Source: Actinomycetes bacterium
GTDB taxonomy: Bacteria; Actinomycetota; Coriobacteriia; Coriobacteriales; UBA8131
Direction: 5' to 3'
Length of the DNA: 64,000 nt
Assembly: GCA_009787085.1 (NCBI GenBank)
Contig: WRGR01000046.1
Span: forward strand, 11,147-75,146
Shown here: positions 1-64,000 of the stretch, in pieces
How the letters are laid out: the number at the start of each line of letters is the position of its first letter
How positions within the stretch are numbered: the stretch's first letter is position 1
Notes under the pieces: generated by a model
The model's database searches: none
What the model saw: the letters and a program-made list of their open reading frames with translations, nothing else
What the model was told of the DNA's origin: nothing
Position numbers and translations under genes: made by a program

Positions 1-1655
1 TGGCGCGGCGAGATATCCATGTACTGCACCCGCTCCGGAGCCACCTCTTCCGGCTCACCGAAGACACCCTGAGCGTCTTTGACCCGACAGAGCACCTTTT
101 TGGCGGGGACAAACTGACCGAGGGCATCATGCACTCCGAAAACGCGACTTTCCTGGTCGAAGCGCTCGTTGGCCTGAGCGATGATGTAATTCTCCTCCTC
201 ATCGGCCGTTAGATAGTCGATGTTGTCGCTCACCTTGCCGTCTGCCACCCGCCGGTAGGGGGCTTCGATAAAGCCGTAGGGGTTGACCAAGGCGTAAGTG
301 GCCAGCGAGCCGATGAGGCCGATGTTTGGGCCTTCAGGCGTCTCTATTGGGCACATCCGACCATAGTGCGAGGTATGCACGTCACGAACATCGATGCCGG
401 CACGCTCACGCGACAGGCCGCCGGGACCTAAGGCCGAGAGGCGGCGTTTGTGGGTGATAGCGGTGGCCAGGTTGGTTTGATCCATGAACTGCGAAAGCTG
501 CGATGAGCCGAAGAATTCCTTGATGGCCGCAACAATCGGGCGGATATTGACCAGCGACTGCGGCGTAATCTCATCCAGCTCCTGAGTGGACATCCGCTCA
601 CGCACCACGCGCTCCATGCGCGAAAGGCCGATACGGAACTGGTTTTGGATCAGTTCGCCCACCGTGCGGATGCGGCGGTTACCAAAATGGTCGATGTCAT
701 CCACCTGGCGCCCCTCGACACCGGCGTGCAGCTCCACCAGATAGCGCATGGTGGCAATAATGTCTTGGCTGTCCAAGGTAGAACTGCTCTCCGGCAGGTC
801 CAGTTTCAGCTTTTTGTTCACCTTATAGCGACCGACCTTGGCCAGATCGTAGCGCTGGACATGGAAGAACAGGCTGTCCAGCAAGGCACGGGCGGCCTCG
901 GGGGTCGGTGGCTCGCCGGGACGCAAACGTCGGTACAGCTCGATCAGCGCCTCCTCGCGGGTGGTGGCTGGATCCTTAGCCAAGGTATTCTCCACCAGCT
1001 CAAATGAACCAAGCATCTTCAATATCTCATCGTTGGAGGAAGCCAACCCCAAAGCTCGCAGCAGCAGGGTAGCCGGCTGCTTGCGTTTGCGGTCGATGCG
1101 CACACTAAGCACGTCACGGCGGTCGGTCTCAAACTCCAGCCAAGCACCGCGGGAGGGGATGACCTTGGCGTTATAGAGCAACTTGCCGGAAGCTTTGTCC
1201 AGCTCCGAGCCGAAATAAACACCGGGAGAACGAACCAGCTGGCTGACCACCACGCGCTCTGTGCCGTGGATGATGAAAGTGCCGTGAGCGGTCATCAGCG
1301 GGAAGTCCCCCATGAAGACGAGCTGTTCTTTGATCTCACCGGTGTCGGTGTTGATCAGGCGGACCTCGGCAAACAGCGGTGCCTGGTAATTTTCATCTTT
1401 GGCCTTGGCCTGGTCGAAGCTGAACTTTGGCTCACCGAACTCGTGATCGCCGAACTCGACCATTAGGTTGCGGGTTGGACTCTCTATCGGAGACATGTCA
1501 TGGAACGCCTCGGCCAAGCCCTTAGTCTTGAACCAGTCAAAGGAATCGATCTGAATTGATATCAGATTAGGGACATCCATAACTTCAGGAATCTTAGCGA
1601 AACTTCTACGCTCTCGATAAAGACTTACAGGAGTGGAAACACTACCTTCGCGCAA
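1..1655 (-). CDS. rpoB: DNA-directed RNA polymerase subunit beta, N-terminal ~551 codons (the rest lies beyond the window start)
   Basis: Absent from the supplied ORF track. My reverse-strand translation gives ...[24 protein letters not shown]... (about 1560-1630) and ...[53 protein letters not shown]... (about 300-460). TTG start at 1655-1653, 6 nt after AAGGAGG (rc of 1662-1668). Confidence 0.9.
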
Positions 1656-1767
1656 GACAATCCTCCTTATTAGGATATCGCTGAAAAGCAAAAAGGGCGA
1701 GAACACGCAAATGAACAGGATATGCTAAAACCAGTTTCCAGTCAAGTCTTGATTTCATATATTTTTT

Positions 1768-1865
1768 ATCTCTGTTAAACCACCGTTGACACGAACACTT
1801 ATTCGATAAAGGATCCTCCCCTATCATGGACTACTGGGGTATGTCAACGGTGGTTTAACAGAGAT
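1768..1865. repeat. Perfect 24-bp inverted repeat (ATCTCTGTTAAACCACCGTTGACA, 1768-1791 / 1842-1865) with a 50-nt spacer, flanked by T-runs; a second interleaved 10-bp inverted repeat lies at 1794-1803 / 1877-1886
   Basis: Checked base by base. Each arm contains TTGACA. It sits about 110-210 nt upstream of the rpoB start. Confidence 0.9.
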
Positions 1866-1939
1866 TTTTTTGTCTAAATAAGTGTTGACAATCCATCCTT
1901 GCGGGATTGGGGCGATTCGCCCCCAAGGAGCGGGACGCC

Positions 1940-2232
1940 CTAGCGGCCCATGGAGACCGGGGCATCAGCGCTGAGCACCCCGGACTTGGGCACCGTGGTG
2001 CTGTAGCTGCCGTACCTGTCGCCTAGACGGTAGTTGTCGTCATCCTTGTCATCGTCCCACGCCAGGATGGGGATCTCGTCCACCTTCTCGCCGACGTACT
2101 CCGGGAACCTGGCGGCGGCTGTAGCACCAGCTGGCCAGAATCGCTGCCGGGGGGTGCCGTTGCCCCCTGGCCGCATGCGACCAGGGCGAGGGGCAGCAGC
2201 GTCAATGCCGGTATCGCGAAAATCTTCCTCAT
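1940..2232 (-). pseudogene. Small lipoprotein with an apparent -1 frameshift at a homopolymer
   Basis: AAGGAGGG lies 5 nt upstream of the ATG at 2232. MRKIFAIPALTLLPLALVAC has a lipobox. The protein-like C-terminus (...RFPEYVGEKVDEIPILAWDDDKDDDNYRLGDRYGSYSTTVPKSGVLSADAPVSMGR*) is in another frame (ORF 1940..2176). One extra base in the C5 run (2163-2167) or the G6 run (2149-2154) restores a single 97-codon ORF. Confidence 0.65.
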
Positions 2233-2279
2233 GGTTCCCTCCTTACTGGGACAGGGCTCGGCGATAGGCACGACCGTGC

Positions 2280-2849
2280 TCACTTCGCCTTGATGCCGCT
2301 CATCATGATCTTGTATATCTGCGCAGCATCGCCACCCCACTTCTTTGCCCATGTCTTCTCGTCGCCAGCCCGGTATTTTGGCCTCTCGTAGTCGTTGCAG
2401 AGGCTGACCCCGGCGCTGTTCGCAGCGGCCGAGGAGGCCAGTCTGGAGCGGTTGTCCTTTTCCCATTTGGGGTAGATGGCTCTGTAATCTTTCGTGTTGG
2501 ACAACTCATAATATATCATGGCCATTTCGGCCGCCATCACCTGGTCGTAGTTGACCGCCACATACCCTGACTCATCCCGTGTCCCGTGACCTATGTACTC
2601 CTCCACGAGTTTGAGGGTGCGCCCGAACGTCCATTGGACGGCGCCGAGGCCGAAGCCGACCCGCGAGCCGCCGATGACCCAAGTGCCGTTGCTCTGCTGG
2701 TTGAGCGTGTCCAGCAGGCCGTAGACGCTGAGCAAGGTCTTGGCGCTGGAGTTGAAGTTGTAGATGTACTGGCTGGGGTGCAGGCACCGGCCTTGGCCAC
2801 CGACGCCCGATGAGCGGCAGGGGGCGGAGGCAAGATGTGCCCCCGGCAC
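2280..2849 (-). CDS. Phage-tail-tip-lysozyme-like (Phage_lysozyme2-type) peptidoglycan hydrolase domain protein; the N-terminus is uncertain and no signal peptide is seen
   Basis: ORF translation: ...AKTLLSVYGLLDTLNQQSNG...GFGLGAVQWTFGRT...CNDYERP.... This resembles, from memory, the GLLGN..ES../GLGLxQWT/..FErP pattern of that family. Confidence 0.5.
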   Translation of the reverse strand: MPGAHLASAPCRSSGVGGQGRCLHPSQYIYNFNSSAKTLLSVYGLLDTLNQQSNGTWVIGGSRVGFGLGAVQWTFGRTLKLVEEYIGHGTRDESGYVAVNYDQVMAAEMAMIYYELSNTKDYRAIYPKWEKDNRSRLASSAAANSAGVSLCNDYERPKYRAGDEKTWAKKWGGDAAQIYKIMMSGIKAK

Positions 2850-3000
2850 CGGCGTGGGCCTTTGGGGAAGCGCCGGGGTCCGTCATTGCGGCCACAGTGT
2901 CAAATCGGCGCTTCCATTAACAACTCGATGTAATGCTACATACATATGGAGAATAACATCAAAATCCTAGGGAAGCACTGACTAGGCTAAGAACCGCTGA

Positions 3001-3984
3001 TCAGGCCAGCTGCGCGAGCTGCTCTTTGGTGGCTGCTGCCGCCTGGCGCAGCGCTTGCAGCTCCGTGTCTTCCAGCTCCAGCTGGACGATTTCACGGATT
3101 CCCTCGGAGCCAAGGCGCACTGGAACCCCTAAGTTGATGCCGCCAATACCGTATTCCCCCTGCAGGCGGGCACAAACAGAGAGCACCTTGCCGCTGGGAC
3201 ACAGCACCTCGCTGACCATGGCAGCAATGGATGCGGCGGGGGCATAGAAGGCCGAACCGGTCTGGAGCATCTCGACCACGGCAGCACCACCGTTGACGGT
3301 GTCCTTGACCACGGCGGCAATGTCTGCGGCGCTCAAGCGCTCGGCCAGCGGCGCACCCGCCACCTTGGCCAGGCGCGGCAAGGGCAGCATCGCCTCGCCG
3401 TGGGCGCCGATCACCAGCGCTTCGACGTCTGTCGGTTCGCAGCCACAGCGCGCCGCGATATAGTGGGCGAAGCGCGCCGAGTCCAAAACGCCGCCCATGC
3501 CGAAAAGGCGGGCGGGGCCAAGGCCGGCGTAGCCGAAAGCCAAGTTGACCATAATATCCAAAGGGTTGGTGACCAGCAGGTAAAGGGCATTGGGGGCAAC
3601 GGCCAGGCAGCCGTCAAGCACCGAGCGGACAATGCCAGCGTTCACCGTGAGCAGGTCCTCGCGGGTCATGCCCGGCTTGCGCGGCACGCCAGCAGTGACA
3701 ATGACGATATCGCTGTCCTTAGCATCAGCGTATTCACCACTGCCGAAAACCCGGGGCGCAAAGCCCTCCGCCGCCTTCATGTGCAGCAGATCCAGCGCCT
3801 TGCCACGTGCCAAGCCGTCGGCAATGTCGATCAGCACCACGTTGGCCAAACCGCGCTCCAGCAGCAACTGGGCGGTAGTGGCGCCAACGTTGCCGGCACC
3901 GATCACACTGATCTTAGGGAGGGTCATCCAAACTGGATCCATGAGGCGCATCACCTTCTCCTTCTTCTTTGGGTTCACAGGCAT
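3001..3984 (-). CDS. mdh: Malate dehydrogenase (LDH-like MDH family); the start may be the internal ATG at 3927
   Basis: KISVIGAGNVG Rossmann motif. TAGVPRKPGMTREDLL has Arg at the substrate-discriminating position, which indicates MDH rather than LDH. GAHG catalytic His region is present. Confidence 0.85.
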   Translation of the reverse strand: MPVNPKKKEKVMRLMDPVWMTLPKISVIGAGNVGATTAQLLLERGLANVVLIDIADGLARGKALDLLHMKAAEGFAPRVFGSGEYADAKDSDIVIVTAGVPRKPGMTREDLLTVNAGIVRSVLDGCLAVAPNALYLLVTNPLDIMVNLAFGYAGLGPARLFGMGGVLDSARFAHYIAARCGCEPTDVEALVIGAHGEAMLPLPRLAKVAGAPLAERLSAADIAAVVKDTVNGGAAVVEMLQTGSAFYAPAASIAAMVSEVLCPSGKVLSVCARLQGEYGIGGINLGVPVRLGSEGIREIVQLELEDTELQALRQAAAATKEQLAQLA

Positions 3985-4012
3985 TGGCTATAAGCCGACC
4001 AAGCAAACAACA

Positions 4013-6721
4013 TCAAGCCATGTCGGCAGATGGTGCCTCGTCGGCAGCCTGATCGTTTGCGGCTACTTTGGGCTTGGCCGCCGTTTTGGCCTTGCTCGCC
4101 GTTTTGCTGGCCGCCTTGGGCTTGGCTGCGGCCTTGGCTGCGGGCTTAGCGGCGGCCTTGGCCTTGGGCTTGGCCGCGGCCTTGGCCTTGGGCTTGGCGG
4201 CGGCCTTGGCCTTGGGCTTGGCGGCGGCCTTGGCCTCAGCTCTTTCCAGGTTCTGAGGGCAGTTCGGGTTAGGGCAAAGCTCCCAAGGCCCGCGATAGGT
4301 CTGCACCACCACATGAGGGGCACCACAGGCCTCACAGACTTTATCCGTAGCCGTCAGCTTGCCGCGTTGCGGCAACGGGTAGGATGTGTCACAGGTTTCG
4401 TAGTTGGTGCAGCGGACGAAGCGCTTCAAAGTACGCGGATTTTTCTGGGCGATCAGCACGCCGCCTTCTTGGCCTGCAGCAGCACAGGTCGGGCAGCTGC
4501 CGATGGGCAGGTCGGGTTCGAAGTTGGTAGTACAGAGGGGGTCAACGCAGTGCAATAGCGGCTTGGAGCGGAAGGGGGTCACTTTGACCTGTGGCTTGCC
4601 GCAGGTCGGGCAGAGCTCCTCCACCGACTCAATGCGGCCCTGGGGAACCGGGTACGTCACCTCGCACTCCGGCCAGCCGGAGCAGCCGATGAAGTTGCCA
4701 CGGGTTTTGGCCGAGCTCTTCAACAACAGGTCCTTGCCGCAGGCCGGGCAGGCACCAACCCGGGCATCGGCCGTCACGGCATCGCTTAATGCCTCCCCCA
4801 CCTCGTCTTTGGCGGGGATCAGCTCTTCCATGATGTCGGCCAAAAGGCGGCGGGAATGCCCCACCACCGCATCGCGGTCGCTGCCGCCGGCAGCGATGGA
4901 GCTCATCTCCTCCTCTAGGTTGGCGGTCATTTCCGGGGTAGTGATCGGCGGCGCAAAGCGCCCCAGCGCCTCGGCCACCGCTTGTCCTAGGGCAGTCGGC
5001 TCCAGTGGATCACCGACCACATAACGCACTTCGATCAACCGCTCGATGATCGAGGCACGGGTGGACTTGGTTCCCAACCCGAGCTTCTCCATCTGCTGGA
5101 TCAAGCGGCCCTGCGAGTAGCGAGCCGGTGGCTCGGTCTGCTTGTGTTCCATGGTGGCGCCACAGAAGGCGATCTGCTGGCCGGTCTGCAAACGCGGCAG
5201 CTGTTCGTCTTTCTTCAAGCCATAAGGGTAGATGCCACGAAAGCCGGGGCTCACCAGCACATCGCCGCGGGCGACAAAAACCTCGCCGGCCACGTCCAAG
5301 CCGACCTTGGTGCCCTCTACCACGGCCGCCGCAGAAAGCGTGGCCATAAACCGTCTGGCCACCAAGTTATAAAGCTTCCACTCCTCAGGACGCAGCCTGT
5401 CCATATCACCGGCGCCAGTGGGGTAGATCGGCGGGTGGTCGGTGGTCTCGGTCTTGCCCCGAGTGGCCTTGAGCTGCGGCTGTTTCAGCAGCTGTTGAGC
5501 GTAGGCGGCGTAGACTGGCACAGCAGCCAACATCCGCAGACTGTCCTTGAAGTCCAGAGAGGCCGGATAGACCGTGTTGTCAACACGGGGATAAGAGATC
5601 AAGCCGGCCATGTACAACGACTCGGCAATACGCATGCAACGCCCGGGGTTTAAGCCCTCAGCGGCTGCCGCCGCTTGCAAGGCGGTGGTGTTGAAGGGGG
5701 TCGGCGGCGGCACCCGGCGCTGTTTGGTCTCGATGGTGCTGACCGTCGCGGTATCTGCCCCTTCGATCTGCTGCATCACCGCAGCGGCTTCGGCTTCGAC
5801 CTTGAAGCGGTCTTTGGCATGCCCAGCCTCGAAGGCTTGGCCGTTGGAGTCGTCCCCAACGGCAGCCGCCGAGGCCTCAAAGCGCTCGCAAGCGGCATCA
5901 AAACGCCCTTTGACCAGCCAGTAATCTTCAGGCACAAACGCTCGGCGCTCATCTTCGCGGGCGACGATCAGTGCCAAGGTAGGCGTTTGCACCCGCCCCG
6001 AGGGGCGTACCCGCCCAAATCCGGAGAGACGCGCAAGGGTCAGGTAGCGGGTCAGCACCGCACCCCAGATCAGATCGATCCACTGGCGGGACTCACCGGC
6101 TGCGGCCAAGGCGAAGTCCAGTTCGCTCAGCCCGGCAAAGGCCTGGCTGATCTCCGCTTTGGAGAAAGCCGAGTAGCGCGCCCGGGTAGCTGGAATATCC
6201 GGTGCCACCTCGCGAACGATGGCCAGTGCGTCGGCGCCGATCAGCTCGCCCTCACGGTCGTAGTCGGTAGCGATCACCACGCTTTCGGCCTTAGCCGCCA
6301 AGTTCTTCAATGACCGGATGATGCCCTTCTCCGCCGGTGTCTTGACCAACGGTGAATACACCAGATAGGGAAGCGCATCCAACTTCCAGCCTTTGAGATC
6401 AACACCGTCTTCCAAAAAGGGCTTACGCTTTTTAAAGGGCGGCTTGGCCAGCCCGTCAGGGATGCTCGCCGCCAACAGCTCACCGTGCTCATCGAGCGCC
6501 GACCAGCCCCGGCTTTTGCGGTAGATCAGTTGGATAGGGAAATCCAGTGCCAGAATATGGCCGCGCAGCCCAATGGCCACCCATTCTGCGTCATCCCGCT
6601 GAAAGCGGTAGACCGGCGTGTCGTAGACTTTGTCGACCGTGGCCAGACCGTTGGCCAAAAGCTCGGCGATCTTTTTTGCCGCATCGTTTTTCTCAGTTAT
6701 CACTAGGTGCACTAAAAACAA
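4013..6721 (-). CDS. topA: DNA topoisomerase I with C-terminal Zn-ribbon repeats and a Lys/Ala-rich tail
   Basis: 902-aa ORF with a TOPRIM N-terminus (ATDYDREGE), SYPRVD near the catalytic Tyr, several CxxC...CxxC zinc ribbons and an AKPKAKAA tail. Confidence 0.95.
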   Translation of the reverse strand: MFLVHLVITEKNDAAKKIAELLANGLATVDKVYDTPVYRFQRDDAEWVAIGLRGHILALDFPIQLIYRKSRGWSALDEHGELLAASIPDGLAKPPFKKRKPFLEDGVDLKGWKLDALPYLVYSPLVKTPAEKGIIRSLKNLAAKAESVVIATDYDREGELIGADALAIVREVAPDIPATRARYSAFSKAEISQAFAGLSELDFALAAAGESRQWIDLIWGAVLTRYLTLARLSGFGRVRPSGRVQTPTLALIVAREDERRAFVPEDYWLVKGRFDAACERFEASAAAVGDDSNGQAFEAGHAKDRFKVEAEAAAVMQQIEGADTATVSTIETKQRRVPPPTPFNTTALQAAAAAEGLNPGRCMRIAESLYMAGLISYPRVDNTVYPASLDFKDSLRMLAAVPVYAAYAQQLLKQPQLKATRGKTETTDHPPIYPTGAGDMDRLRPEEWKLYNLVARRFMATLSAAAVVEGTKVGLDVAGEVFVARGDVLVSPGFRGIYPYGLKKDEQLPRLQTGQQIAFCGATMEHKQTEPPARYSQGRLIQQMEKLGLGTKSTRASIIERLIEVRYVVGDPLEPTALGQAVAEALGRFAPPITTPEMTANLEEEMSSIAAGGSDRDAVVGHSRRLLADIMEELIPAKDEVGEALSDAVTADARVGACPACGKDLLLKSSAKTRGNFIGCSGWPECEVTYPVPQGRIESVEELCPTCGKPQVKVTPFRSKPLLHCVDPLCTTNFEPDLPIGSCPTCAAAGQEGGVLIAQKNPRTLKRFVRCTNYETCDTSYPLPQRGKLTATDKVCEACGAPHVVVQTYRGPWELCPNPNCPQNLERAEAKAAAKPKAKAAAKPKAKAAAKPKAKAAAKPAAKAAAKPKAASKTASKAKTAAKPKVAANDQAADEAPSADMA
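4152..4237 (-). repeat. In-frame 24-bp tandem repeat (~3.6 copies) encoding the (AAKPKAKA)n tail of TopA
   Basis: Units gcggccttggccttgggcttggcS at 4152, 4176, 4200 and 4224, read directly. Confidence 0.85.
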
Positions 6722-6755
6722 CCTTTCATCAGTTCTTGTTTTCGTTATCCTATCG

Positions 6756-7412
6756 TTATCCTACAACGCTTTGCATCTGCTTGGCAAGCCATTCGCACCA
6801 AGCATCAACGCCTTGGCCACTGGTGGCGCTGAGGGCAAAGACCGGTGCCTGGGGGTTCAAGGCGGCAACCGAGGATAAGAAAGCCTGCTCGTCGAAGTTG
6901 AAAACCGGCATGGTGTCTACCTTGTTCAGCACCACTGCCCGGGAGATCTCGAAGATAGCCGGATACTTCAGGGCCTTGTCGTCGCCTTCCGGCACCGAAA
7001 GGATCATCACTTTGGCGTTCTCCCCGAGGTCGAACTCGGTGGGACAGACCAAGTTGCCAACGTTCTCCACAATGATCAGGTCAAGCGCCTGTAAATCCAG
7101 GGCATCCAAGGCCCGGGCTATCATGGCGCTCTCCAGATGGCAGGCACCACCCGTGTTGATCTGCACTGCTGGCACACCGGCGGCTTTGACCTTCTGGGCA
7201 TCGACATCCGAAGCGATGTCGCCTTCGATCACCGCGACATTGAAACGCTTGGCCAGCCGTTCGATAGTCGCTAGGATAGTGGAGGTCTTACCAGCTCCGG
7301 GCGAGGCCATCAAATCAAGCAGATAGACGTGGTGAGCAGCCAGCCGCTCACGGTTGGCAGTAGCCTGACGGTCGTTATGCGCCAGAATGGGCTGAGACAT
7401 CTCAATTTGCAC
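6756..7412 (-). CDS. hypB: Hydrogenase nickel-incorporation GTPase HypB
   Basis: GSPGAGKT-type P-loop (SPGAGKTS), ...ENVGNLVCP..., NKVD motif. Confidence 0.9.
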   Translation of the reverse strand: MQIEMSQPILAHNDRQATANRERLAAHHVYLLDLMASPGAGKTSTILATIERLAKRFNVAVIEGDIASDVDAQKVKAAGVPAVQINTGGACHLESAMIARALDALDLQALDLIIVENVGNLVCPTEFDLGENAKVMILSVPEGDDKALKYPAIFEISRAVVLNKVDTMPVFNFDEQAFLSSVAALNPQAPVFALSATSGQGVDAWCEWLAKQMQSVVG

Positions 7413-7430
7413 AGGTTACCTCAATTCGCA

Positions 7431-7793
7431 TCATTGCTTGCTTTCCGCATCATTCTCTACTTCTATAAAGTCGATATACAGCTCACGACCAGAGATCAGC
7501 TCGCAGGACAAGGCATCGCAAGCCGGGCAGGTGCGGTGGTAGCGGTCATGGTCGAACTCCATCCCACAGGCCAAACAGCGAGAGCGCGGCTGGCGCAACT
7601 CTATCGACAGCGCACTGCCCTCAGCCATGGTACCAGGGCTTAAAGCCTCCATAGCGAACTCCATCGCCTCTGGCAGCACATCGCTCATCGTGCCGATGAC
7701 CAAGCGTATCGAGGTAATGCGCAGCGCTTCGACCGCCCGGGCGCTTTCCTCTGCCTGCTCCAGCACACTGGCCATCAACGAGAACTCATGCAT
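7431..7793 (-). CDS. hypA: Hydrogenase maturation nickel metallochaperone HypA
   Basis: MHEFS N-terminus and paired CxxC motifs (CLACG ... CPACD). Confidence 0.9.
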   Translation of the reverse strand: MHEFSLMASVLEQAEESARAVEALRITSIRLVIGTMSDVLPEAMEFAMEALSPGTMAEGSALSIELRQPRSRCLACGMEFDHDRYHRTCPACDALSCELISGRELYIDFIEVENDAESKQ

Positions 7794-7802
7794 CGCCGCC
7801 GG

Positions 7803-8645
7803 TCATTGCCCTTCCGCATCGTCTTCTGACTCGTCTTTATACCCGTCTTCGGCCTCGGCCTCCAAGCGTGCCATGCGCCGTCGCAGCACCAGCCGGGAGA
7901 TAAACAACGACCCCTCATAAAGCGCAGTCATTGCGGCGAACATCAGTATCATGGTGATCGGGCTAGCATCCGGGGTAACGACGGCCGAAACCACCATCAG
8001 CACCACATAGACCACCCGCCAAGAGGCCCGCAGCTTCTTGTAGGGGATGATATTGAAAACAGTGAGATAAAAGACCACCAAGGGCAACTCGAAAGCCACT
8101 CCGAAGCCGATCTCGAAAAGCAGTATGGTGTTGACATAGGCATCGGCGAAGGGCAGTACGTGGCCGACATCCTCGGCTTGGGCGATCAGCCATTGGAAGG
8201 CGGGGTCAAGGATCACCAAGTAGCAAAAGACCGCCCCTAGGCAAAACAGGGCAATGGCAGCAAAGAAGGTAGGGATCACCCACTTGCGCTCATTGGGCCG
8301 CAAAGCCGGGTTGAAGAAGCCGAGCACTTGCCAAATCCAAACCGGCGAGGTGACGAAGAGGGCGAAGACCAGCGACACCTTGAAACGCAGAGCAAAGGCC
8401 CCGAAGACATCACTGAAGTTTAAGACTTGATGTTCGTGCAGCGAGGTAGCATTGACCAACAAGGGGGTTATCTCTGGCTTGGTGATATATTCCAAGATCG
8501 GGCGGACAAGGATGTAAATCAACTCCGGCGCAACAAAGTAAAGACCGCAGGCAGCAAGGACCAGGGCAGCTACAGACACTGTCAGCCGCCGCCGCAGCTC
8601 ACTCAAGTGGTCAAAAAGGGGCATTTTTGCCGGTCCGATAGGCAT
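7803..8645 (-). CDS. tatC: Twin-arginine translocase subunit TatC
   Basis: Polytopic membrane ORF beginning ...MPLFDHLSELRRRL..., typical of TatC. Confidence 0.9.
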   Translation of the reverse strand: MPIGPAKMPLFDHLSELRRRLTVSVAALVLAACGLYFVAPELIYILVRPILEYITKPEITPLLVNATSLHEHQVLNFSDVFGAFALRFKVSLVFALFVTSPVWIWQVLGFFNPALRPNERKWVIPTFFAAIALFCLGAVFCYLVILDPAFQWLIAQAEDVGHVLPFADAYVNTILLFEIGFGVAFELPLVVFYLTVFNIIPYKKLRASWRVVYVVLMVVSAVVTPDASPITMILMFAAMTALYEGSLFISRLVLRRRMARLEAEAEDGYKDESEDDAEGQ

Positions 8646-8657
8646 GGCTCTGGCCGC

Positions 8658-9260
8658 TTACTCGGAATCGGACGCTTTTGTTGCGCCTGATTCCGCCTCT
8701 CTCCGCTCACTGGACACGCGCTCGGCATGCTCGCGCTCCAAACGCGCCCGGCGCTCGGCGAAGCTTTCCTTAGAAGCCTTCTCGGCAACATCTGCGGTGG
8801 CAATGGTTGCGCCCTCGGCGGTATCAGCGGCACAGACCCCAACGGCGGCGGCTCCAGCAGCAGCAGCCTTCTCAGCCTTCTGGCGACTTTTCTCTGCCTC
8901 ACGCCTAACAGCTGCCTTCAGCTGGTCCGGACTAGGCTTGGCCTTCTCCCCGCCTGCCTCAGCAGCACCGCCTTCGCTTAGCGGGCCAGTGACCGCATCT
9001 GTCTGGCCAACGGTCTCGTCGGTATCTTTCGTAAGGCCATCCAAGCTAAGACCGGCAAACGGGTTGACCAGCGGCTCCAAGTCTTTAATGGGATCATAAA
9101 CCTCGGTTTTGATCACCCTATTCACCTCAGCTTGGGCATTGCGGAACTGGCGGATGACCCGCCCGACAGTACGGGCGATACCGGGAAGCTTGTCCGGCCC
9201 AAAAATCAGGAAACCGAAAATCAAGATTATCGCTATTTCTGTTCCACCAAGGCCGAACAA
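8658..9260 (-). CDS. tatA: Twin-arginine translocase TatA/TatB-family protein with a long acidic/Ala-rich tail
   Basis: MFGLGGTEIAIILIFGFLIFGPDKLPGIARTVGRVIRQFR N-terminus. Confidence 0.8.
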   Translation of the reverse strand: MFGLGGTEIAIILIFGFLIFGPDKLPGIARTVGRVIRQFRNAQAEVNRVIKTEVYDPIKDLEPLVNPFAGLSLDGLTKDTDETVGQTDAVTGPLSEGGAAEAGGEKAKPSPDQLKAAVRREAEKSRQKAEKAAAAGAAAVGVCAADTAEGATIATADVAEKASKESFAERRARLEREHAERVSSERREAESGATKASDSE

Positions 9261-9301
9261 AGTCTGTCTTCACCTCTCCTGTGCGCCGAAAACAGCATCC
9301 A

Positions 9302-9598
9302 TCATTGGACACCATCTGTAATTGGAACTTGCTGATCAGAAAGACCTGCATCCTGCTGGCTGGCATCCGGGTTGTTGCCATCGGCTGGGCTTTTCGAAGA
9401 ACAACTGGCAGTGGCAATGCCAGCCATCGGCAGCATCAAGCCGATGGCCAATACCGCACTGATTATGATCAGAACGATCCTCTTGTGCAAGGGCAGCTTC
9501 CGAACACCGTCATGCCCAGGGGCTACCTGTGTGACACGAGCCTTCTCTTTCGAGGGCGGGCCACCCTTCTTTCCAGACGATCCCTTACTCTTGGCCAT
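9302..9598 (-). CDS. Hypothetical small single-pass membrane protein
   Basis: Basic N-terminus, one TM helix (IVLIIISAVLAIGLMLPMAGIA) and an acidic tail. The sequence is plausible but I do not recognise it. Confidence 0.4.
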   Translation of the reverse strand: MAKSKGSSGKKGGPPSKEKARVTQVAPGHDGVRKLPLHKRIVLIIISAVLAIGLMLPMAGIATASCSSKSPADGNNPDASQQDAGLSDQQVPITDGVQ

Positions 9599-9602
9599 GC
9601 CG

Positions 9603-10958
9603 TTATCCCCTTAGCTTCAAACGCATCTCTTCTGCCCGGGCAAAGACCCTGTCCACATCAACTTGGTGTTGATGGGCACCGTCGTAAAGCACATCGCCGC
9701 CAACCATCGTCATCAGGATGTTCGATGAGCTGACGGTATGGACGATGGCCGAGTTCGGGTCGTGCGTCGGAGCCTGCGAGGAGTGCGAGAGGTCCAAGGC
9801 GATGATGTCTGCCCGCTTACCGTTTTCCAGCGACCCCACTTGGTCGTCAATCCCCAGCGCTTGGGCGGCTCCCAGCGTTGTAAAATTGATCATCTGGGTG
9901 GCTGTTAGGAAGTTGGAACGCTTGTTCAAGGCTCGCTGTAGCAGCAATGTCATCTGCATCTCGGCCAAGGGGTTCATGGTATCGATGGCTGCCGGCGAGT
10001 CCGTGCCCAGGCCGATGCGCAGCCCCGCCTTGACGAACTTGGCCACTGGCGCCACGCCCATCCCAAGCTGGGCGTTGCAGCGTGTGCAGACCGCCACGGC
10101 CACGTTGTATTGCTCCAAAAACTCGATGTCCTCATCGTCAACATGCACACAGTGTACCGCCAACAAATTGGGTACATCGAACAGCCCCCAATTCAGGATG
10201 TAGCGCACCGGCGAGGTGCCGGTGGCCAGCCAAGGCGGCATGTCAATACCGTAGCCTCGCTCTTGCTCTGTGGAGTGTACCGAGAAAGGCGATGAGCCGT
10301 AACGGATGAAGTCGTACTCCTCCTGCGAGCCGGCCAAGTGGCAAGCCACCGGTGTACCATCCTGAGCGTACTCGCTGATCTGCTGGAAGACCACAGGATG
10401 ACAGGTGTAAAGAGCCTCGGGGGCGATGCCGATACGCTGATAGCCCTGAGTGGCCACCGAGCGCCATTCCTCGATGTCGGCGTAGGCCTCCGCCAGCACC
10501 TTGGACACCTCGTTTTTCTCCATCGTCCCCACCTCGCGGTAGAAAGTGCCGCGTAGGCCAACGGCCTTGGCCGCATGCAGAGGGGCTCCAGTAACGGTAA
10601 TGTCGGCGATGGTGGTGATGCCGGAGCGCACCGTCTCCAAGGCGCCAAGCAGAGCGCTGTCGCGCCAATCATCAGAATTGAAGACCCGCTCCTTTTCAGA
10701 GAGCAGTATCTTCCAAGCAGCATAGGGCGCATCATGGATCAAGCCACGGAAGGCGGCGTATTCCAAGTGCGAATGGGCGTTGACGAATCCGGGCATCAGC
10801 GCAGCCATGCCGAAGTCTCGGGTTGGCTCGTCAGGATAGCGCATCCTCAGCTTGGTGGCAGTGCCGACATCGGCAATGCAGCCATCCTTGACATAGATTG
10901 CACCGTTCTCGATATGTGAAGAGCTGACAGGCAGTACATAACGTGCGACCAGTAACAT
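9603..10958 (-). CDS. Amidohydrolase-superfamily deaminase (MtaD / aminofutalosine-deaminase-like)
   Basis: PGFVNAHSHLEY metal-binding motif, later HC.H and GTDS motifs. 451 aa. Confidence 0.8.
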   Translation of the reverse strand: MLLVARYVLPVSSSHIENGAIYVKDGCIADVGTATKLRMRYPDEPTRDFGMAALMPGFVNAHSHLEYAAFRGLIHDAPYAAWKILLSEKERVFNSDDWRDSALLGALETVRSGITTIADITVTGAPLHAAKAVGLRGTFYREVGTMEKNEVSKVLAEAYADIEEWRSVATQGYQRIGIAPEALYTCHPVVFQQISEYAQDGTPVACHLAGSQEEYDFIRYGSSPFSVHSTEQERGYGIDMPPWLATGTSPVRYILNWGLFDVPNLLAVHCVHVDDEDIEFLEQYNVAVAVCTRCNAQLGMGVAPVAKFVKAGLRIGLGTDSPAAIDTMNPLAEMQMTLLLQRALNKRSNFLTATQMINFTTLGAAQALGIDDQVGSLENGKRADIIALDLSHSSQAPTHDPNSAIVHTVSSSNILMTMVGGDVLYDGAHQHQVDVDRVFARAEEMRLKLRG

Positions 10959-11090
10959 CTTAGCCTCCAGATTCCAAAAAACAGCCCGCTTTGGACACGC
11001 ACCCGTTCCGATGCGTTGCCAAAGCCGACTTCAAAGCAAACCATATAGATTATAGGGCAAGGCGGGCAAAGCCGTGCCGCTCTTCGCCGC

Positions 11091-13019
11091 CTACTGCCTT
11101 GGGCTGAGGTAGGCCGGGTCATGCTGCTGTCGAGGGTGGTTGAGGTCGCTGCGTGCCGGGGTGCCCGAACGCAAACCCCCTATCCCTGACCCTATCTGCC
11201 ACTTCAGCACCTCAAAACCTTGGCCAAGGCGCTTGGCGGTGCCTTGTAGCGGGTTAAAACGCTCGTCAGCAGAAGAAGCAGCCGATAATGCCTTACGAGC
11301 AGTGCCTGGCACCTTCAAGTCGGAAAGCTCGTCTAGCTCCTCCTTCAATGCATTCACCGCAGCCGCCCTCTCCCGCGCCACCTGCGGCGAGGCCCCACGG
11401 TGCTGACGGATGATCTCGTCTAGCCTCCGCGACTGCTCCAAAGCCGTATGCAGCCGGATGTTTGCTGTTTGGGCAGCATCCTCATCCAACACCCCCAGCT
11501 CGGCCTCCAAACGGTTAAGATCGATACGCAGACGATAGTCCGACTCCACCAAATCATCGGCCGAAAGGCTTTCCGACTCGTAGTTCAATGCATACTTCCA
11601 AGAGGGCAGAAGCAAGCGTCGGCTGAGGTCGTCAAGCTTGGTGGCCCGCAACCGGTAGCCGAAGCTCTCCGGGTTATCAGCGGCAATTGATCCGGCTGGC
11701 AGGAAAGGCGCCATCACTCGCACACTCGGGCGCAGCCGGGCATCACAGCCCAGCTGTTCCCGTAGGCCGCGCAGCCATTCCGTGGTTTGCAGTATGCTCT
11801 CCCGTGTTTGCTGGGGAATGCCATTCAGGAACCGCAACTCGATGTTTCTGCAGCCTGTGGCCAAGGCGCTGCGGATGGCAGCGGTCAGCTGTTGGTTGCT
11901 GTAAGGCTTGCCGTAATCTGCCCGCAACTGCTCGTCATGGCTAACAGCACTAAGCCTCAGGCTCCAGTTGGAAAATGCCCTGTCAAACAGTTTGAACAGC
12001 CGCTCGGCATCATCCGGAGGCGTATACAGCTCCAGTTCGACCGGGTCGTTTAGACCCTTGCCCAGCGCTTTTAGCAGACGCTCGGTGTACACCTCGCCGG
12101 CTTGGGGAATATCCCCCATCAGACGTAGCGGACCTGAGAAGTGATGTGCTGACTGAGTGAGGTCACGTGCCAAGCACTCCGGGTCAGCCCAAGCGCTGCG
12201 CCGCCGCCCTTGGTAGAGGTAGTTGGCGGTATAAGAGCGTGGGCAACAAATGCAGTTGTGGTTGCAACCGCGGCAAAGCACCACCGGGCTTTCTGGAGCC
12301 GAGAGCCATGACCGGTTGGGAATCAAGGTGGCCACATTCTGCCGTCTGCCCATGCTTTTCAGAAGGTAGGCGTGGTCGAAGGCCAAAGCCTCCAAGTTGC
12401 CGGGCACCCAGCTGATGGGGTTATGCTCGATACGGCCGCTGCTGTCCTTCCAGGAGAGGTTGGGGATATCGTCCAGGTCACCGATGTCTGACCAAACCTT
12501 CTCGCTCAGCACAATCCGCTCGGCCAACAGGCGCAGGGGCTCTTCGATACTGTCCCCGGAAAGCACATAGTCAACGTGGCGCCGCTCCATCAGCTCTTGG
12601 CGATAGACGCTGACAGCGTTGCCGAACATCAGCAAAGGGGTACGCGGATGCAGGGTTTTCAGGATGCGGGCGACCTCCAAGGTGCCCTGAACGGAGCTTA
12701 CGCTCTCCATGTCCAAGATAAAGAGCTTGCTGGTCTGCTGCGACAAGAAGCGCGTCGGGTCGAGGTTTGCCCTCATCAGCATCTGCACGGCCATGTTGAC
12801 CAGCACCGTAGAGAACGCCGTGCGTTCAAGGTATTCAGCTATCTGGGTCAGGGCAGGCGGATACACCTCACAGATCGGTGAGCGACGCGAGACACTGGCC
12901 AGCGGGGCATAAAGAATGGCACGCTGGCGAAAATCAAAGATAGCAGGAGCATGGATGAAGGCAATGTCTACTGAAGCCACTGGATGACCCTGGTTCCTTT
13001 CTGCTCTAACAGCACGCAA
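11091..13019 (-). CDS. B12-binding-domain radical SAM protein with a ~200-aa C-terminal extension
   Basis: N-terminal B12-like domain. CNHNCICC contains CX3CX2C. The C-terminal third is coiled-coil-like or low-complexity. Confidence 0.8.
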   Translation of the reverse strand: MRAVRAERNQGHPVASVDIAFIHAPAIFDFRQRAILYAPLASVSRRSPICEVYPPALTQIAEYLERTAFSTVLVNMAVQMLMRANLDPTRFLSQQTSKLFILDMESVSSVQGTLEVARILKTLHPRTPLLMFGNAVSVYRQELMERRHVDYVLSGDSIEEPLRLLAERIVLSEKVWSDIGDLDDIPNLSWKDSSGRIEHNPISWVPGNLEALAFDHAYLLKSMGRRQNVATLIPNRSWLSAPESPVVLCRGCNHNCICCPRSYTANYLYQGRRRSAWADPECLARDLTQSAHHFSGPLRLMGDIPQAGEVYTERLLKALGKGLNDPVELELYTPPDDAERLFKLFDRAFSNWSLRLSAVSHDEQLRADYGKPYSNQQLTAAIRSALATGCRNIELRFLNGIPQQTRESILQTTEWLRGLREQLGCDARLRPSVRVMAPFLPAGSIAADNPESFGYRLRATKLDDLSRRLLLPSWKYALNYESESLSADDLVESDYRLRIDLNRLEAELGVLDEDAAQTANIRLHTALEQSRRLDEIIRQHRGASPQVARERAAAVNALKEELDELSDLKVPGTARKALSAASSADERFNPLQGTAKRLGQGFEVLKWQIGSGIGGLRSGTPARSDLNHPRQQHDPAYLSPRQ

Positions 13020-13269
13020 TCCCCTTACGGGGGATGTCTGTGCTTGCTACGCTACTACCTACTACACTGCTACGCAAAACCCGCTAAGGGTCCGAAGACC
13101 CGGCCAAACAAACCATCATCAATACGTGACCGAGGCCTGAGCGCTATTTATACTATCGCATCAGCCCGAATGTTTCCAGACATAAGTATTGTCAAACAGC
13201 CGTACCCGATGATTCGTATTGTCTATGGTCTGGAGATGCCACGTCGATCCCTGTATCCTCTGCTTGCCC

Positions 13270-16071
13270 TTAAATCGGAACTAGCAAGCTGCGAGCCGCC
13301 TCTAAGGCTTGGGGCAGACCCGCTGGGTCTTTGCCGCCGGCTTGGGCCATGTTCGGACGACCGCCGCCGCCGCCCTTTACCAGCGGGGCAATCTGCTTGA
13401 TCAGGCCACCAGCATTGAAACCTTGGGCGATAGCGGCATCGTTGGCCGCTGCCAGCAGCAGCGGTGTACCAGCCGGAGTAACACCGCCAAGCACTAGGGC
13501 AAGCCCGGCAGAATCGGCAGAGGCAGCGCCAGATGCATGCGCCTCTTGGCGCAGACGGTCCCAGACGGCGCGCATCTCATCTACTTCCAAGCCGTCCAAC
13601 TGCTTGATTACCAGCAAGTAGCCAACCCCGTCGACCTTCGCGGCCAACAGCCCATCGGCGCTGTCGCTCAATGCCGCCCAACGCTCGGCCTTTAAGCTAG
13701 CCTCCATCTCGTGTAACTTCCCCTGCAAGGCCTCGATGCGCTCGGCCACATCCGACGTTCTCGCCTTCAGCAGCGTTGCTGCAGCATGCAGCTCACGTTC
13801 TTCGCGCTTCACGAACTCCAAGGCGTCAAAGCTGGTCACGGCCTCGATGCGGCGCATCGAGGCGCCCACCGAAGACTCAGCGGTGATTTTCAGAAAACCG
13901 ATCTGAGCAGTATGCCGAACATGCGTACCGCCGCAAAGCTCGCGGGACTCCGAGCCGGCCTGGAGCACCCGTACCCGGTCGCCATACTTCTCCCCGAATA
14001 GAGCTGTGACGCCAGACGAGCGTGCCTCATCGAGACTGGTCTGGTAAGAGCTGACCGGGCTGTCCGCCATGATCAAGCGGTTCACCATATCCTCGACCGC
14101 CTCTAACTGCTCGGCTGTCAGCGGCTCAAAATGAGTGAAGTCAAAGCGCAGACGCTCCGGTGCCACCAAGGAGCCGGCCTGCTTGACATGGCTGCCCAGC
14201 ACTTGCTGTAGCGCGTAATGCAACAGGTGAGTGGCGGTATGGTTGCGCTCAATGCGTTCGCGGCGCAGCACATCGATGGCTGCATGCACCTGGTCGCCGA
14301 CCGCTATCCGCCCCTCGGCCGTGCCGCAGTGGGCGTAGACCTGTTCGTGCACTTGGGTGTCAGTAACCTTGAAAAGTACCCCGAGCGCACCACCAATATC
14401 CCCGGCATCACCAGTATCTCCAGCAACTCCGGCGGCTGTTTCCCTGCCGGGCGCACTGATGGTGCCGCTGTCACCGATCTGGCCGCCCATCTCACCGTAA
14501 AACGGTGTACGGTCCAATATCAGTTGCGCTTGCTGGCCAGCACCAATCTCCAAAACCCGACAGGCCTGGCCATCGGCCTCCACCACGATGGCCAGCACCG
14601 TGGCATCAGCTTGGCCACGTTCGTAGCCCTCGAAGTAAGTCTGGCCGCAACTGGCGGCAATGTCCGTGAACACACCACCGACACTGCCCCAGGCATCGTC
14701 CTTCACAGCATCCCGCGCCCGCTGACGCTGCTGCCGCATACAGACATCGAAGCCGTCACGGTCGACGGCAAACCCCTGTTCGGCGGCAATCTCCACCGTC
14801 AAGTCGATGGGGAAGCCGTAGCGGTCGTGCAGCTCGAAGGCCACCCGCCCGTCAAGCACGCCAGATGCCCGTTCATCCGCAGCATTAGCGCCGACCTCGC
14901 CAACCTTGCCAAAGCCGCTGGCAGACGCTACGCTACCATCCTGCGCCAGTGCCGCCAACTCGGCCTCCAAGTAGCTCTGGCCAAGCCGTAAGGTAGCTGC
15001 AAAACGCTCCTCCTCGGCCAGCACCACCCGCTCAATCAGCGCTTGGTTCTCACTGATCTCCGGATAAACACCGCCCATTTCCGCTATCACCAACTGGACA
15101 TAATGGCTGAGGAACGGCATCTCAATGCCCAACCGCTGTCCGTGCATCATCGCCCGACGCAACAGGCGGCGCAAAACATAGCCACGTCCCTCGTTAGACG
15201 GCAGGATGCCGTCGCCGATCATGAAAGTCACCGCCCGGGAGTGGTCGGCGCAAATCCGTAACGATAAATCGTCGTTACCACCAAAGCCATAGCTCCGACC
15301 GCTCAGGCGCTCGCCAACAGCAACTAGGCCACGCAAGATATCTGTCTCGTAGTTACTCTGGACACCCTGCAAGATGGCAACAGTGCGTTCCAAGCCCATG
15401 CCGGTATCAATGTTCTTCCTCGGCAGTGGCACCAAGCTGCCGTTTTCTTGGGCATCGAACTGGGTGAACACCAAGTTCCAGTACTCCAAAAAGCGGTCGC
15501 AATCACAGCCAGGAGCGCAGTCCGGGCTGCCACAACCGACCTCTGGGCCTTGGTCGTAATACAGCTCGCTGCAAGGCCCACAAGGTCCGGTCGGGCCAGC
15601 GCGCCAGAAGTTATCCGCCTCGCCCAGCCGCGTGATGTGGCTGGGCGGGACACCCAGCGCTTCCCAGATACCGATGGTTTCATCGTCGTCAAGATAGACC
15701 GTAAAATACAGCTTGCTGAAATCAAAGCCCAAAACTTCGGTAGAAAACTCCAAGGCCCAAGTACACATCTCCTGTTTAAAATAGGCACCGAAGCTGAAGT
15801 TGCCGAGCATCTCGAAGAAGGAGAGGTGCCTGCCGGTGGTGCCGATGATGTCGATGTCTGTGGTGCGCACACACTTCTGCACCGTGGTGGTGCCAATATA
15901 GGGTACCTCCAACTGCTTGAGCTGCAAAAACCAAGGCTTGAACTGCACCATACCGGCACTGGTCAAAAGCATCGAGGGATCATCAGGAATAAGCGAGCTG
16001 GAGGGCAGCCGCTTACAGCCCTTAGACTCGAAGAAGGCTAGGAATTTCTCTCTCAGTTCACTGCTTCTCAC
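13270..16071 (-). CDS. alaS: Alanine--tRNA ligase
   Basis: 933-aa ORF: MRSSELREKFLAFFESKGC..., class II motifs, HxxxH editing region, C-terminal DHHA1-like GGGGGRP. Confidence 0.95.
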   Translation of the reverse strand: MRSSELREKFLAFFESKGCKRLPSSSLIPDDPSMLLTSAGMVQFKPWFLQLKQLEVPYIGTTTVQKCVRTTDIDIIGTTGRHLSFFEMLGNFSFGAYFKQEMCTWALEFSTEVLGFDFSKLYFTVYLDDDETIGIWEALGVPPSHITRLGEADNFWRAGPTGPCGPCSELYYDQGPEVGCGSPDCAPGCDCDRFLEYWNLVFTQFDAQENGSLVPLPRKNIDTGMGLERTVAILQGVQSNYETDILRGLVAVGERLSGRSYGFGGNDDLSLRICADHSRAVTFMIGDGILPSNEGRGYVLRRLLRRAMMHGQRLGIEMPFLSHYVQLVIAEMGGVYPEISENQALIERVVLAEEERFAATLRLGQSYLEAELAALAQDGSVASASGFGKVGEVGANAADERASGVLDGRVAFELHDRYGFPIDLTVEIAAEQGFAVDRDGFDVCMRQQRQRARDAVKDDAWGSVGGVFTDIAASCGQTYFEGYERGQADATVLAIVVEADGQACRVLEIGAGQQAQLILDRTPFYGEMGGQIGDSGTISAPGRETAAGVAGDTGDAGDIGGALGVLFKVTDTQVHEQVYAHCGTAEGRIAVGDQVHAAIDVLRRERIERNHTATHLLHYALQQVLGSHVKQAGSLVAPERLRFDFTHFEPLTAEQLEAVEDMVNRLIMADSPVSSYQTSLDEARSSGVTALFGEKYGDRVRVLQAGSESRELCGGTHVRHTAQIGFLKITAESSVGASMRRIEAVTSFDALEFVKREERELHAAATLLKARTSDVAERIEALQGKLHEMEASLKAERWAALSDSADGLLAAKVDGVGYLLVIKQLDGLEVDEMRAVWDRLRQEAHASGAASADSAGLALVLGGVTPAGTPLLLAAANDAAIAQGFNAGGLIKQIAPLVKGGGGGRPNMAQAGGKDPAGLPQALEAARSLLVPI

Positions 16072-16112
16072 AAGGCTCGCTTTCTTTGTATATAGGCATT
16101 AGCCAACCGTGC

Positions 16113-17201
16113 TCAGAATGGCCATTGGACGCGAGTGGGCTCGGTCGACTCTGACTTGGCGGCATCGTCAACCGCATCCTGCGAGAACGGTGCCACTGTG
16201 TCATCAACGGCCAGAGAGGCCGCTGAGCGCCCTTCTACGGCAGCGGCCGCAGCATTCCCTGTGGCGGTGCTGACAGCATTCGACTCCTCAACCACTTCTC
16301 TGACTGCCGAGGCTATCTCTGCTGGCACATCATCATCAGCAGTCGCAGCCTCCGCAGCAGTCGCAGCCTCCGCAGCAGTCGCAGCCTCCGCAGCAGTCGC
16401 AGCCTCTACGGATGTCGCAGCCTCTGAAGCCTCATCGCTGAGATGTGCCTCAAAGCCGGGCATGCGTGGGCTCGCAGGGACGGACTGCTCTTCAGACGCG
16501 GTCGTGCCGACAACAGTGGCCGACAAGGACGCGCCAGCCGCCGCGACAGCAGCGGCAACCGCGGCTGCCGCCGCAGGCTCGCCAGCAGATGCCGGAACAG
16601 CAGGGGCAGCTTCACGCTTACCAGCGATTGCGGCAGCGGCAGACTCGGGTTCACCAGTGACAGTCTCAGGCCAACCGGCAACAGCCGAGACAGCATCAGA
16701 CTCGCTGACAGTGGCGCCCGCACCAAGCTCGCCAGCAGCCAAAGCGGCCTCGTCCACGGCAGTCGCCTCTGCCGCTTTCAGGGAGTTTTTAAAGCCTTTT
16801 TCGCCCTTCTTGGCAGCAAAGATATTGCGTACCTTGTCAGTGGCCGAGGTCAGCAAGCTCAACGGCGCATCGGCGATGTTCGACACCTTTTTCACAGTTC
16901 CTGATGCCGTATTGGTGACATCCGATATGTCAGCCAGGATCTGGTCCGCTCGCATCAGCTCCAAATTCAGGGCATCCACCGTCAATGACACTCGCTCCAT
17001 TAGGGGATCAACACGTTTCAAGGCCGGTTCTAAAGCCTCAATCGCACCATTGACCTTCTCCACAGTGGGCTGCAGTTCGTCGATGGTCTTGCGCACCCGG
17101 GAAAGCGTGCGAACAAGCTCAACTACAAAAACCACCAGCGCCAACAACAGCAAAGCGCCCGAAGCCATCAGGATCATTCTCAGGATATCTTCAGTAATCA
17201 T
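16113..17201 (-). CDS. DUF948-family membrane-anchored protein with an Ala/Glu-rich repetitive tail (start taken at the internal ATG)
   Basis: MITEDILRMILMASGALLLLALVVFVVELVRTLSRVRKTIDEL... is DUF948-like from memory. The tail contains EAATAA repeats. Confidence 0.65.
   Translation of the reverse strand: MITEDILRMILMASGALLLLALVVFVVELVRTLSRVRKTIDELQPTVEKVNGAIEALEPALKRVDPLMERVSLTVDALNLELMRADQILADISDVTNTASGTVKKVSNIADAPLSLLTSATDKVRNIFAAKKGEKGFKNSLKAAEATAVDEAALAAGELGAGATVSESDAVSAVAGWPETVTGEPESAAAAIAGKREAAPAVPASAGEPAAAAAVAAAVAAAGASLSATVVGTTASEEQSVPASPRMPGFEAHLSDEASEAATSVEAATAAEAATAAEAATAAEAATADDDVPAEIASAVREVVEESNAVSTATGNAAAAAVEGRSAASLAVDDTVAPFSQDAVDDAAKSESTEPTRVQWPF
16339..16407 (-). repeat. In-frame 18-bp tandem repeat (~3.8 copies, EAATAA)
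   Basis: gcagtcgcagcctccgca units at 16339, 16357, 16375 and 16393 (last one partial). Confidence 0.85.
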
Positions 17202-17290
17202 ACCCAAGTCCTCCAAAACGAACAGTGAGACATTGCTACAATGATAGCAGACTTCGGGCTTTGATCGACACTTTCTTGAAGTGACACCGA

Positions 17291-18601
17291 TCAATCACCC
17301 TGTTCTTGGCGGTCGCGTTCAACCGCCTCGCTACGATAAGCCTCCCAGCCACGCTCGCCCGGCACATAGAAGGCACCCCGCTCCAAGCCATCCGGCAGGT
17401 ATTGCTGCTCGACAAAGCCACGTTCGTCGGAATGGGGATAGCGGTAGCGAGGATAGTTCTCGGCCCTAGGCCGGTGCCGGTCGCGCAAGTGGTTGGGCAC
17501 TGCTCGCAAAGGGCCTTTGGAAACCTCGCCCCGGGCTGCCATAATCGCCGTCACCGCCGAGTTCGACTTTGGGGCAAGTGCCATATAAATGGCAGCCTGA
17601 GACAGGTTTATCTGGCATTCGGGGTAGCCGATGCTTTCGGCGGCCTTGAATGCCGCAGCTGCGACAAGCAAGGCTTGAGGGTCAGCGTTGCCCACGTCCT
17701 CGCTGGAGAAGATCAGAATGCGCCGGGCGATGAACTTGGGGTCCTCCCCGCCTTCGATCATCCGTGCCAGCCAGTAGACCGCCGCATCCGGGTCACTGCC
17801 GCGCATGCTTTTAATGAAGGCCGAGATCACGTCATAATGAACATCACCGTTTTTGTCATACGGCAGTTGGCGTCCGGGGCTAGCATCACGCACCTGTTCG
17901 ATACCGACCTCATCTAGAGCATCGGCGGCGGCCACATCACAGGCCATCTCGAGGATGCTCAGCGCCGCCCGAGCATCACCGCCGCTAAGAGTGACAATTG
18001 CCCGCAAGGCCTCTGGTGTTATGGTAAAAGCCGATTTCAGGCCGCGTTCATCAATCAGAGCGGCATGTACCACAGCCTCGATATCAGTATCACTCAACTC
18101 ATAAAACTCAATCACCCGGGATCGGGAGAGCAGTGCCGTGTTCACCTCAAAAAAGGGGTTTTCGGTAGTGGCACCAATCAGCACCAGCACTCGGTCCTCC
18201 ACCGCATGCAGCAAGGCATCTTGCTGCGAACGGGAAAAACGGTGGATCTCATCGACAAAAAGGATAGTTCGTATTCCAGAGAGCGTCAGGTCTAGGGTGG
18301 CCGTCTCGATCACCTGCCGCAAGTCAGCAACCCCGCCGCTGACCGCCGAGACTTCCCGGAAGTTGGCATGAGTGACAGACGCGATGATCCGCGCCAACGT
18401 GGTCTTGCCAGTACCTGCCGGCCCGAAGATGATAATCGAGGAAAGCCGGTCGTTTTCAATGGCGCTGCGCAGCCAAGTGCCAGCGCCCACCGCTTGGCTT
18501 TGGCCGACAAGCTCGTCCAAATTGCACGGACGCATACGCACCGCGAGCGGTGCTACTTGGAAAAGTGTCGCCTTTTGCTGAGTAGTGAAGAGATTGTCCA
18601 T
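17291..18601 (-). CDS. rarA: Replication-associated recombination protein A (AAA+); start at the ATG at 18601
   Basis: MDNLFT...LAVRMRPCNLDELVGQ..., Walker A GPAGTGKTT, Walker B FVDEIHRF. The upstream part of the tracked ORF (to 18703) runs through a palindromic repeat. Confidence 0.9.
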   Translation of the reverse strand: MDNLFTTQQKATLFQVAPLAVRMRPCNLDELVGQSQAVGAGTWLRSAIENDRLSSIIIFGPAGTGKTTLARIIASVTHANFREVSAVSGGVADLRQVIETATLDLTLSGIRTILFVDEIHRFSRSQQDALLHAVEDRVLVLIGATTENPFFEVNTALLSRSRVIEFYELSDTDIEAVVHAALIDERGLKSAFTITPEALRAIVTLSGGDARAALSILEMACDVAAADALDEVGIEQVRDASPGRQLPYDKNGDVHYDVISAFIKSMRGSDPDAAVYWLARMIEGGEDPKFIARRILIFSSEDVGNADPQALLVAAAAFKAAESIGYPECQINLSQAAIYMALAPKSNSAVTAIMAARGEVSKGPLRAVPNHLRDRHRPRAENYPRYRYPHSDERGFVEQQYLPDGLERGAFYVPGERGWEAYRSEAVERDRQEQGD

Positions 18602-18607
18602 GCCGCT

Positions 18608-18613
18608 ATTGTA
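18608..18613 (-). promoter_or_regulatory. Candidate -10 hexamer TACAAT placed for a leaderless rarA transcript
   Basis: The minus strand reads TATTATACAAT-AGCGGC-ATG. Six nt separate the hexamer from the ATG, which is the typical geometry of actinobacterial leaderless mRNAs. Confidence 0.3.
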
Positions 18614-18627
18614 TAATAGTGCGAGGT

Positions 18628-18720
18628 AAAAGACGACGGCACATGTGTCCTGCCAAGTCCAGAGGAATGGGGAGAGGGGGGAGGAGGAGAGCTGGCAGGA
18701 CACATGTACCGTTGTCTTTT
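18628..18720. repeat. 28-bp inverted repeat (26/28 matches) with a 37-nt purine-rich loop; likely a terminator or REP-like hairpin
   Basis: AAAAGACGACGGCACATGTGTCCTGCCA (18628-18655) against TGGCAGGACACATGTACCGTTGTCTTTT (18693-18720). On the minus strand it is followed by TTTT. Confidence 0.8.
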
Positions 18721-18750
18721 GCCCTTTCGGGGCAACAAGATGAAACAGCC

Positions 18751-19059
18751 CTATATGATTTTTAAGGTGACCCTGCCTTTAGATATCCGGAAAGAAACGC
18801 AACGGCAGCCAGCATAGAACCGAACAATAATGCCATCAGCGTCAAAAGATCGTTGTTGCCTCTCTTGGGGTGGGTGCCAAAACGACACCTCAATTTCTCT
18901 GACAGCATAGCGCGCACCTTCTAGCCTAAGCTCTTCACGATCTCCCCAGACCCCTTTCAAGGCAGTTCCGAACCGCTGATTAATTGCGATCCGCCAAGTA
19001 TCATAACATTCCCGCATCGACTCCGCAATCGTTTGAATAGAAATACATAAAAAAACCAT
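18751..19059 (-). CDS. Hypothetical orphan protein; the start may be the ATG at 19017
   Basis: Only long ORF in a lower-GC patch (29/60 GC in line 18841-18900). I do not recognise the sequence and the RBS is weak. Confidence 0.3.
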   Translation of the reverse strand: MVFLCISIQTIAESMRECYDTWRIAINQRFGTALKGVWGDREELRLEGARYAVREIEVSFWHPPQERQQRSFDADGIIVRFYAGCRCVSFRISKGRVTLKII

Positions 19060-19124
19060 ATATGGGCGCTCTGAATTGTACCCGAACTACGGTCATCACG
19101 ACCGGAACCTTCAATGATGAAGCC

Positions 19125-19568
19125 TTACAATAACTCGGCACTTCCCCCGCTAATATAGGGCTTCTTGCCATCCAGCAACTGTTGGATACTAACCGAATCC
19201 AAATAGTCACGCAGAAGGGCATTGGCTCCCTCCCACACCTTATGAAACTGGCAGAGCCGATGACGCGAGCACCAGCTCTCATCATAGGCGCAAACTGCGA
19301 CGCTCAGGGGGCCTTGCACCGCCTCGATTAAGCGGAAGAGGGTCAGCTCTGCCGGGTCAACAGCCAGAAGCATCCCCCCATAGGCACCACGCACCGAGTG
19401 CACCAAGCCGGCCTGCACCAAATTATGCTGGATGTTCCGAGCAAAAGCGTAGGGGACTTCGTTCTGAGCGGCCGCTTTGCGCACTGAAAGCGGGCGGCCT
19501 TCATTCTGAATCAACGCGGCAATCAGCCGAATTGCATAATCTGTCCTACGTGATATGTCTACTGCCAT
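19125..19568 (-). CDS. Rrf2-family transcriptional regulator
   Basis: MAVDISRRTDYAIRLIAAL... winged-helix N-terminus typical of Rrf2/IscR. C-terminal Cys residues (CAYDESWCSRHRLC). Confidence 0.85.
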   Translation of the reverse strand: MAVDISRRTDYAIRLIAALIQNEGRPLSVRKAAAQNEVPYAFARNIQHNLVQAGLVHSVRGAYGGMLLAVDPAELTLFRLIEAVQGPLSVAVCAYDESWCSRHRLCQFHKVWEGANALLRDYLDSVSIQQLLDGKKPYISGGSAELL

Positions 19569-19725
19569 CTAATTCCCAAACCTGCTGATCTCCTCTACTG
19601 ACCTCCCCCAGTTGTCACCTACTGTTGATCTGCTGCCCACACCGAAGCTGCTATCTCAGCAGGCCTACCATGGACATCCCAAGGTATTGCTACCGTATAG
19701 ATAACAATTGACTTTAAATTCTAAC

Positions 19726-20018
19726 ACATCTCCCAAGGAAAACACCGGTTAAATGATGTTTGCCCGGGCGGGCAAGGGGTGAGCCCTGCTTACAAGATGG
19801 CGTGGCATGATCTGCACCATGTCGCCGTCCGGCGGCAGCACAAATAGGACACGAAAAGCCAGTGCCATTTTCACGCTTAGTCGGTGCTTCCCTAGGGAGA
19901 TGCCGGTTAACTCGCAATTCCGTCCCACACGACCCCCGAATCACAACCCTTATCCTGCTGATCAGGGCAAAGGTTGCCGGTCAAGCCGTCAATGACTGCA
20001 GTTTGGGATTAATCGGTA
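19726..20018. repeat. Two adjacent copies of the palindromic intergenic repeat family (about 19726-19903 and 19892-20018)
   Basis: Arms ACATCTCCCAAGGAAAACACCGGTTAA (19726-19752) and TTAGTCGGTGCTTCCCTAGGGAGATGC (19877-19903) are inverted copies (21/27). The second element shares about 50 nt with 48919-48968. Confidence 0.7.
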
Positions 20019-20022
20019 CCCC

Positions 20023-21552
20023 CTAGAACAGCTTTTCGTCATCAAGCTCCTTGCCGAACTCCCGAACCGCCGCATCCTCCATCTGCTTGTAGTCATCGGA
20101 CTCGCGGTCGACGAAAATCGACAGGCGGTTCAGAATGTCGCTCATCCTGACCTCTTGGAAGTTTCCCTGCCGCAGCGATGCCCGATAGGCAGCATAGATC
20201 GCGTCCTGGGCGCATCCGAAAAGCAAGTTGCGTGGCAGCCCGGCTGAGAACTTGACCAGATCATCCATTTCCAAATGTGAAAACGAGGCATGCCCGAGGC
20301 GAAAACGCTCCCAAACCGCCCGCCGTTCATCAGCGTCGGGGTTGTCCACCCGAATCTCATGCATGATGCCAACGATATCCAAAATCATATCTGAGACTTG
20401 ATAACCGTCTTCAGCGGTAGCTATCAAAAAAACACCGGGTCGAGACAAAAGCTCACGCAGATATGCGCCAAACTCGATATGGATATTGCGGCGCTGGCCG
20501 GATTCCCAAGGCGGTGAGCCATGCTGTGCTTCAGAGTTGGCAACGCGCTTGCTGTGGTGGAATATCTGCTGCAGCCTGTCCAAACCGGTCAACATCACAG
20601 TACAGGGGGTCTGCAGGTCGCTCAAATCAGGCGGGCCGCCAAACAGGCGATGCCGGAAGGGGCCGGCCAGCTTAATCGAGCCATTGCCCAACTCGTCCAT
20701 GTCCGCCTTGATATGCAATACCGGGTTGCCGATCTCGTTGGCCGTGGCTTCGGCAAAGAACTCCAAGTCGCCACTGTCCGGCCCAATGAACAAAAACGGC
20801 TCTGACAGCGCCAACGGGTAAACACCGTGCAAATTGGCCATCCGTTCGGCAAAACGGCGCTCCGCCTCATCGTCCTGGGCAAAGAACCCGAATTCCTTCA
20901 TTTTTTGCATGGCCAAGCGGAAGCCAACAATGTGGCTATAGTCCAAGCGCCAGCCACCTTCGTCATTTTGAGGCTTCGGCGGCAGCTCGACACGCTCGGT
21001 AACGGCCTGGAGATTCTCGCCGTCGGCCTTATCCGGATCTTGGGAGCCAACAGCCACTGCGGCCATTAGCATGTCCTGAACATCACTGTCATCCTCTGGC
21101 AGCTGCAGACCGCCGGCATCCAGCGCTGAGCGGATCGCATCCATCAAGCCTTCCCGGTCTGCTCCACCCAAGGCTTCAGCCATGATTCCGGCCATGCCCT
21201 TGATGCCGTCACCGGAAATGCCTATCGCCTCCAACTGGCCGATGGCCAAGCCTTGGAGGCGCAAAAGATCGTGGGCGTTTTGCTCTTGGCTGTTAAACGG
21301 CTCAAGTTCGTTTAACAAAGACTCAGCCGTCGAGCGGTCCCCCATCTCGCAGGCCAAGTTCCAAGCCACGCGCAATCCATTCAGCACGTCTTCGCCAGCA
21401 GCTTGCCCTTGATTGGTGTCTAGCTCAAAGGCAGCGCAATATAGATGTATTGCCAGCCGAGCCTGCCCAGCACCAAGCGCCTCGCGTGCTGCGGTCAGGA
21501 AAAAGCCGGAATCCTGTGGGTCAGTATTCTCAAACATCTGTTTTTCAGTCAT
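20023..21552 (-). CDS. AAA+-fold protein with degenerate Walker A and B motifs (probable pseudo-ATPase) and a helical N-terminal domain
   Basis: FLFIGPDSGDLEFFAEATANEIG stands where LLxGPPGTGKT is expected. VMLTGLDRL replaces hhhhDE. VFLIATAEDGY...IRVDNPDADERRAVW matches the ATNRP...lPd...R region of classic-clade AAA proteins. Confidence 0.7.
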   Translation of the reverse strand: MTEKQMFENTDPQDSGFFLTAAREALGAGQARLAIHLYCAAFELDTNQGQAAGEDVLNGLRVAWNLACEMGDRSTAESLLNELEPFNSQEQNAHDLLRLQGLAIGQLEAIGISGDGIKGMAGIMAEALGGADREGLMDAIRSALDAGGLQLPEDDSDVQDMLMAAVAVGSQDPDKADGENLQAVTERVELPPKPQNDEGGWRLDYSHIVGFRLAMQKMKEFGFFAQDDEAERRFAERMANLHGVYPLALSEPFLFIGPDSGDLEFFAEATANEIGNPVLHIKADMDELGNGSIKLAGPFRHRLFGGPPDLSDLQTPCTVMLTGLDRLQQIFHHSKRVANSEAQHGSPPWESGQRRNIHIEFGAYLRELLSRPGVFLIATAEDGYQVSDMILDIVGIMHEIRVDNPDADERRAVWERFRLGHASFSHLEMDDLVKFSAGLPRNLLFGCAQDAIYAAYRASLRQGNFQEVRMSDILNRLSIFVDRESDDYKQMEDAAVREFGKELDDEKLF

Positions 21553-21680
21553 AGCATATCCTCTCAGGTTCCTCTATATATCATAGAGCCTAAAGGACTG
21601 GTTGCACAGGGGGAAATTTCGAGAGTTCCGGGGTAGTTTTCCAAATTGTTGCATGGGTGACAGTAGACTGAAGCGCTGGC

Positions 21681-23027
21681 CTAGTCCCAATCGGCAATTT
21701 CCCAAGACAGCTCACGAGCCGTCGCCGCAAGGCCACGGTCAGGCGATACGACCACTGGGTGCAGCGCCAAGGATAGCAGGTAGGCATCATTGAAGTGATC
21801 GCCAAAGGCATAATCAAGGTACCAGTTGCCCTCACCGTAAACGGCATCTGCCTTGTGTTGAAGATGCAGCAGCTTGTAGATCCCCTCCGGTGGCACTGCG
21901 GCCACCTGCCCGGTATAACGGCCGTCCACCACCTCCATCTCAGTACTGATAAAGAAATCGGCTCGCAACTCTGCAGCCAGCACCCCCAAAATAGGCTCGA
22001 ACGAGGCCGATATCAATATGATCTTCCGCCCGGCGCCCCGCTGCCATTCCACCTCCTGCATTCCCTTGGGGCGTAAACGCGCCTTCAACTTGTCGTAGTA
22101 GAGTTTGACCATCAGCCTTCTGGCCACCTCAGCTGGCGTTTTGGCAAAGGCACTATAGATATAGCGTCGAACTTGATCCTGATTCACCGCCAAGTGCAGC
22201 TTATAGCGGATCGCCCACCAAAAAACTTGAAAACCAACACTGAGCGGCATCATCTGCAGTCTCAGCAAGCGGAATACCAGTCGCACCGGCGAGGCCACGG
22301 CCAACAGGGTGCCGTCGAAGTCAAAGGCCGCCAAAGCAACCCGGGGTGCAGCACCACGACAAGCAGCTAGCTTGTCTCGCAGCTGCCGCAAGGCCAAGCC
22401 GCGATGCGAGATGGCGCTTTTCTCGTCTGGGCTGAGCTCGGCCATGGTGCGGCCATCACCGGGGTTGTCTGGGATAAACACCGGGTCATAGCCAAAGCCG
22501 CCGCCGCCCCGTGGCTCGCGGGCGATACGCCCCTCACAAACGCCCCGTGCCGAAAGCTGCGAGCCATCAGCGGCCACATAGGCGATCTCGCAAACAAAAC
22601 GGGCACGACGCTGCTCGTCAGGCAGCTCCTGCATGGCTTGGAGAAGCTTCTCCAAGTTCTCGGCATCACTGGCGCGCTCTCCTGCATAGCGTGCTGAGCG
22701 CACTCCTGGCAGACCGTCGAGGGCATCCACCTCCAAGCCGGAATCATCGGCCAACGTCGCCTGCCGGGTACGGGAGAAGACAAAGCCGGCCTTGATCCAA
22801 GCATTGCCGGCAAGGCTTTTGGCAACCTCTGCTGCCTCATCTGTGAGCCCTAGGTCGGCAAGGCTTAAAAACCTAGTGTCCGGAAGATCAAGCGCCGCTA
22901 TGATCTCTGGGACTTTCCCAGCATTGTGTGTGGCCACCACGATGGTTTGCATGTTGCTGACAGCGTCGGCAATACTGCCAGTAGCGCTGTCAGCGGCGTT
23001 GTCGATCACTGCCTGCACCGCTAACAA
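21681..23027 (-). CDS. rdgB: Fusion of RdgB/HAM1 non-canonical purine NTP pyrophosphatase (N-terminal) with a HAD-IB-type hydrolase (C-terminal)
   Basis: IVVATHNAGKVPEI...SARYAG...FGYDPVF...ISHRG (RdgB) is followed by AAFDFDGTLL...ILISASFEPI...GDHFND (HAD motifs I-IV). The start could instead be the ATG at 22952. Confidence 0.85.
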   Translation of the reverse strand: MLAVQAVIDNAADSATGSIADAVSNMQTIVVATHNAGKVPEIIAALDLPDTRFLSLADLGLTDEAAEVAKSLAGNAWIKAGFVFSRTRQATLADDSGLEVDALDGLPGVRSARYAGERASDAENLEKLLQAMQELPDEQRRARFVCEIAYVAADGSQLSARGVCEGRIAREPRGGGGFGYDPVFIPDNPGDGRTMAELSPDEKSAISHRGLALRQLRDKLAACRGAAPRVALAAFDFDGTLLAVASPVRLVFRLLRLQMMPLSVGFQVFWWAIRYKLHLAVNQDQVRRYIYSAFAKTPAEVARRLMVKLYYDKLKARLRPKGMQEVEWQRGAGRKIILISASFEPILGVLAAELRADFFISTEMEVVDGRYTGQVAAVPPEGIYKLLHLQHKADAVYGEGNWYLDYAFGDHFNDAYLLSLALHPVVVSPDRGLAATARELSWEIADWD

Positions 23028-23785
23028 CCTGCACCGACCTCCGGTGCCCCAGGCAATGCATCATTGGCCAACAAGGCTGCCCTCTGGGCATCCAGTAGCT
23101 GCAACAGGCCAACAGTGCCTAGGTCCAATAGGGCATCCAAGCGTTTCCTGTCAAAAGTCAGACGCTCGCCAGTACCCTGCACCTCAATGAATTCAGCGTT
23201 GGCGTTCATCACCAAGTTCATATCGATTTCCGCCCGGCTGTCCTCATGGTAGTCAAGGTCCAGCAACAACTTGCCACCCACCATGCCAACACTGACCGCA
23301 GCTACTTGGCTGACCAGCGGGTTGCCCTTGAGCTTGCCCGCAGACTTCCAAACCGTTAGGGCATCGTGCAGCGCCACCCATGCACCGCAAATAGCAGCGG
23401 TGCGGGTGCCGCCGTCAGCTTGGATAACGTCACAGTCCACTGTGACGTTGTACTCGCCCAACAATCGCAAATCACAGGCCGAGCGCAAAGAGCGCCCGAT
23501 AAGGCGCTGGATCTCAGCACTTCTCCCCTGCACACCGCCGCGTTCCCGACGGCTACGTTGGTCGGTGGAGGCCGGTAACATCGCATACTCTGCCGTGATC
23601 CAGCCGGCACCACCGCCTTTGCGCCAAGCAGGCAAAGCATCATCGATGGTGACGGCACAGAGCACTCTGGTATCTCCAAAGCTCACTAAACAGGATCCGT
23701 AGGCAGTCTTCAAATAGCCCCGCTGAAAACTGACCGAACGCAGCTGCTCGTCCGTTCTCCCCTCGGATCTTTGCGTCAATAACAC
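23021..23785 (-). CDS. rph: Ribonuclease PH
   Basis: ...RTDEQLRSVSFQRGYLKTAYGSCLVSFGDTRVLC...GRSAEIQRLIGRSLR...DCDVIQADGGTRTA... Confidence 0.95.
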   Translation of the reverse strand: MLLTQRSEGRTDEQLRSVSFQRGYLKTAYGSCLVSFGDTRVLCAVTIDDALPAWRKGGGAGWITAEYAMLPASTDQRSRRERGGVQGRSAEIQRLIGRSLRSACDLRLLGEYNVTVDCDVIQADGGTRTAAICGAWVALHDALTVWKSAGKLKGNPLVSQVAAVSVGMVGGKLLLDLDYHEDSRAEIDMNLVMNANAEFIEVQGTGERLTFDRKRLDALLDLGTVGLLQLLDAQRAALLANDALPGAPEVGAGC

Positions 23786-23806
23786 TTTGCTCTCCTTCTG
23801 CTCGTC

Positions 23807-24844
23807 TTAAGAAGCTTGGGCTTCCGGGGGCAAGTCAGGATGAGCTGCCTGAGCCATATCTATCAAATCCGTGTTCTCGAAGACGGACGGACGGGCTTCG
23901 GACTGCCCTAGCTCCCAACGACGCATCCCCTGTTCCAGCTCCCGGACACTGATCTGCTCAGGATATGCGACTTGGCGGCCCAGAATAGCCGAAGCTAGAT
24001 CCATAAACTCACTGGGATCAATGGCGGTGGTCACAAAACGGTATTTGACGGCATCGCCCGAACGCATTGGGCGGGCATGAGCCGCCGCCAGTTGACCGCG
24101 CCTGAAAAGCGCCTCGGCAACATCACGAGCCGTCTCCTCGGCGCTGGAGATGATACGCACTTGCGGCCCGATGATCGAGGATATCAAAGGCTGGAGCAGC
24201 GGGTAATGGGTGCACCCCAGCACCAAGGTATCGATGCCACAGCGCCGCAGAGGGTCAAGGTAGTCACGGGCGATCTCTTGGAAGGCCGGGCGGATATAGA
24301 TGGAATTGACCGGTGCCATGAACTGCTCCAAGGGGTTATGGTCAAGACGCAAGCCTTGCTCCACCATCTCCACGAAGCGGGGGGTAGCGGCGGAGAAGAC
24401 CGTGATGCCGGCATCATGTTTGCGGATGGCCTCGGCATAACTGCCAGAGTCGACGGTGGCATGGGTGCCGATCACCCCGATCCGACGAGCAATGCTAGCT
24501 TGTACGGCAGCCCGGGCACCGGGTTCTATGACCCCGATCACCGGTACCGGCGACTCACGCTGGATGGATTCCAAGGCGGCGGCGGTGGCCGAGTTGCAGG
24601 CAATTACGATCAGCTTGACGCCCTGACCTGCCAACCAGATAGCGATCTCGATAGCATAACGGCGGATCTCCGCCAGTGGACGTGGCCCATAGGGGCAACG
24701 CAGCGTGTCGCCAAAATAAATCAAGCACTCATCAGGAAGCTGGCGGATGATTTCCCGCGCCACCGTCATGCCGCCGATCCCAGAGTCGAAAATGCCTATC
24801 GGCCTGCCCGCCAAGGCCGGGCTGCCGTTGTTGTCAGTATCCAT
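23807..24844 (-). CDS. murI: Glutamate racemase with a C-terminal extension
   Basis: IGIFDSGIGGMTV, ...VIACNSATA..., ...LGCTHYPLL.... Confidence 0.9.
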   Translation of the reverse strand: MDTDNNGSPALAGRPIGIFDSGIGGMTVAREIIRQLPDECLIYFGDTLRCPYGPRPLAEIRRYAIEIAIWLAGQGVKLIVIACNSATAAALESIQRESPVPVIGVIEPGARAAVQASIARRIGVIGTHATVDSGSYAEAIRKHDAGITVFSAATPRFVEMVEQGLRLDHNPLEQFMAPVNSIYIRPAFQEIARDYLDPLRRCGIDTLVLGCTHYPLLQPLISSIIGPQVRIISSAEETARDVAEALFRRGQLAAAHARPMRSGDAVKYRFVTTAIDPSEFMDLASAILGRQVAYPEQISVRELEQGMRRWELGQSEARPSVFENTDLIDMAQAAHPDLPPEAQAS

Positions 24845-24925
24845 AGCACCAGTATATCAGCAAATAGCGTGGTTGGTACTACGATCGCCGCCACTTCGAC
24901 GGCCCGCCGCCAGAAAAACGCGCCC

Positions 24926-24988
24926 GTTTCCGGGCGCTTTCCGAGCGTTTCCGGGCGCCGTTCGGGTGTTTCCGGACGTTTCGGCGCC
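24926..24988. repeat. Six tandem 10-11-bp units (GTTTCCGGGCG-like) in the murI / nifJ divergent intergenic region
   Basis: Units at 24926, 24937, 24947, 24958, 24968 and 24978 have lengths 11, 10, 11, 10, 10 and 11, a mean period of 10.5 bp. Confidence 0.85.
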
Positions 24989-25104
24989 TTAAATGTTGCA
25001 TTCTGCAAGCCCCTTATAGGAAAATGGGCCGCCAGATGATACACTTCTCAAATACCCTTTCACCATAAAAACCTTCCACACTTACAGAAAGAAAGGCGGA
25101 TAAG

Positions 25105-28629
<3,525 letters not shown>

Positions 28630-28632
28630 GGG

Positions 28633-29334
28633 TCATACAGCTTGTTTGGCGGACCGCTGGGCGGTGTGGCGCTCCGACAGGCCGCCGCCCAACGCCAGCA
28701 GGCAGAGCACGACCAGGATGGCCGCCCATGTGGCGGCCATCGCCGTCCAGAAGGCCAATGGATAGGTGCAGATCAAAAGGGAGCTGACATCGAAAGTCCA
28801 GTTCCCTTGGGGGAAGAGCAACTGGTGCATCGCGGTGAACAGGACATCGAAGCTCAAGAAGCCGACCAGGGCCAGTACGGCAACTATGGCCAGCGCCAAA
28901 ACCGCCCCCCAAATAAAAACCGAGCCCAGCCTACGGCGGCTTTGGCGGCCCAAGGCCACGGCACCGGCCACCAAGAGCAGCCCCAGCACAAGGGTCAGAA
29001 CCCTAGCAACAAAAACGACGCTACGCACATCGTCTAGATGCGACACCACATCGGCAGTGAAGCTGACCCGCTGATCAGTGCCTGTAGGCAAGCTCACGTC
29101 GTGACCCTTGATATAGGCCAGTCCGGCATCGGCGCAAGCCACCAGTTCGCTATGGCTCAAACTGGATAGCTGATCGTTAACGAAGCGGTTGGCCCAGAAA
29201 TTGGTGACCGGCCCCAAGAGCAGGAAGGTGAAAGAGGCACCGATCAGCCAGACGGCGAGGATCACTACCAGCAGCGCTTGCAGCAGCTTGGCTATGGCGG
29301 GATGCCCTTGTTTTGACCTTGCTTCTGCTTCCAT
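28633..29334 (-). CDS. TIGR01906/DUF1461-family integral membrane protein (Lit-like, tentative)
   Basis: Four TM segments and ...FTAMHQLLFPQGNWTFDVSSLLICTYPLAFW..., recalled as the family signature. It converges on nifJ with only a 3-nt gap. Confidence 0.55.
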   Translation of the reverse strand: MEAEARSKQGHPAIAKLLQALLVVILAVWLIGASFTFLLLGPVTNFWANRFVNDQLSSLSHSELVACADAGLAYIKGHDVSLPTGTDQRVSFTADVVSHLDDVRSVVFVARVLTLVLGLLLVAGAVALGRQSRRRLGSVFIWGAVLALAIVAVLALVGFLSFDVLFTAMHQLLFPQGNWTFDVSSLLICTYPLAFWTAMAATWAAILVVLCLLALGGGLSERHTAQRSAKQAV

Positions 29335-29380
29335 CGTCCTAGGCCCCTTTCCTAAGAAAACTCTGGTAATACGATCAATC

Positions 29381-30262
29381 TCAATACCTGACCCGCCAAA
29401 AGGTCAAGCCGTGGGCGGGGGCGGTGGGACCGGCCGCCCGGCGATCCGCAGCCTCCAAGGCCACCCTCAACCAACTGGGATCGCGCCGCCCCTGTCCTAC
29501 CTCCACCAGTGAGCCAACGATGATCCGCACCATCGAGTGTAGAAAGGCGGTGCCAACGACCTGGATGACGATGCAGTGCTCGCCTAGGTGGTCGGTGCCG
29601 AAAACACTGATGTTCTTCAGGGTGCGTACCGTGTTCTTGCCCTCTGCCGAGGTGGCGCGGCAAAAAGAGCGGAAGTCATGCTCGCCTAGCAAAAATGGGA
29701 TAGCCTCGCGAATGCGATTGATGTCCAAGATCTCCCCCGGCAGCCACCACGCATAGGGTGCCAAGAAGAGCGGCGGCGTAGCTCTGGGAACAATGCGGTA
29801 GCGGTACTCCCGCTCCAGCGCTGAGAAGCGGGCGGAGAAGCCCGGCGGCTTTTGCTGGGCGTTACGGACGACTATACCGTCAGGAGTCAGAGCGTTCAGC
29901 GAGGCACACAGGCTGGGCAAGGGGCGCTCGGCCAGCTCGGCCTCAGAGAGCGCATAGGATGCCACTTGGCCGAGGGCGTGCACACCAGTGTCGGTGCGCC
30001 CGGCTCCCACTGTCAGCACTGGACGGCGGTAGAGCGTGGCCAGTGCCTGCTCCAGCTCGCCTTGGACGGTCACCGTGCCCTCTTGGCGGGCGAAGCCATG
30101 GAAGTCGCCGCCCCGGTAAGCGATGGTCAGTGCCAATGTGCATTCGTTAGGCGACGAATCATCCGCCGCTTCTAACGGGATACCTATCGCCCCCGTTAGA
30201 CTGTCTGCCGATTCTTGGTTTTCGCCAAAAGCCAGCCTCGCCCCAGCATCAGCCATCGACAT
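29381..30262 (-). CDS. truA: tRNA pseudouridine(38-40) synthase TruA
   Basis: ...IAYRGGDFHGFARQ...GAGRTDTGVHALGQV...FLHSMVRIIVG.... Confidence 0.9.
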   Translation of the reverse strand: MSMADAGARLAFGENQESADSLTGAIGIPLEAADDSSPNECTLALTIAYRGGDFHGFARQEGTVTVQGELEQALATLYRRPVLTVGAGRTDTGVHALGQVASYALSEAELAERPLPSLCASLNALTPDGIVVRNAQQKPPGFSARFSALEREYRYRIVPRATPPLFLAPYAWWLPGEILDINRIREAIPFLLGEHDFRSFCRATSAEGKNTVRTLKNISVFGTDHLGEHCIVIQVVGTAFLHSMVRIIVGSLVEVGQGRRDPSWLRVALEAADRRAAGPTAPAHGLTFWRVRY

Positions 30263-30740
30263 CGCATCTGCCCCTCTGAGCTTGACACCAACCGATATGC
30301 TCGATCAGGCGCTGAAGGGTCTCGGAGCTAACGGCATGCTCCATCAGGCATGCCTCAGCTTCAGCAACTTGGTCGTCTACGCCCAATATGTCTTTCAAGA
30401 AATGATGCAGCACCTGATGGCGCTCCAATACCTGAGCAGCATACAAGGCCCCGGTAGCGGTGAGCTGAATGTCGCCGTAAGGGGCCTGTTCGACCAAGGC
30501 CGCTTGTTTTAAGGCTTTGATAGCTGTGTTCACGCTGGCTTTGGAGACGGACAGGTGGTTTGCCAAATCAACGCTGCGAACACTGCCGCCCTCGCCGCCA
30601 AGGCAGAAGACAGCCTCTAGGTAATCCTCGTTGGTCGCGCTCAGCCGCGGGATGCCAAGCATGTCCCGCCATTCGCCGCTGTTGCTCAAACGCGATGCCC
30701 CCGCCCGTCGCTTACTGCCTTCCTTCTCGGTCTCACTCAT
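30249..30740 (-). CDS. DtxR/MntR-family metal-dependent transcriptional repressor
   Basis: ...EDYLEAVFCL...GSVRSVDLANHLSVSKASVNTAIKALK...GDIQLT..G....VLERHQVLHHFL.... Confidence 0.85.
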   Translation of the reverse strand: MSETEKEGSKRRAGASRLSNSGEWRDMLGIPRLSATNEDYLEAVFCLGGEGGSVRSVDLANHLSVSKASVNTAIKALKQAALVEQAPYGDIQLTATGALYAAQVLERHQVLHHFLKDILGVDDQVAEAEACLMEHAVSSETLQRLIEHIGWCQAQRGRCDVDG

Positions 30741-30969
30741 CTTCTTTTCTCCTTTTCCCCTGCTCAGGGCACTCTAACTGCGACAAACAACCCGAACAAC
30801 CCGAACGGGTTGGCGGAGTCGAGGTGCACGGGGGGGTCGAGCAACCCGAACAGCACGAACATCCCGGGCTGCCCTGGCCTCGCATAAAGCGCACCACCCG
30901 CCAAACCAGGATGGCGGCGGCAGCGGCGATCACAGCTACAGCAATGATATTCCCAACGCTCTCAAGCAA
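30733..30969 (-). CDS. FeoB-associated Cys-rich small membrane protein (start tentatively TTG at 30969)
   Basis: VGNIIAVAVIAAAAAILVWRVVRFMRGQGSPGCSCCSGCS... is one TM helix followed by a Cys cluster. It overlaps the feoB stop and the repressor start. Confidence 0.55.
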   Translation of the reverse strand: MLESVGNIIAVAVIAAAAAILVWRVVRFMRGQGSPGCSCCSGCSTPPCTSTPPTRSGCSGCLSQLECPEQGKRRKEDE

Positions 30970-33265
30970 AAAGCAGCCCTCCCAGCTGATAGACCGCCAA
31001 GGCACCCAAGTAGGCCGCCGCCACGCTCCAAGCAGCCTGGCCGACTGCCCACTTCCAAGAGCCGAATTCCTTTTTCAAGGTGGCAAAAGCGGCCACACAG
31101 GGCACATAGAGCAAGCAGAAGACCATGAAGCTCAAGCCGGCCAGCGGGCTGGCAAAGCCGGCCTCTGCCAAAACGCCAGCGCTCAAGATACCACCGCCGA
31201 GGGCGCTCTCGCCGCCCACCCCCAACAAGGTGCCAAGCGTCGATATCACGGTTTCTTTAGAGATGAAGCCACAGATGATGGCAACCACCGCAATCCAGCT
31301 GCCGAAGCCCAACGGCGTGAACAACGGCGCAATGACCTTGCCAAAAGCCGCTAGGAAGGAATCGCCGATCTCTACCATCTGCAAACTGCCGTCGACTACC
31401 GCGAAGCTGGAAAGCAGCCAGAGCAGCACACACATCGCGAAGATAATCGTCCCGGCGCGTACTAAGTAGCCTTTTAGCTTGTCCCAAAGTGTCAGCAGCA
31501 CTGAGCGGACCTGCGGCAGCCGATAGCGCGGCAGCTCGATGATAAAGGGCGAGAACTCGCCTTTGAACAGCAGCTTACGCAAGATGATGCCGGAGGCCAC
31601 CGCCGCCAAGATTCCCAACAGGTACATGGAAAACACCACAACATCGGCCATAGCGGGGAAAAACGCCCCGGCCATCACCAAAAAAATCGGTGCCCGGGCA
31701 CCACAGGACATGAAAGGCACCAGCATCAAGGTCAGGCGGCGGTCGTCTTCGTTCTCCATCGTCCGCGCCGCCATAGCGGCAGGAACAGTGCAGCCGAACC
31801 CCATCAACAGCGGCATGAAACTCTTGCCGGAAAGCCCGAAGCGACGCAGCAAGCGGTCCATGATAAAAGCCGCCCGGGCAATGTAGCCGCAGTCTTCGAG
31901 CAACGTCAAGAACAAGAAGAGCAGGATGATCTGTGGCACAAAAGAGAGCACCGCGCCTATGCCGCCGACCACGCCGTTGATCACCAAGCTGTAAGCCCAA
32001 CCGTCAGGCGCAAACAGCGGTGCCAGCAATTCCGAAAAGGCACTGATCAGGGTGATAACCTGGTCTTGCAAGAAAACCCCGGGGGAAGGAACACCGGGAA
32101 TGCCAAACAAGGTGGTCGAGAAGGTCAGGTGGAAGATCAGCAGCATCAGCAAAAGGAAGATCGGCAAAGACCACAGCCGGTGGGTCAAAACGCGGTCGAT
32201 AGCGTCAGTGCGGCTCATTGCGGCCTCGGCCATTCGCCCCTCATGCTGCAAGAGTTCCTGCCGTAAAAGATCGCGGCGGTCAAGTGGCTCAGACGCTGCC
32301 AGCGGCACACCGTCGTAGCCATCCGGGTCAAGCTCGGCCGGCTGGTGCCCCCCAAGGCTGGGGCGAGGCTTCGAGAACAATTCCGAAGGACGGTCATGGT
32401 TGGCCTTCAGGTAGCCCTGTGGCGCATGCCGGACATGATGGTAATGGCTGCCGTCGGCGGACCAAACTGTTACCCCATGGTAGATGATGTGGTGGATCAA
32501 GCGGTAGCGAGCCTCGGCAAAGGCCGACGAAACCAAGCCGTGCTGTTCCTCAAAACCAGCCTTCAGCTCAGCGATCTGCTGGATGACGACATCGTCCAAG
32601 GTCAAATGGCGCAACACCAGCTCATCGCCTTCCAACACCTTGATGGCCATCCAATGCAGCGGGTAACCCCTGGCCTCCCGGTCGCCTATTCGCCGGCCGT
32701 GCTGCAGGTGGGGGGCGAGCAGATTTTCAGTGCTGGCAATCAGGTGCTCCAGATGGGGGCTGGGAAGCTCATGACATTGGGAAGGCACGGCTCGACCGAC
32801 CTCTTCCATCAGCCGCTGGATACCCCAGCGACGGGCTGCCGAGATTGCCACTACCGGAACCCCGAGGTCGTGTGCCAGCCGTTCGGTGTCGATCTGAAAG
32901 CCCTCGGCCTGCACCTCGTCGATCATGTTCAACGCCACCACAATCGGCACGTTCAGCTCGATCAGCTGGACGCTCAAATAAAGGTTTCGCTCCAAATTGG
33001 TGGCATCGACAATATTGATCACTACATCGGGGTGATTTTTGACCAAGTAGTCGCGGGAGACGATCTCTTCCATGCTGAAGGGCGAGAGAGAGTAGATACC
33101 CGGCAAGTCGATCAAGTCGCCTTCGCCGTAGCGCCTACGGATCGCCCCCCGTTTTTGCTCGACAGTCACACCCGGCCAGTTGCCGACATGTTGGTTAGCC
33201 CCTGTCAGCTCGTTGAACAGCATTGTCTTGCCGCTGTTGGGGTTACCGATCAAGGCTATTTCCAT
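30962..33265 (-). CDS. feoB: Ferrous iron transporter FeoB
   Basis: MEIALIGNPNSGKT...DLPGIYSL... G-domain plus a polytopic membrane domain. A ~100-aa His/Pro-rich insert lies between them. Confidence 0.95.
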   Translation of the reverse strand: MEIALIGNPNSGKTMLFNELTGANQHVGNWPGVTVEQKRGAIRRRYGEGDLIDLPGIYSLSPFSMEEIVSRDYLVKNHPDVVINIVDATNLERNLYLSVQLIELNVPIVVALNMIDEVQAEGFQIDTERLAHDLGVPVVAISAARRWGIQRLMEEVGRAVPSQCHELPSPHLEHLIASTENLLAPHLQHGRRIGDREARGYPLHWMAIKVLEGDELVLRHLTLDDVVIQQIAELKAGFEEQHGLVSSAFAEARYRLIHHIIYHGVTVWSADGSHYHHVRHAPQGYLKANHDRPSELFSKPRPSLGGHQPAELDPDGYDGVPLAASEPLDRRDLLRQELLQHEGRMAEAAMSRTDAIDRVLTHRLWSLPIFLLLMLLIFHLTFSTTLFGIPGVPSPGVFLQDQVITLISAFSELLAPLFAPDGWAYSLVINGVVGGIGAVLSFVPQIILLFLFLTLLEDCGYIARAAFIMDRLLRRFGLSGKSFMPLLMGFGCTVPAAMAARTMENEDDRRLTLMLVPFMSCGARAPIFLVMAGAFFPAMADVVVFSMYLLGILAAVASGIILRKLLFKGEFSPFIIELPRYRLPQVRSVLLTLWDKLKGYLVRAGTIIFAMCVLLWLLSSFAVVDGSLQMVEIGDSFLAAFGKVIAPLFTPLGFGSWIAVVAIICGFISKETVISTLGTLLGVGGESALGGGILSAGVLAEAGFASPLAGLSFMVFCLLYVPCVAAFATLKKEFGSWKWAVGQAAWSVAAAYLGALAVYQLGGLLFA

Positions 33266-33540
33266 GCAGGCTCCTGACGCACCGCAATCATCCGGGCCAG
33301 CTCTTTGCCCATGGCCAAGCGCGAGTTCTTGACCTGAAGGATAAGCCCGGCAGCAGTGTTGGAAACAACCTGAACCGATCCGGTGCAGATCAGACCCATG
33401 GTTTCCAACTTGTTCCGAGTGCGAGCATCAGCATTGTAGCTGATGATCCGGTAATGGCCGCCGGCCAAAGCTTGGGTCAACGGGACATCTGCTTTTTCTA
33501 ACTTTGGTTTTGACATGTTTTTGACGCTTAACTCACCCAC
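33256..33540 (-). CDS. feoA: FeoA-family protein
   Basis: SH3-like FeoA pattern: ...LTQALAGGHYRIISY...RNKLETMGLICTGSVQVVSN...GLILQVKNSRLAMGKELARMI.... Confidence 0.85.
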   Translation of the reverse strand: MGELSVKNMSKPKLEKADVPLTQALAGGHYRIISYNADARTRNKLETMGLICTGSVQVVSNTAAGLILQVKNSRLAMGKELARMIAVRQEPAWK

Positions 33541-33723
33541 TAGATGCAGCTCCTAACATCCTGATTCGGTGCTTCCTCGGTAAAAGTTAGATTTTACTGC
33601 CTTTCTAAACCAGTCTAGCCAATAACAAGTTAGTTGTAAAGAACTTTTGAAAACAGCGAGACAACATTCCTCTCAGCAGATGATAACGGTTATGGTCTAT
33701 AATTCTTCTGGAGGTGATTTCCA

Positions 33724-34656
33724 ATGAAAGCCATAGTTTTTGACGGACATCAGGCCAAGTTCATAGCCAACCACCCCCAGCCCAAGCCGCTTTCCAACGA
33801 ATGCTTGGTGCGTGTTGAGCTGAGCTGCGTTTGCAGCACCGACTTAGAGATCTTGCGCGGCTACCGGCCAAGCTTCCAAGGGGTTATGGGGCACGAGTTC
33901 GTGGGGCTGGTAGAGGCCAGCAGTATCCCGGAGCTGATCGGCCAAAGGGTTGTCGGCGAGATCAACCTGAGCTGCGGCCACTGCCTGTACTGCCTGACCG
34001 GTCGCCCTCAGCATTGCGCAGACCGCAGCACCTTGGGCATCAACCACAAGAACGGCTGCTTTGCCGAGTACCTGACACTCCCCAGCTCCTTGATTTGGCC
34101 GGTAGGCGAAATCAAGCCGGAGCGTGCCGTGTTCTGCGAGCCCTTGGCCGCCGCCCTGCGCATCACCGAACAGGTTTCCTTCCCACCAGCAGTGCCGGTG
34201 GCCATCATCGGCGACGGGCGGCAGGCCATGATGGTCTGTCAAGCTTTGTCGGCCAGTACTGAGGCCGAGCTGACGGTGTTTGGGAAGCACCCTGAGAAAC
34301 TAGCCCTGTTCGAGCCCTTTGCCAACACCTCGCTGGTGGTGGAGGGCAGCTTTGAGACGGTGATTGATGCCAGCGGCAGCCCGGATGCCCTGAAGGATGC
34401 CATCAAGCTGACGCGCAGCTTGGGCACACTGGTTATCAAGAGCACCTACGCCGGGATGGCCGAGATAAACATGAGCGAAGTGGTAGTTCGGGAGCTGACC
34501 ATCAAAGGCTCACGCTGCGGCCCTTTCAAGCCAGCGCTGAAACTTCTGGCCGACGAGCGCCTCAGTTTGCCGGAGCTGGAAATCCATGCTCCCGAAGACT
34601 TCCAAGCCGCCTTCGACTCCACGGCCTTCAAGGCAGCACTCGACTTCCGAGATTAA
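33724..34656 (+). CDS. Zinc-dependent alcohol dehydrogenase (MDR family)
   Basis: GGAGGTGA RBS. ...CVCSTDLEILRG...GHEFVG... and the structural-Zn Cys cluster CGHCLYCLTGRPQHC. Confidence 0.85.
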   Translation: MKAIVFDGHQAKFIANHPQPKPLSNECLVRVELSCVCSTDLEILRGYRPSFQGVMGHEFVGLVEASSIPELIGQRVVGEINLSCGHCLYCLTGRPQHCADRSTLGINHKNGCFAEYLTLPSSLIWPVGEIKPERAVFCEPLAAALRITEQVSFPPAVPVAIIGDGRQAMMVCQALSASTEAELTVFGKHPEKLALFEPFANTSLVVEGSFETVIDASGSPDALKDAIKLTRSLGTLVIKSTYAGMAEINMSEVVVRELTIKGSRCGPFKPALKLLADERLSLPELEIHAPEDFQAAFDSTAFKAALDFRD

Positions 34657-34660
34657 CCGC

Positions 34661-34724
34661 AGCCGTCGGCTAAGATGCCTTGCGAAAGGGCTGCCGGCTA
34701 AGCTGCCGGCTAAGATGCCTTGCG
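34661..34724. repeat. Partial tandem duplication (period 40 bp) of the clpX 3' end
   Basis: cggctaagatgccttgcg occurs at 34667-34684 and again at 34707-34724; the latter contains the real clpX stop at 34710-34712. gccggctaag also occurs at 34693-34702. Confidence 0.85.
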
Positions 34725-36113
34725 GGATTTCTTCTCGCTTTTGCGCAAAGTCAGTGTTGGTTTGGACTCGCCGCGCACTGCACCGGCAGTCACCACTACC
34801 TCGGCTATTGTGTCATTGCTGGGCAGCTCATACATCGTGTCCAGCAAGACACGCTCACAAATAGAGCGTAGGCCGCGGGCACCGGTGCCGTGCTTCACTG
34901 CCTCTTCGGCGATTGCCTGCAGCGCGTTGTCCTGAAAAGTCAGCTCCACGTCCTCAAAGCCGATCATCCGCTTGTACTGCTTCACTAGGGCATTCTTCGG
35001 CTCGGTGAGAATGCGCACCAGCTCCGCCTCGTTCAGGTCATCAACGTTGCAGATCACCGGGACACGACCGATGAACTCCGGGATCATACCGAACTTATGC
35101 AAATCCTCGGGCAACACCTGAGCCATCAGCTCCGAGGTCTGCTGGGAGTGCGGCTTTTTGACTTCGGCAGCGAAGCCAATACCCTTGCGGCCAATACGGT
35201 CGGCAACGATCTTATCCAAGTCAACAAATGCCCCGCCCAGAATAAAGAGGATGTTCGTGGTATTGATCTTCAACAGTTCTTGTTGGGGGTGCTTACGGCC
35301 GCCTTGGGGCGGCACTGAGGCCTCGGTTCCTTCGATGATCTTCAACAGCGCCTGCTGCACGCCTTCGCCGCTGACATCCCGGGTGATCGAAAGGTTCTCG
35401 GCTTTGCGGGCTACCTTGTCGATCTCGTCGATGTAAACTATGCCGATCTCGGCCCGTTCGATATCCATGTCAGCTGCGGCGATCAGCTTCAGCAAGATAT
35501 TCTCCACATCCTCGCCAACATAACCGGCCTCGGTAAGCACCGTGGCATCGGCAATGGCAAATGGAACCTGCAGTATACGGGCGAGGGTCTGAGCAAGCAA
35601 CGTCTTGCCACAGCCAGTCGGGCCCAACAGCAGGATGTTGCTCTTGGATATCTCAACGTCGCCCTCCACGGCTGCCTCGCCCAAGCCGATGCGCTTGTAG
35701 TGATTATAAACAGCTACGGAGAGCGCCTTCTTGGCACGTTCTTGACCGATCACGTATTCGGACAGCTGGCTGTGGATCTGCTCAGGGGTGGGCAGACGGG
35801 AGAGCAGATCGTCTTTCAGTTCCTCCAACGCCTGAGACTGCTCCGGATCTTCCTGCTCATCAAGCTCCAAACCATGTTCCAGCATCTGATTGCAAAGTTG
35901 CAGACATTCATCACAAATAAAAACACCAGGTCCGGCAATCAGCTTATGTACCTGGCTTTGGCTCTTGCCGCAAAAACTGCAACTGTACTCGAAGCCATCA
36001 AATCCCTCAAAGGGCGCGTTATCCGGATCGTCGCTTTGGCCAAACGTATAGCCACTATCGTCACCGACTCCCGGACTGCCAGCGTCGCCGTTTTCAGGCC
36101 TGTCCTTATCCAT
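34710..36113 (-). CDS. clpX: ATP-dependent Clp protease ATP-binding subunit ClpX (start at the ATG at 36113)
   Basis: Zn-finger CSFCGKS...ICDEC, Walker [18 protein letters not shown]. Confidence 0.95.
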
Positions 36114-36765
36114 CGGCCTTTTCGCCTTTCTCCAAGTCGCGGCTGTAGAATATCTCATCCACTAAGCCAAAGTCCCGGGCCTCCTCGGCGCTCATAAAGT
36201 TGTCGCGCTCTGTGTCCTCGTTGACACGCTCCAGGTTCTGGCCAGTGTGGTCGGCCAGTATCTTGTTTATACGCTCGCGAACATAGAGTATCTCGCGGGC
36301 CGCTATCTCGATCTCGGTCTGCTGGCCTTGGGCGCCGCCCGAAGGCTGATGGATCATGACGCGGGAATTGGGCAGGGCAAAACGCTTGCCCTTGGTGCCC
36401 GCCGCCAGCAGCACCGCTGCCATCGAGGCCGCTTGGCCGAGACAGATCGTGCTGACATCACACTTGATGAACTGCATCGTGTCGTAGATGGCCAAGCCGG
36501 AGGTGATCACGCCGCCGGGCGAGTTGATATATAGCGAGATGTCCTTTTCCGGGTCGTCACTCTCCAAGTGCAGCAGCTGTGCGACCACGGTGTTGGCCAC
36601 ATGGTCGTCGATAGCCTCTCCCAAAAAAACGATGCGGTCGTTGAGCAAGCGCGAATAGATATCGAAGCTCCGCTCCCCCCGTGGTGACTGCTCGATGACG
36701 TAGGGGATCAGTGCTGAACGCGGCGGCTCGCAGTTGGACTGGTAATGTGGCAGTTGGTAAGCCAT
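36106..36765 (-). CDS. clpP: ATP-dependent Clp protease proteolytic subunit (start at the ATG at 36765)
   Basis: ...[22 protein letters not shown]...[11 protein letters not shown]...MIHQPSGG.... Confidence 0.95.
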
Positions 36766-36775
36766 GACAGCCTCC

Positions 36776-38287
36776 TTATTCCTCTGTTTCCTCTGGCTTG
36801 TTCGACTTGTCGGGTTGGTCTGGCTTGTCGGACTTGCTGGACTGTTCGGCTTCGGTAGCTCCGTCGTCCGCAACAGCAGACTCTGCAACTGCAACGCCCT
36901 CGGAATCCGCAGATGCAGAACCCGTCGCTACTTCCAGCTCGGGCGGCGCTGCCTTCTCTTCGCTGACTATGGCCTGCTCGATCAACTGCTCTGAGGCCTT
37001 GACCCGACGGATGCCCTGACGGATCTCGGAGAGCCGCCCGGAGCTGCGCCATTCCTCGATCAGGAGTTCTGCCCGCTCAGCATCCTCAGCAGCCTCGTTT
37101 GGCTCCTGCTGCCCGTCGGCTTTGGCAATACCCTTCTTGAACTCTGCGGCGATCTCGTCGTCTGTGGCCGTCAGGTTATAATGACGTGCCCAAGCATCCA
37201 GCGCCAAAGCTTGCCGGGCACCGGCCTGGGCTTGGTGGGTGACATCTTCCCTAAAAGTCTGCGGAGTCATGCCGATGCTCGCCAGATAGGCCTCTAGGCT
37301 GGTGTTCTGTTTCTGCATGTTGGTGAAGATATCCCGGTACAGGTCCTGCTCGTAGTCGTTGACAACTGCTATGGGAACATCCCCCTGTAACCGACTGGCC
37401 AGCGCCTCGGTAACGCGATGGGCTTTCAGTCTCGGCAGCTCAGCTTCCTTCTGAGCTTTGATGCTCTCGGCAAGCAGGGTGCGGAAATGCTCAACGCCCT
37501 CGTACTCCAAGGTCTTCTGAACCCAGGCATCGGTCAGCTCCGGCAGCCTCTTGGTGGTTATCTTCAGCAAGGTCGCTTCGACGTGCAGGGTCGGTGCCTC
37601 AACCCCCTCGGCCATGTTCTCAGGGTTCAGGCTGAAGTCGAAGCTCAGTGGAGTGCCGGGCTGAATGCCAGTGAAGTGCTTCTCGAACTCCTCGGGCATC
37701 GAGTTGATGCCCAGCTGATAGGGCAGCGACTCCCCGGACAGATCGTCGATACGCTCACCGTCTTGGGTCACTTCCATGTCGATGGTCAAAACATCGCCAG
37801 TGGCACTAGCCCGCCCTTCCACCGGGTCGTATTCTGGGTAATAGCTCAGCATGGTGTCGATCCGCGCCTGTACCTCGGCATCGCTGGCTGCCGCTGAGGG
37901 CAGCTCGATTTCCACAGGATCATAAGACGACAGCTCCAGCTCGGGGGCGATGCTGAACTGAAGCACATAGTGGTAGTCATCACCGGCTTGGACTAGCTCG
38001 GGGTCGCCGAAATCCGGGCGGTCCAAGGGGATAAGATCGTGGGAGTCGACCGCCAGAGGCAGACTGTCCTTGATAACGGCATCGGCGGCCTTGGCCGCAA
38101 AATACTCCGCGCCGCCGTAAACGTTGTCCAGCACGTGGCGCGGTGCCTTGCCTGGCCGAAAGCCTTTAATGCGAGCCTTGCCGGCCTCTTTGTAGGCCGC
38201 ATCGATAGCGGCATCCACGTCTGCTGCGGGCACGGTAACAGCCAGTTCGACTTTGCCCTCTTCAAGTTGTTTAACTTCGGTTTCCAA
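36776..38287 (-). CDS. tig: Trigger factor (start TTG at 38287 after GAGAGGA) with an acidic C-terminal tail
   Basis: (M)[52 protein letters not shown]... is the canonical TF N-terminus. The tracked ORF extends further upstream to 38512. Confidence 0.9.
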
Positions 38288-38523
38288 GGCTTTCTTGTCC
38301 TCTCGTTCGGTCTTGTCTATAAACCCAAATACTATAGCACAGGGCTCTATTTGAGATAAGCAGACAGCCGTCAGAGCTGCCAAGATGTTGAAAGAGAGGG
38401 GGGCAAAGCTGCTACAAGGCCCTTTTCCTGAGACCAAGCAGCCGCCAGCACCGCCCTTCAGCAAGTTTCGGTGGCAAGAAGACCGTGAATGCGCTACCCT
38501 AACATACGTCAAAAGCTGAGCGA

Positions 38524-38598
38524 GCGGCAGTAGTTCAATGGTAGAGCATCAGCCTTCCAAGCTGATTGTTGCGGGTTCGAGTCCCGTCTGCCGCTCCA
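38524..38598 (+). tRNA. tRNA-Gly (anticodon TCC), CCA encoded
   Basis: Manual cloverleaf: acceptor GCGGCAG/CTGCCGC, anticodon stem TCAGC/GCTGA with loop CTTCCAA, T-arm GCGGG-TTCGAGT-CCCGT. Confidence 0.9.
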
Positions 38599-38632
38599 AG
38601 TCGTAGTAGGCAAGCAGCCCGTTATGGCTAAG

Positions 38633-38795
38633 GGAAGCACCGATTTGATGCTGTTGCTCCAGATTGCAAGCAGTGCTACCCCAAGGCCGTTCGGGCAAAC
38701 GGTGCCACTACTAGCGGTAATGGCGCCGTTTGTGCAGGCAGGCCTAGGGTAGCTCAGCTTGCAAGATGGCGTGAGATGATTAATTCGGCGCTTCC
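38633..38795. repeat. Copy of the palindromic intergenic repeat family (arms GGAAGCACCGA at 38633-38643 and TCGGCGCTTCC at 38785-38795)
   Basis: The internal segment 38757-38780 matches 19788-19811 at 21/24 positions (gcttRcaagatggcgtgRSatgat). Confidence 0.7.
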
Positions 38796-39453
38796 TAAAA
38801 GGCGGTGGAGGACATTGGACGTTTTCGATACGCTGCGAGCAGCGGCCAACCCGGAACAAGCAAAGCGGATGAGCGCCTATATGCGCAACCACTTCGCCTT
38901 TCTCGGCATAGAGACACCGAAGCGCAGAAAGCTCTGTCGCGAGTTTTTGAAATCCCAGAAATCCGTCGACTGGGGGTTCGTTTTTGAGTGCTGGCAGCAG
39001 CCAGAACGGGAATACCAGTACTTGGCAGTGGATTGCCTTGCCAAGCTGAAGGGCCAGCTTACAGCGGCCGACATTCCGAACCTCGAGCGGTTGACAACCT
39101 CCAAATCATGGTGGGACACGGTAGATGCGCTGGACATGGTGGTTGGCGATATTGCGCTACGCCATGAGGAAGTCAACGCCACCTTGCTGCAGTGGAGCAG
39201 CGACGAAAACATCTGGCTGAGGCGTTGTGCCATCGACCACCAACGGGGCCGCAAAAACAAAACCAACACCGTGCTGCTAGAGCAGATACTCCTGAACAAC
39301 TTCGGCCAAAGCGAGTTTTTCATCAACAAGGCCATCGGCTGGAGCCTACGCGACTTCAGTAAGACCGACCCAGACTGGGTACGGCAGTTCATCGACAAGC
39401 ATAAGGAGAACATGTCGCCTTTGAGTGTTCGCGAAGGCAGTAAGTACTTGTGA
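38776..39453 (+). CDS. DNA alkylation repair protein (AlkD/AlkC-like HEAT-repeat family); start uncertain
   Basis: ...LRAAANPEQAKRMSAYMRNHFAFLGIETPKRRKL...WWDTVD...INKAIGWSLRDFSKTDP.... The tracked ATG lies inside the repeat element, so TTG at 38815 is an alternative start. Confidence 0.8.
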   Translation: MINSALPKRRWRTLDVFDTLRAAANPEQAKRMSAYMRNHFAFLGIETPKRRKLCREFLKSQKSVDWGFVFECWQQPEREYQYLAVDCLAKLKGQLTAADIPNLERLTTSKSWWDTVDALDMVVGDIALRHEEVNATLLQWSSDENIWLRRCAIDHQRGRKNKTNTVLLEQILLNNFGQSEFFINKAIGWSLRDFSKTDPDWVRQFIDKHKENMSPLSVREGSKYL

Positions 39454-39624
39454 CGTGGCATTTTGTGGTATGCCATTTGTCGATGCCTTCAAGTGACAGA
39501 TGCTTTTCGGTGCCTTCAAGCAGTAGGTGCACCACCCTTTGTCCCGCCTCTGCCGATATGCGATTATCCCGATGGAACCACTGTGGCATAGCAGACTAAC
39601 CAACTAGGTTCTAAGGAGGTGCGG

Positions 39625-39951
39625 ATGCCACAACTAGTCAACCTCTATGAGGCCAAGACCCATCTGTCTTCACTAGTCGATAGGGCCGCTAACGGCGAAC
39701 TGATCATTATTGCCCGTAACAACCGACCGGTTGCAACCCTGCAGCCCTACTCCGGGGGTGCTAGCTCAGGCTTCATCGGCCTCTTCAAAGACGCCTACAC
39801 CGTGCCAAGCGACTTCGACAGCTCCTCGATCGACGAGCTTAACGCCTTGTTCGAAGGCGACGCGCCTAATGGCAGCATGGGCAAAGAAAGCTCATGGCGA
39901 AGCTTTTGCTGGACACCAACATCCTGCTATTCGCCGGCAACGGCACGCTGA
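39625..39951 (+). CDS. Phd/YefM-family type II antitoxin with an unusual 58-nt overlap into the toxin gene
   Basis: TAAGGAGG RBS 6 nt before the ATG at 39625. MPQLVNLYEAKTHLSSLVDRAANGELIIIARNNRPVATLQPY....DFDSSSIDELNALFEG. Confidence 0.75.
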   Translation: MPQLVNLYEAKTHLSSLVDRAANGELIIIARNNRPVATLQPYSGGASSGFIGLFKDAYTVPSDFDSSSIDELNALFEGDAPNGSMGKESSWRSFCWTPTSCYSPATAR

Positions 39952-40283
39952 GCCAAGCAGCTTCCGAGATGTTTATCGATGACAGTCAGCAGAAATACTA
40001 CAGTGCGGCAAGCCTCTGGGAGATCGTTATCAAGACTATGACCGGCAAGCTTCCCTTAAAGATACCTGTGGAGAAGTTCGAAGAGGCAATGGCTGTTCAC
40101 GGTCTGCGTAGACTGGATATCACGGTCGCCCACATCTACGGCATCCAAAACCTAGAGCGCATCTAGGCCGACCCCTTTGACAGGCTGCTTGTGTCACAGG
40201 CCAAGCAAGAAGGCATGCTTTTGGCCACAGCGGACAAGGCTCTTCAAGGCTACGGTGACTGTATGCTTGTTTATCCGCACTAG
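39894..40283 (+). pseudogene. vapC: VapC-type PIN-domain toxin interrupted by an in-frame TAG at 40164-40166
   Basis: MAKLLLDTNILLF... (first acidic residue) and ...SLWEIVIK... precede the stop. The same frame then continues ADPFDRLLVSQAKQEGMLLATADKALQGY...* to 40283, carrying the remaining conserved PIN Asp residues. Confidence 0.75.
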
Positions 40284-40339
40284 AAGCGCCAAAACCATCT
40301 GGGTCAGCCAGAAAAAGCCCTGCGGACCGACCCTTACTG

Positions 40340-40745
40340 GAGCCAACAGTGTTGCTGGCAGCTGCCAAAGCCGAGAACGGGCGCTATCTGGACAGCCCCG
40401 ACGACTTGCCCGTGGCCTGCGACCCCTTCGCCGGCGGCGGCTCCACCCCGCTGGAGGCCTAGTGGCTGGGGCTTAAGGCCGACAGGGAGGTGCGCTACAC
40501 GGTGCGCCAGGGCGCCGACGGCCCTACGGGGGACGCCGACCGGACGGTCAACCGCGGTAACGGCGTCGCCCTCGGCGACAACACCCCGTTCTCTTCGGAC
40601 TACGTCAAGGCAGAGGGCGTCGCCGGCCAGATGGGCAGCCATCTGATCGCCATCGTCGCCGAGGGCGACAAGGGCAGGCTCTACCTCTCGCCCAACACCG
40701 AGCATGTCGCCGCCTCGACGGCCGCCCGCGCCCAGGAGGCCGGCA
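40340..40745 (+). pseudogene. Remnant of a DUF1156-type (anti-phage-associated) DNA methyltransferase, with an internal deletion and an in-frame stop
   Basis: My translation: ...LDSPDDLPVACDPFAGGGSTPLEA*WLGLKADREVRYTV...GQMGSHLIAIVAEGDKGRLYLSPNTEHVAA.... Motif I (DPFAGGGSxPLEAxRLGL) is joined directly to a far C-terminal segment of the family, as I recall it. Confidence 0.55.
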
Positions 40746-40923
40746 GCCAGTCCCAGCTGGCGGCTCCGCTGTCGGCCGTGATCCGGTCGATCTGCTCCTC
40801 GAGCCTCTGGATCTGCAGCCTGGCCTCCTCCATGCGGTCCTCCAAGGCCAGGCCGTCCGCTTGGAAGCGCATGGCGCAGTCCTCGAGCTTTCGCCACATC
40901 ATGTCGTCGTTGTCATTGCCCAC
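40681..40923 (-). CDS. Hypothetical coiled-coil protein (GTG start after AAGGAGG); the 3' end is probably truncated at the junction with the methylase remnant
   Basis: VGNDNDDMMWRKLEDCAMRFQADGLALEDRMEEARLQIQRLEEQIDRI.... RBS spacing is 6 nt. Confidence 0.4.
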   Translation of the reverse strand: MGNDNDDMMWRKLEDCAMRFQADGLALEDRMEEARLQIQRLEEQIDRITADSGAASWDWLPASWARAAVEAATCSVLGER

Positions 40924-41270
40924 AGGGAGCCTCCTTTTCCGTCGGGGAGGCGGCAGCGCCAGTCGTTGTTCGGGCGGCCGCAGTCGTCATGCGAGGCAGG
41001 GAGGACGGTGCCGAAGGCGTACTGGACCTGGTCGGCCTGGTCGGCCAGCAGCTCCTCGCGAGTGGCCGGGTGCGAGTTGATGGCCGGACGAGCACAGGCG
41101 GCAGCAGCCAGCAACACCATACAGACAGCGGCCAGGACGGCGATGCGCACCGCTGCGGCAACCCACCTCATTTCCCCGCCTCGTACTGCCAGGAGTAGCC
41201 CCATCTGCCCCTCGAGGACGGCGTTCTCCTCGCCGATGGCCGCGATCAGCTCGTCGATGAGGATCCTCAC
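40899..41270 (-). CDS. Hypothetical single-pass membrane protein
   Basis: The GTG start overlaps the upstream stop (GTGA). One TM helix (WVAAAVRIAVLAAVCMVLLAAAA). Confidence 0.45.
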   Translation of the reverse strand: MRILIDELIAAIGEENAVLEGQMGLLLAVRGGEMRWVAAAVRIAVLAAVCMVLLAAAACARPAINSHPATREELLADQADQVQYAFGTVLPASHDDCGRPNNDWRCRLPDGKGGSLWAMTTTT

Positions 41271-41557
41271 GGCCTGCCCCCTGCCCCCATCAGCTCCCGG
41301 GCGAGGTCGCGGTCGGCACCCGCCAGCGCCCCGAGCGTGCCCTTGATCGCCCGGGCGTCGGAGGCGACCAGGCCCCTCCAGGCCTTGAGCGCGCCCGCGA
41401 CCCCGGCGGAGAGGGCGTCGTGGGAGTCGTTGCCCGTACCTGGGGAGATGCCGCCGAAGGACGCGAGCTGAAGGCCGGTGTACTCCGCCAGCGAGCCCGT
41501 GAGCCCCTGGGCGAAGGCGTCTGCCCCGGCTTGGTTGCCTGTTATTGTTCCTGCTAT
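41267..41557 (-). CDS. Hypothetical ~96-aa Ala/Gly-rich protein with no canonical start codon (ATA sits after a strong AAGAGGAGG)
   Basis: ...TITGNQAGADAFAQGLTGSLAEYTGLQ...ALKAWRGLVASDARAIKG.... The tracked ORF extends to 41851 through AT-rich, non-protein-like sequence. Confidence 0.35.
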   Translation of the reverse strand: MAGTITGNQAGADAFAQGLTGSLAEYTGLQLASFGGISPGTGNDSHDALSAGVAGALKAWRGLVASDARAIKGTLGALAGADRDLARELMGAGGRP

Positions 41558-42030
41558 GTGCGTCCCCTCCTCTTGCGGTGCCCCTGGGGGTACCGCTCGA
41601 TGCTGCTGTGCCCTGTAAACGATGCGGTAGACTTTAGCGGATCGGCCGGGGGTTGGCAAGGACGGCGGCCATAGGCAGTTTGTGGCACTTGCATGCTCGG
41701 CCATTCTCAACCAGCTGATATGAATCCCCGGGCAGAGCTTTGGTAGTATGGCTGGCGGGGCAGCGCAGTAGTGCTTAGAAAGTGCCAATTCAAATGAGCC
41801 CGTAATTGAACTCATGAATGAGCATATAAATGGTTTTATGAAAGACCGCATCGATAACTTATAAGAAGGCTATCGAATCTAAGTTGATCGACAGTGACGC
41901 TAACAGTATATTTCCCTCCTTTCCTAGTGGTTATCCCGAAGCAATAACCCGTCTTATCGGGCAGTCTGTCACTAATCTACGCTACTTCATCGAAGCAGAA
42001 GACTACTCTCAATACGTAGGAGAAACTGCT

Positions 42031-42380
42031 GTGCCACTGAATAACCGTGAGCGGGTGGGCAAGGGCCCGGACTTTCTGGGCAAGGGGCTTTATGACATGG
42101 TCAACGAGGTGATGACCAAGAAATTCGAGACTAGCGACTGGGACAAACTGTGGGCTGCTCAGGATGCCGATAAATCAGGATCATCATTTAACTCTACGCT
42201 AAAGACATCTCGACCATCAGCCGTGAGATCCTGGAGCGCATCATCGCCACTGGCACCGCTTTGGAGATTTCCATAGAGATCCATGCCAAGAAGCCGGAGG
42301 GCTTCACTGAGGGCGAGATCCGGACCATCTCCGAGAACTCCGCAAGCCTCAATTTCGAAGATGCCGGGTTTGAGGAATAA
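42031..42380 (+). pseudogene. Remnant of a defence-island NTPase gene: a Swt1-like HEPN N-terminus fused by deletion/frameshift to the last ~62 codons (DUF499-like C-terminus, tentative)
   Basis: GTG at 42031 after GGAGA: PLNNRERVGKGPDFLGKGLYDMVNEVMTKKFETSDWDKLW.... The frame breaks near 42190. A second frame then ends ...ISIEIHAKKPEGFTEGEIRTISENSASLNFEDAGFEE*. Confidence 0.5.
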
Positions 42381-42416
42381 GAAACTGGCCGGCAGATCAG
42401 CCGGCCAGTTTCTTTG
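42381..42416. terminator. Bidirectional intrinsic terminator (13-bp perfect stem)
   Basis: GAAACTGGCCGGC-agatca-GCCGGCCAGTTTC followed by TTTG. It lies between the convergent remnant (+) and the PepSY gene (-). Confidence 0.7.
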
Positions 42417-42469
42417 CAGGAGCGGTGGAACAGGGATGGGGCGTCCACCTATGGGGCCGACCGACGGGC

Positions 42470-43177
42470 TCAGTCGTCGATGTCGTAGTCCAGGACCTTG
42501 CCGGTCTTGGCATCGATGACCAGCTCGTGGTAGCGGTAGTTATGCTTCACCGTAATCTCATACTCCCAGCGGCCGTCGTCGCGCTCCAGCTCGGTCCGGG
42601 TGACGCTGCCGCCGCCGACCGCCTTCAGGGCCACATTCTTGGCACTGGCCGTGCTGATCAGGCCGTTGGATGTGCTCGCGCCTGCCGGGGCCACGAAGCC
42701 GTCGATACCGCCACCGTCAGCCTCGACGTACATCCTGTAGGTCTTGCCGTTGTACTTCACGTAGGTCTTCCAAGCCACGTCGCCGTAGGCAAAGGTCGGT
42801 GTGTACTTGGTCACATAGCCGCCGCCGACCTTGTTAATGGCCGCCTTTTTCACGGCAGTCCTAGAGATCAGACGGTCGATGTCGTAGTCACGCAGTTTGC
42901 CAGTGTAGGCGTCGAACTCCAGCTCGTACTTCTTGTAGCCGCGCACCACGACCACGTCGTACTCCAGGCGGCCGTCGTCGTAGGCCCGCTTGATGTTGTA
43001 GACCTTGCCGCCGCCGGCCTTCTTGACGGCGATCTTCTTCATGGCCGCCGTCGAGATCATCTTGGCGCCGCTGCTGGGTGCCGCGATGGCCGGGGTAGCC
43101 GGCACCACTAGTGCGGCGGTCAGGGCCATGGCCAGTGCGCAGGTTCCGATCGTCATTCTCTTCGTCCGCTTTCTCAT
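42470..43177 (-). CDS. Secreted protein with three PepSY domains
   Basis: Signal peptide ...ALAMALTAALVVPATPAIAAP. Three repeats of ...A..A.K.VGGG.V...E.E.DDGR.EYEV......Y.E...DA.TGKV.DYDID. Confidence 0.85.
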   Translation of the reverse strand: MRKRTKRMTIGTCALAMALTAALVVPATPAIAAPSSGAKMISTAAMKKIAVKKAGGGKVYNIKRAYDDGRLEYDVVVVRGYKKYELEFDAYTGKLRDYDIDRLISRTAVKKAAINKVGGGYVTKYTPTFAYGDVAWKTYVKYNGKTYRMYVEADGGGIDGFVAPAGASTSNGLISTASAKNVALKAVGGGSVTRTELERDDGRWEYEITVKHNYRYHELVIDAKTGKVLDYDIDD

Positions 43178-43480
43178 TTCAAGCTCCTTTCATCGCTTTC
43201 ACAGTCTGCCGCTTCTCAATAATCCGTCGCTTTTTTGCGAACTGTATCTCCGTGCATATAACTCTAAAGGCCGAAGGTTAGAACAAAATGAGAGTTCGAA
43301 AAAAAATTTGTTTGATCCTCTAATGAAGCAGCCAATCAATGCGGCCACACCGGATTATCAAACATAATAACCCGTATTTTCCCTAGTCAACAGCGTAAAA
43401 GATTGCGTGGCGAGCCGGAAGCAGCTGGGGTTCGTTTAATTCGGCACTTCCCTGGCGTGGCATGATTGATCGACATCTCC

Positions 43481-45208
43481 CTAACCAAAAATGCTCCAAT
43501 AGTACCAAGGCCTATCAACATCCATTGATTCTTGCATATCCTGCTCGTCCAGCGCCGCTTGGGCACCACGACGCACTTCAACGTCGGGGGCAAGCTGTGC
43601 TAGTTGCCGTAAATACGGCTGTGCCGCTCGACCCCCCTGTTCAAGGCTGTTGATGTCCATGATGGATGTTTGGCCAGAAAGGTAACGTGAAGTGTTGTAG
43701 CCGGCCACTGCCCCATCAACATTGACCAGTGAGATAGCCAAAAAGACGGCCAGAGCCAAGGCAATAGCCGGGCGGGCGGCATTGAAGGGGCGGATACTCC
43801 AAATGCTGAGCAGGATGAAGACGGCCAGCATCAGCAACATGAAGCAACTGGTGTAGAAACGTAGCGGGCTTAAGCCATAGGCTTGCACATAGAGTAACAT
43901 CTTAGCGGCGGCAGTGACCACCAACAGACAAGTCAAGAAACAGAGCGCAGCAGAGAGGACACGCAGCGCCAGAGGGTAGCCCTGATAGCTACGGCGGGCA
44001 AAGGACCAGAGACAGGCCAGCACGATCAGGTTGATCAGCGCCACTCCGCAAAGCTCGAAAAAGCCCTGACGGCTATACTGGGCGTAGGTGAAACTGGCCG
44101 GCAGTTGACCGTTGAGTGCCGAGAACAAGTAGTTGCCCATCACCCCGAAATACAGTAGGTAGACCGCGACAAAGAGGGCAACCGGCAAGATCAAGGCCAC
44201 AGATGGCAAAGCATGGACGGCAGCAAACCCTCGCAGCAGACCGGGGCGCTCTAGTAGCGCAACGTTGTTTTGGCTTTGATTGCCCAGGACCGAGGCGAAC
44301 AAATACACTGCTATAGGCAAGCCGATCAACAAATACCAGATGTTCAGGAGCAGCTCCGAGAGGCTCAAGTGCGCAGCCAGCCAGTCCAGCAGGCCGCTAA
44401 AGCCTTCGTCAGAGGATGAGAGCAGCGCCAACACTAGGAACAAAAGGGGCAGGGCAACTAGCAGACTGACCATCACGATCAGCGCCGTGATCAGCCAACT
44501 GCGGCGAGTGCCTGGCCGCCGGGCAAAAAGCGATCCGAAGACCTTGCCAAGGTTGGCAAAAGGGACAATGACGAACTGGTTGAACCAGTCGGCGGCCAAA
44601 AGCAGGGAAAGCGGCCTAGCGATCAAGGTTTTAGTACTCCAAGCCAGCCAAAACAAACAAAGGCCGAACTCTATATTGATGTGCAGCCAAGTGACCGGCG
44701 GCAGTCCATCGACGCTGCCGTAGAGGGCAAAGGGCAGAGCGCCGAGCAATGCTGCGGCCAAGAGCAAGGTGCCACCACGGTCAAAAACTTGTTTTTTAGC
44801 CTTTAGATAGACAGCCACCGAACCCAAGGCGAACAAAAAGAAAAGGCAGGTACCAATGCCAGCGTCCATAAAATCGAGTATCTCAAACCTCCAGAACAGG
44901 TAGCCAACCACCACCGTTGCCAGCAAAAACAGCAAGTCGGCACGGCAGAAGGGCAGTGCTGGCGGTTTGTTCACGGGCAGTGTTTGGCACTGTGGTGGTT
45001 GCGCACCCCCTGATGACGGCCATTGCTGCTGCGGTGGGCACTGCTGCTGCGGTGGGCACTGCTGCTGCGGTGGGCACTGCTGCTGCGGTGGGCACTGCTG
45101 CTGCGACCCGCTATCAGGTTGTGCCTGCGGCAGTTGCCCCGCCGTCTGACCTAGCGTCCCTTCTCTGTTTTGTGGCAAGGCTTCGCCTAGCCATGAACTC
45201 TTTTCCAT
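43481..45208 (-). CDS. Polytopic membrane protein (DUF4153/DUF4173-like) with an N-terminal QQQCPP repeat
   Basis: 575 aa with more than 10 predicted TM helices. It sits downstream of the XRE/DUF2975 pair. Confidence 0.7.
   Translation of the reverse strand: MEKSSWLGEALPQNREGTLGQTAGQLPQAQPDSGSQQQCPPQQQCPPQQQCPPQQQCPPQQQWPSSGGAQPPQCQTLPVNKPPALPFCRADLLFLLATVVVGYLFWRFEILDFMDAGIGTCLFFLFALGSVAVYLKAKKQVFDRGGTLLLAAALLGALPFALYGSVDGLPPVTWLHINIEFGLCLFWLAWSTKTLIARPLSLLLAADWFNQFVIVPFANLGKVFGSLFARRPGTRRSWLITALIVMVSLLVALPLLFLVLALLSSSDEGFSGLLDWLAAHLSLSELLLNIWYLLIGLPIAVYLFASVLGNQSQNNVALLERPGLLRGFAAVHALPSVALILPVALFVAVYLLYFGVMGNYLFSALNGQLPASFTYAQYSRQGFFELCGVALINLIVLACLWSFARRSYQGYPLALRVLSAALCFLTCLLVVTAAAKMLLYVQAYGLSPLRFYTSCFMLLMLAVFILLSIWSIRPFNAARPAIALALAVFLAISLVNVDGAVAGYNTSRYLSGQTSIMDINSLEQGGRAAQPYLRQLAQLAPDVEVRRGAQAALDEQDMQESMDVDRPWYYWSIFG
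45015..45104 (-). repeat. In-frame 18-bp tandem repeat (4 perfect copies plus 1 variant) encoding QQQCPP
   Basis: ggtgggcactgctgctgc at 45033, 45051, 45069 and 45087; variant copy at 45015. Confidence 0.9.
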
Positions 45209-45238
45209 AGCTTCCTCACTTCCTTTCTAACAGTTTGC

Positions 45239-45454
45239 TTATTCTTTGCTGTCTGCTACATACTCCAACAGGTCTCCAGGCTGACACTGTAGCTCTCGAC
45301 AGAGAGCCTCCAAAGTTGAAAAGCGGATAGCTTTAGCCTTATCATTTTTCAGAATGGAGAGATTGGCAGCCGTCAAGTCGATACGCTCCGCCAATTCCCC
45401 TGAAGACATCTTGCGTTGAGCAAGCAGGACATCGATGTGGATGACGATACTCAT
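45239..45454 (-). CDS. XRE-family HTH transcriptional regulator (YozG-like, 71 aa)
   Basis: MSIVIHIDVLLAQRKMSSGELAERIDLTAANLSILKNDKAKAIRFSTLEALCRELQCQPGDLLEY. Confidence 0.9.
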   Translation of the reverse strand: MSIVIHIDVLLAQRKMSSGELAERIDLTAANLSILKNDKAKAIRFSTLEALCRELQCQPGDLLEYVADSKE

Positions 45455-45906
45455 ATCGTGTAGTCACTTTCCTCTTGAAGTGCCGTTGCGGCGGCAAAAA
45501 GGTTCTTCATCGCCCTCAGAATCACGCCGAAGAAGGCCGCCAGCACTGCCAGCGCGAAAAAGACCGGGCTCACCAAGCTGCTGGCCAGCAGCACCACGCC
45601 AGCCGCAAAGCAACACCAGCTGATAATGCGCAGCAACAAAACGTTGGATCTGGTAAACACCTGTTCCTGATGCACCGCCGCCAACAGGCGATCCAAGGCA
45701 ACCAACGCCACCAGCGCAGGTACCAAGAAGACGTAGTAGATGGGCATCAGCCAAACTGCCTGCTCTGCGGCAATGGAAACCCGGTGGCCGAAAAAGCCGT
45801 CGGCCACCAGCCACGGCAGAGCCAAGGCCAGCACTAGGGCAAGCACCGCTATCAGCCGAGTAGCGACGATAGATAAAAGCACTGAATGGTCACGGCTCCA
45901 AGCCAT
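45451..45906 (-). CDS. DUF2975-family membrane protein (start at the ATG at 45906 after AAAGGAG)
   Basis: Four TM helices, overlaps the HTH gene by 4 nt. This is the usual DUF2975 + YozG-like pairing. Confidence 0.7.
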   Translation of the reverse strand: MAWSRDHSVLLSIVATRLIAVLALVLALALPWLVADGFFGHRVSIAAEQAVWLMPIYYVFLVPALVALVALDRLLAAVHQEQVFTRSNVLLLRIISWCCFAAGVVLLASSLVSPVFFALAVLAAFFGVILRAMKNLFAAATALQEESDYTI

Positions 45907-46071
45907 ACTAACTCCTTTCAGACTACGCACCCCTGAAACGACAACGCACGACCGCTGCCGAACAATAGGAGTATTCTAGCATTATGCATATCGCTAATCA
46001 ATAGTTATTTATCGTTTATCGATATTATTTTCTTGCAGCTGAGCTAACTGCTGCAAAAAGTTCTCTCCCCC

Positions 46072-46100
46072 TGTTGCTGCACGGCGAGTTATGATACAAT
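46072..46100 (+). promoter_or_regulatory. Candidate promoter for tRNA-Ala (TTGCTG ... TGATACAAT, an extended -10)
   Basis: TACAAT at 46095-46100 preceded by TG at 46092-46093. The -35-like hexamer is TGTTGC/TTGCTG at 46072-46079. It lies about 54 nt upstream of the tRNA. Confidence 0.4.
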
Positions 46101-46153
46101 GCCAAAGCGTTCCTGAACACACTCGGATTTGATGTTCGGGGCCGACCCGATGT

Positions 46154-46229
46154 GGGGCATTAGCTCAGCTGGGAGAGCGCGTGGCTGGCAGCCATGAGGT
46201 CAGGGGTTCAAGTCCCCTATGCTCCACCA
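46154..46229 (+). tRNA. tRNA-Ala (anticodon GGC), CCA encoded
   Basis: Acceptor GGGGCAT/ATGCTCC includes the G3:U70 Ala identity pair. Anticodon loop CTGGCAG. T-arm AGGGG-TTCAAGT-CCCCT. Confidence 0.9.
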
Positions 46230-46240
46230 CACGAAACCGC

Positions 46241-46283
46241 AGGTCGTTGGCCGTTTCTATAGGTCAACGACCTGTTTTGTTTG
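46241..46283 (+). terminator. Intrinsic terminator after tRNA-Ala
   Basis: AGGTCGTTG (46241-46249) pairs with CAACGACCT (46265-46273), followed by GTTTTGTTTG. Confidence 0.6.
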
Positions 46284-46510
46284 CTGCCGCTTACTGCTCT
46301 TAATACCGCTCACCGTATCTTGGGCACTTTATGGTAACGAATTAACCCATGAGCTGTTTTTCTGCTTGCCTCTACCGTTTTTTGAACTGCCACTTCAATG
46401 CGAGAGCGCTTGCGATGCTTGACAAATGAGTCGAAGTTGAGTACACCTAGTACATGTAACTTGCTGGCATCTGGCGGGCAGGTACGAAGAAAAAGAAATG
46501 AGGTTGAACA

Positions 46511-47041
46511 ATGAAGGCAATCATCGTTTACGAAAGTGAATACGGATCGACCAAGAAATACGCGGAATGGATAGCTGCAGAGCTAGGCTGTGACAGTGTT
46601 GACTCCAAGTCGGCCGACGTCAAGGAACTAGCCAATTATCAGGCAATCATTTTGGGCAGCTGCATCCACGGCGGCACGGTTCCCGTTGTCGAACTGCTGA
46701 AGAGTTACCCGGTTCTTCTGGAAGACCGCAAAATAGCCCTCTTCGCCGTCGGTATGCCACCCTATGGCAGCGATTACCTAGCTGAGCTGCAACAGTCCAT
46801 CTCCGAGCAGGTGGGGGCAGATATCCCGCTGTTCTACATGCGCGGTGCCTTGGACTTGGCCAAGATGTCTCAGCAGCATCAAGAGATATTCAAGATGCTA
46901 GAGCAAAAATTCTCCGAGAAGCCCCTAGCCGAGCGCTCAGGCCTAGAGCAGTCGATTATCGAGGCATGCCAGAAAGACGGCCCCTCAGACTGGATGAGCA
47001 AAGAACAAATCAAACCGCTGCTGGATTGGGCTACGGCCTAA
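46511..47041 (+). CDS. Flavodoxin-domain protein (Flavodoxin_5 / HemG-like)
   Basis: MKAIIVYESEYGSTKKYAEWIAAELG...AIILGSCIHGG.... Confidence 0.8.
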   Translation: MKAIIVYESEYGSTKKYAEWIAAELGCDSVDSKSADVKELANYQAIILGSCIHGGTVPVVELLKSYPVLLEDRKIALFAVGMPPYGSDYLAELQQSISEQVGADIPLFYMRGALDLAKMSQQHQEIFKMLEQKFSEKPLAERSGLEQSIIEACQKDGPSDWMSKEQIKPLLDWATA

Positions 47042-47055
47042 CGCCAGAAACCAGC

Positions 47056-47415
47056 ATGCATGAACCGACGTTGATAGTCGAGAAGAAGTCACGCTTTTTA
47101 GCCTATTCCAAGCGTGTCACCAATGAAGGTGAGGCTATGGGCTTCATCGCCGAAATCAGTCGGGAGCATAAGAAGGCCAAACACGTGGTGTATGCCTATG
47201 TGCTGGAGAGCACCGAAAGGTGCAGCGATGCCGGCGAGCCCCGGGGCACAGCCGGGCCGGGGCTGGTGGCGGCCATCAAACGCCGAGGGCTTGTCGGCAT
47301 TGCCGTGGTAGTGGTTCGCTACTTCGGAGGCATCCTGCTAGGCAAGGGCGGCCTGCTGCGAGCCTACGGAAAAGCCGCCGGCCGGTCGTTGGACGAACTG
47401 CTCAGCAATCGGTAA
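47056..47415 (+). CDS. YigZ/IMPACT-family N-terminal-domain protein (start at the ATG at 47056)
   Basis: ...IVEKKSRFLAY...HKKAKHVVYAYV......SDAGEPRGTAGPGLV......VVVVRYFGGILLGKGGLLRAY. Confidence 0.75.
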   Translation: MHEPTLIVEKKSRFLAYSKRVTNEGEAMGFIAEISREHKKAKHVVYAYVLESTERCSDAGEPRGTAGPGLVAAIKRRGLVGIAVVVVRYFGGILLGKGGLLRAYGKAAGRSLDELLSNR

Positions 47416-47471
47416 CAGGAAAGTAGACCAATGGCTGCTCAGCAATCGGCAACAGGAAAGTAGACCAATGA
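47398..47471. repeat. 37-bp tandem duplication (35/37 matches) spanning the yigZ-like stop codon
   Basis: Unit 1 at 47398-47434 contains TAA at 47413-47415. Unit 2 at 47435-47471 has CAA at the same position. Confidence 0.9.
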
Positions 47472-47564
47472 TCAGTATTCCTTTGATAAAGTACCGACTA
47501 GCGCACAAAGCCTACTATTACAACCTTAAGCTGCAATGATCTACACTGTTGATGAGGATAAAAC

Positions 47565-48275
47565 TTGATGGATACGAATTGCTTATCACCAGAAGACAGC
47601 GAGCGGGCTGCCCGTTACGCGCAAGACCTAGTGCAAGGTTTAGCGGCACTGGAGACCTTTCAGCAAGGTGTTACGGTTTTTGGCTCGGCACGTTTTCCGG
47701 AAACTGACCTTTACTACCAAAAGGCAAGGGAGCTAGGACAAAAGCTGGCCCGTGCCGGCCATGCCGTGGTCACCGGTGGTGGTGGCGGCATCATGGAGGC
47801 TGCCAATCGCGGTGCCTTTGAGGCCGGTGGCCGCTCGATCGGCCTGAATATCAAGCTACCACAGGAGCAGTCGCCCAACTGCTACACCACCGACAGCTTG
47901 GAGTTCAACTACTTCTTTGCCCGCAAGGTGATGCTGGCCTTCTCCTCCAAGGTGTACGTCTATTTCCCGGGCGGCTTTGGTACACTTGATGAGTTCTCCG
48001 AGATCCTGACGTTGATGGAAACCCAGAAGATCCTGCCAGCGCCGATCATTCTTTTCGGAGCCGCTTTCTGGCAGCCTTTGGATGACTTCTTCTACACCAA
48101 GATGCAGCTGGAAACGCAAGCGGTCAGCCCCGATGACCGTGACCTCTATACGATAACCGACGACGTGGAGTTCATCGTCCGAGTGGCCGATGCCATCTTG
48201 CCCTGCCGGGTAGACGAGGCCATCAAACAAGCCGACACCGTGCGACCCCCGACCGCAGGCGGCCACATGCTCTGA
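47565..48275 (+). CDS. LOG-family / TIGR00730 protein (putative nucleotide 5'-monophosphate nucleosidase)
   Basis: ...VTVFGSAR...VVTGGGGGIMEAANRGA...PGGFGTLDEFSE.... Confidence 0.85.
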   Translation: MMDTNCLSPEDSERAARYAQDLVQGLAALETFQQGVTVFGSARFPETDLYYQKARELGQKLARAGHAVVTGGGGGIMEAANRGAFEAGGRSIGLNIKLPQEQSPNCYTTDSLEFNYFFARKVMLAFSSKVYVYFPGGFGTLDEFSEILTLMETQKILPAPIILFGAAFWQPLDDFFYTKMQLETQAVSPDDRDLYTITDDVEFIVRVADAILPCRVDEAIKQADTVRPPTAGGHML

Positions 48276-48451
48276 TGGCCACGGGCTATTGGCGCACGGT
48301 GATGTTAATCAGCCGCCGTTATGATGGTAAGATGGCAGCAACATGACCGCCGCGCTAAAAGAACGGGAGGCCGACTTAGGGCAGCAGATACGTGATGGAC
48401 ACGAACGCCTTCATCTATTACGCAGCTACATCCAAGAGAGAGGTAGGAACT

Positions 48452-48922
48452 ATGCGTTATCATGCAACAATCAAGGATATTCCGGAATACACGGTGTGTG
48501 CTTACCGAACTGTTTTACCGACCTATGCGACCCTGATGGATCTGATGCCCGAGCTAGGCAAAAAGCTCACCCGGCTGTACCCGAAACTGAAGTGCGCCGA
48601 ACCGGAGTACTGCTTCAACGTCTACTCGACGCTGGAGTATCAGGATCACGATATCGAAGTCGAGATCTGCGCAGCCGTCACTCAGGCCTTTCCGGACAAA
48701 GACGGCATCACCTTCAAGAAGATGCCCGCCGTGAGGGCGCTCTCCGTGCTGCACAGAGGTTCCTACTCCCGGCTGAACGAGGCTTATTCCTACGCAGGCA
48801 CTTGGCTGGACAAAAACGGCTATGAGCTGAATGGTGAGCCGCGTGAGAGCTACATCGACGGTATTTGGAACAAGGACAATGAGGATGACTGGCTAACAGA
48901 AGTCCAGCTGCCGATAAGCTAG
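48452..48922 (+). CDS. GyrI-like small-molecule-binding domain protein (start at the ATG at 48452; the tracked ORF starts at 48392)
   Basis: ...IKDIPEYTVCAYR...AVRALSVLHRGSYSRLNEAYSYAGTWLDKNGYELNGEPRESYIDG.... Confidence 0.7.
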   Translation: MRYHATIKDIPEYTVCAYRTVLPTYATLMDLMPELGKKLTRLYPKLKCAEPEYCFNVYSTLEYQDHDIEVEICAAVTQAFPDKDGITFKKMPAVRALSVLHRGSYSRLNEAYSYAGTWLDKNGYELNGEPRESYIDGIWNKDNEDDWLTEVQLPIS

Positions 48923-49117
48923 GGAAGCACCGGTTAACTCACAATTCCGTCCCACACGACCCCTGATCAGCAATCCTTCACTTTGCTGACCAGGGGAAGG
49001 ATTGCCGCCTTGATCCGGCAATGGCTGGCTCAAAGAGCTCGAAGACGGCCATCTCGGGGGAAGGATTGCCGCCATGAGCCGGCGATAACTGGGGCTAAAC
49101 GTTAAATCGGCGCTTCC
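48919..49117. repeat. Copy of the palindromic intergenic repeat family; its first ~50 nt match 19892-19945, and it contains an internal direct repeat GGGGAAGGATTGCCGCC (48993-49009 / 49047-49063)
   Basis: The core CCGGTTAACTCRCAATTCCGTCCCACACGACCCC is shared with one mismatch. A 10-bp perfect hairpin pairs GCAATCCTTC (48970-48979) with GAAGGATTGC (48996-49005). Confidence 0.7.
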
Positions 49118-49134
49118 GTATGGAAGCGCCGATT
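49105..49134. terminator. 13-bp perfect hairpin between convergent genes (bidirectional terminator candidate, built from the repeat-family core)
   Basis: AATCGGCGCTTCC-gtat-GGAAGCGCCGATT. Flanking T-tracts are weak. Confidence 0.55.
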
Positions 49135-49145
49135 GGTTTACCCCG

Positions 49146-52100
49146 TTATTCCCGCCGTCCTGCTCGGACGGTACTGAGCCGTCTTGCCAGGCGCGGACCG
49201 AAAACACAAACTGCGCCGCTGCAGAGCAAATCCAATGCTACCAGCAACAGGAGCAGACCCTGATCACCGGTCAAGGGCGCGATACTGCCACTCCGAGCTG
49301 GGACCAACTTGATGGAGGCTTTTGCCTGTACCCCAGGCGGCCAATCACTGCCGTCGGGAGGAACGACCGTTACATTGTTGACGATCTCCTTCGGAAAGCT
49401 CTCTGCCGGTGTTCCATCACCAACATCGACTTGAGCGCGATAGGTGAAGATATAGGTCTCGCCGCCGCGCAGTATCGCGATGGGCACCTCGATAGTGCGG
49501 CTCTCCGGATGATAAACGCTGGCACCCACCTTCTCCACCGTTCCATTCGGGTAGGTGAGCATCATGGTGTCGGTGTCTGGCACCAGCTCGTCTGGCAGGT
49601 AGTCGAATATCATCACGTCACGCCAAACTGTGCCCGCCTTGGGGTTGCTCAGGGTGACTTTATATCGCAACAGGTCATCGGGTTCTGCATCTTGCTGCGG
49701 ATGCGTCTCGTTCTCCACGCCCTTGGTCAGGGTCGGTGGGTCGCCGGGGTCATCAGGCTCGTCGGGGTCGGGCGGCTGGCCGCCGTCATCTCCGGGAGGA
49801 ACCAGCTTGATCTTGGAGGTCGTGCCGCCACCGGGCGGCGGATCGCCGCCATCGTGGCTGACCGTTACGTTGTTGACGATCTCGTCGGGGACATTCTCTG
49901 CCGGCGTGCCATCATCAACATCGACCTGAGCCTGATAGGTGAAGACGTAGGTCTCACCACCGCGCAGTATCGCAATGGGCACCTCAATGGTGCGGGTATC
50001 CGGATGATAGACACTGGCACCCACCATCTCTCTACTTCCGTTCGGATAGATCAGTGTCATGGTGCTGGTGTCCGGCACCAGTTCCTGCGGCAGGTAGTCG
50101 AATATCATCACATCGCGCCAAACTGTGCCCGCCTTGGGGTTAGTCAAAGTGACCCGATAGAGTAGCAAATCGTCGGGCTCAGCATTTTGCTGTGGATGCG
50201 TCTGGTTGTCCACATCCTTCGTCAGGAGCGGCTCCCCAGAATTATCTCCAGGATCAGTGGGGTCGGTGGGGTCCGTGGGGTCGGTGGGGTCCGTGGGGTC
50301 GGTGGGATCGGTGGGGTCCTGATTGCCAACCCGGCCAGTACCATCATCGCCTTGGGGATAGATATAGCCGGTGTGGATGTGGCCACGTCCACCGCCCCAA
50401 TAAGCATGAGCGCTGTTGCCCAAGTCATAGGCGGTCTCAGTAACTGTTGCATCGAACTCCACTCTAATGCTACTGCCACCGGAAATATCACCAAGCGCCA
50501 GCCGGAAGAGCCGCGTTGATGAATTATAGCTGGGTGTGCTGGACGTTGGCAGCGGTGTCGCACTGTCATTGAGGTACAGTCGTACCGTACTGAGGTCGGG
50601 TACAACCCCCACCGGCATAGTGTCCTCGATGTTGACGTCCTTCCACAGAGAATGTGGATCACCGTCATTCGCAGCAGTGATGGTGTAGGTCAAAACATCG
50701 CCACGCTTTGTTTTTTGGTTGGGGTGGCTCTTGTTGACTGCCGACTTGTACAGAGCTGGCTGATTGCTGCTGATCTCGCCAGTGCCGACCGGGCCTGTGG
50801 AAACCCCGTCATCGGTTTGGGCGGTGTTGTCCAGCGCGTGATAGCCCTGCCCCGAGTTGTCGATCACCGTATAAACGTCATCGCTGATTATCGCCTTGAA
50901 GCTGAGGTAGCACTTCTGGCCGCCCCATATCAGGCCGGCGTCCACCCGCAGCATACGGGTCGCCGGGTTATAAGCCGAAGCAGAAACCTGGGTTGTTGTT
51001 CCGTCCGGGTGCTGAAGCCAAATGCTGCTGGTGTCTATCTCCATGCCATCTGGAACGCGGTCGTTGATCACCACGTCCTCCCAAAGGGAGCCGGGCTTGG
51101 TGTTGCCGGCCTCGATGGTATAGATCAAGCAGTCGCCCACTGTCGGGTTCCCCGGGTGGACTGGGGCAACAACGCTCTTGTGCAGATAAACGTCACCGCT
51201 GCCATGGCCGACCGGACCGGGGTCAGGGAAATCGGGCGGATAGACCGGCGGTGTGCGAAGCCCATCGGCGGCGGCGATATTGCCGAAGGAATCCTGCACC
51301 TCCTGCGGCTCGGTCGGCGGATCGTCGGTATCGTAGACCGTAACATCGAACTCCAGCAGATACGACTGGCCGCCAACAACTTCGCCGATATCCAAAGTCA
51401 GGGTGCGAGTGCTCTCGTCATAGACCCTTTCGTAACTGAGGTGCTCCCTGGTTCCGTTCTGCCAAGTCACATAGATGCTCTCTGGAATCAGCCTCATCAT
51501 CGTCGGCAGCTTGTCATTGATCACAACATCATGCCAGATCGAGTTCTTGCTCCGATTCGTAGCTGTCACAATGTAGTGCAAGATCGCGTCGTCATCGTCT
51601 TCTGCCGGCGCTTTCCATTTCGCCTCTTTTGTCAACGACGGAGCAGCCTCCCAAACCGGATAGACGGTTATCGATGCCACTACCAAGTCGTCATCGCTGA
51701 CATTGACAATGCCGGAGTCTTTGATCGTTGTCCAACCTAAGAACTTCCGACCGTTGAAGGGCAGGGAGAACAGCGACTGGTCAGCGGTGTCCTGAAGGTT
51801 GCTGCCATACTCGACATCCTTCGACCAAACAAATCCGGTGGGTTCATCAACAACCGTCACCGTGTAAGTGTTGGTTGCCCAAATCGCGTAAACGTAAATG
51901 ACCTTGTCCGTATTGGCCCAGGCAGTTCGCACCGCTGTGGCTGTGGTAACAAACGGATCGAGGTTGTTGATGGTTGTACCTGTTCTGTTCAATGCCCAGC
52001 CAGCAAAATGATAGCCTGCTGGTGGAGTCGGCGGGGCAGGCATCATGGCGACCGGGTCACCATCCTGGTAATAAAGCGTCATCGGCTGACCGGAGTCATC

Positions 52101-55100
52101 GAGCAGCGGCACTACTGTGTTGTCGGTCGCGTCATAGTTGCGGACATAGGTGATGGTCACAGCATCTGGGTCAACTGGGGTAGTCCCCTTGGTCTGCCAT
52201 TGCGCAAAGACTGTAAAGCTACCGGCCAGCGCCGTCTCTGAGCCAACCGCAGTGTTAGCGTCGAACCAAGTGCCCGTGCCATCGGCACTGGTGTTCCAAC
52301 CGAGGAAATCGTAGCCGAAGAGCACCGGGTTATTGGGCATCCGCTCACCTAGGGTAGTCTGGGGCTCATATACCGTGCGTGTCGCGTAGACACTCGAAGC
52401 TGAGCCGTTGTTCAGATCAAAAGTGATCTGGGCGGTCGGTTCGGCAGCCCGGCCCCACACCGCATAGAGAGTGACATCGGTGCGCAGCTGGAAGTCCGGC
52501 TGGCTGAACTCCCTGGTGGTGGCATCATAGGCGAAGTCGACACGTCCGGCATCGGCCGCCCGCTTGCTTTGGGCCCAGCCTAGGAAAACAGACCCGTCAC
52601 GGGCTAAGTCGCCTGGGCCGATGACGCTGGCCGTATCGTTTAGGTGATACTCGTTGTCATCAGTTGGCACCGTGCCAGCAGTTGCCCCGTTAGCGTTGTA
52701 GAGCACAGCGTAGTTCTCATCGGCCGCCTTCTGCCTCCAGACGGGATACAAAGTGGCATCGCCAGTTATCAGATAACCACTGGCAAAGCTGTCTGTTGGC
52801 CGATCATATGGGTAGTCGGGGTTGCCGGCATCGGCTTTCTCAACAGTGTCTGCCCAACCGATAAAGGCATAACCCGTCTTGACCAAATTGCCCGGCCCCG
52901 GCAGCCCGATCGATTGACCGAGACGACCGCTGTCATTAGGCGGTGCCTCGCCGCTGTCGGCACCACGGTCACTGTATTGCACGGTATAGGGGCTCCAAAC
53001 GGCATACAGCTCCGTGTTGGCAGTGATCGTGAAGAAGGTGAAGTCGAATGTCTGGGTGCCTAGGTCGTAGGCAAAATCAGGAGCCGCCGCCTCTGGAGCG
53101 AATGCCCAGCCCATAAACTTGAGGCCGTCGTTTTCCAAGTTGCCCGGACCCAGCACCATGACCGGGTCGTTTTTAGCATAGCCCCGCACCGATGGGTCAT
53201 GGGGGGGTTCGCCGCCGGTGTTGCCATTGCCGTTGTAGGTGACGAAGACCGGGTCTTTGTAACGCAGCGCGTCAATCAGGTCTTTTAGGCGCTTGGCAGC
53301 GTCGTTGATGTCTTCTTGTGAGGTCCTCGGATCAGGATGGAGGTAGAACTGCACGGAGTCGAAGTAACCGTCCTCCATTGGGTAATAGGTTTCTTCGGTG
53401 TACAGTGCCTTGCGCGGCCGATGGACATTGCTGGCCACATCCATATAGTGAACAAGCTCAGTCCAGTCCAACTGAGCACCCTCCGGGTTTTGCTCCCATA
53501 CGGGATAGAGAACCACATCGTCAGTAATCGCAAAGGGCAAAGTGGCGCCGTCGTAATAATAGATGTAGGTAGCTGGATTGGCCGGGTTCACACCCGCCTC
53601 TAGCATCCCCAGCGTCGCCCAGCCCTTGAACGTATAGCCGCTACGCCGCAGGTCGTTATGTGGCAGCAGGGTCACTGTGCTATCAAGATGGTAGGTTTGC
53701 GGGTCGCTGAAGGAGCTGCCGCTGGTGGTGCCGACCAAGATGCCGTTAACCTCACTGGCGTTGGAATAGGTCACTGTGAAAGGGCCATACCTTTGCCAAG
53801 TGGCAAAGAGCACGGTGTCTTGGCTTATCGTAAATGCGCTTTCATTGGCATTGAAGGTGTTTGTTCGCCAGTTGTAATGGAAGACAGGGGTTTGGGCAGC
53901 GGCACTGTCCTGACTGTTGGCCCAGCCGATAAAAACATAGGTGTTGGTGCCATCGCCCTTGGTCATCTCGCCCGGGCCGAGCAGGTTGACGGTGCTGCCG
54001 ACGTAGTAGGCATTGGCGGCAGCTGGGGCGTTGCCAGCAGTGTCATAAGGCACCTTGGCCAAATCGTCAGCACCGTTGCCGTCATAGGCCACCGTGAACT
54101 GGGAGTTCTGTGACCAAACGGCATAAAGCGTGGTTTGGTCCGTCAGGAATATCGTCGGGCCCGGTGTGAAGCTATTGGTTGCGGCAGCGTAGGCATAATC
54201 CGGCGTGGTTGCCGTAGCGCTGGTTGCCCAGCCCAAGAAGGTCCAACCGAACTTGGTCATGCTGCCCGGCGGCGCGATTGTGACGGCATCGTCTGTGTGG
54301 TAGGTCCCACCTGTCGGCGGCGAGCCACCGTCCGAACCATTGCCGTTGTAGGCCAAGCCGTACTGCGACTTCTCTTGCCAAACGGCATAGAGCGTAACAT
54401 TGGCGGCAATCACGAACTGCTCAGGTGTCAGGCTCGGGGGCGCTGTGGCCGCATTATAGGCATAGTCAGGCACCGTCGCCGCAATATTGGTTGACCAGCC
54501 GATGAAGGTATAGTTTTGCTTGGCCAAATCATTTGGCCCCAGCACCAGCACCGTGCTTTGATCATAGTAACGGTTGGTGTTGACCTGTGCATCGCCAGCT
54601 ATGTCGACCGGAACCGTACCGCTGGTATTGAGATTGCCGTTATAGGTGACGGTGTACTTGTTGTCCTCCTGCCACACCGCATACAGTGTGGTGTTCCCCG
54701 GTATCTCGAACGAGCCGGGGGTGAATCCACCGGTGCTAGCATCATAAGCATAGTCCGGTGCCGAAGTGGCCGCACTGGTCGACCAACCGATGAACTTGTA
54801 GTGAAGCTTCGCTAGGTCGCCGGGGGGCGCGGGCGGAATTGCCGTGCCGCCGAGGAAGTCCCCGCTTACCGTTGGAGCATCACCGGCGGTATTACCATTG
54901 CCGTTATAGGCCAGCGTGTAGCGGTTTTCCTGCCAAACGGCATACAGGGTGGTGTCTGCCGTGATGTTGAAAGCCGCCGTGTTGAATGTTGCCTGTGTGG
55001 AGTTATAGGCAAAGTCAGGGGTTGTTGCATCTGGGTCCAACGCCCAGCCCCGGAATGTCCAGCCTTCGATAGTGCCCGTGCCGTTATAGCGGCGCATGCT

Positions 55101-58100
55101 GCCTGGGCCCAACACCGTAACGTTGCTGCCCACGTAATAGGCATTCGCCAATGCCGGGTAAGGCGCATTGCCGTGGGTATCGGCTGGCACCGTGCCGCCA
55201 ACCGTACCGGTTGGGGCATTGGCATTGTAGGTCACTGTGTAGTGGGGGTTTTCCTGCCAAACAGCGAACAGCATGGCGCTGCCGTTGATGTTGGTGATAG
55301 CTGCGGGGTTGACTGAGCCGGATGCAGCGTCATAGGCATAGGTGGGACTGGTCGCGGTCGGACTGGTTGCCCAGCCCCGGAATGTCCAGAACTGCTTGGC
55401 CATCTCTCCGGGGCCTTGGATGGGGACTGTCTCGCCTTGGAAGTACTGCTCCATCGCCGGAGCGCCACCGCTGCTGAGAACAGCGTTCGCTATATAGATT
55501 ACCTCGTATGATGGCAGCCGCGTATACACATAAGTCACCGTATGCTGGCCATCGACACTGGCCAAGACATTGCTGGGCAAAACCCCGCCCTCGCGGGGAT
55601 ACATGGTGCCGTTGTCCAGTATCCAGCCTTGGTAGTCCCAGCCCCGAAGCTCCGGATAAAGCGGGCTGCCATCAACGCCTAGGCTATTCCAAAGCCGGAT
55701 GTTGTCGGCGTATGCCCTTCCCCATGGCAAGGTTACCATCTCGTCGTCCAGCAGGCTGTTACCGGTGTTGTTGAACTCGCGCCAGCGCTCCGTGATGTAG
55801 AAGCCGTCGGCATGCTCATTGGTTTTTTGGTAGACATAGACGATGGTCATGTCGCTTGACAGGCTCTCGATGACCGGCGGATCGCCAGCGATCAAGTCGT
55901 GGCGGTCATCACCTTGCTTAAAGCCGATGTAGCGCCAAATCCACTCACCGTCGCTGAGACGGTCCGGCGGGTTGCCGGCAACCATCTCGCCACCGACCCG
56001 TGTATTGCTGATATCCGGTGCCAGCGGCCGCGCCATGTACACGTCATCAGTGCCATCGACCAGCACATCTAAGATATTGGAGTGGAACTGTTCGGTGACC
56101 ACATAGGTCGTGCTGAAGAGAAGCGTGATGGTCTGGTTGGCTTGGATGTTCGTCAGTTGCGGTGGGTCGCCCTGATGAACAACGGGCCTAGTGTAGGTGC
56201 CGCCGTTACCGTCATCAACCTCTTCAGTTGTCCCATCGGTCCAACCACGATAAACGCTGTAGGTCTTGCCAGTGGGCAACGCTATGCCGTTGGCTATGGC
56301 ATTTTGAATATTAGTCTCGGCCATGGGGTTGAAGCCTTGCCCCCGATCAACTAGATAGTCCTCATTGGGCGCTAGGATATTGGCATCATTTTGGTATTCC
56401 TTGTACTGTACGGTAACAGCAAAGCTTTGCTTGAAGTAAAGATCGATCGTCAAGCTGTTGTTGGTGCTCAAAAGCTCAGCCGGGCTGAACGTAACGTCCG
56501 GTGCGCTAGGCACAGGCCCGGCAGTCACGGCTCCGAAAACACTGTCTTTGGCCAGACGGTAGCTCACATAGAAGTAGCTACGCGAGTTGATGATCGGGTC
56601 CATGTGGTAGGCCGCTATGTAGTACGGGAGCGTTGCGTCCACGTTCTCTTTGTATTGGGTCTGGAGAATCAGGTTGGTGTCCTGATCGATGTAGTTGATG
56701 GTCAGCGGGATGTCTTTGAGGTAGTAGTAGATGACATCGTTCAGCTCCCCTGGCAAAACATCGGGAGGAGCACCAACAGTTCTTGTTGCGCCGCCATCTG
56801 TCGAATAGGCAAAGTAACGCCAATTGTAGGCAGTATTGCTGTCGTATTGGGTCAGGCTGCCAAGCGCGGTCATTGGCGGCAGATAGTCGCTGCCACCGCT
56901 GACCAAACTGGTCGTATTGCCCTGCACCGCAGTTGTCGGGTCCTTGTAGCTCAGATAATGCTCGGTGACGATATGCGAGGTAGTGTGATAGGTGTGGTTC
57001 GAGCGGCTGGTGTAGTCCAGCGCGTTCTCCATCACCGCCCGGTTATCAAACAGGTCTTGGCCGGCGGCCACCGTGACTGAGTATTTGAACTTGGTGATCG
57101 CCTCATCGGGTATTTGGGTGAATTGCCATACCAGCTTCTGGCGCTCCCGGGTTTGCGTGACCATGGCCTGGGTGGCATCATCCCAAACTTGAACGTCCTC
57201 GTAGTAGGGTTCGACCTTGAAATCAACTAGGCCGATACCTTGGTTATAAGCCACGCCTTGGGACAACGCGACACCTTGGTCGTCAACAACCTGATAGCTG
57301 CCGTTATAGGTCATGCCGTACGGCAACACGTCGCTGAGTACAAACGGGTACACCGACGCACCGTTGGCACCAGTGCTCACGTCAGCAGTCATTATCACTT
57401 TGTCTTTAGGAGTCCAGCCGGCAATATTTATCTCGCTTTGCTTGTTAGTCAGGGTAATGCCGTATTCCAGTTGATCGCCAACATCAACCCGAACTGGTTT
57501 GCTCTCTGTCCCCCGCTCAGAGCTAGCAGGCGGTTTTGTAATGTTGCTGGCCGTTACCTCCGCGTCTTTGACGGCGGGAACCAGTGGCACCCTGGTGTAG
57601 AAGAGCGTAAACTCGTTTTGGGAGAGCGGCGGCGCGTAGAAATCGGCCGCCTGATACATGTTGTTTTGCAGGCCATTTAAGCTGGTGCTGTCGTACTCGT
57701 AGAGCTTTCCACCCCGGTTGATGTACTGCGGCGGCTCGACATAGAAGTAATCGCCAGGCGTTATCGGCTCACCGTCCTGGTCACGCTGGATGTGCCGTTC
57801 GATGCCGGCAATGGCCTCGCCGGTATCCATGTCGATGAAGTGCGCCAGTGCGCCAACTTGTTCACCGTCCCTGAAGGCAGCGATGCGCATATTCTCGTAC
57901 TGGATAACGGTCAGGGAACTGCAGGCATGGGCAAGGTAGCCGGTGAAGAAGCCGAAGCCGTTGCCGCTGTATATCGGCTGTTGGACATCGGCCACCACTC
58001 TGCCGTCCAAGTAGATCTTAAAGGCACCAGTTACGGAGTTGCGATCAACACGAACATCGTAGGGAACAGTGGATGCTGCCGAGATACCCGTCTTATAGGT

Positions 58101-61100
58101 ACCGATAATCTGCCGTTGGCCATTGGCCGAGCCGGTGGCCGGTATTTGATAAGTGCTGGAGTTCATGTAGACATTATTGTAGTAATAGAGCCGCAAGGTG
58201 CCACGGTCTAAGATGAAGCCATAGCCGGTGTAGTAGTTGTTCCTCATGTAGCCATTGAACAGCAGACCGGTCTCAGCAAAGGTATGGAAGTCCATACGCA
58301 TCGGCCTTTGCGTATAGCTGATGGTGGTAAAGCCGTCAGGATAGAGGTTGGTGTAGCACATATCCATGAAGGGTGGTTGCCAGTAGCCCAAAAAACGCAT
58401 CGTCGTGCTGCCGAAAACAATGTGGTTGGCCGTGGCATAGCCGTTATAGCTGGCAGACTTGGCCGCTGTATAGGCTGTGTCATATTGCGGGTGGTCGACT
58501 ATCTGGTCCCAGGATATGCTGCTGATCGGCTTGGTTGCCGATTGTCCGGGGTTTTTAGGCGGGTAGTCTTTGATGACCGGGCCGACTATCGGCAGGTCGG
58601 TGCGTACTGCCGCTGTCGGGTTCGACGGGTCACTGGCACCGTTGGCGTTTACCGCCATTAGGCGGAACTGGTACTCGGTGTCTGCGTCTAGGCCATCGAT
58701 CCTGACGGGGAAGGTCGGTGAGTGCGACAGGCTGTCAGTGGTTATCGGGTGGTCTTTGTAGGTTCCATCGTCTACCCTTATCGCCCGTACTGTATAGCCG
58801 GTTGCGCCGCTGTTCAGCGGCCAGCGCAGATAAACTGAGTTATAGGTGGTTCCGGACAGTACCTCTGGCGGGTTGGGAGGGGCAAGCTTGGTGGTGATTG
58901 TAGCGTCCGCAGACGGGTCACCGTCGCCATAGCTGTTGTAGGCTCGCACTTTGAAGGAATAGCCAGTATTCGCAGACAAACCGGTATAGGTATAAGACGT
59001 GACATTGCCGATGTCCGTCCATGTCGCGCCGTTGTCCCTGGATATCTTATAGCCAGTTGCTGTGGCGGCTGGAACCCAAGTCAGTGATGCCGTGTAGGAG
59101 GTCACTGCGGTCACCACCGGGGCGCTCAATGCTGCAATCGTAGTGTACTTGGCAACTGACAAATCAGACGCGGCACCCGCGCCGCTGGCATTACGCCCAC
59201 GTACCTCAAAACTGTAGGAAGTCTCCGAGGCCAAGCCGGTATAGGTGTAATTGGTGACGTTTCCCAACGATAGCCAGTCACTGCCAGCAGGCCAAGCTCC
59301 GCCGGTCACGCGAATGTCGTAGCCGGCAATAGTGCCGCTGAGGGCTGTCCAGGTGATCGTCTCGGTGTTTGCCGTAGACGCGGTCGCCCGGGGCGTGGCC
59401 GGTTTGGTAGGCAGGGTGAGGGTGGCGGTCGAGGCTGGCGACACCGAGCCCTCCCCCAACCCGTCGACATAGCCCCGAACAGCGAACGTGTAGCTGGTGG
59501 CGGGGTTCAGGCCGGTGATCGTGTAGGTTGGCGCTGTTGGGCTAGCATAGTCCACTGGCCTGATCAACGTCCAAGCCCCAGTACCGTTTATCTGATACTC
59601 ATAGCCACCAACGTTCTCGACAACCCCACCTTCTGAGTAAGGGCTCCAGCTGATAGTCATAGTGGTGTCGGTCATGCCCGTCACAGTCGGACGGGTGGGC
59701 GGCCCGGATTTAGTTGTTAAGGTCGCAGAGGCAGCTGACGGCGCACTTTCTCCACCATTGTTGTAAGCGATGACCTTGAATGAATAGGTGGTTTGCGGAT
59801 GCAGGCCGGTATAGGAAAGGCTGGTGGCCGTGCCGCTGGCTGTTTGCCACGTAGCAAAGTCATCATAAGATACCTTATAGCCACTTATCTGCTGGCCTGA
59901 CGGTGTTGGAGTCGTCCAAGAAACCACTGCTGTATCGTGCAGGTTGGCGGTGTTGGCAGACAAGGCCACGTTCGGTGTGCCGGGAGCAGAGGGTACCGTG
60001 TATACCGCATCGGACACCGTCGATGCCGCACTACTGCCGTTTTGGTTGTATGCGGTTATCCTGAAAGTATAGCTTGTGCCAACTGTAAGGCCCGTCAATG
60101 TGTAGCTTTGGGTATTGCCGACATCTATCGGTGTAGCCCATGAGCCGTTGTTCGCCCGTGCCTCGATGCGATAGCCGGAGACATTGTAGTTCGCCCCAGT
60201 CGCGGGGTTTACAGTAGCCCCCAAATCGGACCATTCTATCGTGATGCCGGCCGCTGTCGAGCTTGCCACCACCGGCTTGGCTGGCGGCGGCAGGAGTGTA
60301 TAGGCGTCAGCAGGCAAGGATGTTGGCGAGGCACCGCCGGTGTTGTAGGCGATTACCCTGAAGGTATACAGGTTGTCTGCCGCCAAAGCTGTTGTACCGG
60401 TATAGGTGTAGGTCAAGACGTTGCCAACATCCCGCCAAGTGGCACCATTATCGGATGAGAGTCGATACCCTGTCGCTCCGGCCTGAGTGGTCCAGTTCAA
60501 CCTGATGCTGGTATCTGACAAGGTCGTCGGGACGGGTGCGGCTGGCCGCGCCGGCGCAGTATAGCGCGGTTGGGAAGCAGCCGACTGGTCACCGGCGCTG
60601 TCGCCGGTGAGTGCTTGTATCCTAAAGGTGTACTGGGTGTTCGGGGATAGCCCGGTATAGACAAAGCTTGTCGCATCGGATACCTCGAGAGAAGACCCAT
60701 CACTGGCATAGATCACATACCCGGTTACACTGCCCGCTGGCGCTGTCCAGTTCAGCAGAATGCTGTCTGAGGTCGACGAAACCAGCACCGGTGCTGCGGG
60801 CGCCCCGGGAGCCGTGTAGATCATGCCCGATTCCGGCGACTTGGCGCTGGTGCCAGCCGAAGATCTGGCCTCAACTTGGAAAATATACCCGGTTCCCGCA
60901 GTCAGGCCGGTTATCGTGGCGTTTGTGGCTGTTCCCGTAGTGCTTATGCTCCTGATCGGAGTGCCGCCCGGAGAACTCAAAATATAGACGTTGTAGCCTT
61001 GGACATTCGCCCCTGTGGAAACAGATGCGTTCCATTGCAGCGCTATGCTGGTGGAAGTAACCGCAACCGCCCACGGTGCAGAGGGAGCCGTGGGCACCAG

Positions 61101-62630
61101 CAAGGTGGTGACAACGGCCGTGTAAAGCGACGGATCGCCCTTCTGATAGTTGCTGTTTGCGGCAGATCGAGCAAAGAAGTAATAGGTGGTGTTGGCCGCT
61201 AGGCCGCTAAACGTCAAGCCGGTCTGCCAACGGCTGTCGTCAGTGGGCGCCGTAGGTGTTGTGCTGACCGAGTACTCCACGCTCTGGCCGGTGTTGGCTT
61301 TTAGGGAGGCGGCGCTGAGGTTGACACTGGTGGTGGTCTTGCCGGGTGCTTCGCCAGGGGGGTTGGCATTCGCACCCCTAATCGGATTGCCACTAAAAGT
61401 GCTGCCGGCGCTCAATGCTATAGTCGAACCATCTGCCGGAACAACAGTGCCGCCGTTATCCAGTGTTGCACTGGCCGCTACATTCAGGCTGGCCGACCCG
61501 GACACGGTCAGAGTTGCACCATTTGCTATTCTGAGCGAGTTACCAGAAGCGATGCTCAGTGTGTAGCCAGCCGGGATCGCAACATCACTGGCCATAGTTT
61601 TTACAGAGTTGCCATACCAATTGCTGGCTCCGCCTTTGATGACCAAAACGCCCTCGGTCTTGCCAGCAGCGCCCGCGTCACTGACAGCATCTGCAAACAC
61701 AAACGCATTGCCGTTCATGCCCAGTGTTCCTGCTGCACCAGCCGAGCCGGCTCCAAGGCCAGTGGGCGAGCCGATTATGTTGGAGGTGACCACTCCCGAG
61801 TTGATAGCCAGATTACCGCCATCGCCGTTTCTGCCGGTCAGAGTACCGCCGCCACCGAGGCCGGCACCATAGGTGCTGATCGACGAGACCCGGGCACCGC
61901 CCGTGGCCAATGCCCCGGTGCCGACAGTAATGGTTCCGCCTGCACCGGCTGAACCATAGAGGGAGGCACCGCCACCGATGGCCGCGCCGTAATAGCTGTT
62001 CGCATCAACAATGCCGCCATTGATGGTGATATTGCCGCCTGCGCCACCTCGCTCCGATGAGCTGCCGCCGCCGCCGATACCAGCGCCATTGGCAGCAGCA
62101 GCGGTGATCCTGCCACCATTGATGGTTATCGAACCGGCATTTTGACCAGCCTCAATGTCAGAGCCGTTGCCGCCGATGGCCGCGTTGTAGGTTCCGGAGG
62201 GCACGGATGCCGTCAAGACACCCCCGTTCGCACCGCTGCTCTGGGCATAGACCGTCAGGCTGTTGCCCTCAGCAACGGCGATGCCGACATTCTCCACCCC
62301 CAGATGGGCACCATCTTGGAGGATGATATGAACATCGCCATTAACCGTGATCCGCGAGGTGAATGTAACGTTTCCAGTGACGGTATACCAGCCGGCAGAC
62401 AGGGTTGTCATGCTCGGCGTTAAATCCGTTGCACTGCTTTGCACCTGGCGTGTCCCAGTGGCATCCAGGTAGGCCACGTTGTTGGCCGCGAAAACGCGCA
62501 CAAAGCCAACACCGGCCAAAAGCCCGATTGCCAAGCAGGCCGACAGAATGCAGAGCAGTGCCTTTCTTGATCTCGCGAATTGCCCGAATTGCTGGAATTG
62601 CTTAAATTTCCTAGTCCGTTTAAACTTCAT
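49146..62630 (-). CDS. Giant (4,494-aa) modular cell-wall-anchored surface adhesin
   Basis: A single uninterrupted ORF. It has a signal peptide, a Gly-rich beta-helix-like region, ~10 FN3 modules, lectin-like and MucBP-like modules, 13 Listeria-Bacteroides (InlB B-type) repeats, 5 DUF11-like modules, and an xPxTG sorting signal plus hydrophobic helix plus basic tail. Confidence 0.9.
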   Translation of the reverse strand: MKFKRTRKFKQFQQFGQFARSRKALLCILSACLAIGLLAGVGFVRVFAANNVAYLDATGTRQVQSSATDLTPSMTTLSAGWYTVTGNVTFTSRITVNGDVHIILQDGAHLGVENVGIAVAEGNSLTVYAQSSGANGGVLTASVPSGTYNAAIGGNGSDIEAGQNAGSITINGGRITAAAANGAGIGGGGSSSERGGAGGNITINGGIVDANSYYGAAIGGGASLYGSAGAGGTITVGTGALATGGARVSSISTYGAGLGGGGTLTGRNGDGGNLAINSGVVTSNIIGSPTGLGAGSAGAAGTLGMNGNAFVFADAVSDAGAAGKTEGVLVIKGGASNWYGNSVKTMASDVAIPAGYTLSIASGNSLRIANGATLTVSGSASLNVAASATLDNGGTVVPADGSTIALSAGSTFSGNPIRGANANPPGEAPGKTTTSVNLSAASLKANTGQSVEYSVSTTPTAPTDDSRWQTGLTFSGLAANTTYYFFARSAANSNYQKGDPSLYTAVVTTLLVPTAPSAPWAVAVTSTSIALQWNASVSTGANVQGYNVYILSSPGGTPIRSISTTGTATNATITGLTAGTGYIFQVEARSSAGTSAKSPESGMIYTAPGAPAAPVLVSSTSDSILLNWTAPAGSVTGYVIYASDGSSLEVSDATSFVYTGLSPNTQYTFRIQALTGDSAGDQSAASQPRYTAPARPAAPVPTTLSDTSIRLNWTTQAGATGYRLSSDNGATWRDVGNVLTYTYTGTTALAADNLYTFRVIAYNTGGASPTSLPADAYTLLPPPAKPVVASSTAAGITIEWSDLGATVNPATGANYNVSGYRIEARANNGSWATPIDVGNTQSYTLTGLTVGTSYTFRITAYNQNGSSAASTVSDAVYTVPSAPGTPNVALSANTANLHDTAVVSWTTPTPSGQQISGYKVSYDDFATWQTASGTATSLSYTGLHPQTTYSFKVIAYNNGGESAPSAASATLTTKSGPPTRPTVTGMTDTTMTISWSPYSEGGVVENVGGYEYQINGTGAWTLIRPVDYASPTAPTYTITGLNPATSYTFAVRGYVDGLGEGSVSPASTATLTLPTKPATPRATASTANTETITWTALSGTIAGYDIRVTGGAWPAGSDWLSLGNVTNYTYTGLASETSYSFEVRGRNASGAGAASDLSVAKYTTIAALSAPVVTAVTSYTASLTWVPAATATGYKISRDNGATWTDIGNVTSYTYTGLSANTGYSFKVRAYNSYGDGDPSADATITTKLAPPNPPEVLSGTTYNSVYLRWPLNSGATGYTVRAIRVDDGTYKDHPITTDSLSHSPTFPVRIDGLDADTEYQFRLMAVNANGASDPSNPTAAVRTDLPIVGPVIKDYPPKNPGQSATKPISSISWDQIVDHPQYDTAYTAAKSASYNGYATANHIVFGSTTMRFLGYWQPPFMDMCYTNLYPDGFTTISYTQRPMRMDFHTFAETGLLFNGYMRNNYYTGYGFILDRGTLRLYYYNNVYMNSSTYQIPATGSANGQRQIIGTYKTGISAASTVPYDVRVDRNSVTGAFKIYLDGRVVADVQQPIYSGNGFGFFTGYLAHACSSLTVIQYENMRIAAFRDGEQVGALAHFIDMDTGEAIAGIERHIQRDQDGEPITPGDYFYVEPPQYINRGGKLYEYDSTSLNGLQNNMYQAADFYAPPLSQNEFTLFYTRVPLVPAVKDAEVTASNITKPPASSERGTESKPVRVDVGDQLEYGITLTNKQSEINIAGWTPKDKVIMTADVSTGANGASVYPFVLSDVLPYGMTYNGSYQVVDDQGVALSQGVAYNQGIGLVDFKVEPYYEDVQVWDDATQAMVTQTRERQKLVWQFTQIPDEAITKFKYSVTVAAGQDLFDNRAVMENALDYTSRSNHTYHTTSHIVTEHYLSYKDPTTAVQGNTTSLVSGGSDYLPPMTALGSLTQYDSNTAYNWRYFAYSTDGGATRTVGAPPDVLPGELNDVIYYYLKDIPLTINYIDQDTNLILQTQYKENVDATLPYYIAAYHMDPIINSRSYFYVSYRLAKDSVFGAVTAGPVPSAPDVTFSPAELLSTNNSLTIDLYFKQSFAVTVQYKEYQNDANILAPNEDYLVDRGQGFNPMAETNIQNAIANGIALPTGKTYSVYRGWTDGTTEEVDDGNGGTYTRPVVHQGDPPQLTNIQANQTITLLFSTTYVVTEQFHSNILDVLVDGTDDVYMARPLAPDISNTRVGGEMVAGNPPDRLSDGEWIWRYIGFKQGDDRHDLIAGDPPVIESLSSDMTIVYVYQKTNEHADGFYITERWREFNNTGNSLLDDEMVTLPWGRAYADNIRLWNSLGVDGSPLYPELRGWDYQGWILDNGTMYPREGGVLPSNVLASVDGQHTVTYVYTRLPSYEVIYIANAVLSSGGAPAMEQYFQGETVPIQGPGEMAKQFWTFRGWATSPTATSPTYAYDAASGSVNPAAITNINGSAMLFAVWQENPHYTVTYNANAPTGTVGGTVPADTHGNAPYPALANAYYVGSNVTVLGPGSMRRYNGTGTIEGWTFRGWALDPDATTPDFAYNSTQATFNTAAFNITADTTLYAVWQENRYTLAYNGNGNTAGDAPTVSGDFLGGTAIPPAPPGDLAKLHYKFIGWSTSAATSAPDYAYDASTGGFTPGSFEIPGNTTLYAVWQEDNKYTVTYNGNLNTSGTVPVDIAGDAQVNTNRYYDQSTVLVLGPNDLAKQNYTFIGWSTNIAATVPDYAYNAATAPPSLTPEQFVIAANVTLYAVWQEKSQYGLAYNGNGSDGGSPPTGGTYHTDDAVTIAPPGSMTKFGWTFLGWATSATATTPDYAYAAATNSFTPGPTIFLTDQTTLYAVWSQNSQFTVAYDGNGADDLAKVPYDTAGNAPAAANAYYVGSTVNLLGPGEMTKGDGTNTYVFIGWANSQDSAAAQTPVFHYNWRTNTFNANESAFTISQDTVLFATWQRYGPFTVTYSNASEVNGILVGTTSGSSFSDPQTYHLDSTVTLLPHNDLRRSGYTFKGWATLGMLEAGVNPANPATYIYYYDGATLPFAITDDVVLYPVWEQNPEGAQLDWTELVHYMDVASNVHRPRKALYTEETYYPMEDGYFDSVQFYLHPDPRTSQEDINDAAKRLKDLIDALRYKDPVFVTYNGNGNTGGEPPHDPSVRGYAKNDPVMVLGPGNLENDGLKFMGWAFAPEAAAPDFAYDLGTQTFDFTFFTITANTELYAVWSPYTVQYSDRGADSGEAPPNDSGRLGQSIGLPGPGNLVKTGYAFIGWADTVEKADAGNPDYPYDRPTDSFASGYLITGDATLYPVWRQKAADENYAVLYNANGATAGTVPTDDNEYHLNDTASVIGPGDLARDGSVFLGWAQSKRAADAGRVDFAYDATTREFSQPDFQLRTDVTLYAVWGRAAEPTAQITFDLNNGSASSVYATRTVYEPQTTLGERMPNNPVLFGYDFLGWNTSADGTGTWFDANTAVGSETALAGSFTVFAQWQTKGTTPVDPDAVTITYVRNYDATDNTVVPLLDDSGQPMTLYYQDGDPVAMMPAPPTPPAGYHFAGWALNRTGTTINNLDPFVTTATAVRTAWANTDKVIYVYAIWATNTYTVTVVDEPTGFVWSKDVEYGSNLQDTADQSLFSLPFNGRKFLGWTTIKDSGIVNVSDDDLVVASITVYPVWEAAPSLTKEAKWKAPAEDDDDAILHYIVTATNRSKNSIWHDVVINDKLPTMMRLIPESIYVTWQNGTREHLSYERVYDESTRTLTLDIGEVVGGQSYLLEFDVTVYDTDDPPTEPQEVQDSFGNIAAADGLRTPPVYPPDFPDPGPVGHGSGDVYLHKSVVAPVHPGNPTVGDCLIYTIEAGNTKPGSLWEDVVINDRVPDGMEIDTSSIWLQHPDGTTTQVSASAYNPATRMLRVDAGLIWGGQKCYLSFKAIISDDVYTVIDNSGQGYHALDNTAQTDDGVSTGPVGTGEISSNQPALYKSAVNKSHPNQKTKRGDVLTYTITAANDGDPHSLWKDVNIEDTMPVGVVPDLSTVRLYLNDSATPLPTSSTPSYNSSTRLFRLALGDISGGSSIRVEFDATVTETAYDLGNSAHAYWGGGRGHIHTGYIYPQGDDGTGRVGNQDPTDPTDPTDPTDPTDPTDPTDPGDNSGEPLLTKDVDNQTHPQQNAEPDDLLLYRVTLTNPKAGTVWRDVMIFDYLPQELVPDTSTMTLIYPNGSREMVGASVYHPDTRTIEVPIAILRGGETYVFTYQAQVDVDDGTPAENVPDEIVNNVTVSHDGGDPPPGGGTTSKIKLVPPGDDGGQPPDPDEPDDPGDPPTLTKGVENETHPQQDAEPDDLLRYKVTLSNPKAGTVWRDVMIFDYLPDELVPDTDTMMLTYPNGTVEKVGASVYHPESRTIEVPIAILRGGETYIFTYRAQVDVGDGTPAESFPKEIVNNVTVVPPDGSDWPPGVQAKASIKLVPARSGSIAPLTGDQGLLLLLVALDLLCSGAVCVFGPRLARRLSTVRAGRRE
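49149..49280 (-). other. Cell-wall sorting signal: IAPLTGD (xPxTG variant), hydrophobic helix, Arg-rich tail
   Basis: ...SGSIAPLTGDQGLLLLLVALDLLCSGAVCVFGPRLARRLSTVRAGRRE*. Confidence 0.7.
49365..51635 (-). repeat. Adhesin aa 3666-4422: five DUF11-like (conserved repeat domain) modules; the last two (49860-50231 and 49365-49736) are near-identical copies 495 bp apart
   Basis: ...L.Y.V.L.N.....W.DV.I.D.LP....P....... pattern. Modules 4 and 5 are roughly 85% identical by eye at the aa level, with long identical nt runs. Confidence 0.7.
50250..50315 (-). repeat. 9-bp microsatellite encoding (PTD)7 inside the adhesin
   Basis: ggggtcggt / ggggtccgt units read directly. Protein: DPTDPTDPTDPTDPTDPTDPTDPGD. 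Confidence 0.9.
51636..55508 (-). repeat. Adhesin aa 2375-3665: 13 Listeria-Bacteroides (Flg_new / InlB B-repeat) modules with one ~70-aa helical insert
   Basis: Recurrent Y.V.Y..NG..G..P....Y........G.....G..F.GW.T........Y........L.....LYAVW. Confidence 0.8.
55509..58595 (-). other. Adhesin aa 1346-2374: lectin/jelly-roll-like domain (~1365-1586), a DUF11/isopeptide-type domain (~1690-1885) and ~6 MucBP-like modules
   Basis: Modules end in ...FTLFYTR, ...VIYYYLKD, ...IDLYFKQ, ...ITLLFST, ...TIVYVYQK and ...TVTYVYTR. Family names are tentative. Confidence 0.45.
58596..61340 (-). repeat. Adhesin aa 431-1345: array of ~10 fibronectin type III modules
   Basis: Repeated ...P.AP......TS.SI.L.W......GY.V.......W........YT.TGL...T.Y.F.V.A.N..G.S..S... 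Confidence 0.8.
61341..62468 (-). other. Adhesin aa ~55-430: Gly-rich repeats (AAIGGNG / AGIGGGG / AGLGGGG ... ITINGG), parallel beta-helix-like
   Basis: Recurrent x-I/L-GGG-x and ITINGG motifs every ~25-40 aa. The fold assignment is tentative. Confidence 0.5.
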
Positions 62631-63147
62631 GTTTGTGCCCCCCGTGCTTATCCGATTCTACTGCTAGCTCAATGATCCTGATACCCACTTTTCCACCGCA
62701 AACAACCACTATCAATACCCCTAACGCCGCGTGCCCCAAAGAAGCACCGACTGGCATCACCAATGCTTGACGGTTGTATTTTTTGCCACAGAATCCCTCT
62801 GTTAGCGGCTGTCGCAAAAACCTCAGTTGGTGTTTTTGTGACTGCCAACAGAGCACGGCCAATGAGCCCCTCCCCAAAGGAGCCTGATCGAAACCTATTC
62901 ACTGTTTACCTCACCCACCCTGCTTGATACTTACATTTGCCTTAACTGCCTTAAATAAGCGACCTCATCGTTTGGTTTTCTTCGATTCGTCTGGAGTTTT
63001 TATGGAACAATGCGGCCTTCATCCTATTTCAGACTTACGACACAAATTTTAGCATACATTCTGATAATATCAAGACAAATTTTAGATTACCAACACTTCA
63101 GCAAACATGAGGGTTACTGCTCACCCCTCACTCGCACCGCGCCGCTA

Positions 63148-64000
63148 TCACCCCTGAACCTCCACGCTGCCCGGTAGCTGCTTGATCTCGGTTGGGCCAA
63201 AGCGAATGTTTAGGTCCACAAAGCCGTGGATGCCATTGATCAGGGCGGTGCTCGTACACTGCCAGATCGAGAAATTGACGAAGTAATCCATTGGCCGTGA
63301 CACGTTGTAGTGCGCGAACCAGATATCGTAACTTCGCAGCAAGTCGAGATCATACCGTGCTAAGTCATAGGCGTTGCCATAGAGCATAGCCTGATAGCCA
63401 GCGGCTTCAACGATCTCGCAGAATGCCCGGGCATTCTGCGAGCGCTGCTGGCCAGAAAGAGAGTTAATGCGACCGTTACTGTCGGAAACCTGCTCAAGGT
63501 CATAGACAACAGGCAGGTCAAGATGGCGACCCGCCAGTTGGTCAAGCACAAAATTCGCCTCCGCCCGCGCTTCGTCCTCATTCACGGCTTGGGAGAAGAA
63601 GTAGACGCCAACTTCAAGGCCAGCATTGCTGGCCCCTTCGATATTGGCTTGGTACTGAGCATCAAGCACAATATTGCCCTCGGTATAGCCCCGGGCGCCT
63701 AGGCGCAGAAAAACAAAGCCGACACCGTTTTGCGCCACTAACTGCCAATCGATGATCCCTTGATGCTCCGAGACATCGATGCCGATGTTTTTCTCCGTAA
63801 CCGGCTTGACCTCATAGACTTTGCTGCTCTGCTGAGATGCACTGGCCCTCATCTCGTTCACTTTGAAGCTCACGGGATAAGATAATCTATATAATTGCCA
63901 CTGCAATGTGGGTGGCTCCGGGCCTTTGTTGCCGACCACCAGAATAGTCAGAGGTATCATGATGTCAATCAGGAGCACTGCCAGCACTATCAGCCCGAGC
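63148..64000 (-). CDS. GH25-family muramidase (lysozyme) with an N-terminal TM segment; the 5' end probably runs off the window
   Basis: ...GIDVSEHQGIIDWQLVAQNGVGFVFLRLG.RGYTEG...D..Y..N...A...GL.VGVYFFSQA.... The tracked start at 63987 is GTG, and the frame stays open to base 64000. Confidence 0.85.
   Translation of the reverse strand, partial: LGLIVLAVLLIDIMIPLTILVVGNKGPEPPTLQWQLYRLSYPVSFKVNEMRASASQQSSKVYEVKPVTEKNIGIDVSEHQGIIDWQLVAQNGVGFVFLRLGARGYTEGNIVLDAQYQANIEGASNAGLEVGVYFFSQAVNEDEARAEANFVLDQLAGRHLDLPVVYDLEQVSDSNGRINSLSGQQRSQNARAFCEIVEAAGYQAMLYGNAYDLARYDLDLLRSYDIWFAHYNVSRPMDYFVNFSIWQCTSTALINGIHGFVDLNIRFGPTEIKQLPGSVEVQG

Follow-up and report, generated by a model that had tools for sequence, protein, structure and literature searches.

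What is the short motif GGAAGCRCCGA, and how did it come to stand repeatedly between the genes of a bacterial chromosome? The question arose from an initial sequence-only reading of a 64-kb stretch of DNA (here called the window, meaning the whole of the stretch that was analysed), which proposed a REP/BIME-like repeat, a MITE-like family with ~16-bp terminal inverted repeats, or a set of terminator-forming modules. We find the second of these proposals the likely one: the motif most probably stands at the ends of small IS5-type MITEs, non-coding and for the most part decayed to relics, that lie between genes.

The host is an uncultured actinobacterial genome, a Coriobacteriia-like MAG from a deep-branching and almost unsampled lineage. 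In a protein search with one window protein, the next relatives were at most 47% identical and mostly labelled Coriobacteriia. The window itself is ordinary core chromosome with a GC content of ~58%, and its genes include rpoB, topA, hypA/B, tatA/C, alaS, mgsA, PFOR and feoAB, together with a DtxR-type repressor gene, clpX, clpP, tig, tRNA-Gly and tRNA-Ala. A Pfam search found no transposase gene in the 64-kb window.

Number and location of the motif

Allowing at most one mismatch, GGAAGCRCCGA has 14 matches in the window, against 3.07 ± 1.85 in dinucleotide shuffles, none of which reaches 14. For the exact core GGAAGCRCCGR there are 9 matches against 0.34 ± 0.67 in shuffles, where 0 shuffles reach 9, so the motif is indeed present above chance, as had been claimed. 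A 30-nt profile was built from the copies and run on the window; it returned the same sites and one extra (19128-19146), with nothing more above noise. Counting fragments, there are ~13 copies at 8 loci in the 64 kb, and the 11-nt tip is exact in 9 of them.

Genes were placed with a greedy ORF map, in which ~91% of the window falls in ORFs (non-coding ~9-12%). All family copies in the window lie in spacers or overlap the final codons of a gene, and none is in a gene body, in agreement with the sequence-only reading that every copy is outside coding sequence or at a gene end. The one-mismatch match at 31358, inside feoB, has no extended similarity to the family and is best taken as chance. The described sequence was present at all of the coordinates given in that reading, but one listed copy, 43412-43421, is not an end. 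It was considered as a left end and rejected, being part of a fragment of 42 nt with homology to element C at its right end (Table 1). Absent from the list were the solo end at 2971-2981, element D, and the end at 19130-19145 in the Rrf2 gene.

The motif as the tip of a terminal inverted repeat

With the copies oriented alike, conservation extends to ~16-20 nt, in the form (C)TAG-GGAAGCRCCGR-TTWA, and the motif forms the outermost part of a terminal inverted repeat of 16-20 bp whose consensus is (CTAG)GGAAGCRCCGRTTWA. Pairs of the type GGAAGC...GCTTCC bound the elements A, B, C and D (127-195 bp) and a 50-bp hairpin, S1. The other ends are solo or truncated (2971, 49122 and 62740, and on the minus strand 19145, 33576 and 43451). 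Compared ungapped, the two ends of A, of B, of C and of S1 agree at 12-15 of 20 positions; those of D match only with a 1-nt gap. Inverted half-sites stand 4-173 nt apart. The proposal that copies form inverted pairs with the GGAAGC type first holds for these five elements, but not for the 4-nt pair at 49107-49132, which runs GCTTCC first and consists of two element ends abutting.

Table 1 Elements, fragments and solo ends of the repeat family in the 64-kb window. Flanks are the tetranucleotides to the left and right of an element.
Feature	Coordinates	Strand	Flanks	Sequence and remarks
S1	2866-2915		TTGG / ATTA; no duplication	50-bp short derivative; left end GGAAGCGCCGG (2866-2876), right end TCGGCGCTTCC (2905-2915), 28-nt spacer
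Solo end	2967-2985	+		CTAG-GGAAGCACTGA-CTAG; core 2971-2981
Solo end	19130-19145	-		GGAAGTGCCGAGTTAT; makes up the final codons of the Rrf2-family regulator gene (19125-19568, minus strand)
Element B	19738-19891		CAAG / CTAG; imperfect	154 bp; left end degenerate GAAAACACCGGTTAAAT, right end GCTTAGTCGGTGCTTCC
Shared CTAG	19892-19895			single copy between B right end and D left end
Element D	19896-20022		CTAG / CTAG; only perfect duplication among window elements	127 bp; degenerate ends GGAGATGCCGGTTAAC ... TTAATCGGTACCCC
Solo end	33566-33576	-		GGAAGCACCGAATCAGG; divergent feoA / alcohol dehydrogenase promoter region
Element A	38633-38795		TAAG / TAAA; imperfect	163 bp; foldback over full length
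S2	43410-43451			C-like element of which a truncated right end is present; ...GAGCCGG..CTGGGG..TTAATTCGGCACTTCC
Probable degenerate A/B-type right-end remnant	43453-43480			TGGCGTGGCATGATTGATCGACATCTCC; exact 14-mer in common with B, rest read by eye and weak
Element C	48923-49117		CTAG / GTAT; no duplication	195 bp; left end GGAAGCACCGGTTAAC, right end GTTAAATCGGCGCTTCC
Solo left-type end	49122-49136	+		GGAAGCGCCGATTGG; abuts C right end across GTAT
Solo end, slightly degenerate	62740-62754	+		AGAAGCACCGACTGG; ~110 nt upstream of the 4494-aa gene start

Whether the copies align beyond the 11-mer is one of the points on which the idea of a family turned in the sequence-only reading, and they do. 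Elements C and D align over ~110 nt (score 92 vs a null maximum of 25), and A and B have 54 nt of internal sequence in common (score 41 vs a null maximum of 23). The A/B similarity, first noticed as a match of 19788-19811 to 38757-38780, is thus real and extends to 54 nt. The internal segment TGGCGTGGCATGAT recurs at 43453-43466 as had been stated, and is an exact 14-mer in common with B. Other fragments could be assigned in the same manner. S2 (42 nt) aligns with the last 43 nt of C; the right end of S1 with its subterminal sequence (29 nt) matches the left end of A at 24/29; the solo end at 2967-2985 is of the same subtype as the right end of B (19/21); the end at 19130-19145 matches that at 43436-43451 at 15/16; and the end at 62740-62754 shares a 12-mer with the right end of B. 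Candidate partners for two solo ends, 18969 for the end at 19145 and ~62825 for the end at 62740, were unsupported by folding, and no partner was found for the end at 33566-33576.

Element A is the most regular of the larger elements. Its ends match at 15/20 and its predicted fold (38625-38803) has an energy of -100.3 kcal/mol (z -8.39), while B, C and D give less regular folds. Element A is located 35 nt downstream of tRNA-Gly (38524-38598), and S1 lies between the malate/lactate dehydrogenase stop (3001) and the next gene. None of the elements can be read from end to end as a gene. Long ORFs overlap them in just two cases: one is a 76-aa ORF of the greedy ORF map (19714-19944) that we judge to be spurious, the other the over-extended start of an alkylation-repair gene (38776).

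Database searches with the elements themselves returned little. Rfam gave no family at the gathering threshold, nor at a relaxed threshold for element A, and blastn of element C against plasmids gave no match. A literature search on four 11-mers returned only primers and the like.

Ends and flanks compared with IS5-family elements

Metagenomes were scanned for short hairpins that contain the two arms, with >119 matches. Almost all were unrelated GC-rich hairpins, and the 11-mer arms alone are therefore not diagnostic. Only one contig held a convincing member of the family (L018, ERZ791907 NODE-607), and two viral scans gave one chance match and one conserved phage gene end. The member on L018 (9949-10107), which stands at an independent position of this contig, is a 159-bp foldback MITE, CTAG-GGAAGCACTGATTAAT...ATTTAATCAGCGCTTCC-CTAG, with a folding z of -7.9. 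Its host is Dialister, a Negativicute, as ribosomal protein L1 is 93-96% identical to that of Dialister sp. entries. Dialister rplA loci were searched for the empty site of this MITE, and had a different gene order and no family ends.

The Dialister element is of the same size class as the window elements and, like element A, folds back over its full length. Its left end with CTAG matches that of element C at 21/25, and its left end matches the solo end at 2967-2985 at 17/18. It differs in having an AT-rich interior unrelated to the window sequences, in a core with CTG rather than CCG, and in its Negativicute host.

When the Dialister element was searched against plasmids with blastn, a Marinobacter plasmid was matched over 26 nt, which proved to be the right end of a 1229-bp element. 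On this plasmid (Marinobacter sp. M3C, NZ_CP092285.1) the element reads CTAG-GGAAACACTGATTTAT...GATCAGCGCTTCC-CTAG around an annotated IS5 family transposase; its right end is also written CGATTTGATCAGCGCTTCC. The transposase carries PF01609 and PF05598, has thousands of relatives, and is 49% identical to the E. coli IS5 transposase. E. coli IS5 itself reads CTAA-GGAAGGTGCGAAC...CTAA (left end also written CTAA-GGAAGGTGCGAA). Further elements of this kind are found in Chromatium okenii (IS5-family, TTAA-GGAAACACTGATTAAAT...ATCAGCGGTTCC-TTAA), Pigmentiphaga daeguensis (IS5-family, left end only, CTAG-GGAAACGCTGAAT) and P. amygdali (CTAG-GGAGGCGCTGCAA...CTAG).

Like the window ends, the IS5-group insertion sequences start with GGAAG or GGAAR-C-R-C-Y-G-A-T, and they have 4-bp YTAR flanks (CTAG, CTAA, TTAA), which those of the window elements mostly resemble. 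The target duplication of IS5 is 5'-YTAR-3' (PMC5009759). Since ends of this type, with flanks mostly alike, are present on transposase-encoding IS5-family elements in other bacteria, we assign the window elements to IS5-group MITEs; judged by sequence, the end type is that of the IS5 group of the IS5 family. The suggestion of a MITE-like family with ~16-bp terminal inverted repeats is in this way supported, with ends and mostly CTAG/YTAR-like flanks of the IS5-group type. Ends of this type are present in Actinomycetota, Negativicutes and Pseudomonadota alike.

There are also clear differences. The insertion sequences encode a transposase, whereas the window elements are 50-195 bp long and have none. 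The Marinobacter right end, GGAAGCGCTGATCAAATCG, agrees with the Dialister MITE end at 18/19, but with the window ends over only the first ~11-15 nt. The window copies have CCG in the core where IS5-group insertion sequences have CTG or TGCG, and the closest full insertion sequence found has CTG for the window CCG and a host from a different phylum. All of the full-length relatives retrieved are from Pseudomonadota, while the window host is actinobacterial.

A described MITE of this kind is MITEPsy1 of Pseudomonas syringae pv. phaseolicola, a non-coding element of ~100 nt with 18-nt inverted ends (GGAAGGTCTGAAAAAGCC) that start with GGAAGG. It makes a 4-nt duplication at CTAG or YTAA, is thought to derive from the IS5-family element ISPsy2, and was trapped experimentally as a mobile element (PMC3189936). 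Its end differs from that of the window family after the first five bases, it belongs to another phylum, and there is no internal homology. Mobility is experimental for MITEPsy1, whereas the window copies are diverged and their mobility is putative.

The flanks of the window elements are less uniform than this comparison might suggest. Family ends are typically flanked by CTAG, but this tetranucleotide is palindromic and so could be part of the inverted repeat. TA adjoins most ends, and would be predicted there both by a YTAR duplication and by a TA duplication. Three flank tetranucleotides contain the stop codon of a neighbouring gene. In the CTAG that precedes C, the TAG (48920-48922) ends the GyrI-like gene; the right CTAG of D (20023-20026) holds the TAG stop (20023-20025) of the 509-aa gene on the minus strand; and the CTAA that follows 43480 provides, through its CTA, the TAG with which the DUF4153 gene stops (43481-43483, minus strand).

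Alternative explanations

The flanks could be read in another way, in that the elements might be MITEs of IS630/Tc1-mariner type, beginning with GGGAAGC and inserted in the TA of CTAG with duplication of TA. IS630 elements prefer CTAG and duplicate TA. Several copies do read C-TA-GGGAAGC...GCTTCCC-TA-G, and the flanks of C are better accommodated by an IS630 origin, as C has TA on both sides (CTA-GGGAAGC ... GCTTCCG-TA) though its 4-bp flanks differ. We nevertheless consider this origin improbable. The transposase-encoding elements found with such ends are all of the IS5 family and have 4-bp YTAR flanks that include CTAA and TTAA, the tip GGAAG is the IS5 tip, and no IS630-family element with such ends was seen.

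A quite different possibility is that the copies are functional host sequences, either a terminator or RNA-hairpin module or the operator of a regulator, and persist under selection instead of having been spread by transposition. The stronger conservation of the 11-mer core, compared with the remainder of the element, would suit such a role. So would the hairpin at 49105-49134, in which the solo end at 49122 pairs perfectly with the right end of C over 13 bp around a 4-nt loop; this hairpin stands between two convergent genes, of which the 4494-aa gene stops at 49146-49148. One solo copy stands in the feoA/adh divergent promoter region. Any use of this kind might also have arisen secondarily from MITEs. 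We regard maintenance by host function alone as unlikely, since half-site spacing ranges over 4-173 nt, the neighbouring genes are functionally unrelated, some copies lie within the last codons of a gene, and both the internal homology and the match to IS5 ends would be left unexplained. The terminator-forming modules of the sequence-only reading find no support as an account of the family. No family hairpin has a T-tail or is called by a terminator scan, the stem at 49103-49136 is followed by no T/U tract (tails GGTTTACC / TAACGTTT), and the copies at 33566 and 62740 are upstream of genes.

The first of the three initial proposals, that of REP/BIME-like repeats, would have short palindromic units mobilised by a RAYT (IS200/IS605-like) transposase and arranged in mosaic clusters. 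The strictly intergenic position of the copies, their head-to-head and tail-to-tail pairs, and composite clusters such as B with D, or C with the solo end at 49122, all fit this description. More generally, the window family resembles REP/BIME, ERIC, Correia and RUP in being made of small intergenic hairpin repeats that can overlap gene ends and alter annotation or expression. However, the single unit GGAAGCRCCGATTTAA is not self-complementary, so that hairpins arise only from two inverted units, and the terminal inverted repeats enclose 100-170 nt of shared interior and have duplication-like CTAG flanks. The ends match IS5 elements, and no RAYT gene was found in the 64-kb window by Pfam search. 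The ends of REP/BIME, ERIC, Correia and RUP elements differ from those seen here, the end GGAAGCRCCGA being present in none, and their transposases presumably differ as well: REP depends on a RAYT transposase and RUP on an IS630-type enzyme, and Correia elements show a TA duplication. We therefore abandon the REP/BIME proposal as very improbable.

Chance or a compositional artefact is excluded as the explanation of the motif: isolated GC-rich hairpins with these 11-mer arms do occur in many unrelated genomes, as seen in the metagenome scan, but the observed counts are reached by no shuffle and homology between the copies runs far past the core. A reading as DNA uptake sequence (DUS/USS) was also rejected, as no copy lies in a gene body and extended homology between copies covers 40-110 nt.

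Proposed history of the family

For the favoured IS5-type MITE origin, we envisage that an IS5-type DDE transposase encoded elsewhere would bind both ends of a gene-less element, excise or copy it, and insert it at YTAR (mostly CTAG here), whereby the tetranucleotide would be duplicated. Every YTAR contains TAA or TAG, so surviving insertions would be expected to accumulate at stop codons and in spacers. This property of the target may account for the gene-end positions, the abutting elements, and the stop and start codons supplied by the repeats. Abutting elements would result when an insertion strikes a target already duplicated by an earlier one, and the arrangement B-CTAG-D-CTAG looks like the product expected of such an event. 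We infer that the elements were once mobile in the host genome and that they had an IS5-type transposase partner there.

Identity between copies is 75-85%; a number of ends are degenerate, and many of the copies survive as solo or truncated ends. The 15-25% divergence, together with the degenerate ends and the many solo ends, suggests that the family is old, and it is probably inactive. The window sequence is also found in an ENA metagenome contig and a Logan contig, which are two other assemblies of the same genome; both are identical to the window at the elements, and no empty site or presence/absence polymorphism was seen among them. When the DUF4153 protein was used to query a species-representative genome collection, a single locus was returned, at 41% identity, from a termite-gut Coriobacteriia MAG (L003). 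As this is the only relative locus and has no motif copies, orthologous spacers could not be compared.

As far as literature and database searches tell, the family is previously undescribed. It is a real but ordinary example of a well-known kind of repeat, the IS5-group MITEs, and opens no new mechanism. Its value lies rather in recording earlier IS5-type activity in a lineage that lacks both cultured relatives and close relatives that have been sequenced, and in illustrating why YTAR-targeting elements gather at stop codons.

Some of the relics may since have been taken into host use, as tail-less terminators, RNA-stabilising hairpins or sites for a domesticated IS5-type protein. This idea is prompted by the tip, which is near invariant while element bodies have drifted to 75-85% identity, and by the exact placement of copies at stop codons, downstream of a tRNA gene and in the gap separating convergent genes; we give it a low probability.

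Consequences for annotation

The relics interfere directly with gene annotation. From them come the start codon at 38776 (ATG), two TAG stop codons (48920 and 20023) and the final codons of the Rrf2 gene. They also create spurious ORFs (19714-19944), so masking them improves gene calls in the MAG. The sequence-only reading had already remarked that one copy distorts ORF calling, and rightly so, for the longest alkylation-repair ORF opens with an ATG (38776) that falls within the right arm of element A. In this ORF the Pfam match begins only at residue 19, which makes the in-frame TTG at 38815, placed behind a GGAGG, the likelier start.

Matches to the end pattern and other inverted repeats

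Scans of IMG/VR viral contigs for the end pattern of the GGAAGC family of decayed MITEs returned GTTGGTGGGCACTAGGGAAGCGCTGATTAAGGCGGTGACCTAGATGGCAAA, which is common to eight contigs (L125, L126, L131-L133, L135, L137 and L138). A conserved gene appears to have its 3' terminus in this sequence, which translates as ...LVGTREALIKAVT*; we regard its match to the pattern as coincidental and do not count it as a family end. The inverted repeat in the rpoB leader, upstream of the gene, is not a family member either; it could act as an attenuator or terminator, or represent some other repeat. Seven consecutive T residues come after it. A further inverted repeat was seen either just upstream of the MgsA-like AAA gene or at its 5' end.

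The rplKAJL loci of Dialister (L142-L151) were compared because a contig from this genus carries a 159-bp MITE with similar ends. These loci contain two spacers of strain-dependent length, with differences of 71 bp and ~100 bp. The GGAAGC-type end is absent from both spacers, and the length differences may reflect small mobile elements or repeats of another kind.

Features considered in the window and in an example pair of Dialister loci
Feature	Position	Strand	Detail
rpoB, N-terminus	3-1706	minus	
24-nt inverted repeat ATCTCTGTTAAACCACCGTTGACA	1768-1791 + 1842-1865		perfect arms; 50-nt spacer
Coding tandem repeats, topoisomerase I C-terminal tail	4071-4260		12-nt period
Coding tandem repeats, DUF948-like gene	16303-16428		9/18-nt period
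31-nt inverted repeat	18625-18655 + 18693-18723		arms 90% complementary; 37-nt G/A-rich spacer
ORF overlapping repeat elements or relics	18751-19059	minus	
ORF overlapping repeat elements or relics	19714-19944	minus	
Phd/YefM-type antitoxin gene, then small ORFs	39619-39951		
Single 4494-aa ORF	49146-62630	minus	
Dialister spacer 1	L142 11831-11979 vs L143 11831-12050		differs by 71 bp
Dialister spacer 2	L142 13256-13513 vs L143 13327-13483		differs by ~100 bp

Gene annotation and coding repeats

As both overlap repeat elements or relics and gave no Pfam match where tested, the ORFs at 18751-19059 and 19714-19944 are unlikely to be real genes. For the alkylation-repair gene, the probable start codon is TTG 38815, which is preceded by GGAGG, rather than ATG 38776. 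The Phd/YefM-type antitoxin gene may be part of a toxin-antitoxin pair; the small ORFs that come after it had no match in Pfam. Such a pair would lie in a stretch of small genes without annotation at 39.6-42.3 kb.

The sole difference between the window and L001, an ENA contig from the same genome, is 36 nt in length near 16373-16388, within the tandem repeats of the DUF948-like gene. The 4494-aa ORF, the product of which is probably a giant surface protein, contains many internal repeats of ~88-100 aa each, and towards the 3' end there is a tandem repeat with a 9-nt unit (50242-50327). MITE ends bracket this ORF, occurring at the stop as well as in the upstream region.

What the first reader, a model, noticed from the sequence alone, without database searches (positions are those of the whole stretch)
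39619..42416. Decayed defence island: TA module plus internally deleted DUF1156-methylase and HEPN/DUF499-like remnants
Several defence-type pieces lie between the alkylation-repair gene and the PepSY gene. (a) A Phd/VapC pair. (b) A fragment in which methyltransferase motif I (DPFAGGGSTPLEA, then a TAG, then WLGL) is joined directly to a segment I recall from the far C-terminal part of DUF1156 anti-phage methylases (...IAIVAEGDKGRLYLSP...). (c) A GTG-initiated Swt1-like HEPN N-terminus (PLNNRERVGKG..FLGKGLYDMV....F..SDWDKLW) that breaks frame after ~50 codons. It resumes in another frame with the last ~62 codons of a large protein, ending ...KPEGFTEGEIRTISENSASLNFEDAGFEE*. DUF1156 and DUF499 genes normally sit side by side in a described anti-phage system. 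Here both have lost their catalytic cores, so this looks like the footprint of an inactivated system. It is useful as a marker of a variable defence hotspot next to tRNA-Gly (38524-38598).
Basis: partly seen in the sequence, partly recalled or inferred. Interest (0 to 1): 0.6.

Follow-up and report, generated by a model that had tools for sequence, protein, structure and literature searches.

The report
Dead remnants of Hma anti-phage system
This stretch holds the broken leftovers of a known phage-defence operon (Hma, also called the DUF499-centred BREX-related system) and a toxin gene killed by a stop codon, stitched together with a patch of foreign high-GC DNA; it is an ordinary gene graveyard, not a working or new system.

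Summary
39625-40283 is a Phd/VapC pair, but vapC carries an in-frame TAG at codon 91. 40349-40750 is two pieces of a DUF1156-type methylase (HmaB; PADLOC E 6e-22). They match reference residues ~98-139 and 264-355 of ~927 and are joined in frame, so about 125 codons are missing, and a TAG follows motif I. 42031-42380 is the first 58 and last 61 codons of a Swt1-HEPN/DUF499 ATPase (HmaC), with about 1010 codons deleted. No helicase (HmaA) trace remains. All catalytic motifs lie in the deleted parts: DPPY, the HEPN Rx4H motif and the DUF499 ATPase core. One detail is wrong: the second HmaB piece is not far C-terminal. Two features were missed. The HmaB pieces sit in a 1.3-kb patch of 70-72% GC (GC3 about 92%; window mean 58%) that also holds three minus-strand orphan ORFs. 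The HmaC pieces have host-like composition and are closest to a Coriobacteriales HmaC. This points to a two-source mosaic, not one operon decaying in place. The "hotspot" idea is untestable: the organism is an uncultured Coriobacteriia-like lineage whose nearest trigger factor is 56% identical. Known system, pseudogenised; low interest.

The parts
38524..38598 (+). tRNA-Gly(tcc). Left landmark, divergent from trigger factor. Not itself part of the remnants.
   Evidence: ARAGORN. Rfam tRNA 71.6 bits. The same tRNA-Gly(tcc)-tig linkage is seen in distant relatives L005 and L007.
39625..39951 (+). phd/yefM-type antitoxin gene (108 aa). It looks intact but is 15-28 aa longer at the C-terminus than plasmid homologues, and it overlaps vapC by 58 nt.
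   Evidence: Pfam PhdYeFM_antitox E 1.6e-8. NCBIfam phd_fam E 3.7e-6. Alignment with the 80-aa and 93-aa homologues.
39894..40283 (+). vapC (PIN) toxin pseudogene. An in-frame TAG at 40164-40166 (codon 91 of 130) lies at the conserved His of LPxHHxDPFDRLL, so the DPFDR acidic site and the C-terminus are not translated.
   Evidence: PIN E 0.044 for the 90-aa ORF and 8.1e-9 for the read-through. Alignment to VapC from Paracoccus and Thermus plasmids. 362 plasmid records span the TAG position. TAG ends 9 of 27 long ORFs in the window, so it is a normal stop here.
40345..41640 (.). Foreign high-GC patch (about 70-72% GC; window mean 57.9%, sd 4.3%). It holds the HmaB pieces and three orphan ORFs. 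Both edges cut through coding sequence.
   Evidence: Composition profiles. Codon-phase GC. It is the only run of 11 consecutive 400-nt windows at or above 67% GC in the 64 kb.
40349..40480 (+). HmaB (DUF1156-type N6-adenine methylase) remnant 1. Matches reference residues ~98-139, including motif I (DPFAGGG). TAG at 40460-40462 followed by TGG, where all four reference HmaB proteins compared have Q-R (LEAQRLGL).
   Evidence: tblastn against Paenarthrobacter HmaB residues 114-139, E 9e-5. PADLOC HmaB profile 131-163, E 1.5e-7. Reference sequences.
40481..40750 (+). HmaB remnant 2. Matches reference residues 264-355 of 927, in the same frame as remnant 1. This is an in-frame loss of about 125 codons, and the gene is then cut off before motif IV (DPPY, at residue 524).
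   Evidence: tblastn E 2e-20 to 2e-22. PADLOC HmaB 314-396/967, E 6e-22. In 63 loci the two pieces lie 122-148 residues apart, with one outlier. Motif positions.
40681..40923 (-). orf80. Orphan, predicted coiled-coil. GC3 0.94. Its 3' end runs antisense into the HmaB remnant.
   Evidence: ORF list. Phase GC. No Pfam, PADLOC or NCBIfam hit. No relatives found.
40899..41270 (-). orf123. Orphan with an N-terminal helix and a hydrophobic helix. Its start overlaps the upstream ORF's stop by 4 nt.
   Evidence: An exhaustive HMMER search of 1.84 billion representatives found only itself. AlphaFold pLDDT 60, pTM 0.25.
41267..41851 (-). orf194. Only the C-terminal ~100 codons (41267 to about 41560) carry a high-GC coding signature. 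The N-terminal part is low-GC filler that supplies a start codon. It is probably a 5'-truncated foreign gene.
   Evidence: GC3 0.86 against 0.58. The only homologue is the same ORF in a JGI/GEM contig. AlphaFold pLDDT 44.
41641..42030 (.). AT-rich spacer (48% GC) with no detectable homology. It is not the HmaB C-terminus that directly precedes hmaC in intact operons.
   Evidence: No PADLOC hit. No tblastn hit to any of 78 Hma loci. GC.
42031..42204 (+). HmaC remnant 1. GTG start plus residues 1-58 of the Swt1-like HEPN domain. The Rx4H catalytic motif (reference residues 94-99) is missing.
   Evidence: tblastn E 3e-12. E 5e-10 against plasmids. Pfam HEPN_Swt1 only E 0.14, covering 38 of 115 positions. 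Motif position.
42195..42380 (+). HmaC remnant 2. The last 61 residues (reference 1070-1130 of 1132) plus the TAA stop, in a different frame. The deletion junction lies within 42195-42204, and about 1010 codons are lost, including the whole DUF499 ATPase domain.
   Evidence: tblastn E 8e-14. PADLOC HmaC 882-941/941, E 1.6e-9. 65% identity to Coriobacteriales locus L011. In 50 loci the two pieces lie 989-1043 residues apart.
42379..42414 (.). Near-perfect 18+18-nt hairpin directly after the hmaC stop and opposite the convergent PepSY gene. It is probably a bidirectional terminator.
   Evidence: Inverted repeat I5. Terminator-like site.

Best explanation
The region between the DNA-alkylation-repair gene and the PepSY gene is a non-functional mosaic of pseudogene fragments.

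Shown:
- vapC is knocked out by a nonsense codon. phd is still open.
- Only about 130 codons of an HmaB methylase survive (roughly 14% of the gene), in two pieces joined in frame, with a nonsense codon after motif I.
- Only the first 58 and last 61 codons of an HmaC Swt1-HEPN/DUF499 ATPase survive, out of frame with each other.
- There is no trace of the HmaA helicase-nuclease.
- Every catalytic element lies in the deleted parts: the DUF1156 domain, methylase motif IV, the HEPN Rx4H motif and the DUF499 AAA+ core. The locus therefore cannot methylate, sense or restrict.

Inferred:
- The remnants come from two sources. The hmaC ends and their terminator are what is left of a resident, Coriobacteriales-type hma operon after a ~3-kb internal deletion and loss of everything upstream.
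- The hmaB pieces arrived inside a 1.3-kb patch of DNA from a very high-GC actinobacterium, together with three orphan genes on the other strand.
- Capture may have been by recombination anchored on hmaB-hmaB homology (homology-facilitated illegitimate recombination), followed by further deletion and C-to-T point decay (CAG CGG to TAG TGG).
- The only plausibly expressed product is the Phd antitoxin.
For: - Profile and BLAST identification of the fragments.
- Canonical operon (helicase, DUF1156, DUF499) in five plasmid loci and 78 genome loci.
- Deletion sizes measured against 63 and 50 loci holding both pieces.
- Positions of the lost domains and motifs.
- No helicase match in the window at E<0.05.
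- TAG is a normal stop in this window.
- VapC alignment across the TAG.
- Composition: HmaB GC3 0.92-0.93 and HmaC 0.64-0.74, against 0.65-0.71 for five of the six host genes measured (PepSY 0.86). The HmaB-minus-HmaC GC3 difference is +0.24, outside the -0.38 to 0.00 range of 48 intact operons.
- Nearest relatives differ. HmaC-C is 65% identical to Coriobacteriales L011, which ranks 1st. HmaB is 46% identical to L011 (rank 15 of 63), against 54-56% for Populibacterium, Micrococcales and Propionibacterium.
- The sequence is identical in two assemblies, ENA and Logan. A JGI/GEM contig carries a 100%-identical copy of orf194.
Against: - The nearest-relative argument rests on 60-90-residue pieces. 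Differences of about 10 identity points are within sampling error, and the HmaC N-terminal piece ranks L011 only 17th of 56.
- The composition argument assumes that both pieces would have ameliorated equally.
- No donor sequence for the high-GC patch was found anywhere. Its origin and the recombination mechanism are therefore inferred.
- No expression data are available.
- The AT-rich 41641-42030 segment is unexplained.
Confidence: 0.75

Rival explanations
1. Single-operon decay in place. One resident hmaABC operon lost hmaA and most of hmaB and hmaC by successive deletions. The material between the remnants is unrelated insertion.
For: The HmaB and HmaC remnants are in the canonical order and on the same strand. 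Hma operons are known to accept inserted genes between their components (PMC11232893), and an IS3 element sits between the two genes on the Microbacterium plasmid. The identity differences between candidate relatives are not individually significant.
Against: The HmaB pieces have GC3 0.93 and share that composition with the adjacent orphan ORFs, while the HmaC pieces have GC3 0.69. The difference of +0.24 is larger than in any of 48 intact operons, where the maximum is 0.00. The GC step at about 40345 coincides with the start of HmaB homology. The sequence directly upstream of the hmaC start is not an HmaB C-terminus.
Confidence: 0.2
2. Assembly chimera. The high-GC patch is a metagenomic mis-join and not part of this genome.
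For: The window comes from a metagenome-assembled lineage, and the GC jump is abrupt.
Against: The same sequence occurs at 100% identity over 38.7-45 kb in a 319-kb ENA contig and in a separate Logan assembly of SRR5247074 that is seen in 2 samples. orf194 is also on a 220-kb JGI/GEM contig.
Confidence: 0.03
3. The short ORFs are complete, functional genes. Candidates are a mini HEPN-like protein, a split VapC, or a small-protein cassette formed by orf80, orf123 and orf194.
For: The orphan ORFs show codon-position GC patterns typical of real high-GC genes, and there is a 4-nt start/stop overlap. phd remains open.
Against: Intact homologues have 122-148 and 989-1043 residues between the pieces. 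The frames differ. The catalytic residues are missing. orf123 has no homologue among 1.84 billion representatives. orf194 is 5'-truncated by composition. The structure models are low-confidence.
Confidence: 0.04

Closest known systems
Hma system (HmaA Snf2-like helicase-nuclease, HmaB DUF1156 methylase, HmaC DUF499 ATPase). Named in PADLOC; HmaA defence against T4 shown in Halomonas meridiana (PMC11232893); renamed DUF499-centred BREX-related (BR) system in PMC12839542.
   Same: The fragments are homologous to HmaB and to HmaC with an N-terminal Swt1-like HEPN domain. They keep the canonical hmaB-then-hmaC order and strand, and hmaC keeps its natural start and stop.
   Different: There is no hmaA. 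Only about 14% of hmaB and about 10% of hmaC remain. Nonsense and frame-shifting lesions are present, and all catalytic motifs are gone. The two remnants probably come from different operons.
Intact Hma operon of 'MAG: Coriobacteriales bacterium Gsp477_bin137' (locus L011, JAIRXA010000167.1)
   Same: It is the closest relative found for the HmaC remnants (65% identity at the C-terminus, 59% at the N-terminus). Its GC (55.5%) is similar to the host's, and it belongs to the same broad lineage as the window's organism.
   Different: L011 has full-length genes: HmaB of 937 aa and HmaC of 1119 aa, with Pfam DUF1156, HEPN_Swt1 and DUF499 domains, plus an extra Schlafen/AlbA_2 gene. Its HmaB is only 46% identical to the window's HmaB piece.
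Phd/YefM-VapC (PIN) type II toxin-antitoxin modules, for example on Paracoccus liaowanqingii and Thermus thermophilus plasmids
   Same: Same gene order, same families, and 38-44% identity for VapC over its full length.
   Different: The toxin has a premature TAG at codon 91 of 130. The antitoxin ORF is 15-28 residues longer and overlaps the toxin gene by 58 nt, compared with 4-20 nt in the homologues.

Membership tests
Hma / DUF499-centred BREX-related system | Tripartite operon that includes a helicase(-nuclease) gene, HmaA | tested here: not met
   tblastn of two full-length HmaA proteins against the whole window gave no hit better than E 0.06, and none near the locus.
Hma / DUF499-centred BREX-related system | HmaB homologue (whole-protein profile) | tested here: met
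   PADLOC HmaB E 6.3e-22 (profile 314-396) and 1.5e-7 (profile 131-163). These are fragments only.
Hma / DUF499-centred BREX-related system | N-terminal DUF1156 domain (PF06634) on the methylase | tested here: not met
   No Pfam hit. The domain is at residues 14-83 in the reference, and the remnant starts at about residue 98.
Hma / DUF499-centred BREX-related system | Methylase catalytic motif IV (DPPY) | tested here: not met
   The motif is at residues 506-532 in four references. The remnant ends at about residue 355.
Hma / DUF499-centred BREX-related system | DUF499 AAA+ ATPase domain (PF04465) in HmaC | tested here: not met
   The domain is at residues 293-950 in the reference, and the window lacks residues 59-1069. 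No Pfam hit.
Hma / DUF499-centred BREX-related system | hmaB directly upstream of hmaC on the same strand | tested here: inconclusive
   Order and strand are kept. However, 1.3 kb of unrelated sequence separates the two remnants, and their composition suggests different origins.
Swt1-like HEPN (PF18731) | Complete domain above the Pfam threshold, with the Rx4-6H motif | tested here: not met
   E 0.14 and 12.8 bits against a 27.5-bit cut-off, covering profile positions 4-41 of 115. RN(L/T/K)WAH lies at reference residues 94-120, beyond the remnant's end at residue 58. Homology of the retained 58 residues to HEPN-DUF499 proteins is solid.
Phd/YefM-VapC type II TA | Phd/YefM antitoxin domain | tested here: met
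   PF02604 E 1.6e-8, 34.6 bits against a 29.8-bit cut-off. TIGR01552 E 3.7e-6.
Phd/YefM-VapC type II TA | Uninterrupted PIN-domain toxin with all conserved acidic residues | tested here: not met
   In-frame TAG at 40164-40166, before DPFDR. The PIN score passes the cut-off only when the stop is read through (36.6 bits; 14.8 bits without).
tRNA-linked integrative genomic island / defence hotspot | Integrase, direct repeat of the tRNA 3' end, and variable content among close relatives | tested here: inconclusive
   There is no second copy of the 24-nt tRNA-Gly 3' end at up to 3 mismatches. None of the ORFs between the tRNA and PepSY that were scanned against Pfam, PADLOC or NCBIfam matched an integrase family. 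The only other assemblies are identical. Relatives at 49-55% trigger-factor identity have other genes at this position, but they are too distant to be informative.

The most novel reading that the evidence does not exclude
The 1.3-kb high-GC patch is not inert junk. On this reading it is a captured cassette whose three orphan small ORFs (orf194 C-terminal part, orf123 with a membrane helix, and coiled-coil orf80) form a working module of a previously unseen family. It could be an accessory or anti-defence unit of the kind found inserted inside hma operons. It would have been acquired across class boundaries by recombination anchored on hmaB homology.
Probability: 0.05. Interest if true: 0.4.

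Novelty: already known. Interest (0 to 1): 0.12.

Why it matters
The practical value is in annotation, in three ways.
- It shows that a Coriobacteriia-like gut or environmental lineage once carried an Hma/BR-type defence operon and a VapBC module and has lost both.
- Gene callers annotate antisense and orphan ORFs over these remnants in public assemblies.
- Pfam domain scans miss such remnants, because the named domains (DUF1156, DUF499) lie in the deleted parts. Whole-protein profiles are needed.

The compositional mosaic is a small natural example of foreign high-GC DNA being patched into a decaying defence locus. Nothing here bears on an open question about how Hma works.

Tried and rejected
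- The word-indexed protein search with the HmaB fragment returned nothing at E<=1e-3. tblastn against plasmids and the PADLOC profiles did the job instead.
- A GTDB genome scan with the trigger factor found no relative. The organism has no sampled close relative: the next-best trigger factor is 56% identical.
- Exact-protein look-ups: the alkylation-repair protein, P0121 and P0123 are not on record. The PepSY look-up gave only identical assemblies.
- Donor search for the high-GC patch:
  - blastn against plasmids hit only the HmaB part, and blastn against phages hit nothing.
  - An exhaustive HMMER search of orf123 found only itself.
  - A word search with orf194 C-terminus plus orf80 found only itself.
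  - IMG/VR scans found nothing.
- A JGI metagenome scan for a PepSY 33-mer found nothing.
- tblastx of the patch against the Hma loci gave only low-score compositional noise.
- AlphaFold on orf123 and orf194 gave pLDDT 60 and 44 with pTM of 0.25 or less. This is too poor for a fold search, so none was run.
- Rfam found no RNA family other than the tRNA.
- TAG recoding was rejected because TAG ends 9 of 27 long ORFs in the window, including the ORF at the clpX position.
- A natural short HmaB isoform was rejected because all but one of 63 loci have 122-148 residues between the two pieces.
- The 18-nt inverted repeat at 40349 / 41100 was considered as an inversion junction. It was rejected because orf123 reads through 41100 with a constant codon phase.


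Full report
**What is there**

The interval lies between tRNA-Gly(tcc) (38524-38598) with a DNA-alkylation-repair gene (38776-39453; PF08713, E 1e-69) on the left, and a convergent PepSY gene (42470-43177) on the right. I mapped it with six-frame translation, family profiles and tblastn against intact reference operons.

**TA module**

- phd (39625-39951) is a bona fide Phd/YefM antitoxin (Pfam E 1.6e-8; NCBIfam E 3.7e-6).
- vapC starts at 39894, but its ORF stops at a TAG at 40164-40166. The same frame then continues with ADPFDRLLVSQAKQEG... to 40283.
- The 90-aa ORF scores below the PIN threshold (E 0.044). The read-through sequence scores 36.6 bits (E 8e-9).
- The read-through sequence aligns end to end with plasmid VapC toxins of about 125 aa. 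In that alignment the TAG sits at the conserved His of LPxHHxDPFDRLL.
- TAG terminates 9 of 27 long ORFs in the window, so this is a true nonsense mutation and the toxin is dead.
- The Phd ORF is 15-28 residues longer than its homologues and overlaps vapC by 58 nt. I did not resolve whether that is natural.

**HmaB remnant**

- In one frame, 40349-40480 matches residues ~98-139 of DUF1156-type methylases, including motif I (DPFAGGG). 40481-40750 matches residues 264-355 of 927.
- PADLOC HmaB gives E 6.3e-22 for profile positions 314-396 and E 1.5e-7 for positions 131-163. tblastn against plasmid DUF1156 genes gives E 3e-20.
- In 63 loci that contain both pieces, they are 122-148 residues apart (median 125, with one outlier). 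Here they abut. This is an in-frame deletion of about 125 codons, which removes the conserved SDLNP...WARTV...C segment visible in the references. It is not a natural short form.
- A TAG (40460-40462) followed by TGG replaces the Q-R of LEAQRLGL, which is present in all four reference HmaB proteins compared. The simplest reading is two adjacent C-to-T changes; that is an inference.
- The Pfam DUF1156 domain (reference residues 14-83) and the catalytic DPPY motif (residue 524) both lie outside what is left. This explains why Pfam shows nothing here.
It lies within the first 40% of the protein.

**HmaC remnant**

- 42031-42204 (GTG start) matches residues 1-58 of Swt1-HEPN/DUF499 proteins. In another frame, 42195-42380 matches residues 1070-1130 of 1132 and ends at the natural stop.
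- tblastn against plasmids gives E 5e-10 (N) and 5e-12 (C). PADLOC HmaC positions 882-941/941 give E 1.6e-9.
- In 50 intact loci these pieces are 989-1043 residues apart. About 3 kb has been deleted, with the junction inside 42195-42204.
- The HEPN Rx4H motif (reference residues 94-99) and the whole DUF499 domain (293-950) are lost. Pfam HEPN_Swt1 is sub-threshold (E 0.14) because only 38 of 115 positions remain.
- An 18+18-nt hairpin (42379-42414) follows the stop codon.

**Missing helicase**

No remnant of the helicase HmaA is detectable anywhere in the window.

**The system**

The order helicase, DUF1156, DUF499 is conserved on every plasmid I opened and in 78 genome loci recovered with an alignment of the HmaC ends.

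- PADLOC calls this system Hma.
- HmaA alone protects E. coli from T4 through a nickase domain (PMC11232893).
- A 2026 comparative study re-describes the trio as DUF499-centred BREX-related RM-like systems (PMC12839542).

From about 40345 to about 41640 the GC content is 67-72%, against a window mean of 57.9% (sd 4.3%). This is the only such run in the 64 kb.

- The patch contains the HmaB pieces (GC3 0.92) and three minus-strand ORFs: orf80 (40681-40923, GC3 0.94), orf123 (40899-41270, GC3 0.81) and the C-terminal ~100 codons of orf194 (41267 to about 41560, GC3 0.86). Their codon-phase GC patterns fit genuine high-GC coding sequence.
- None of the three ORFs has a family hit.
- orf123 has no homologue among 1.84 billion representative proteins except itself.
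- orf194 and orf80 found only their own copy.
- Plasmid, phage and IMG/VR searches found nothing for the non-HmaB part of the patch.
- Structure models are low-confidence helices.
- Public gene calls on the identical contigs annotate these ORFs, plus an ORF antisense to the HmaB remnant.

**One operon or two sources**

- The HmaC pieces have host-like composition (GC 52-54%, GC3 0.64-0.74; five of the six host genes measured have GC3 0.65-0.71, PepSY 0.86).
- In 48 intact operons, GC3 of the HmaB middle piece minus GC3 of the HmaC ends ranges from -0.38 to 0.00. Here the difference is +0.24.
- The best HmaC relative is an intact operon in a Coriobacteriales MAG of 55.5% GC (L011; 65% identity at the C-terminus, 59% at the N-terminus).
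- The HmaB piece is only 46% identical to L011's HmaB (rank 15 of 63). It is 54-56% identical to HmaB from Populibacterium, Micrococcales and Propionibacterium.
- The identity differences alone are not significant for such short pieces, and the HmaC N-terminal piece ranks L011 only 17th.
- Taken with the composition step, which coincides with the start of HmaB homology, I favour a mosaic. In that view the hmaC ends are the residue of a resident Coriobacteriales-type operon, and the hmaB pieces came in with foreign high-GC DNA. Homology between incoming and resident hmaB may have anchored the capture; that step is inference.
- The 390-bp AT-rich stretch upstream of hmaC (41641-42030) is not an HmaB C-terminus and remains unexplained.

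**Reality of the sequence**

A 319-kb ENA contig and a separate Logan assembly are 100% identical to the window across 38.7-45 kb. A 220-kb JGI/GEM contig carries a 100%-identical copy of orf194. An assembly chimera is therefore unlikely.

**Hotspot claim**

- The trigger factor names the organism only as an uncultured "Actinomycetes/Coriobacteriia" MAG, and the next-best homologue is 56% identical. A GTDB scan found no close relative.
- Two distant relatives keep tRNA-Gly(tcc) beside tig but have unrelated genes beyond it. One has housekeeping genes. The other has small unknown genes, one of which gives a weak restriction-enzyme hit (E 8e-4).
- There is no repeat of the tRNA 3' end, and none of the ORFs screened against family libraries in the interval is an integrase.
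- The hotspot idea can be neither supported nor refuted with the available data.

**Verdict**

It is probably wrong in treating the footprint as a single decayed operon, and the hotspot part is untested. The locus should be annotated as pseudogenes. It is a degraded copy of known systems and of low interest. The only mildly unusual aspect is the cross-lineage compositional mosaic.

Noticed in passing
window 45018-45107: An 18-nt tandem repeat (GGGCACTGCTGCTGCGGT) encodes QQQCPP repeats near the N-terminus of the 575-aa membrane ORF (43481-45208, minus strand). The ENA contig L001 differs from the window by an indel and an alignment break here, consistent with one repeat unit, so repeat number appears to vary between assemblies.
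   Followed up: partly
window 39477-39520: Two 17-nt direct repeats, TT(G/T)TCG(A/G)TGCCTTCAAG, lie 27 nt apart and about 100 nt upstream of phd. They are a candidate operator for Phd autoregulation (family D5).
   Followed up: no
window 39852-39951: The Phd ORF continues about 25 codons past the point where homologues end, and it overlaps vapC by 58 nt (4-20 nt in homologues). The original stop may have been lost.
   Followed up: partly
window 40349-40366 and 41100-41117: An 18-nt inverted repeat (17 of 18 complementary) has its left arm exactly at the left edge of the high-GC patch. It is probably chance, because orf123 reads through the right arm without a phase change.
   Followed up: partly
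window 49146-62657 (minus strand): A giant ORF of about 4500 aa, with no precomputed Pfam hit on record in the public gene call. Not examined.
   Followed up: no
L011 3250-4014: The intact Coriobacteriales Hma operon carries an extra Schlafen/AlbA_2-domain gene between the helicase and HmaB (Pfam E 6e-12).
   Followed up: no
L003 8331-10031 (Microbacterium sp. No. 7 plasmid A): The plasmid's hmaB is cut short (754 aa) by an IS3 transposase inserted between hmaB and hmaC. This is another naturally disrupted Hma operon.
   Followed up: no
L007 1600-2592: In a relative with 55% trigger-factor identity, the gene next to the tRNA-Leu/tRNA-Gly cluster gives a weak PADLOC hit to a methyl-directed type II restriction enzyme (E 8e-4, 16.9 bits). 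This is a faint hint that the tRNA-proximal site may hold defence genes in other lineages.
   Followed up: partly
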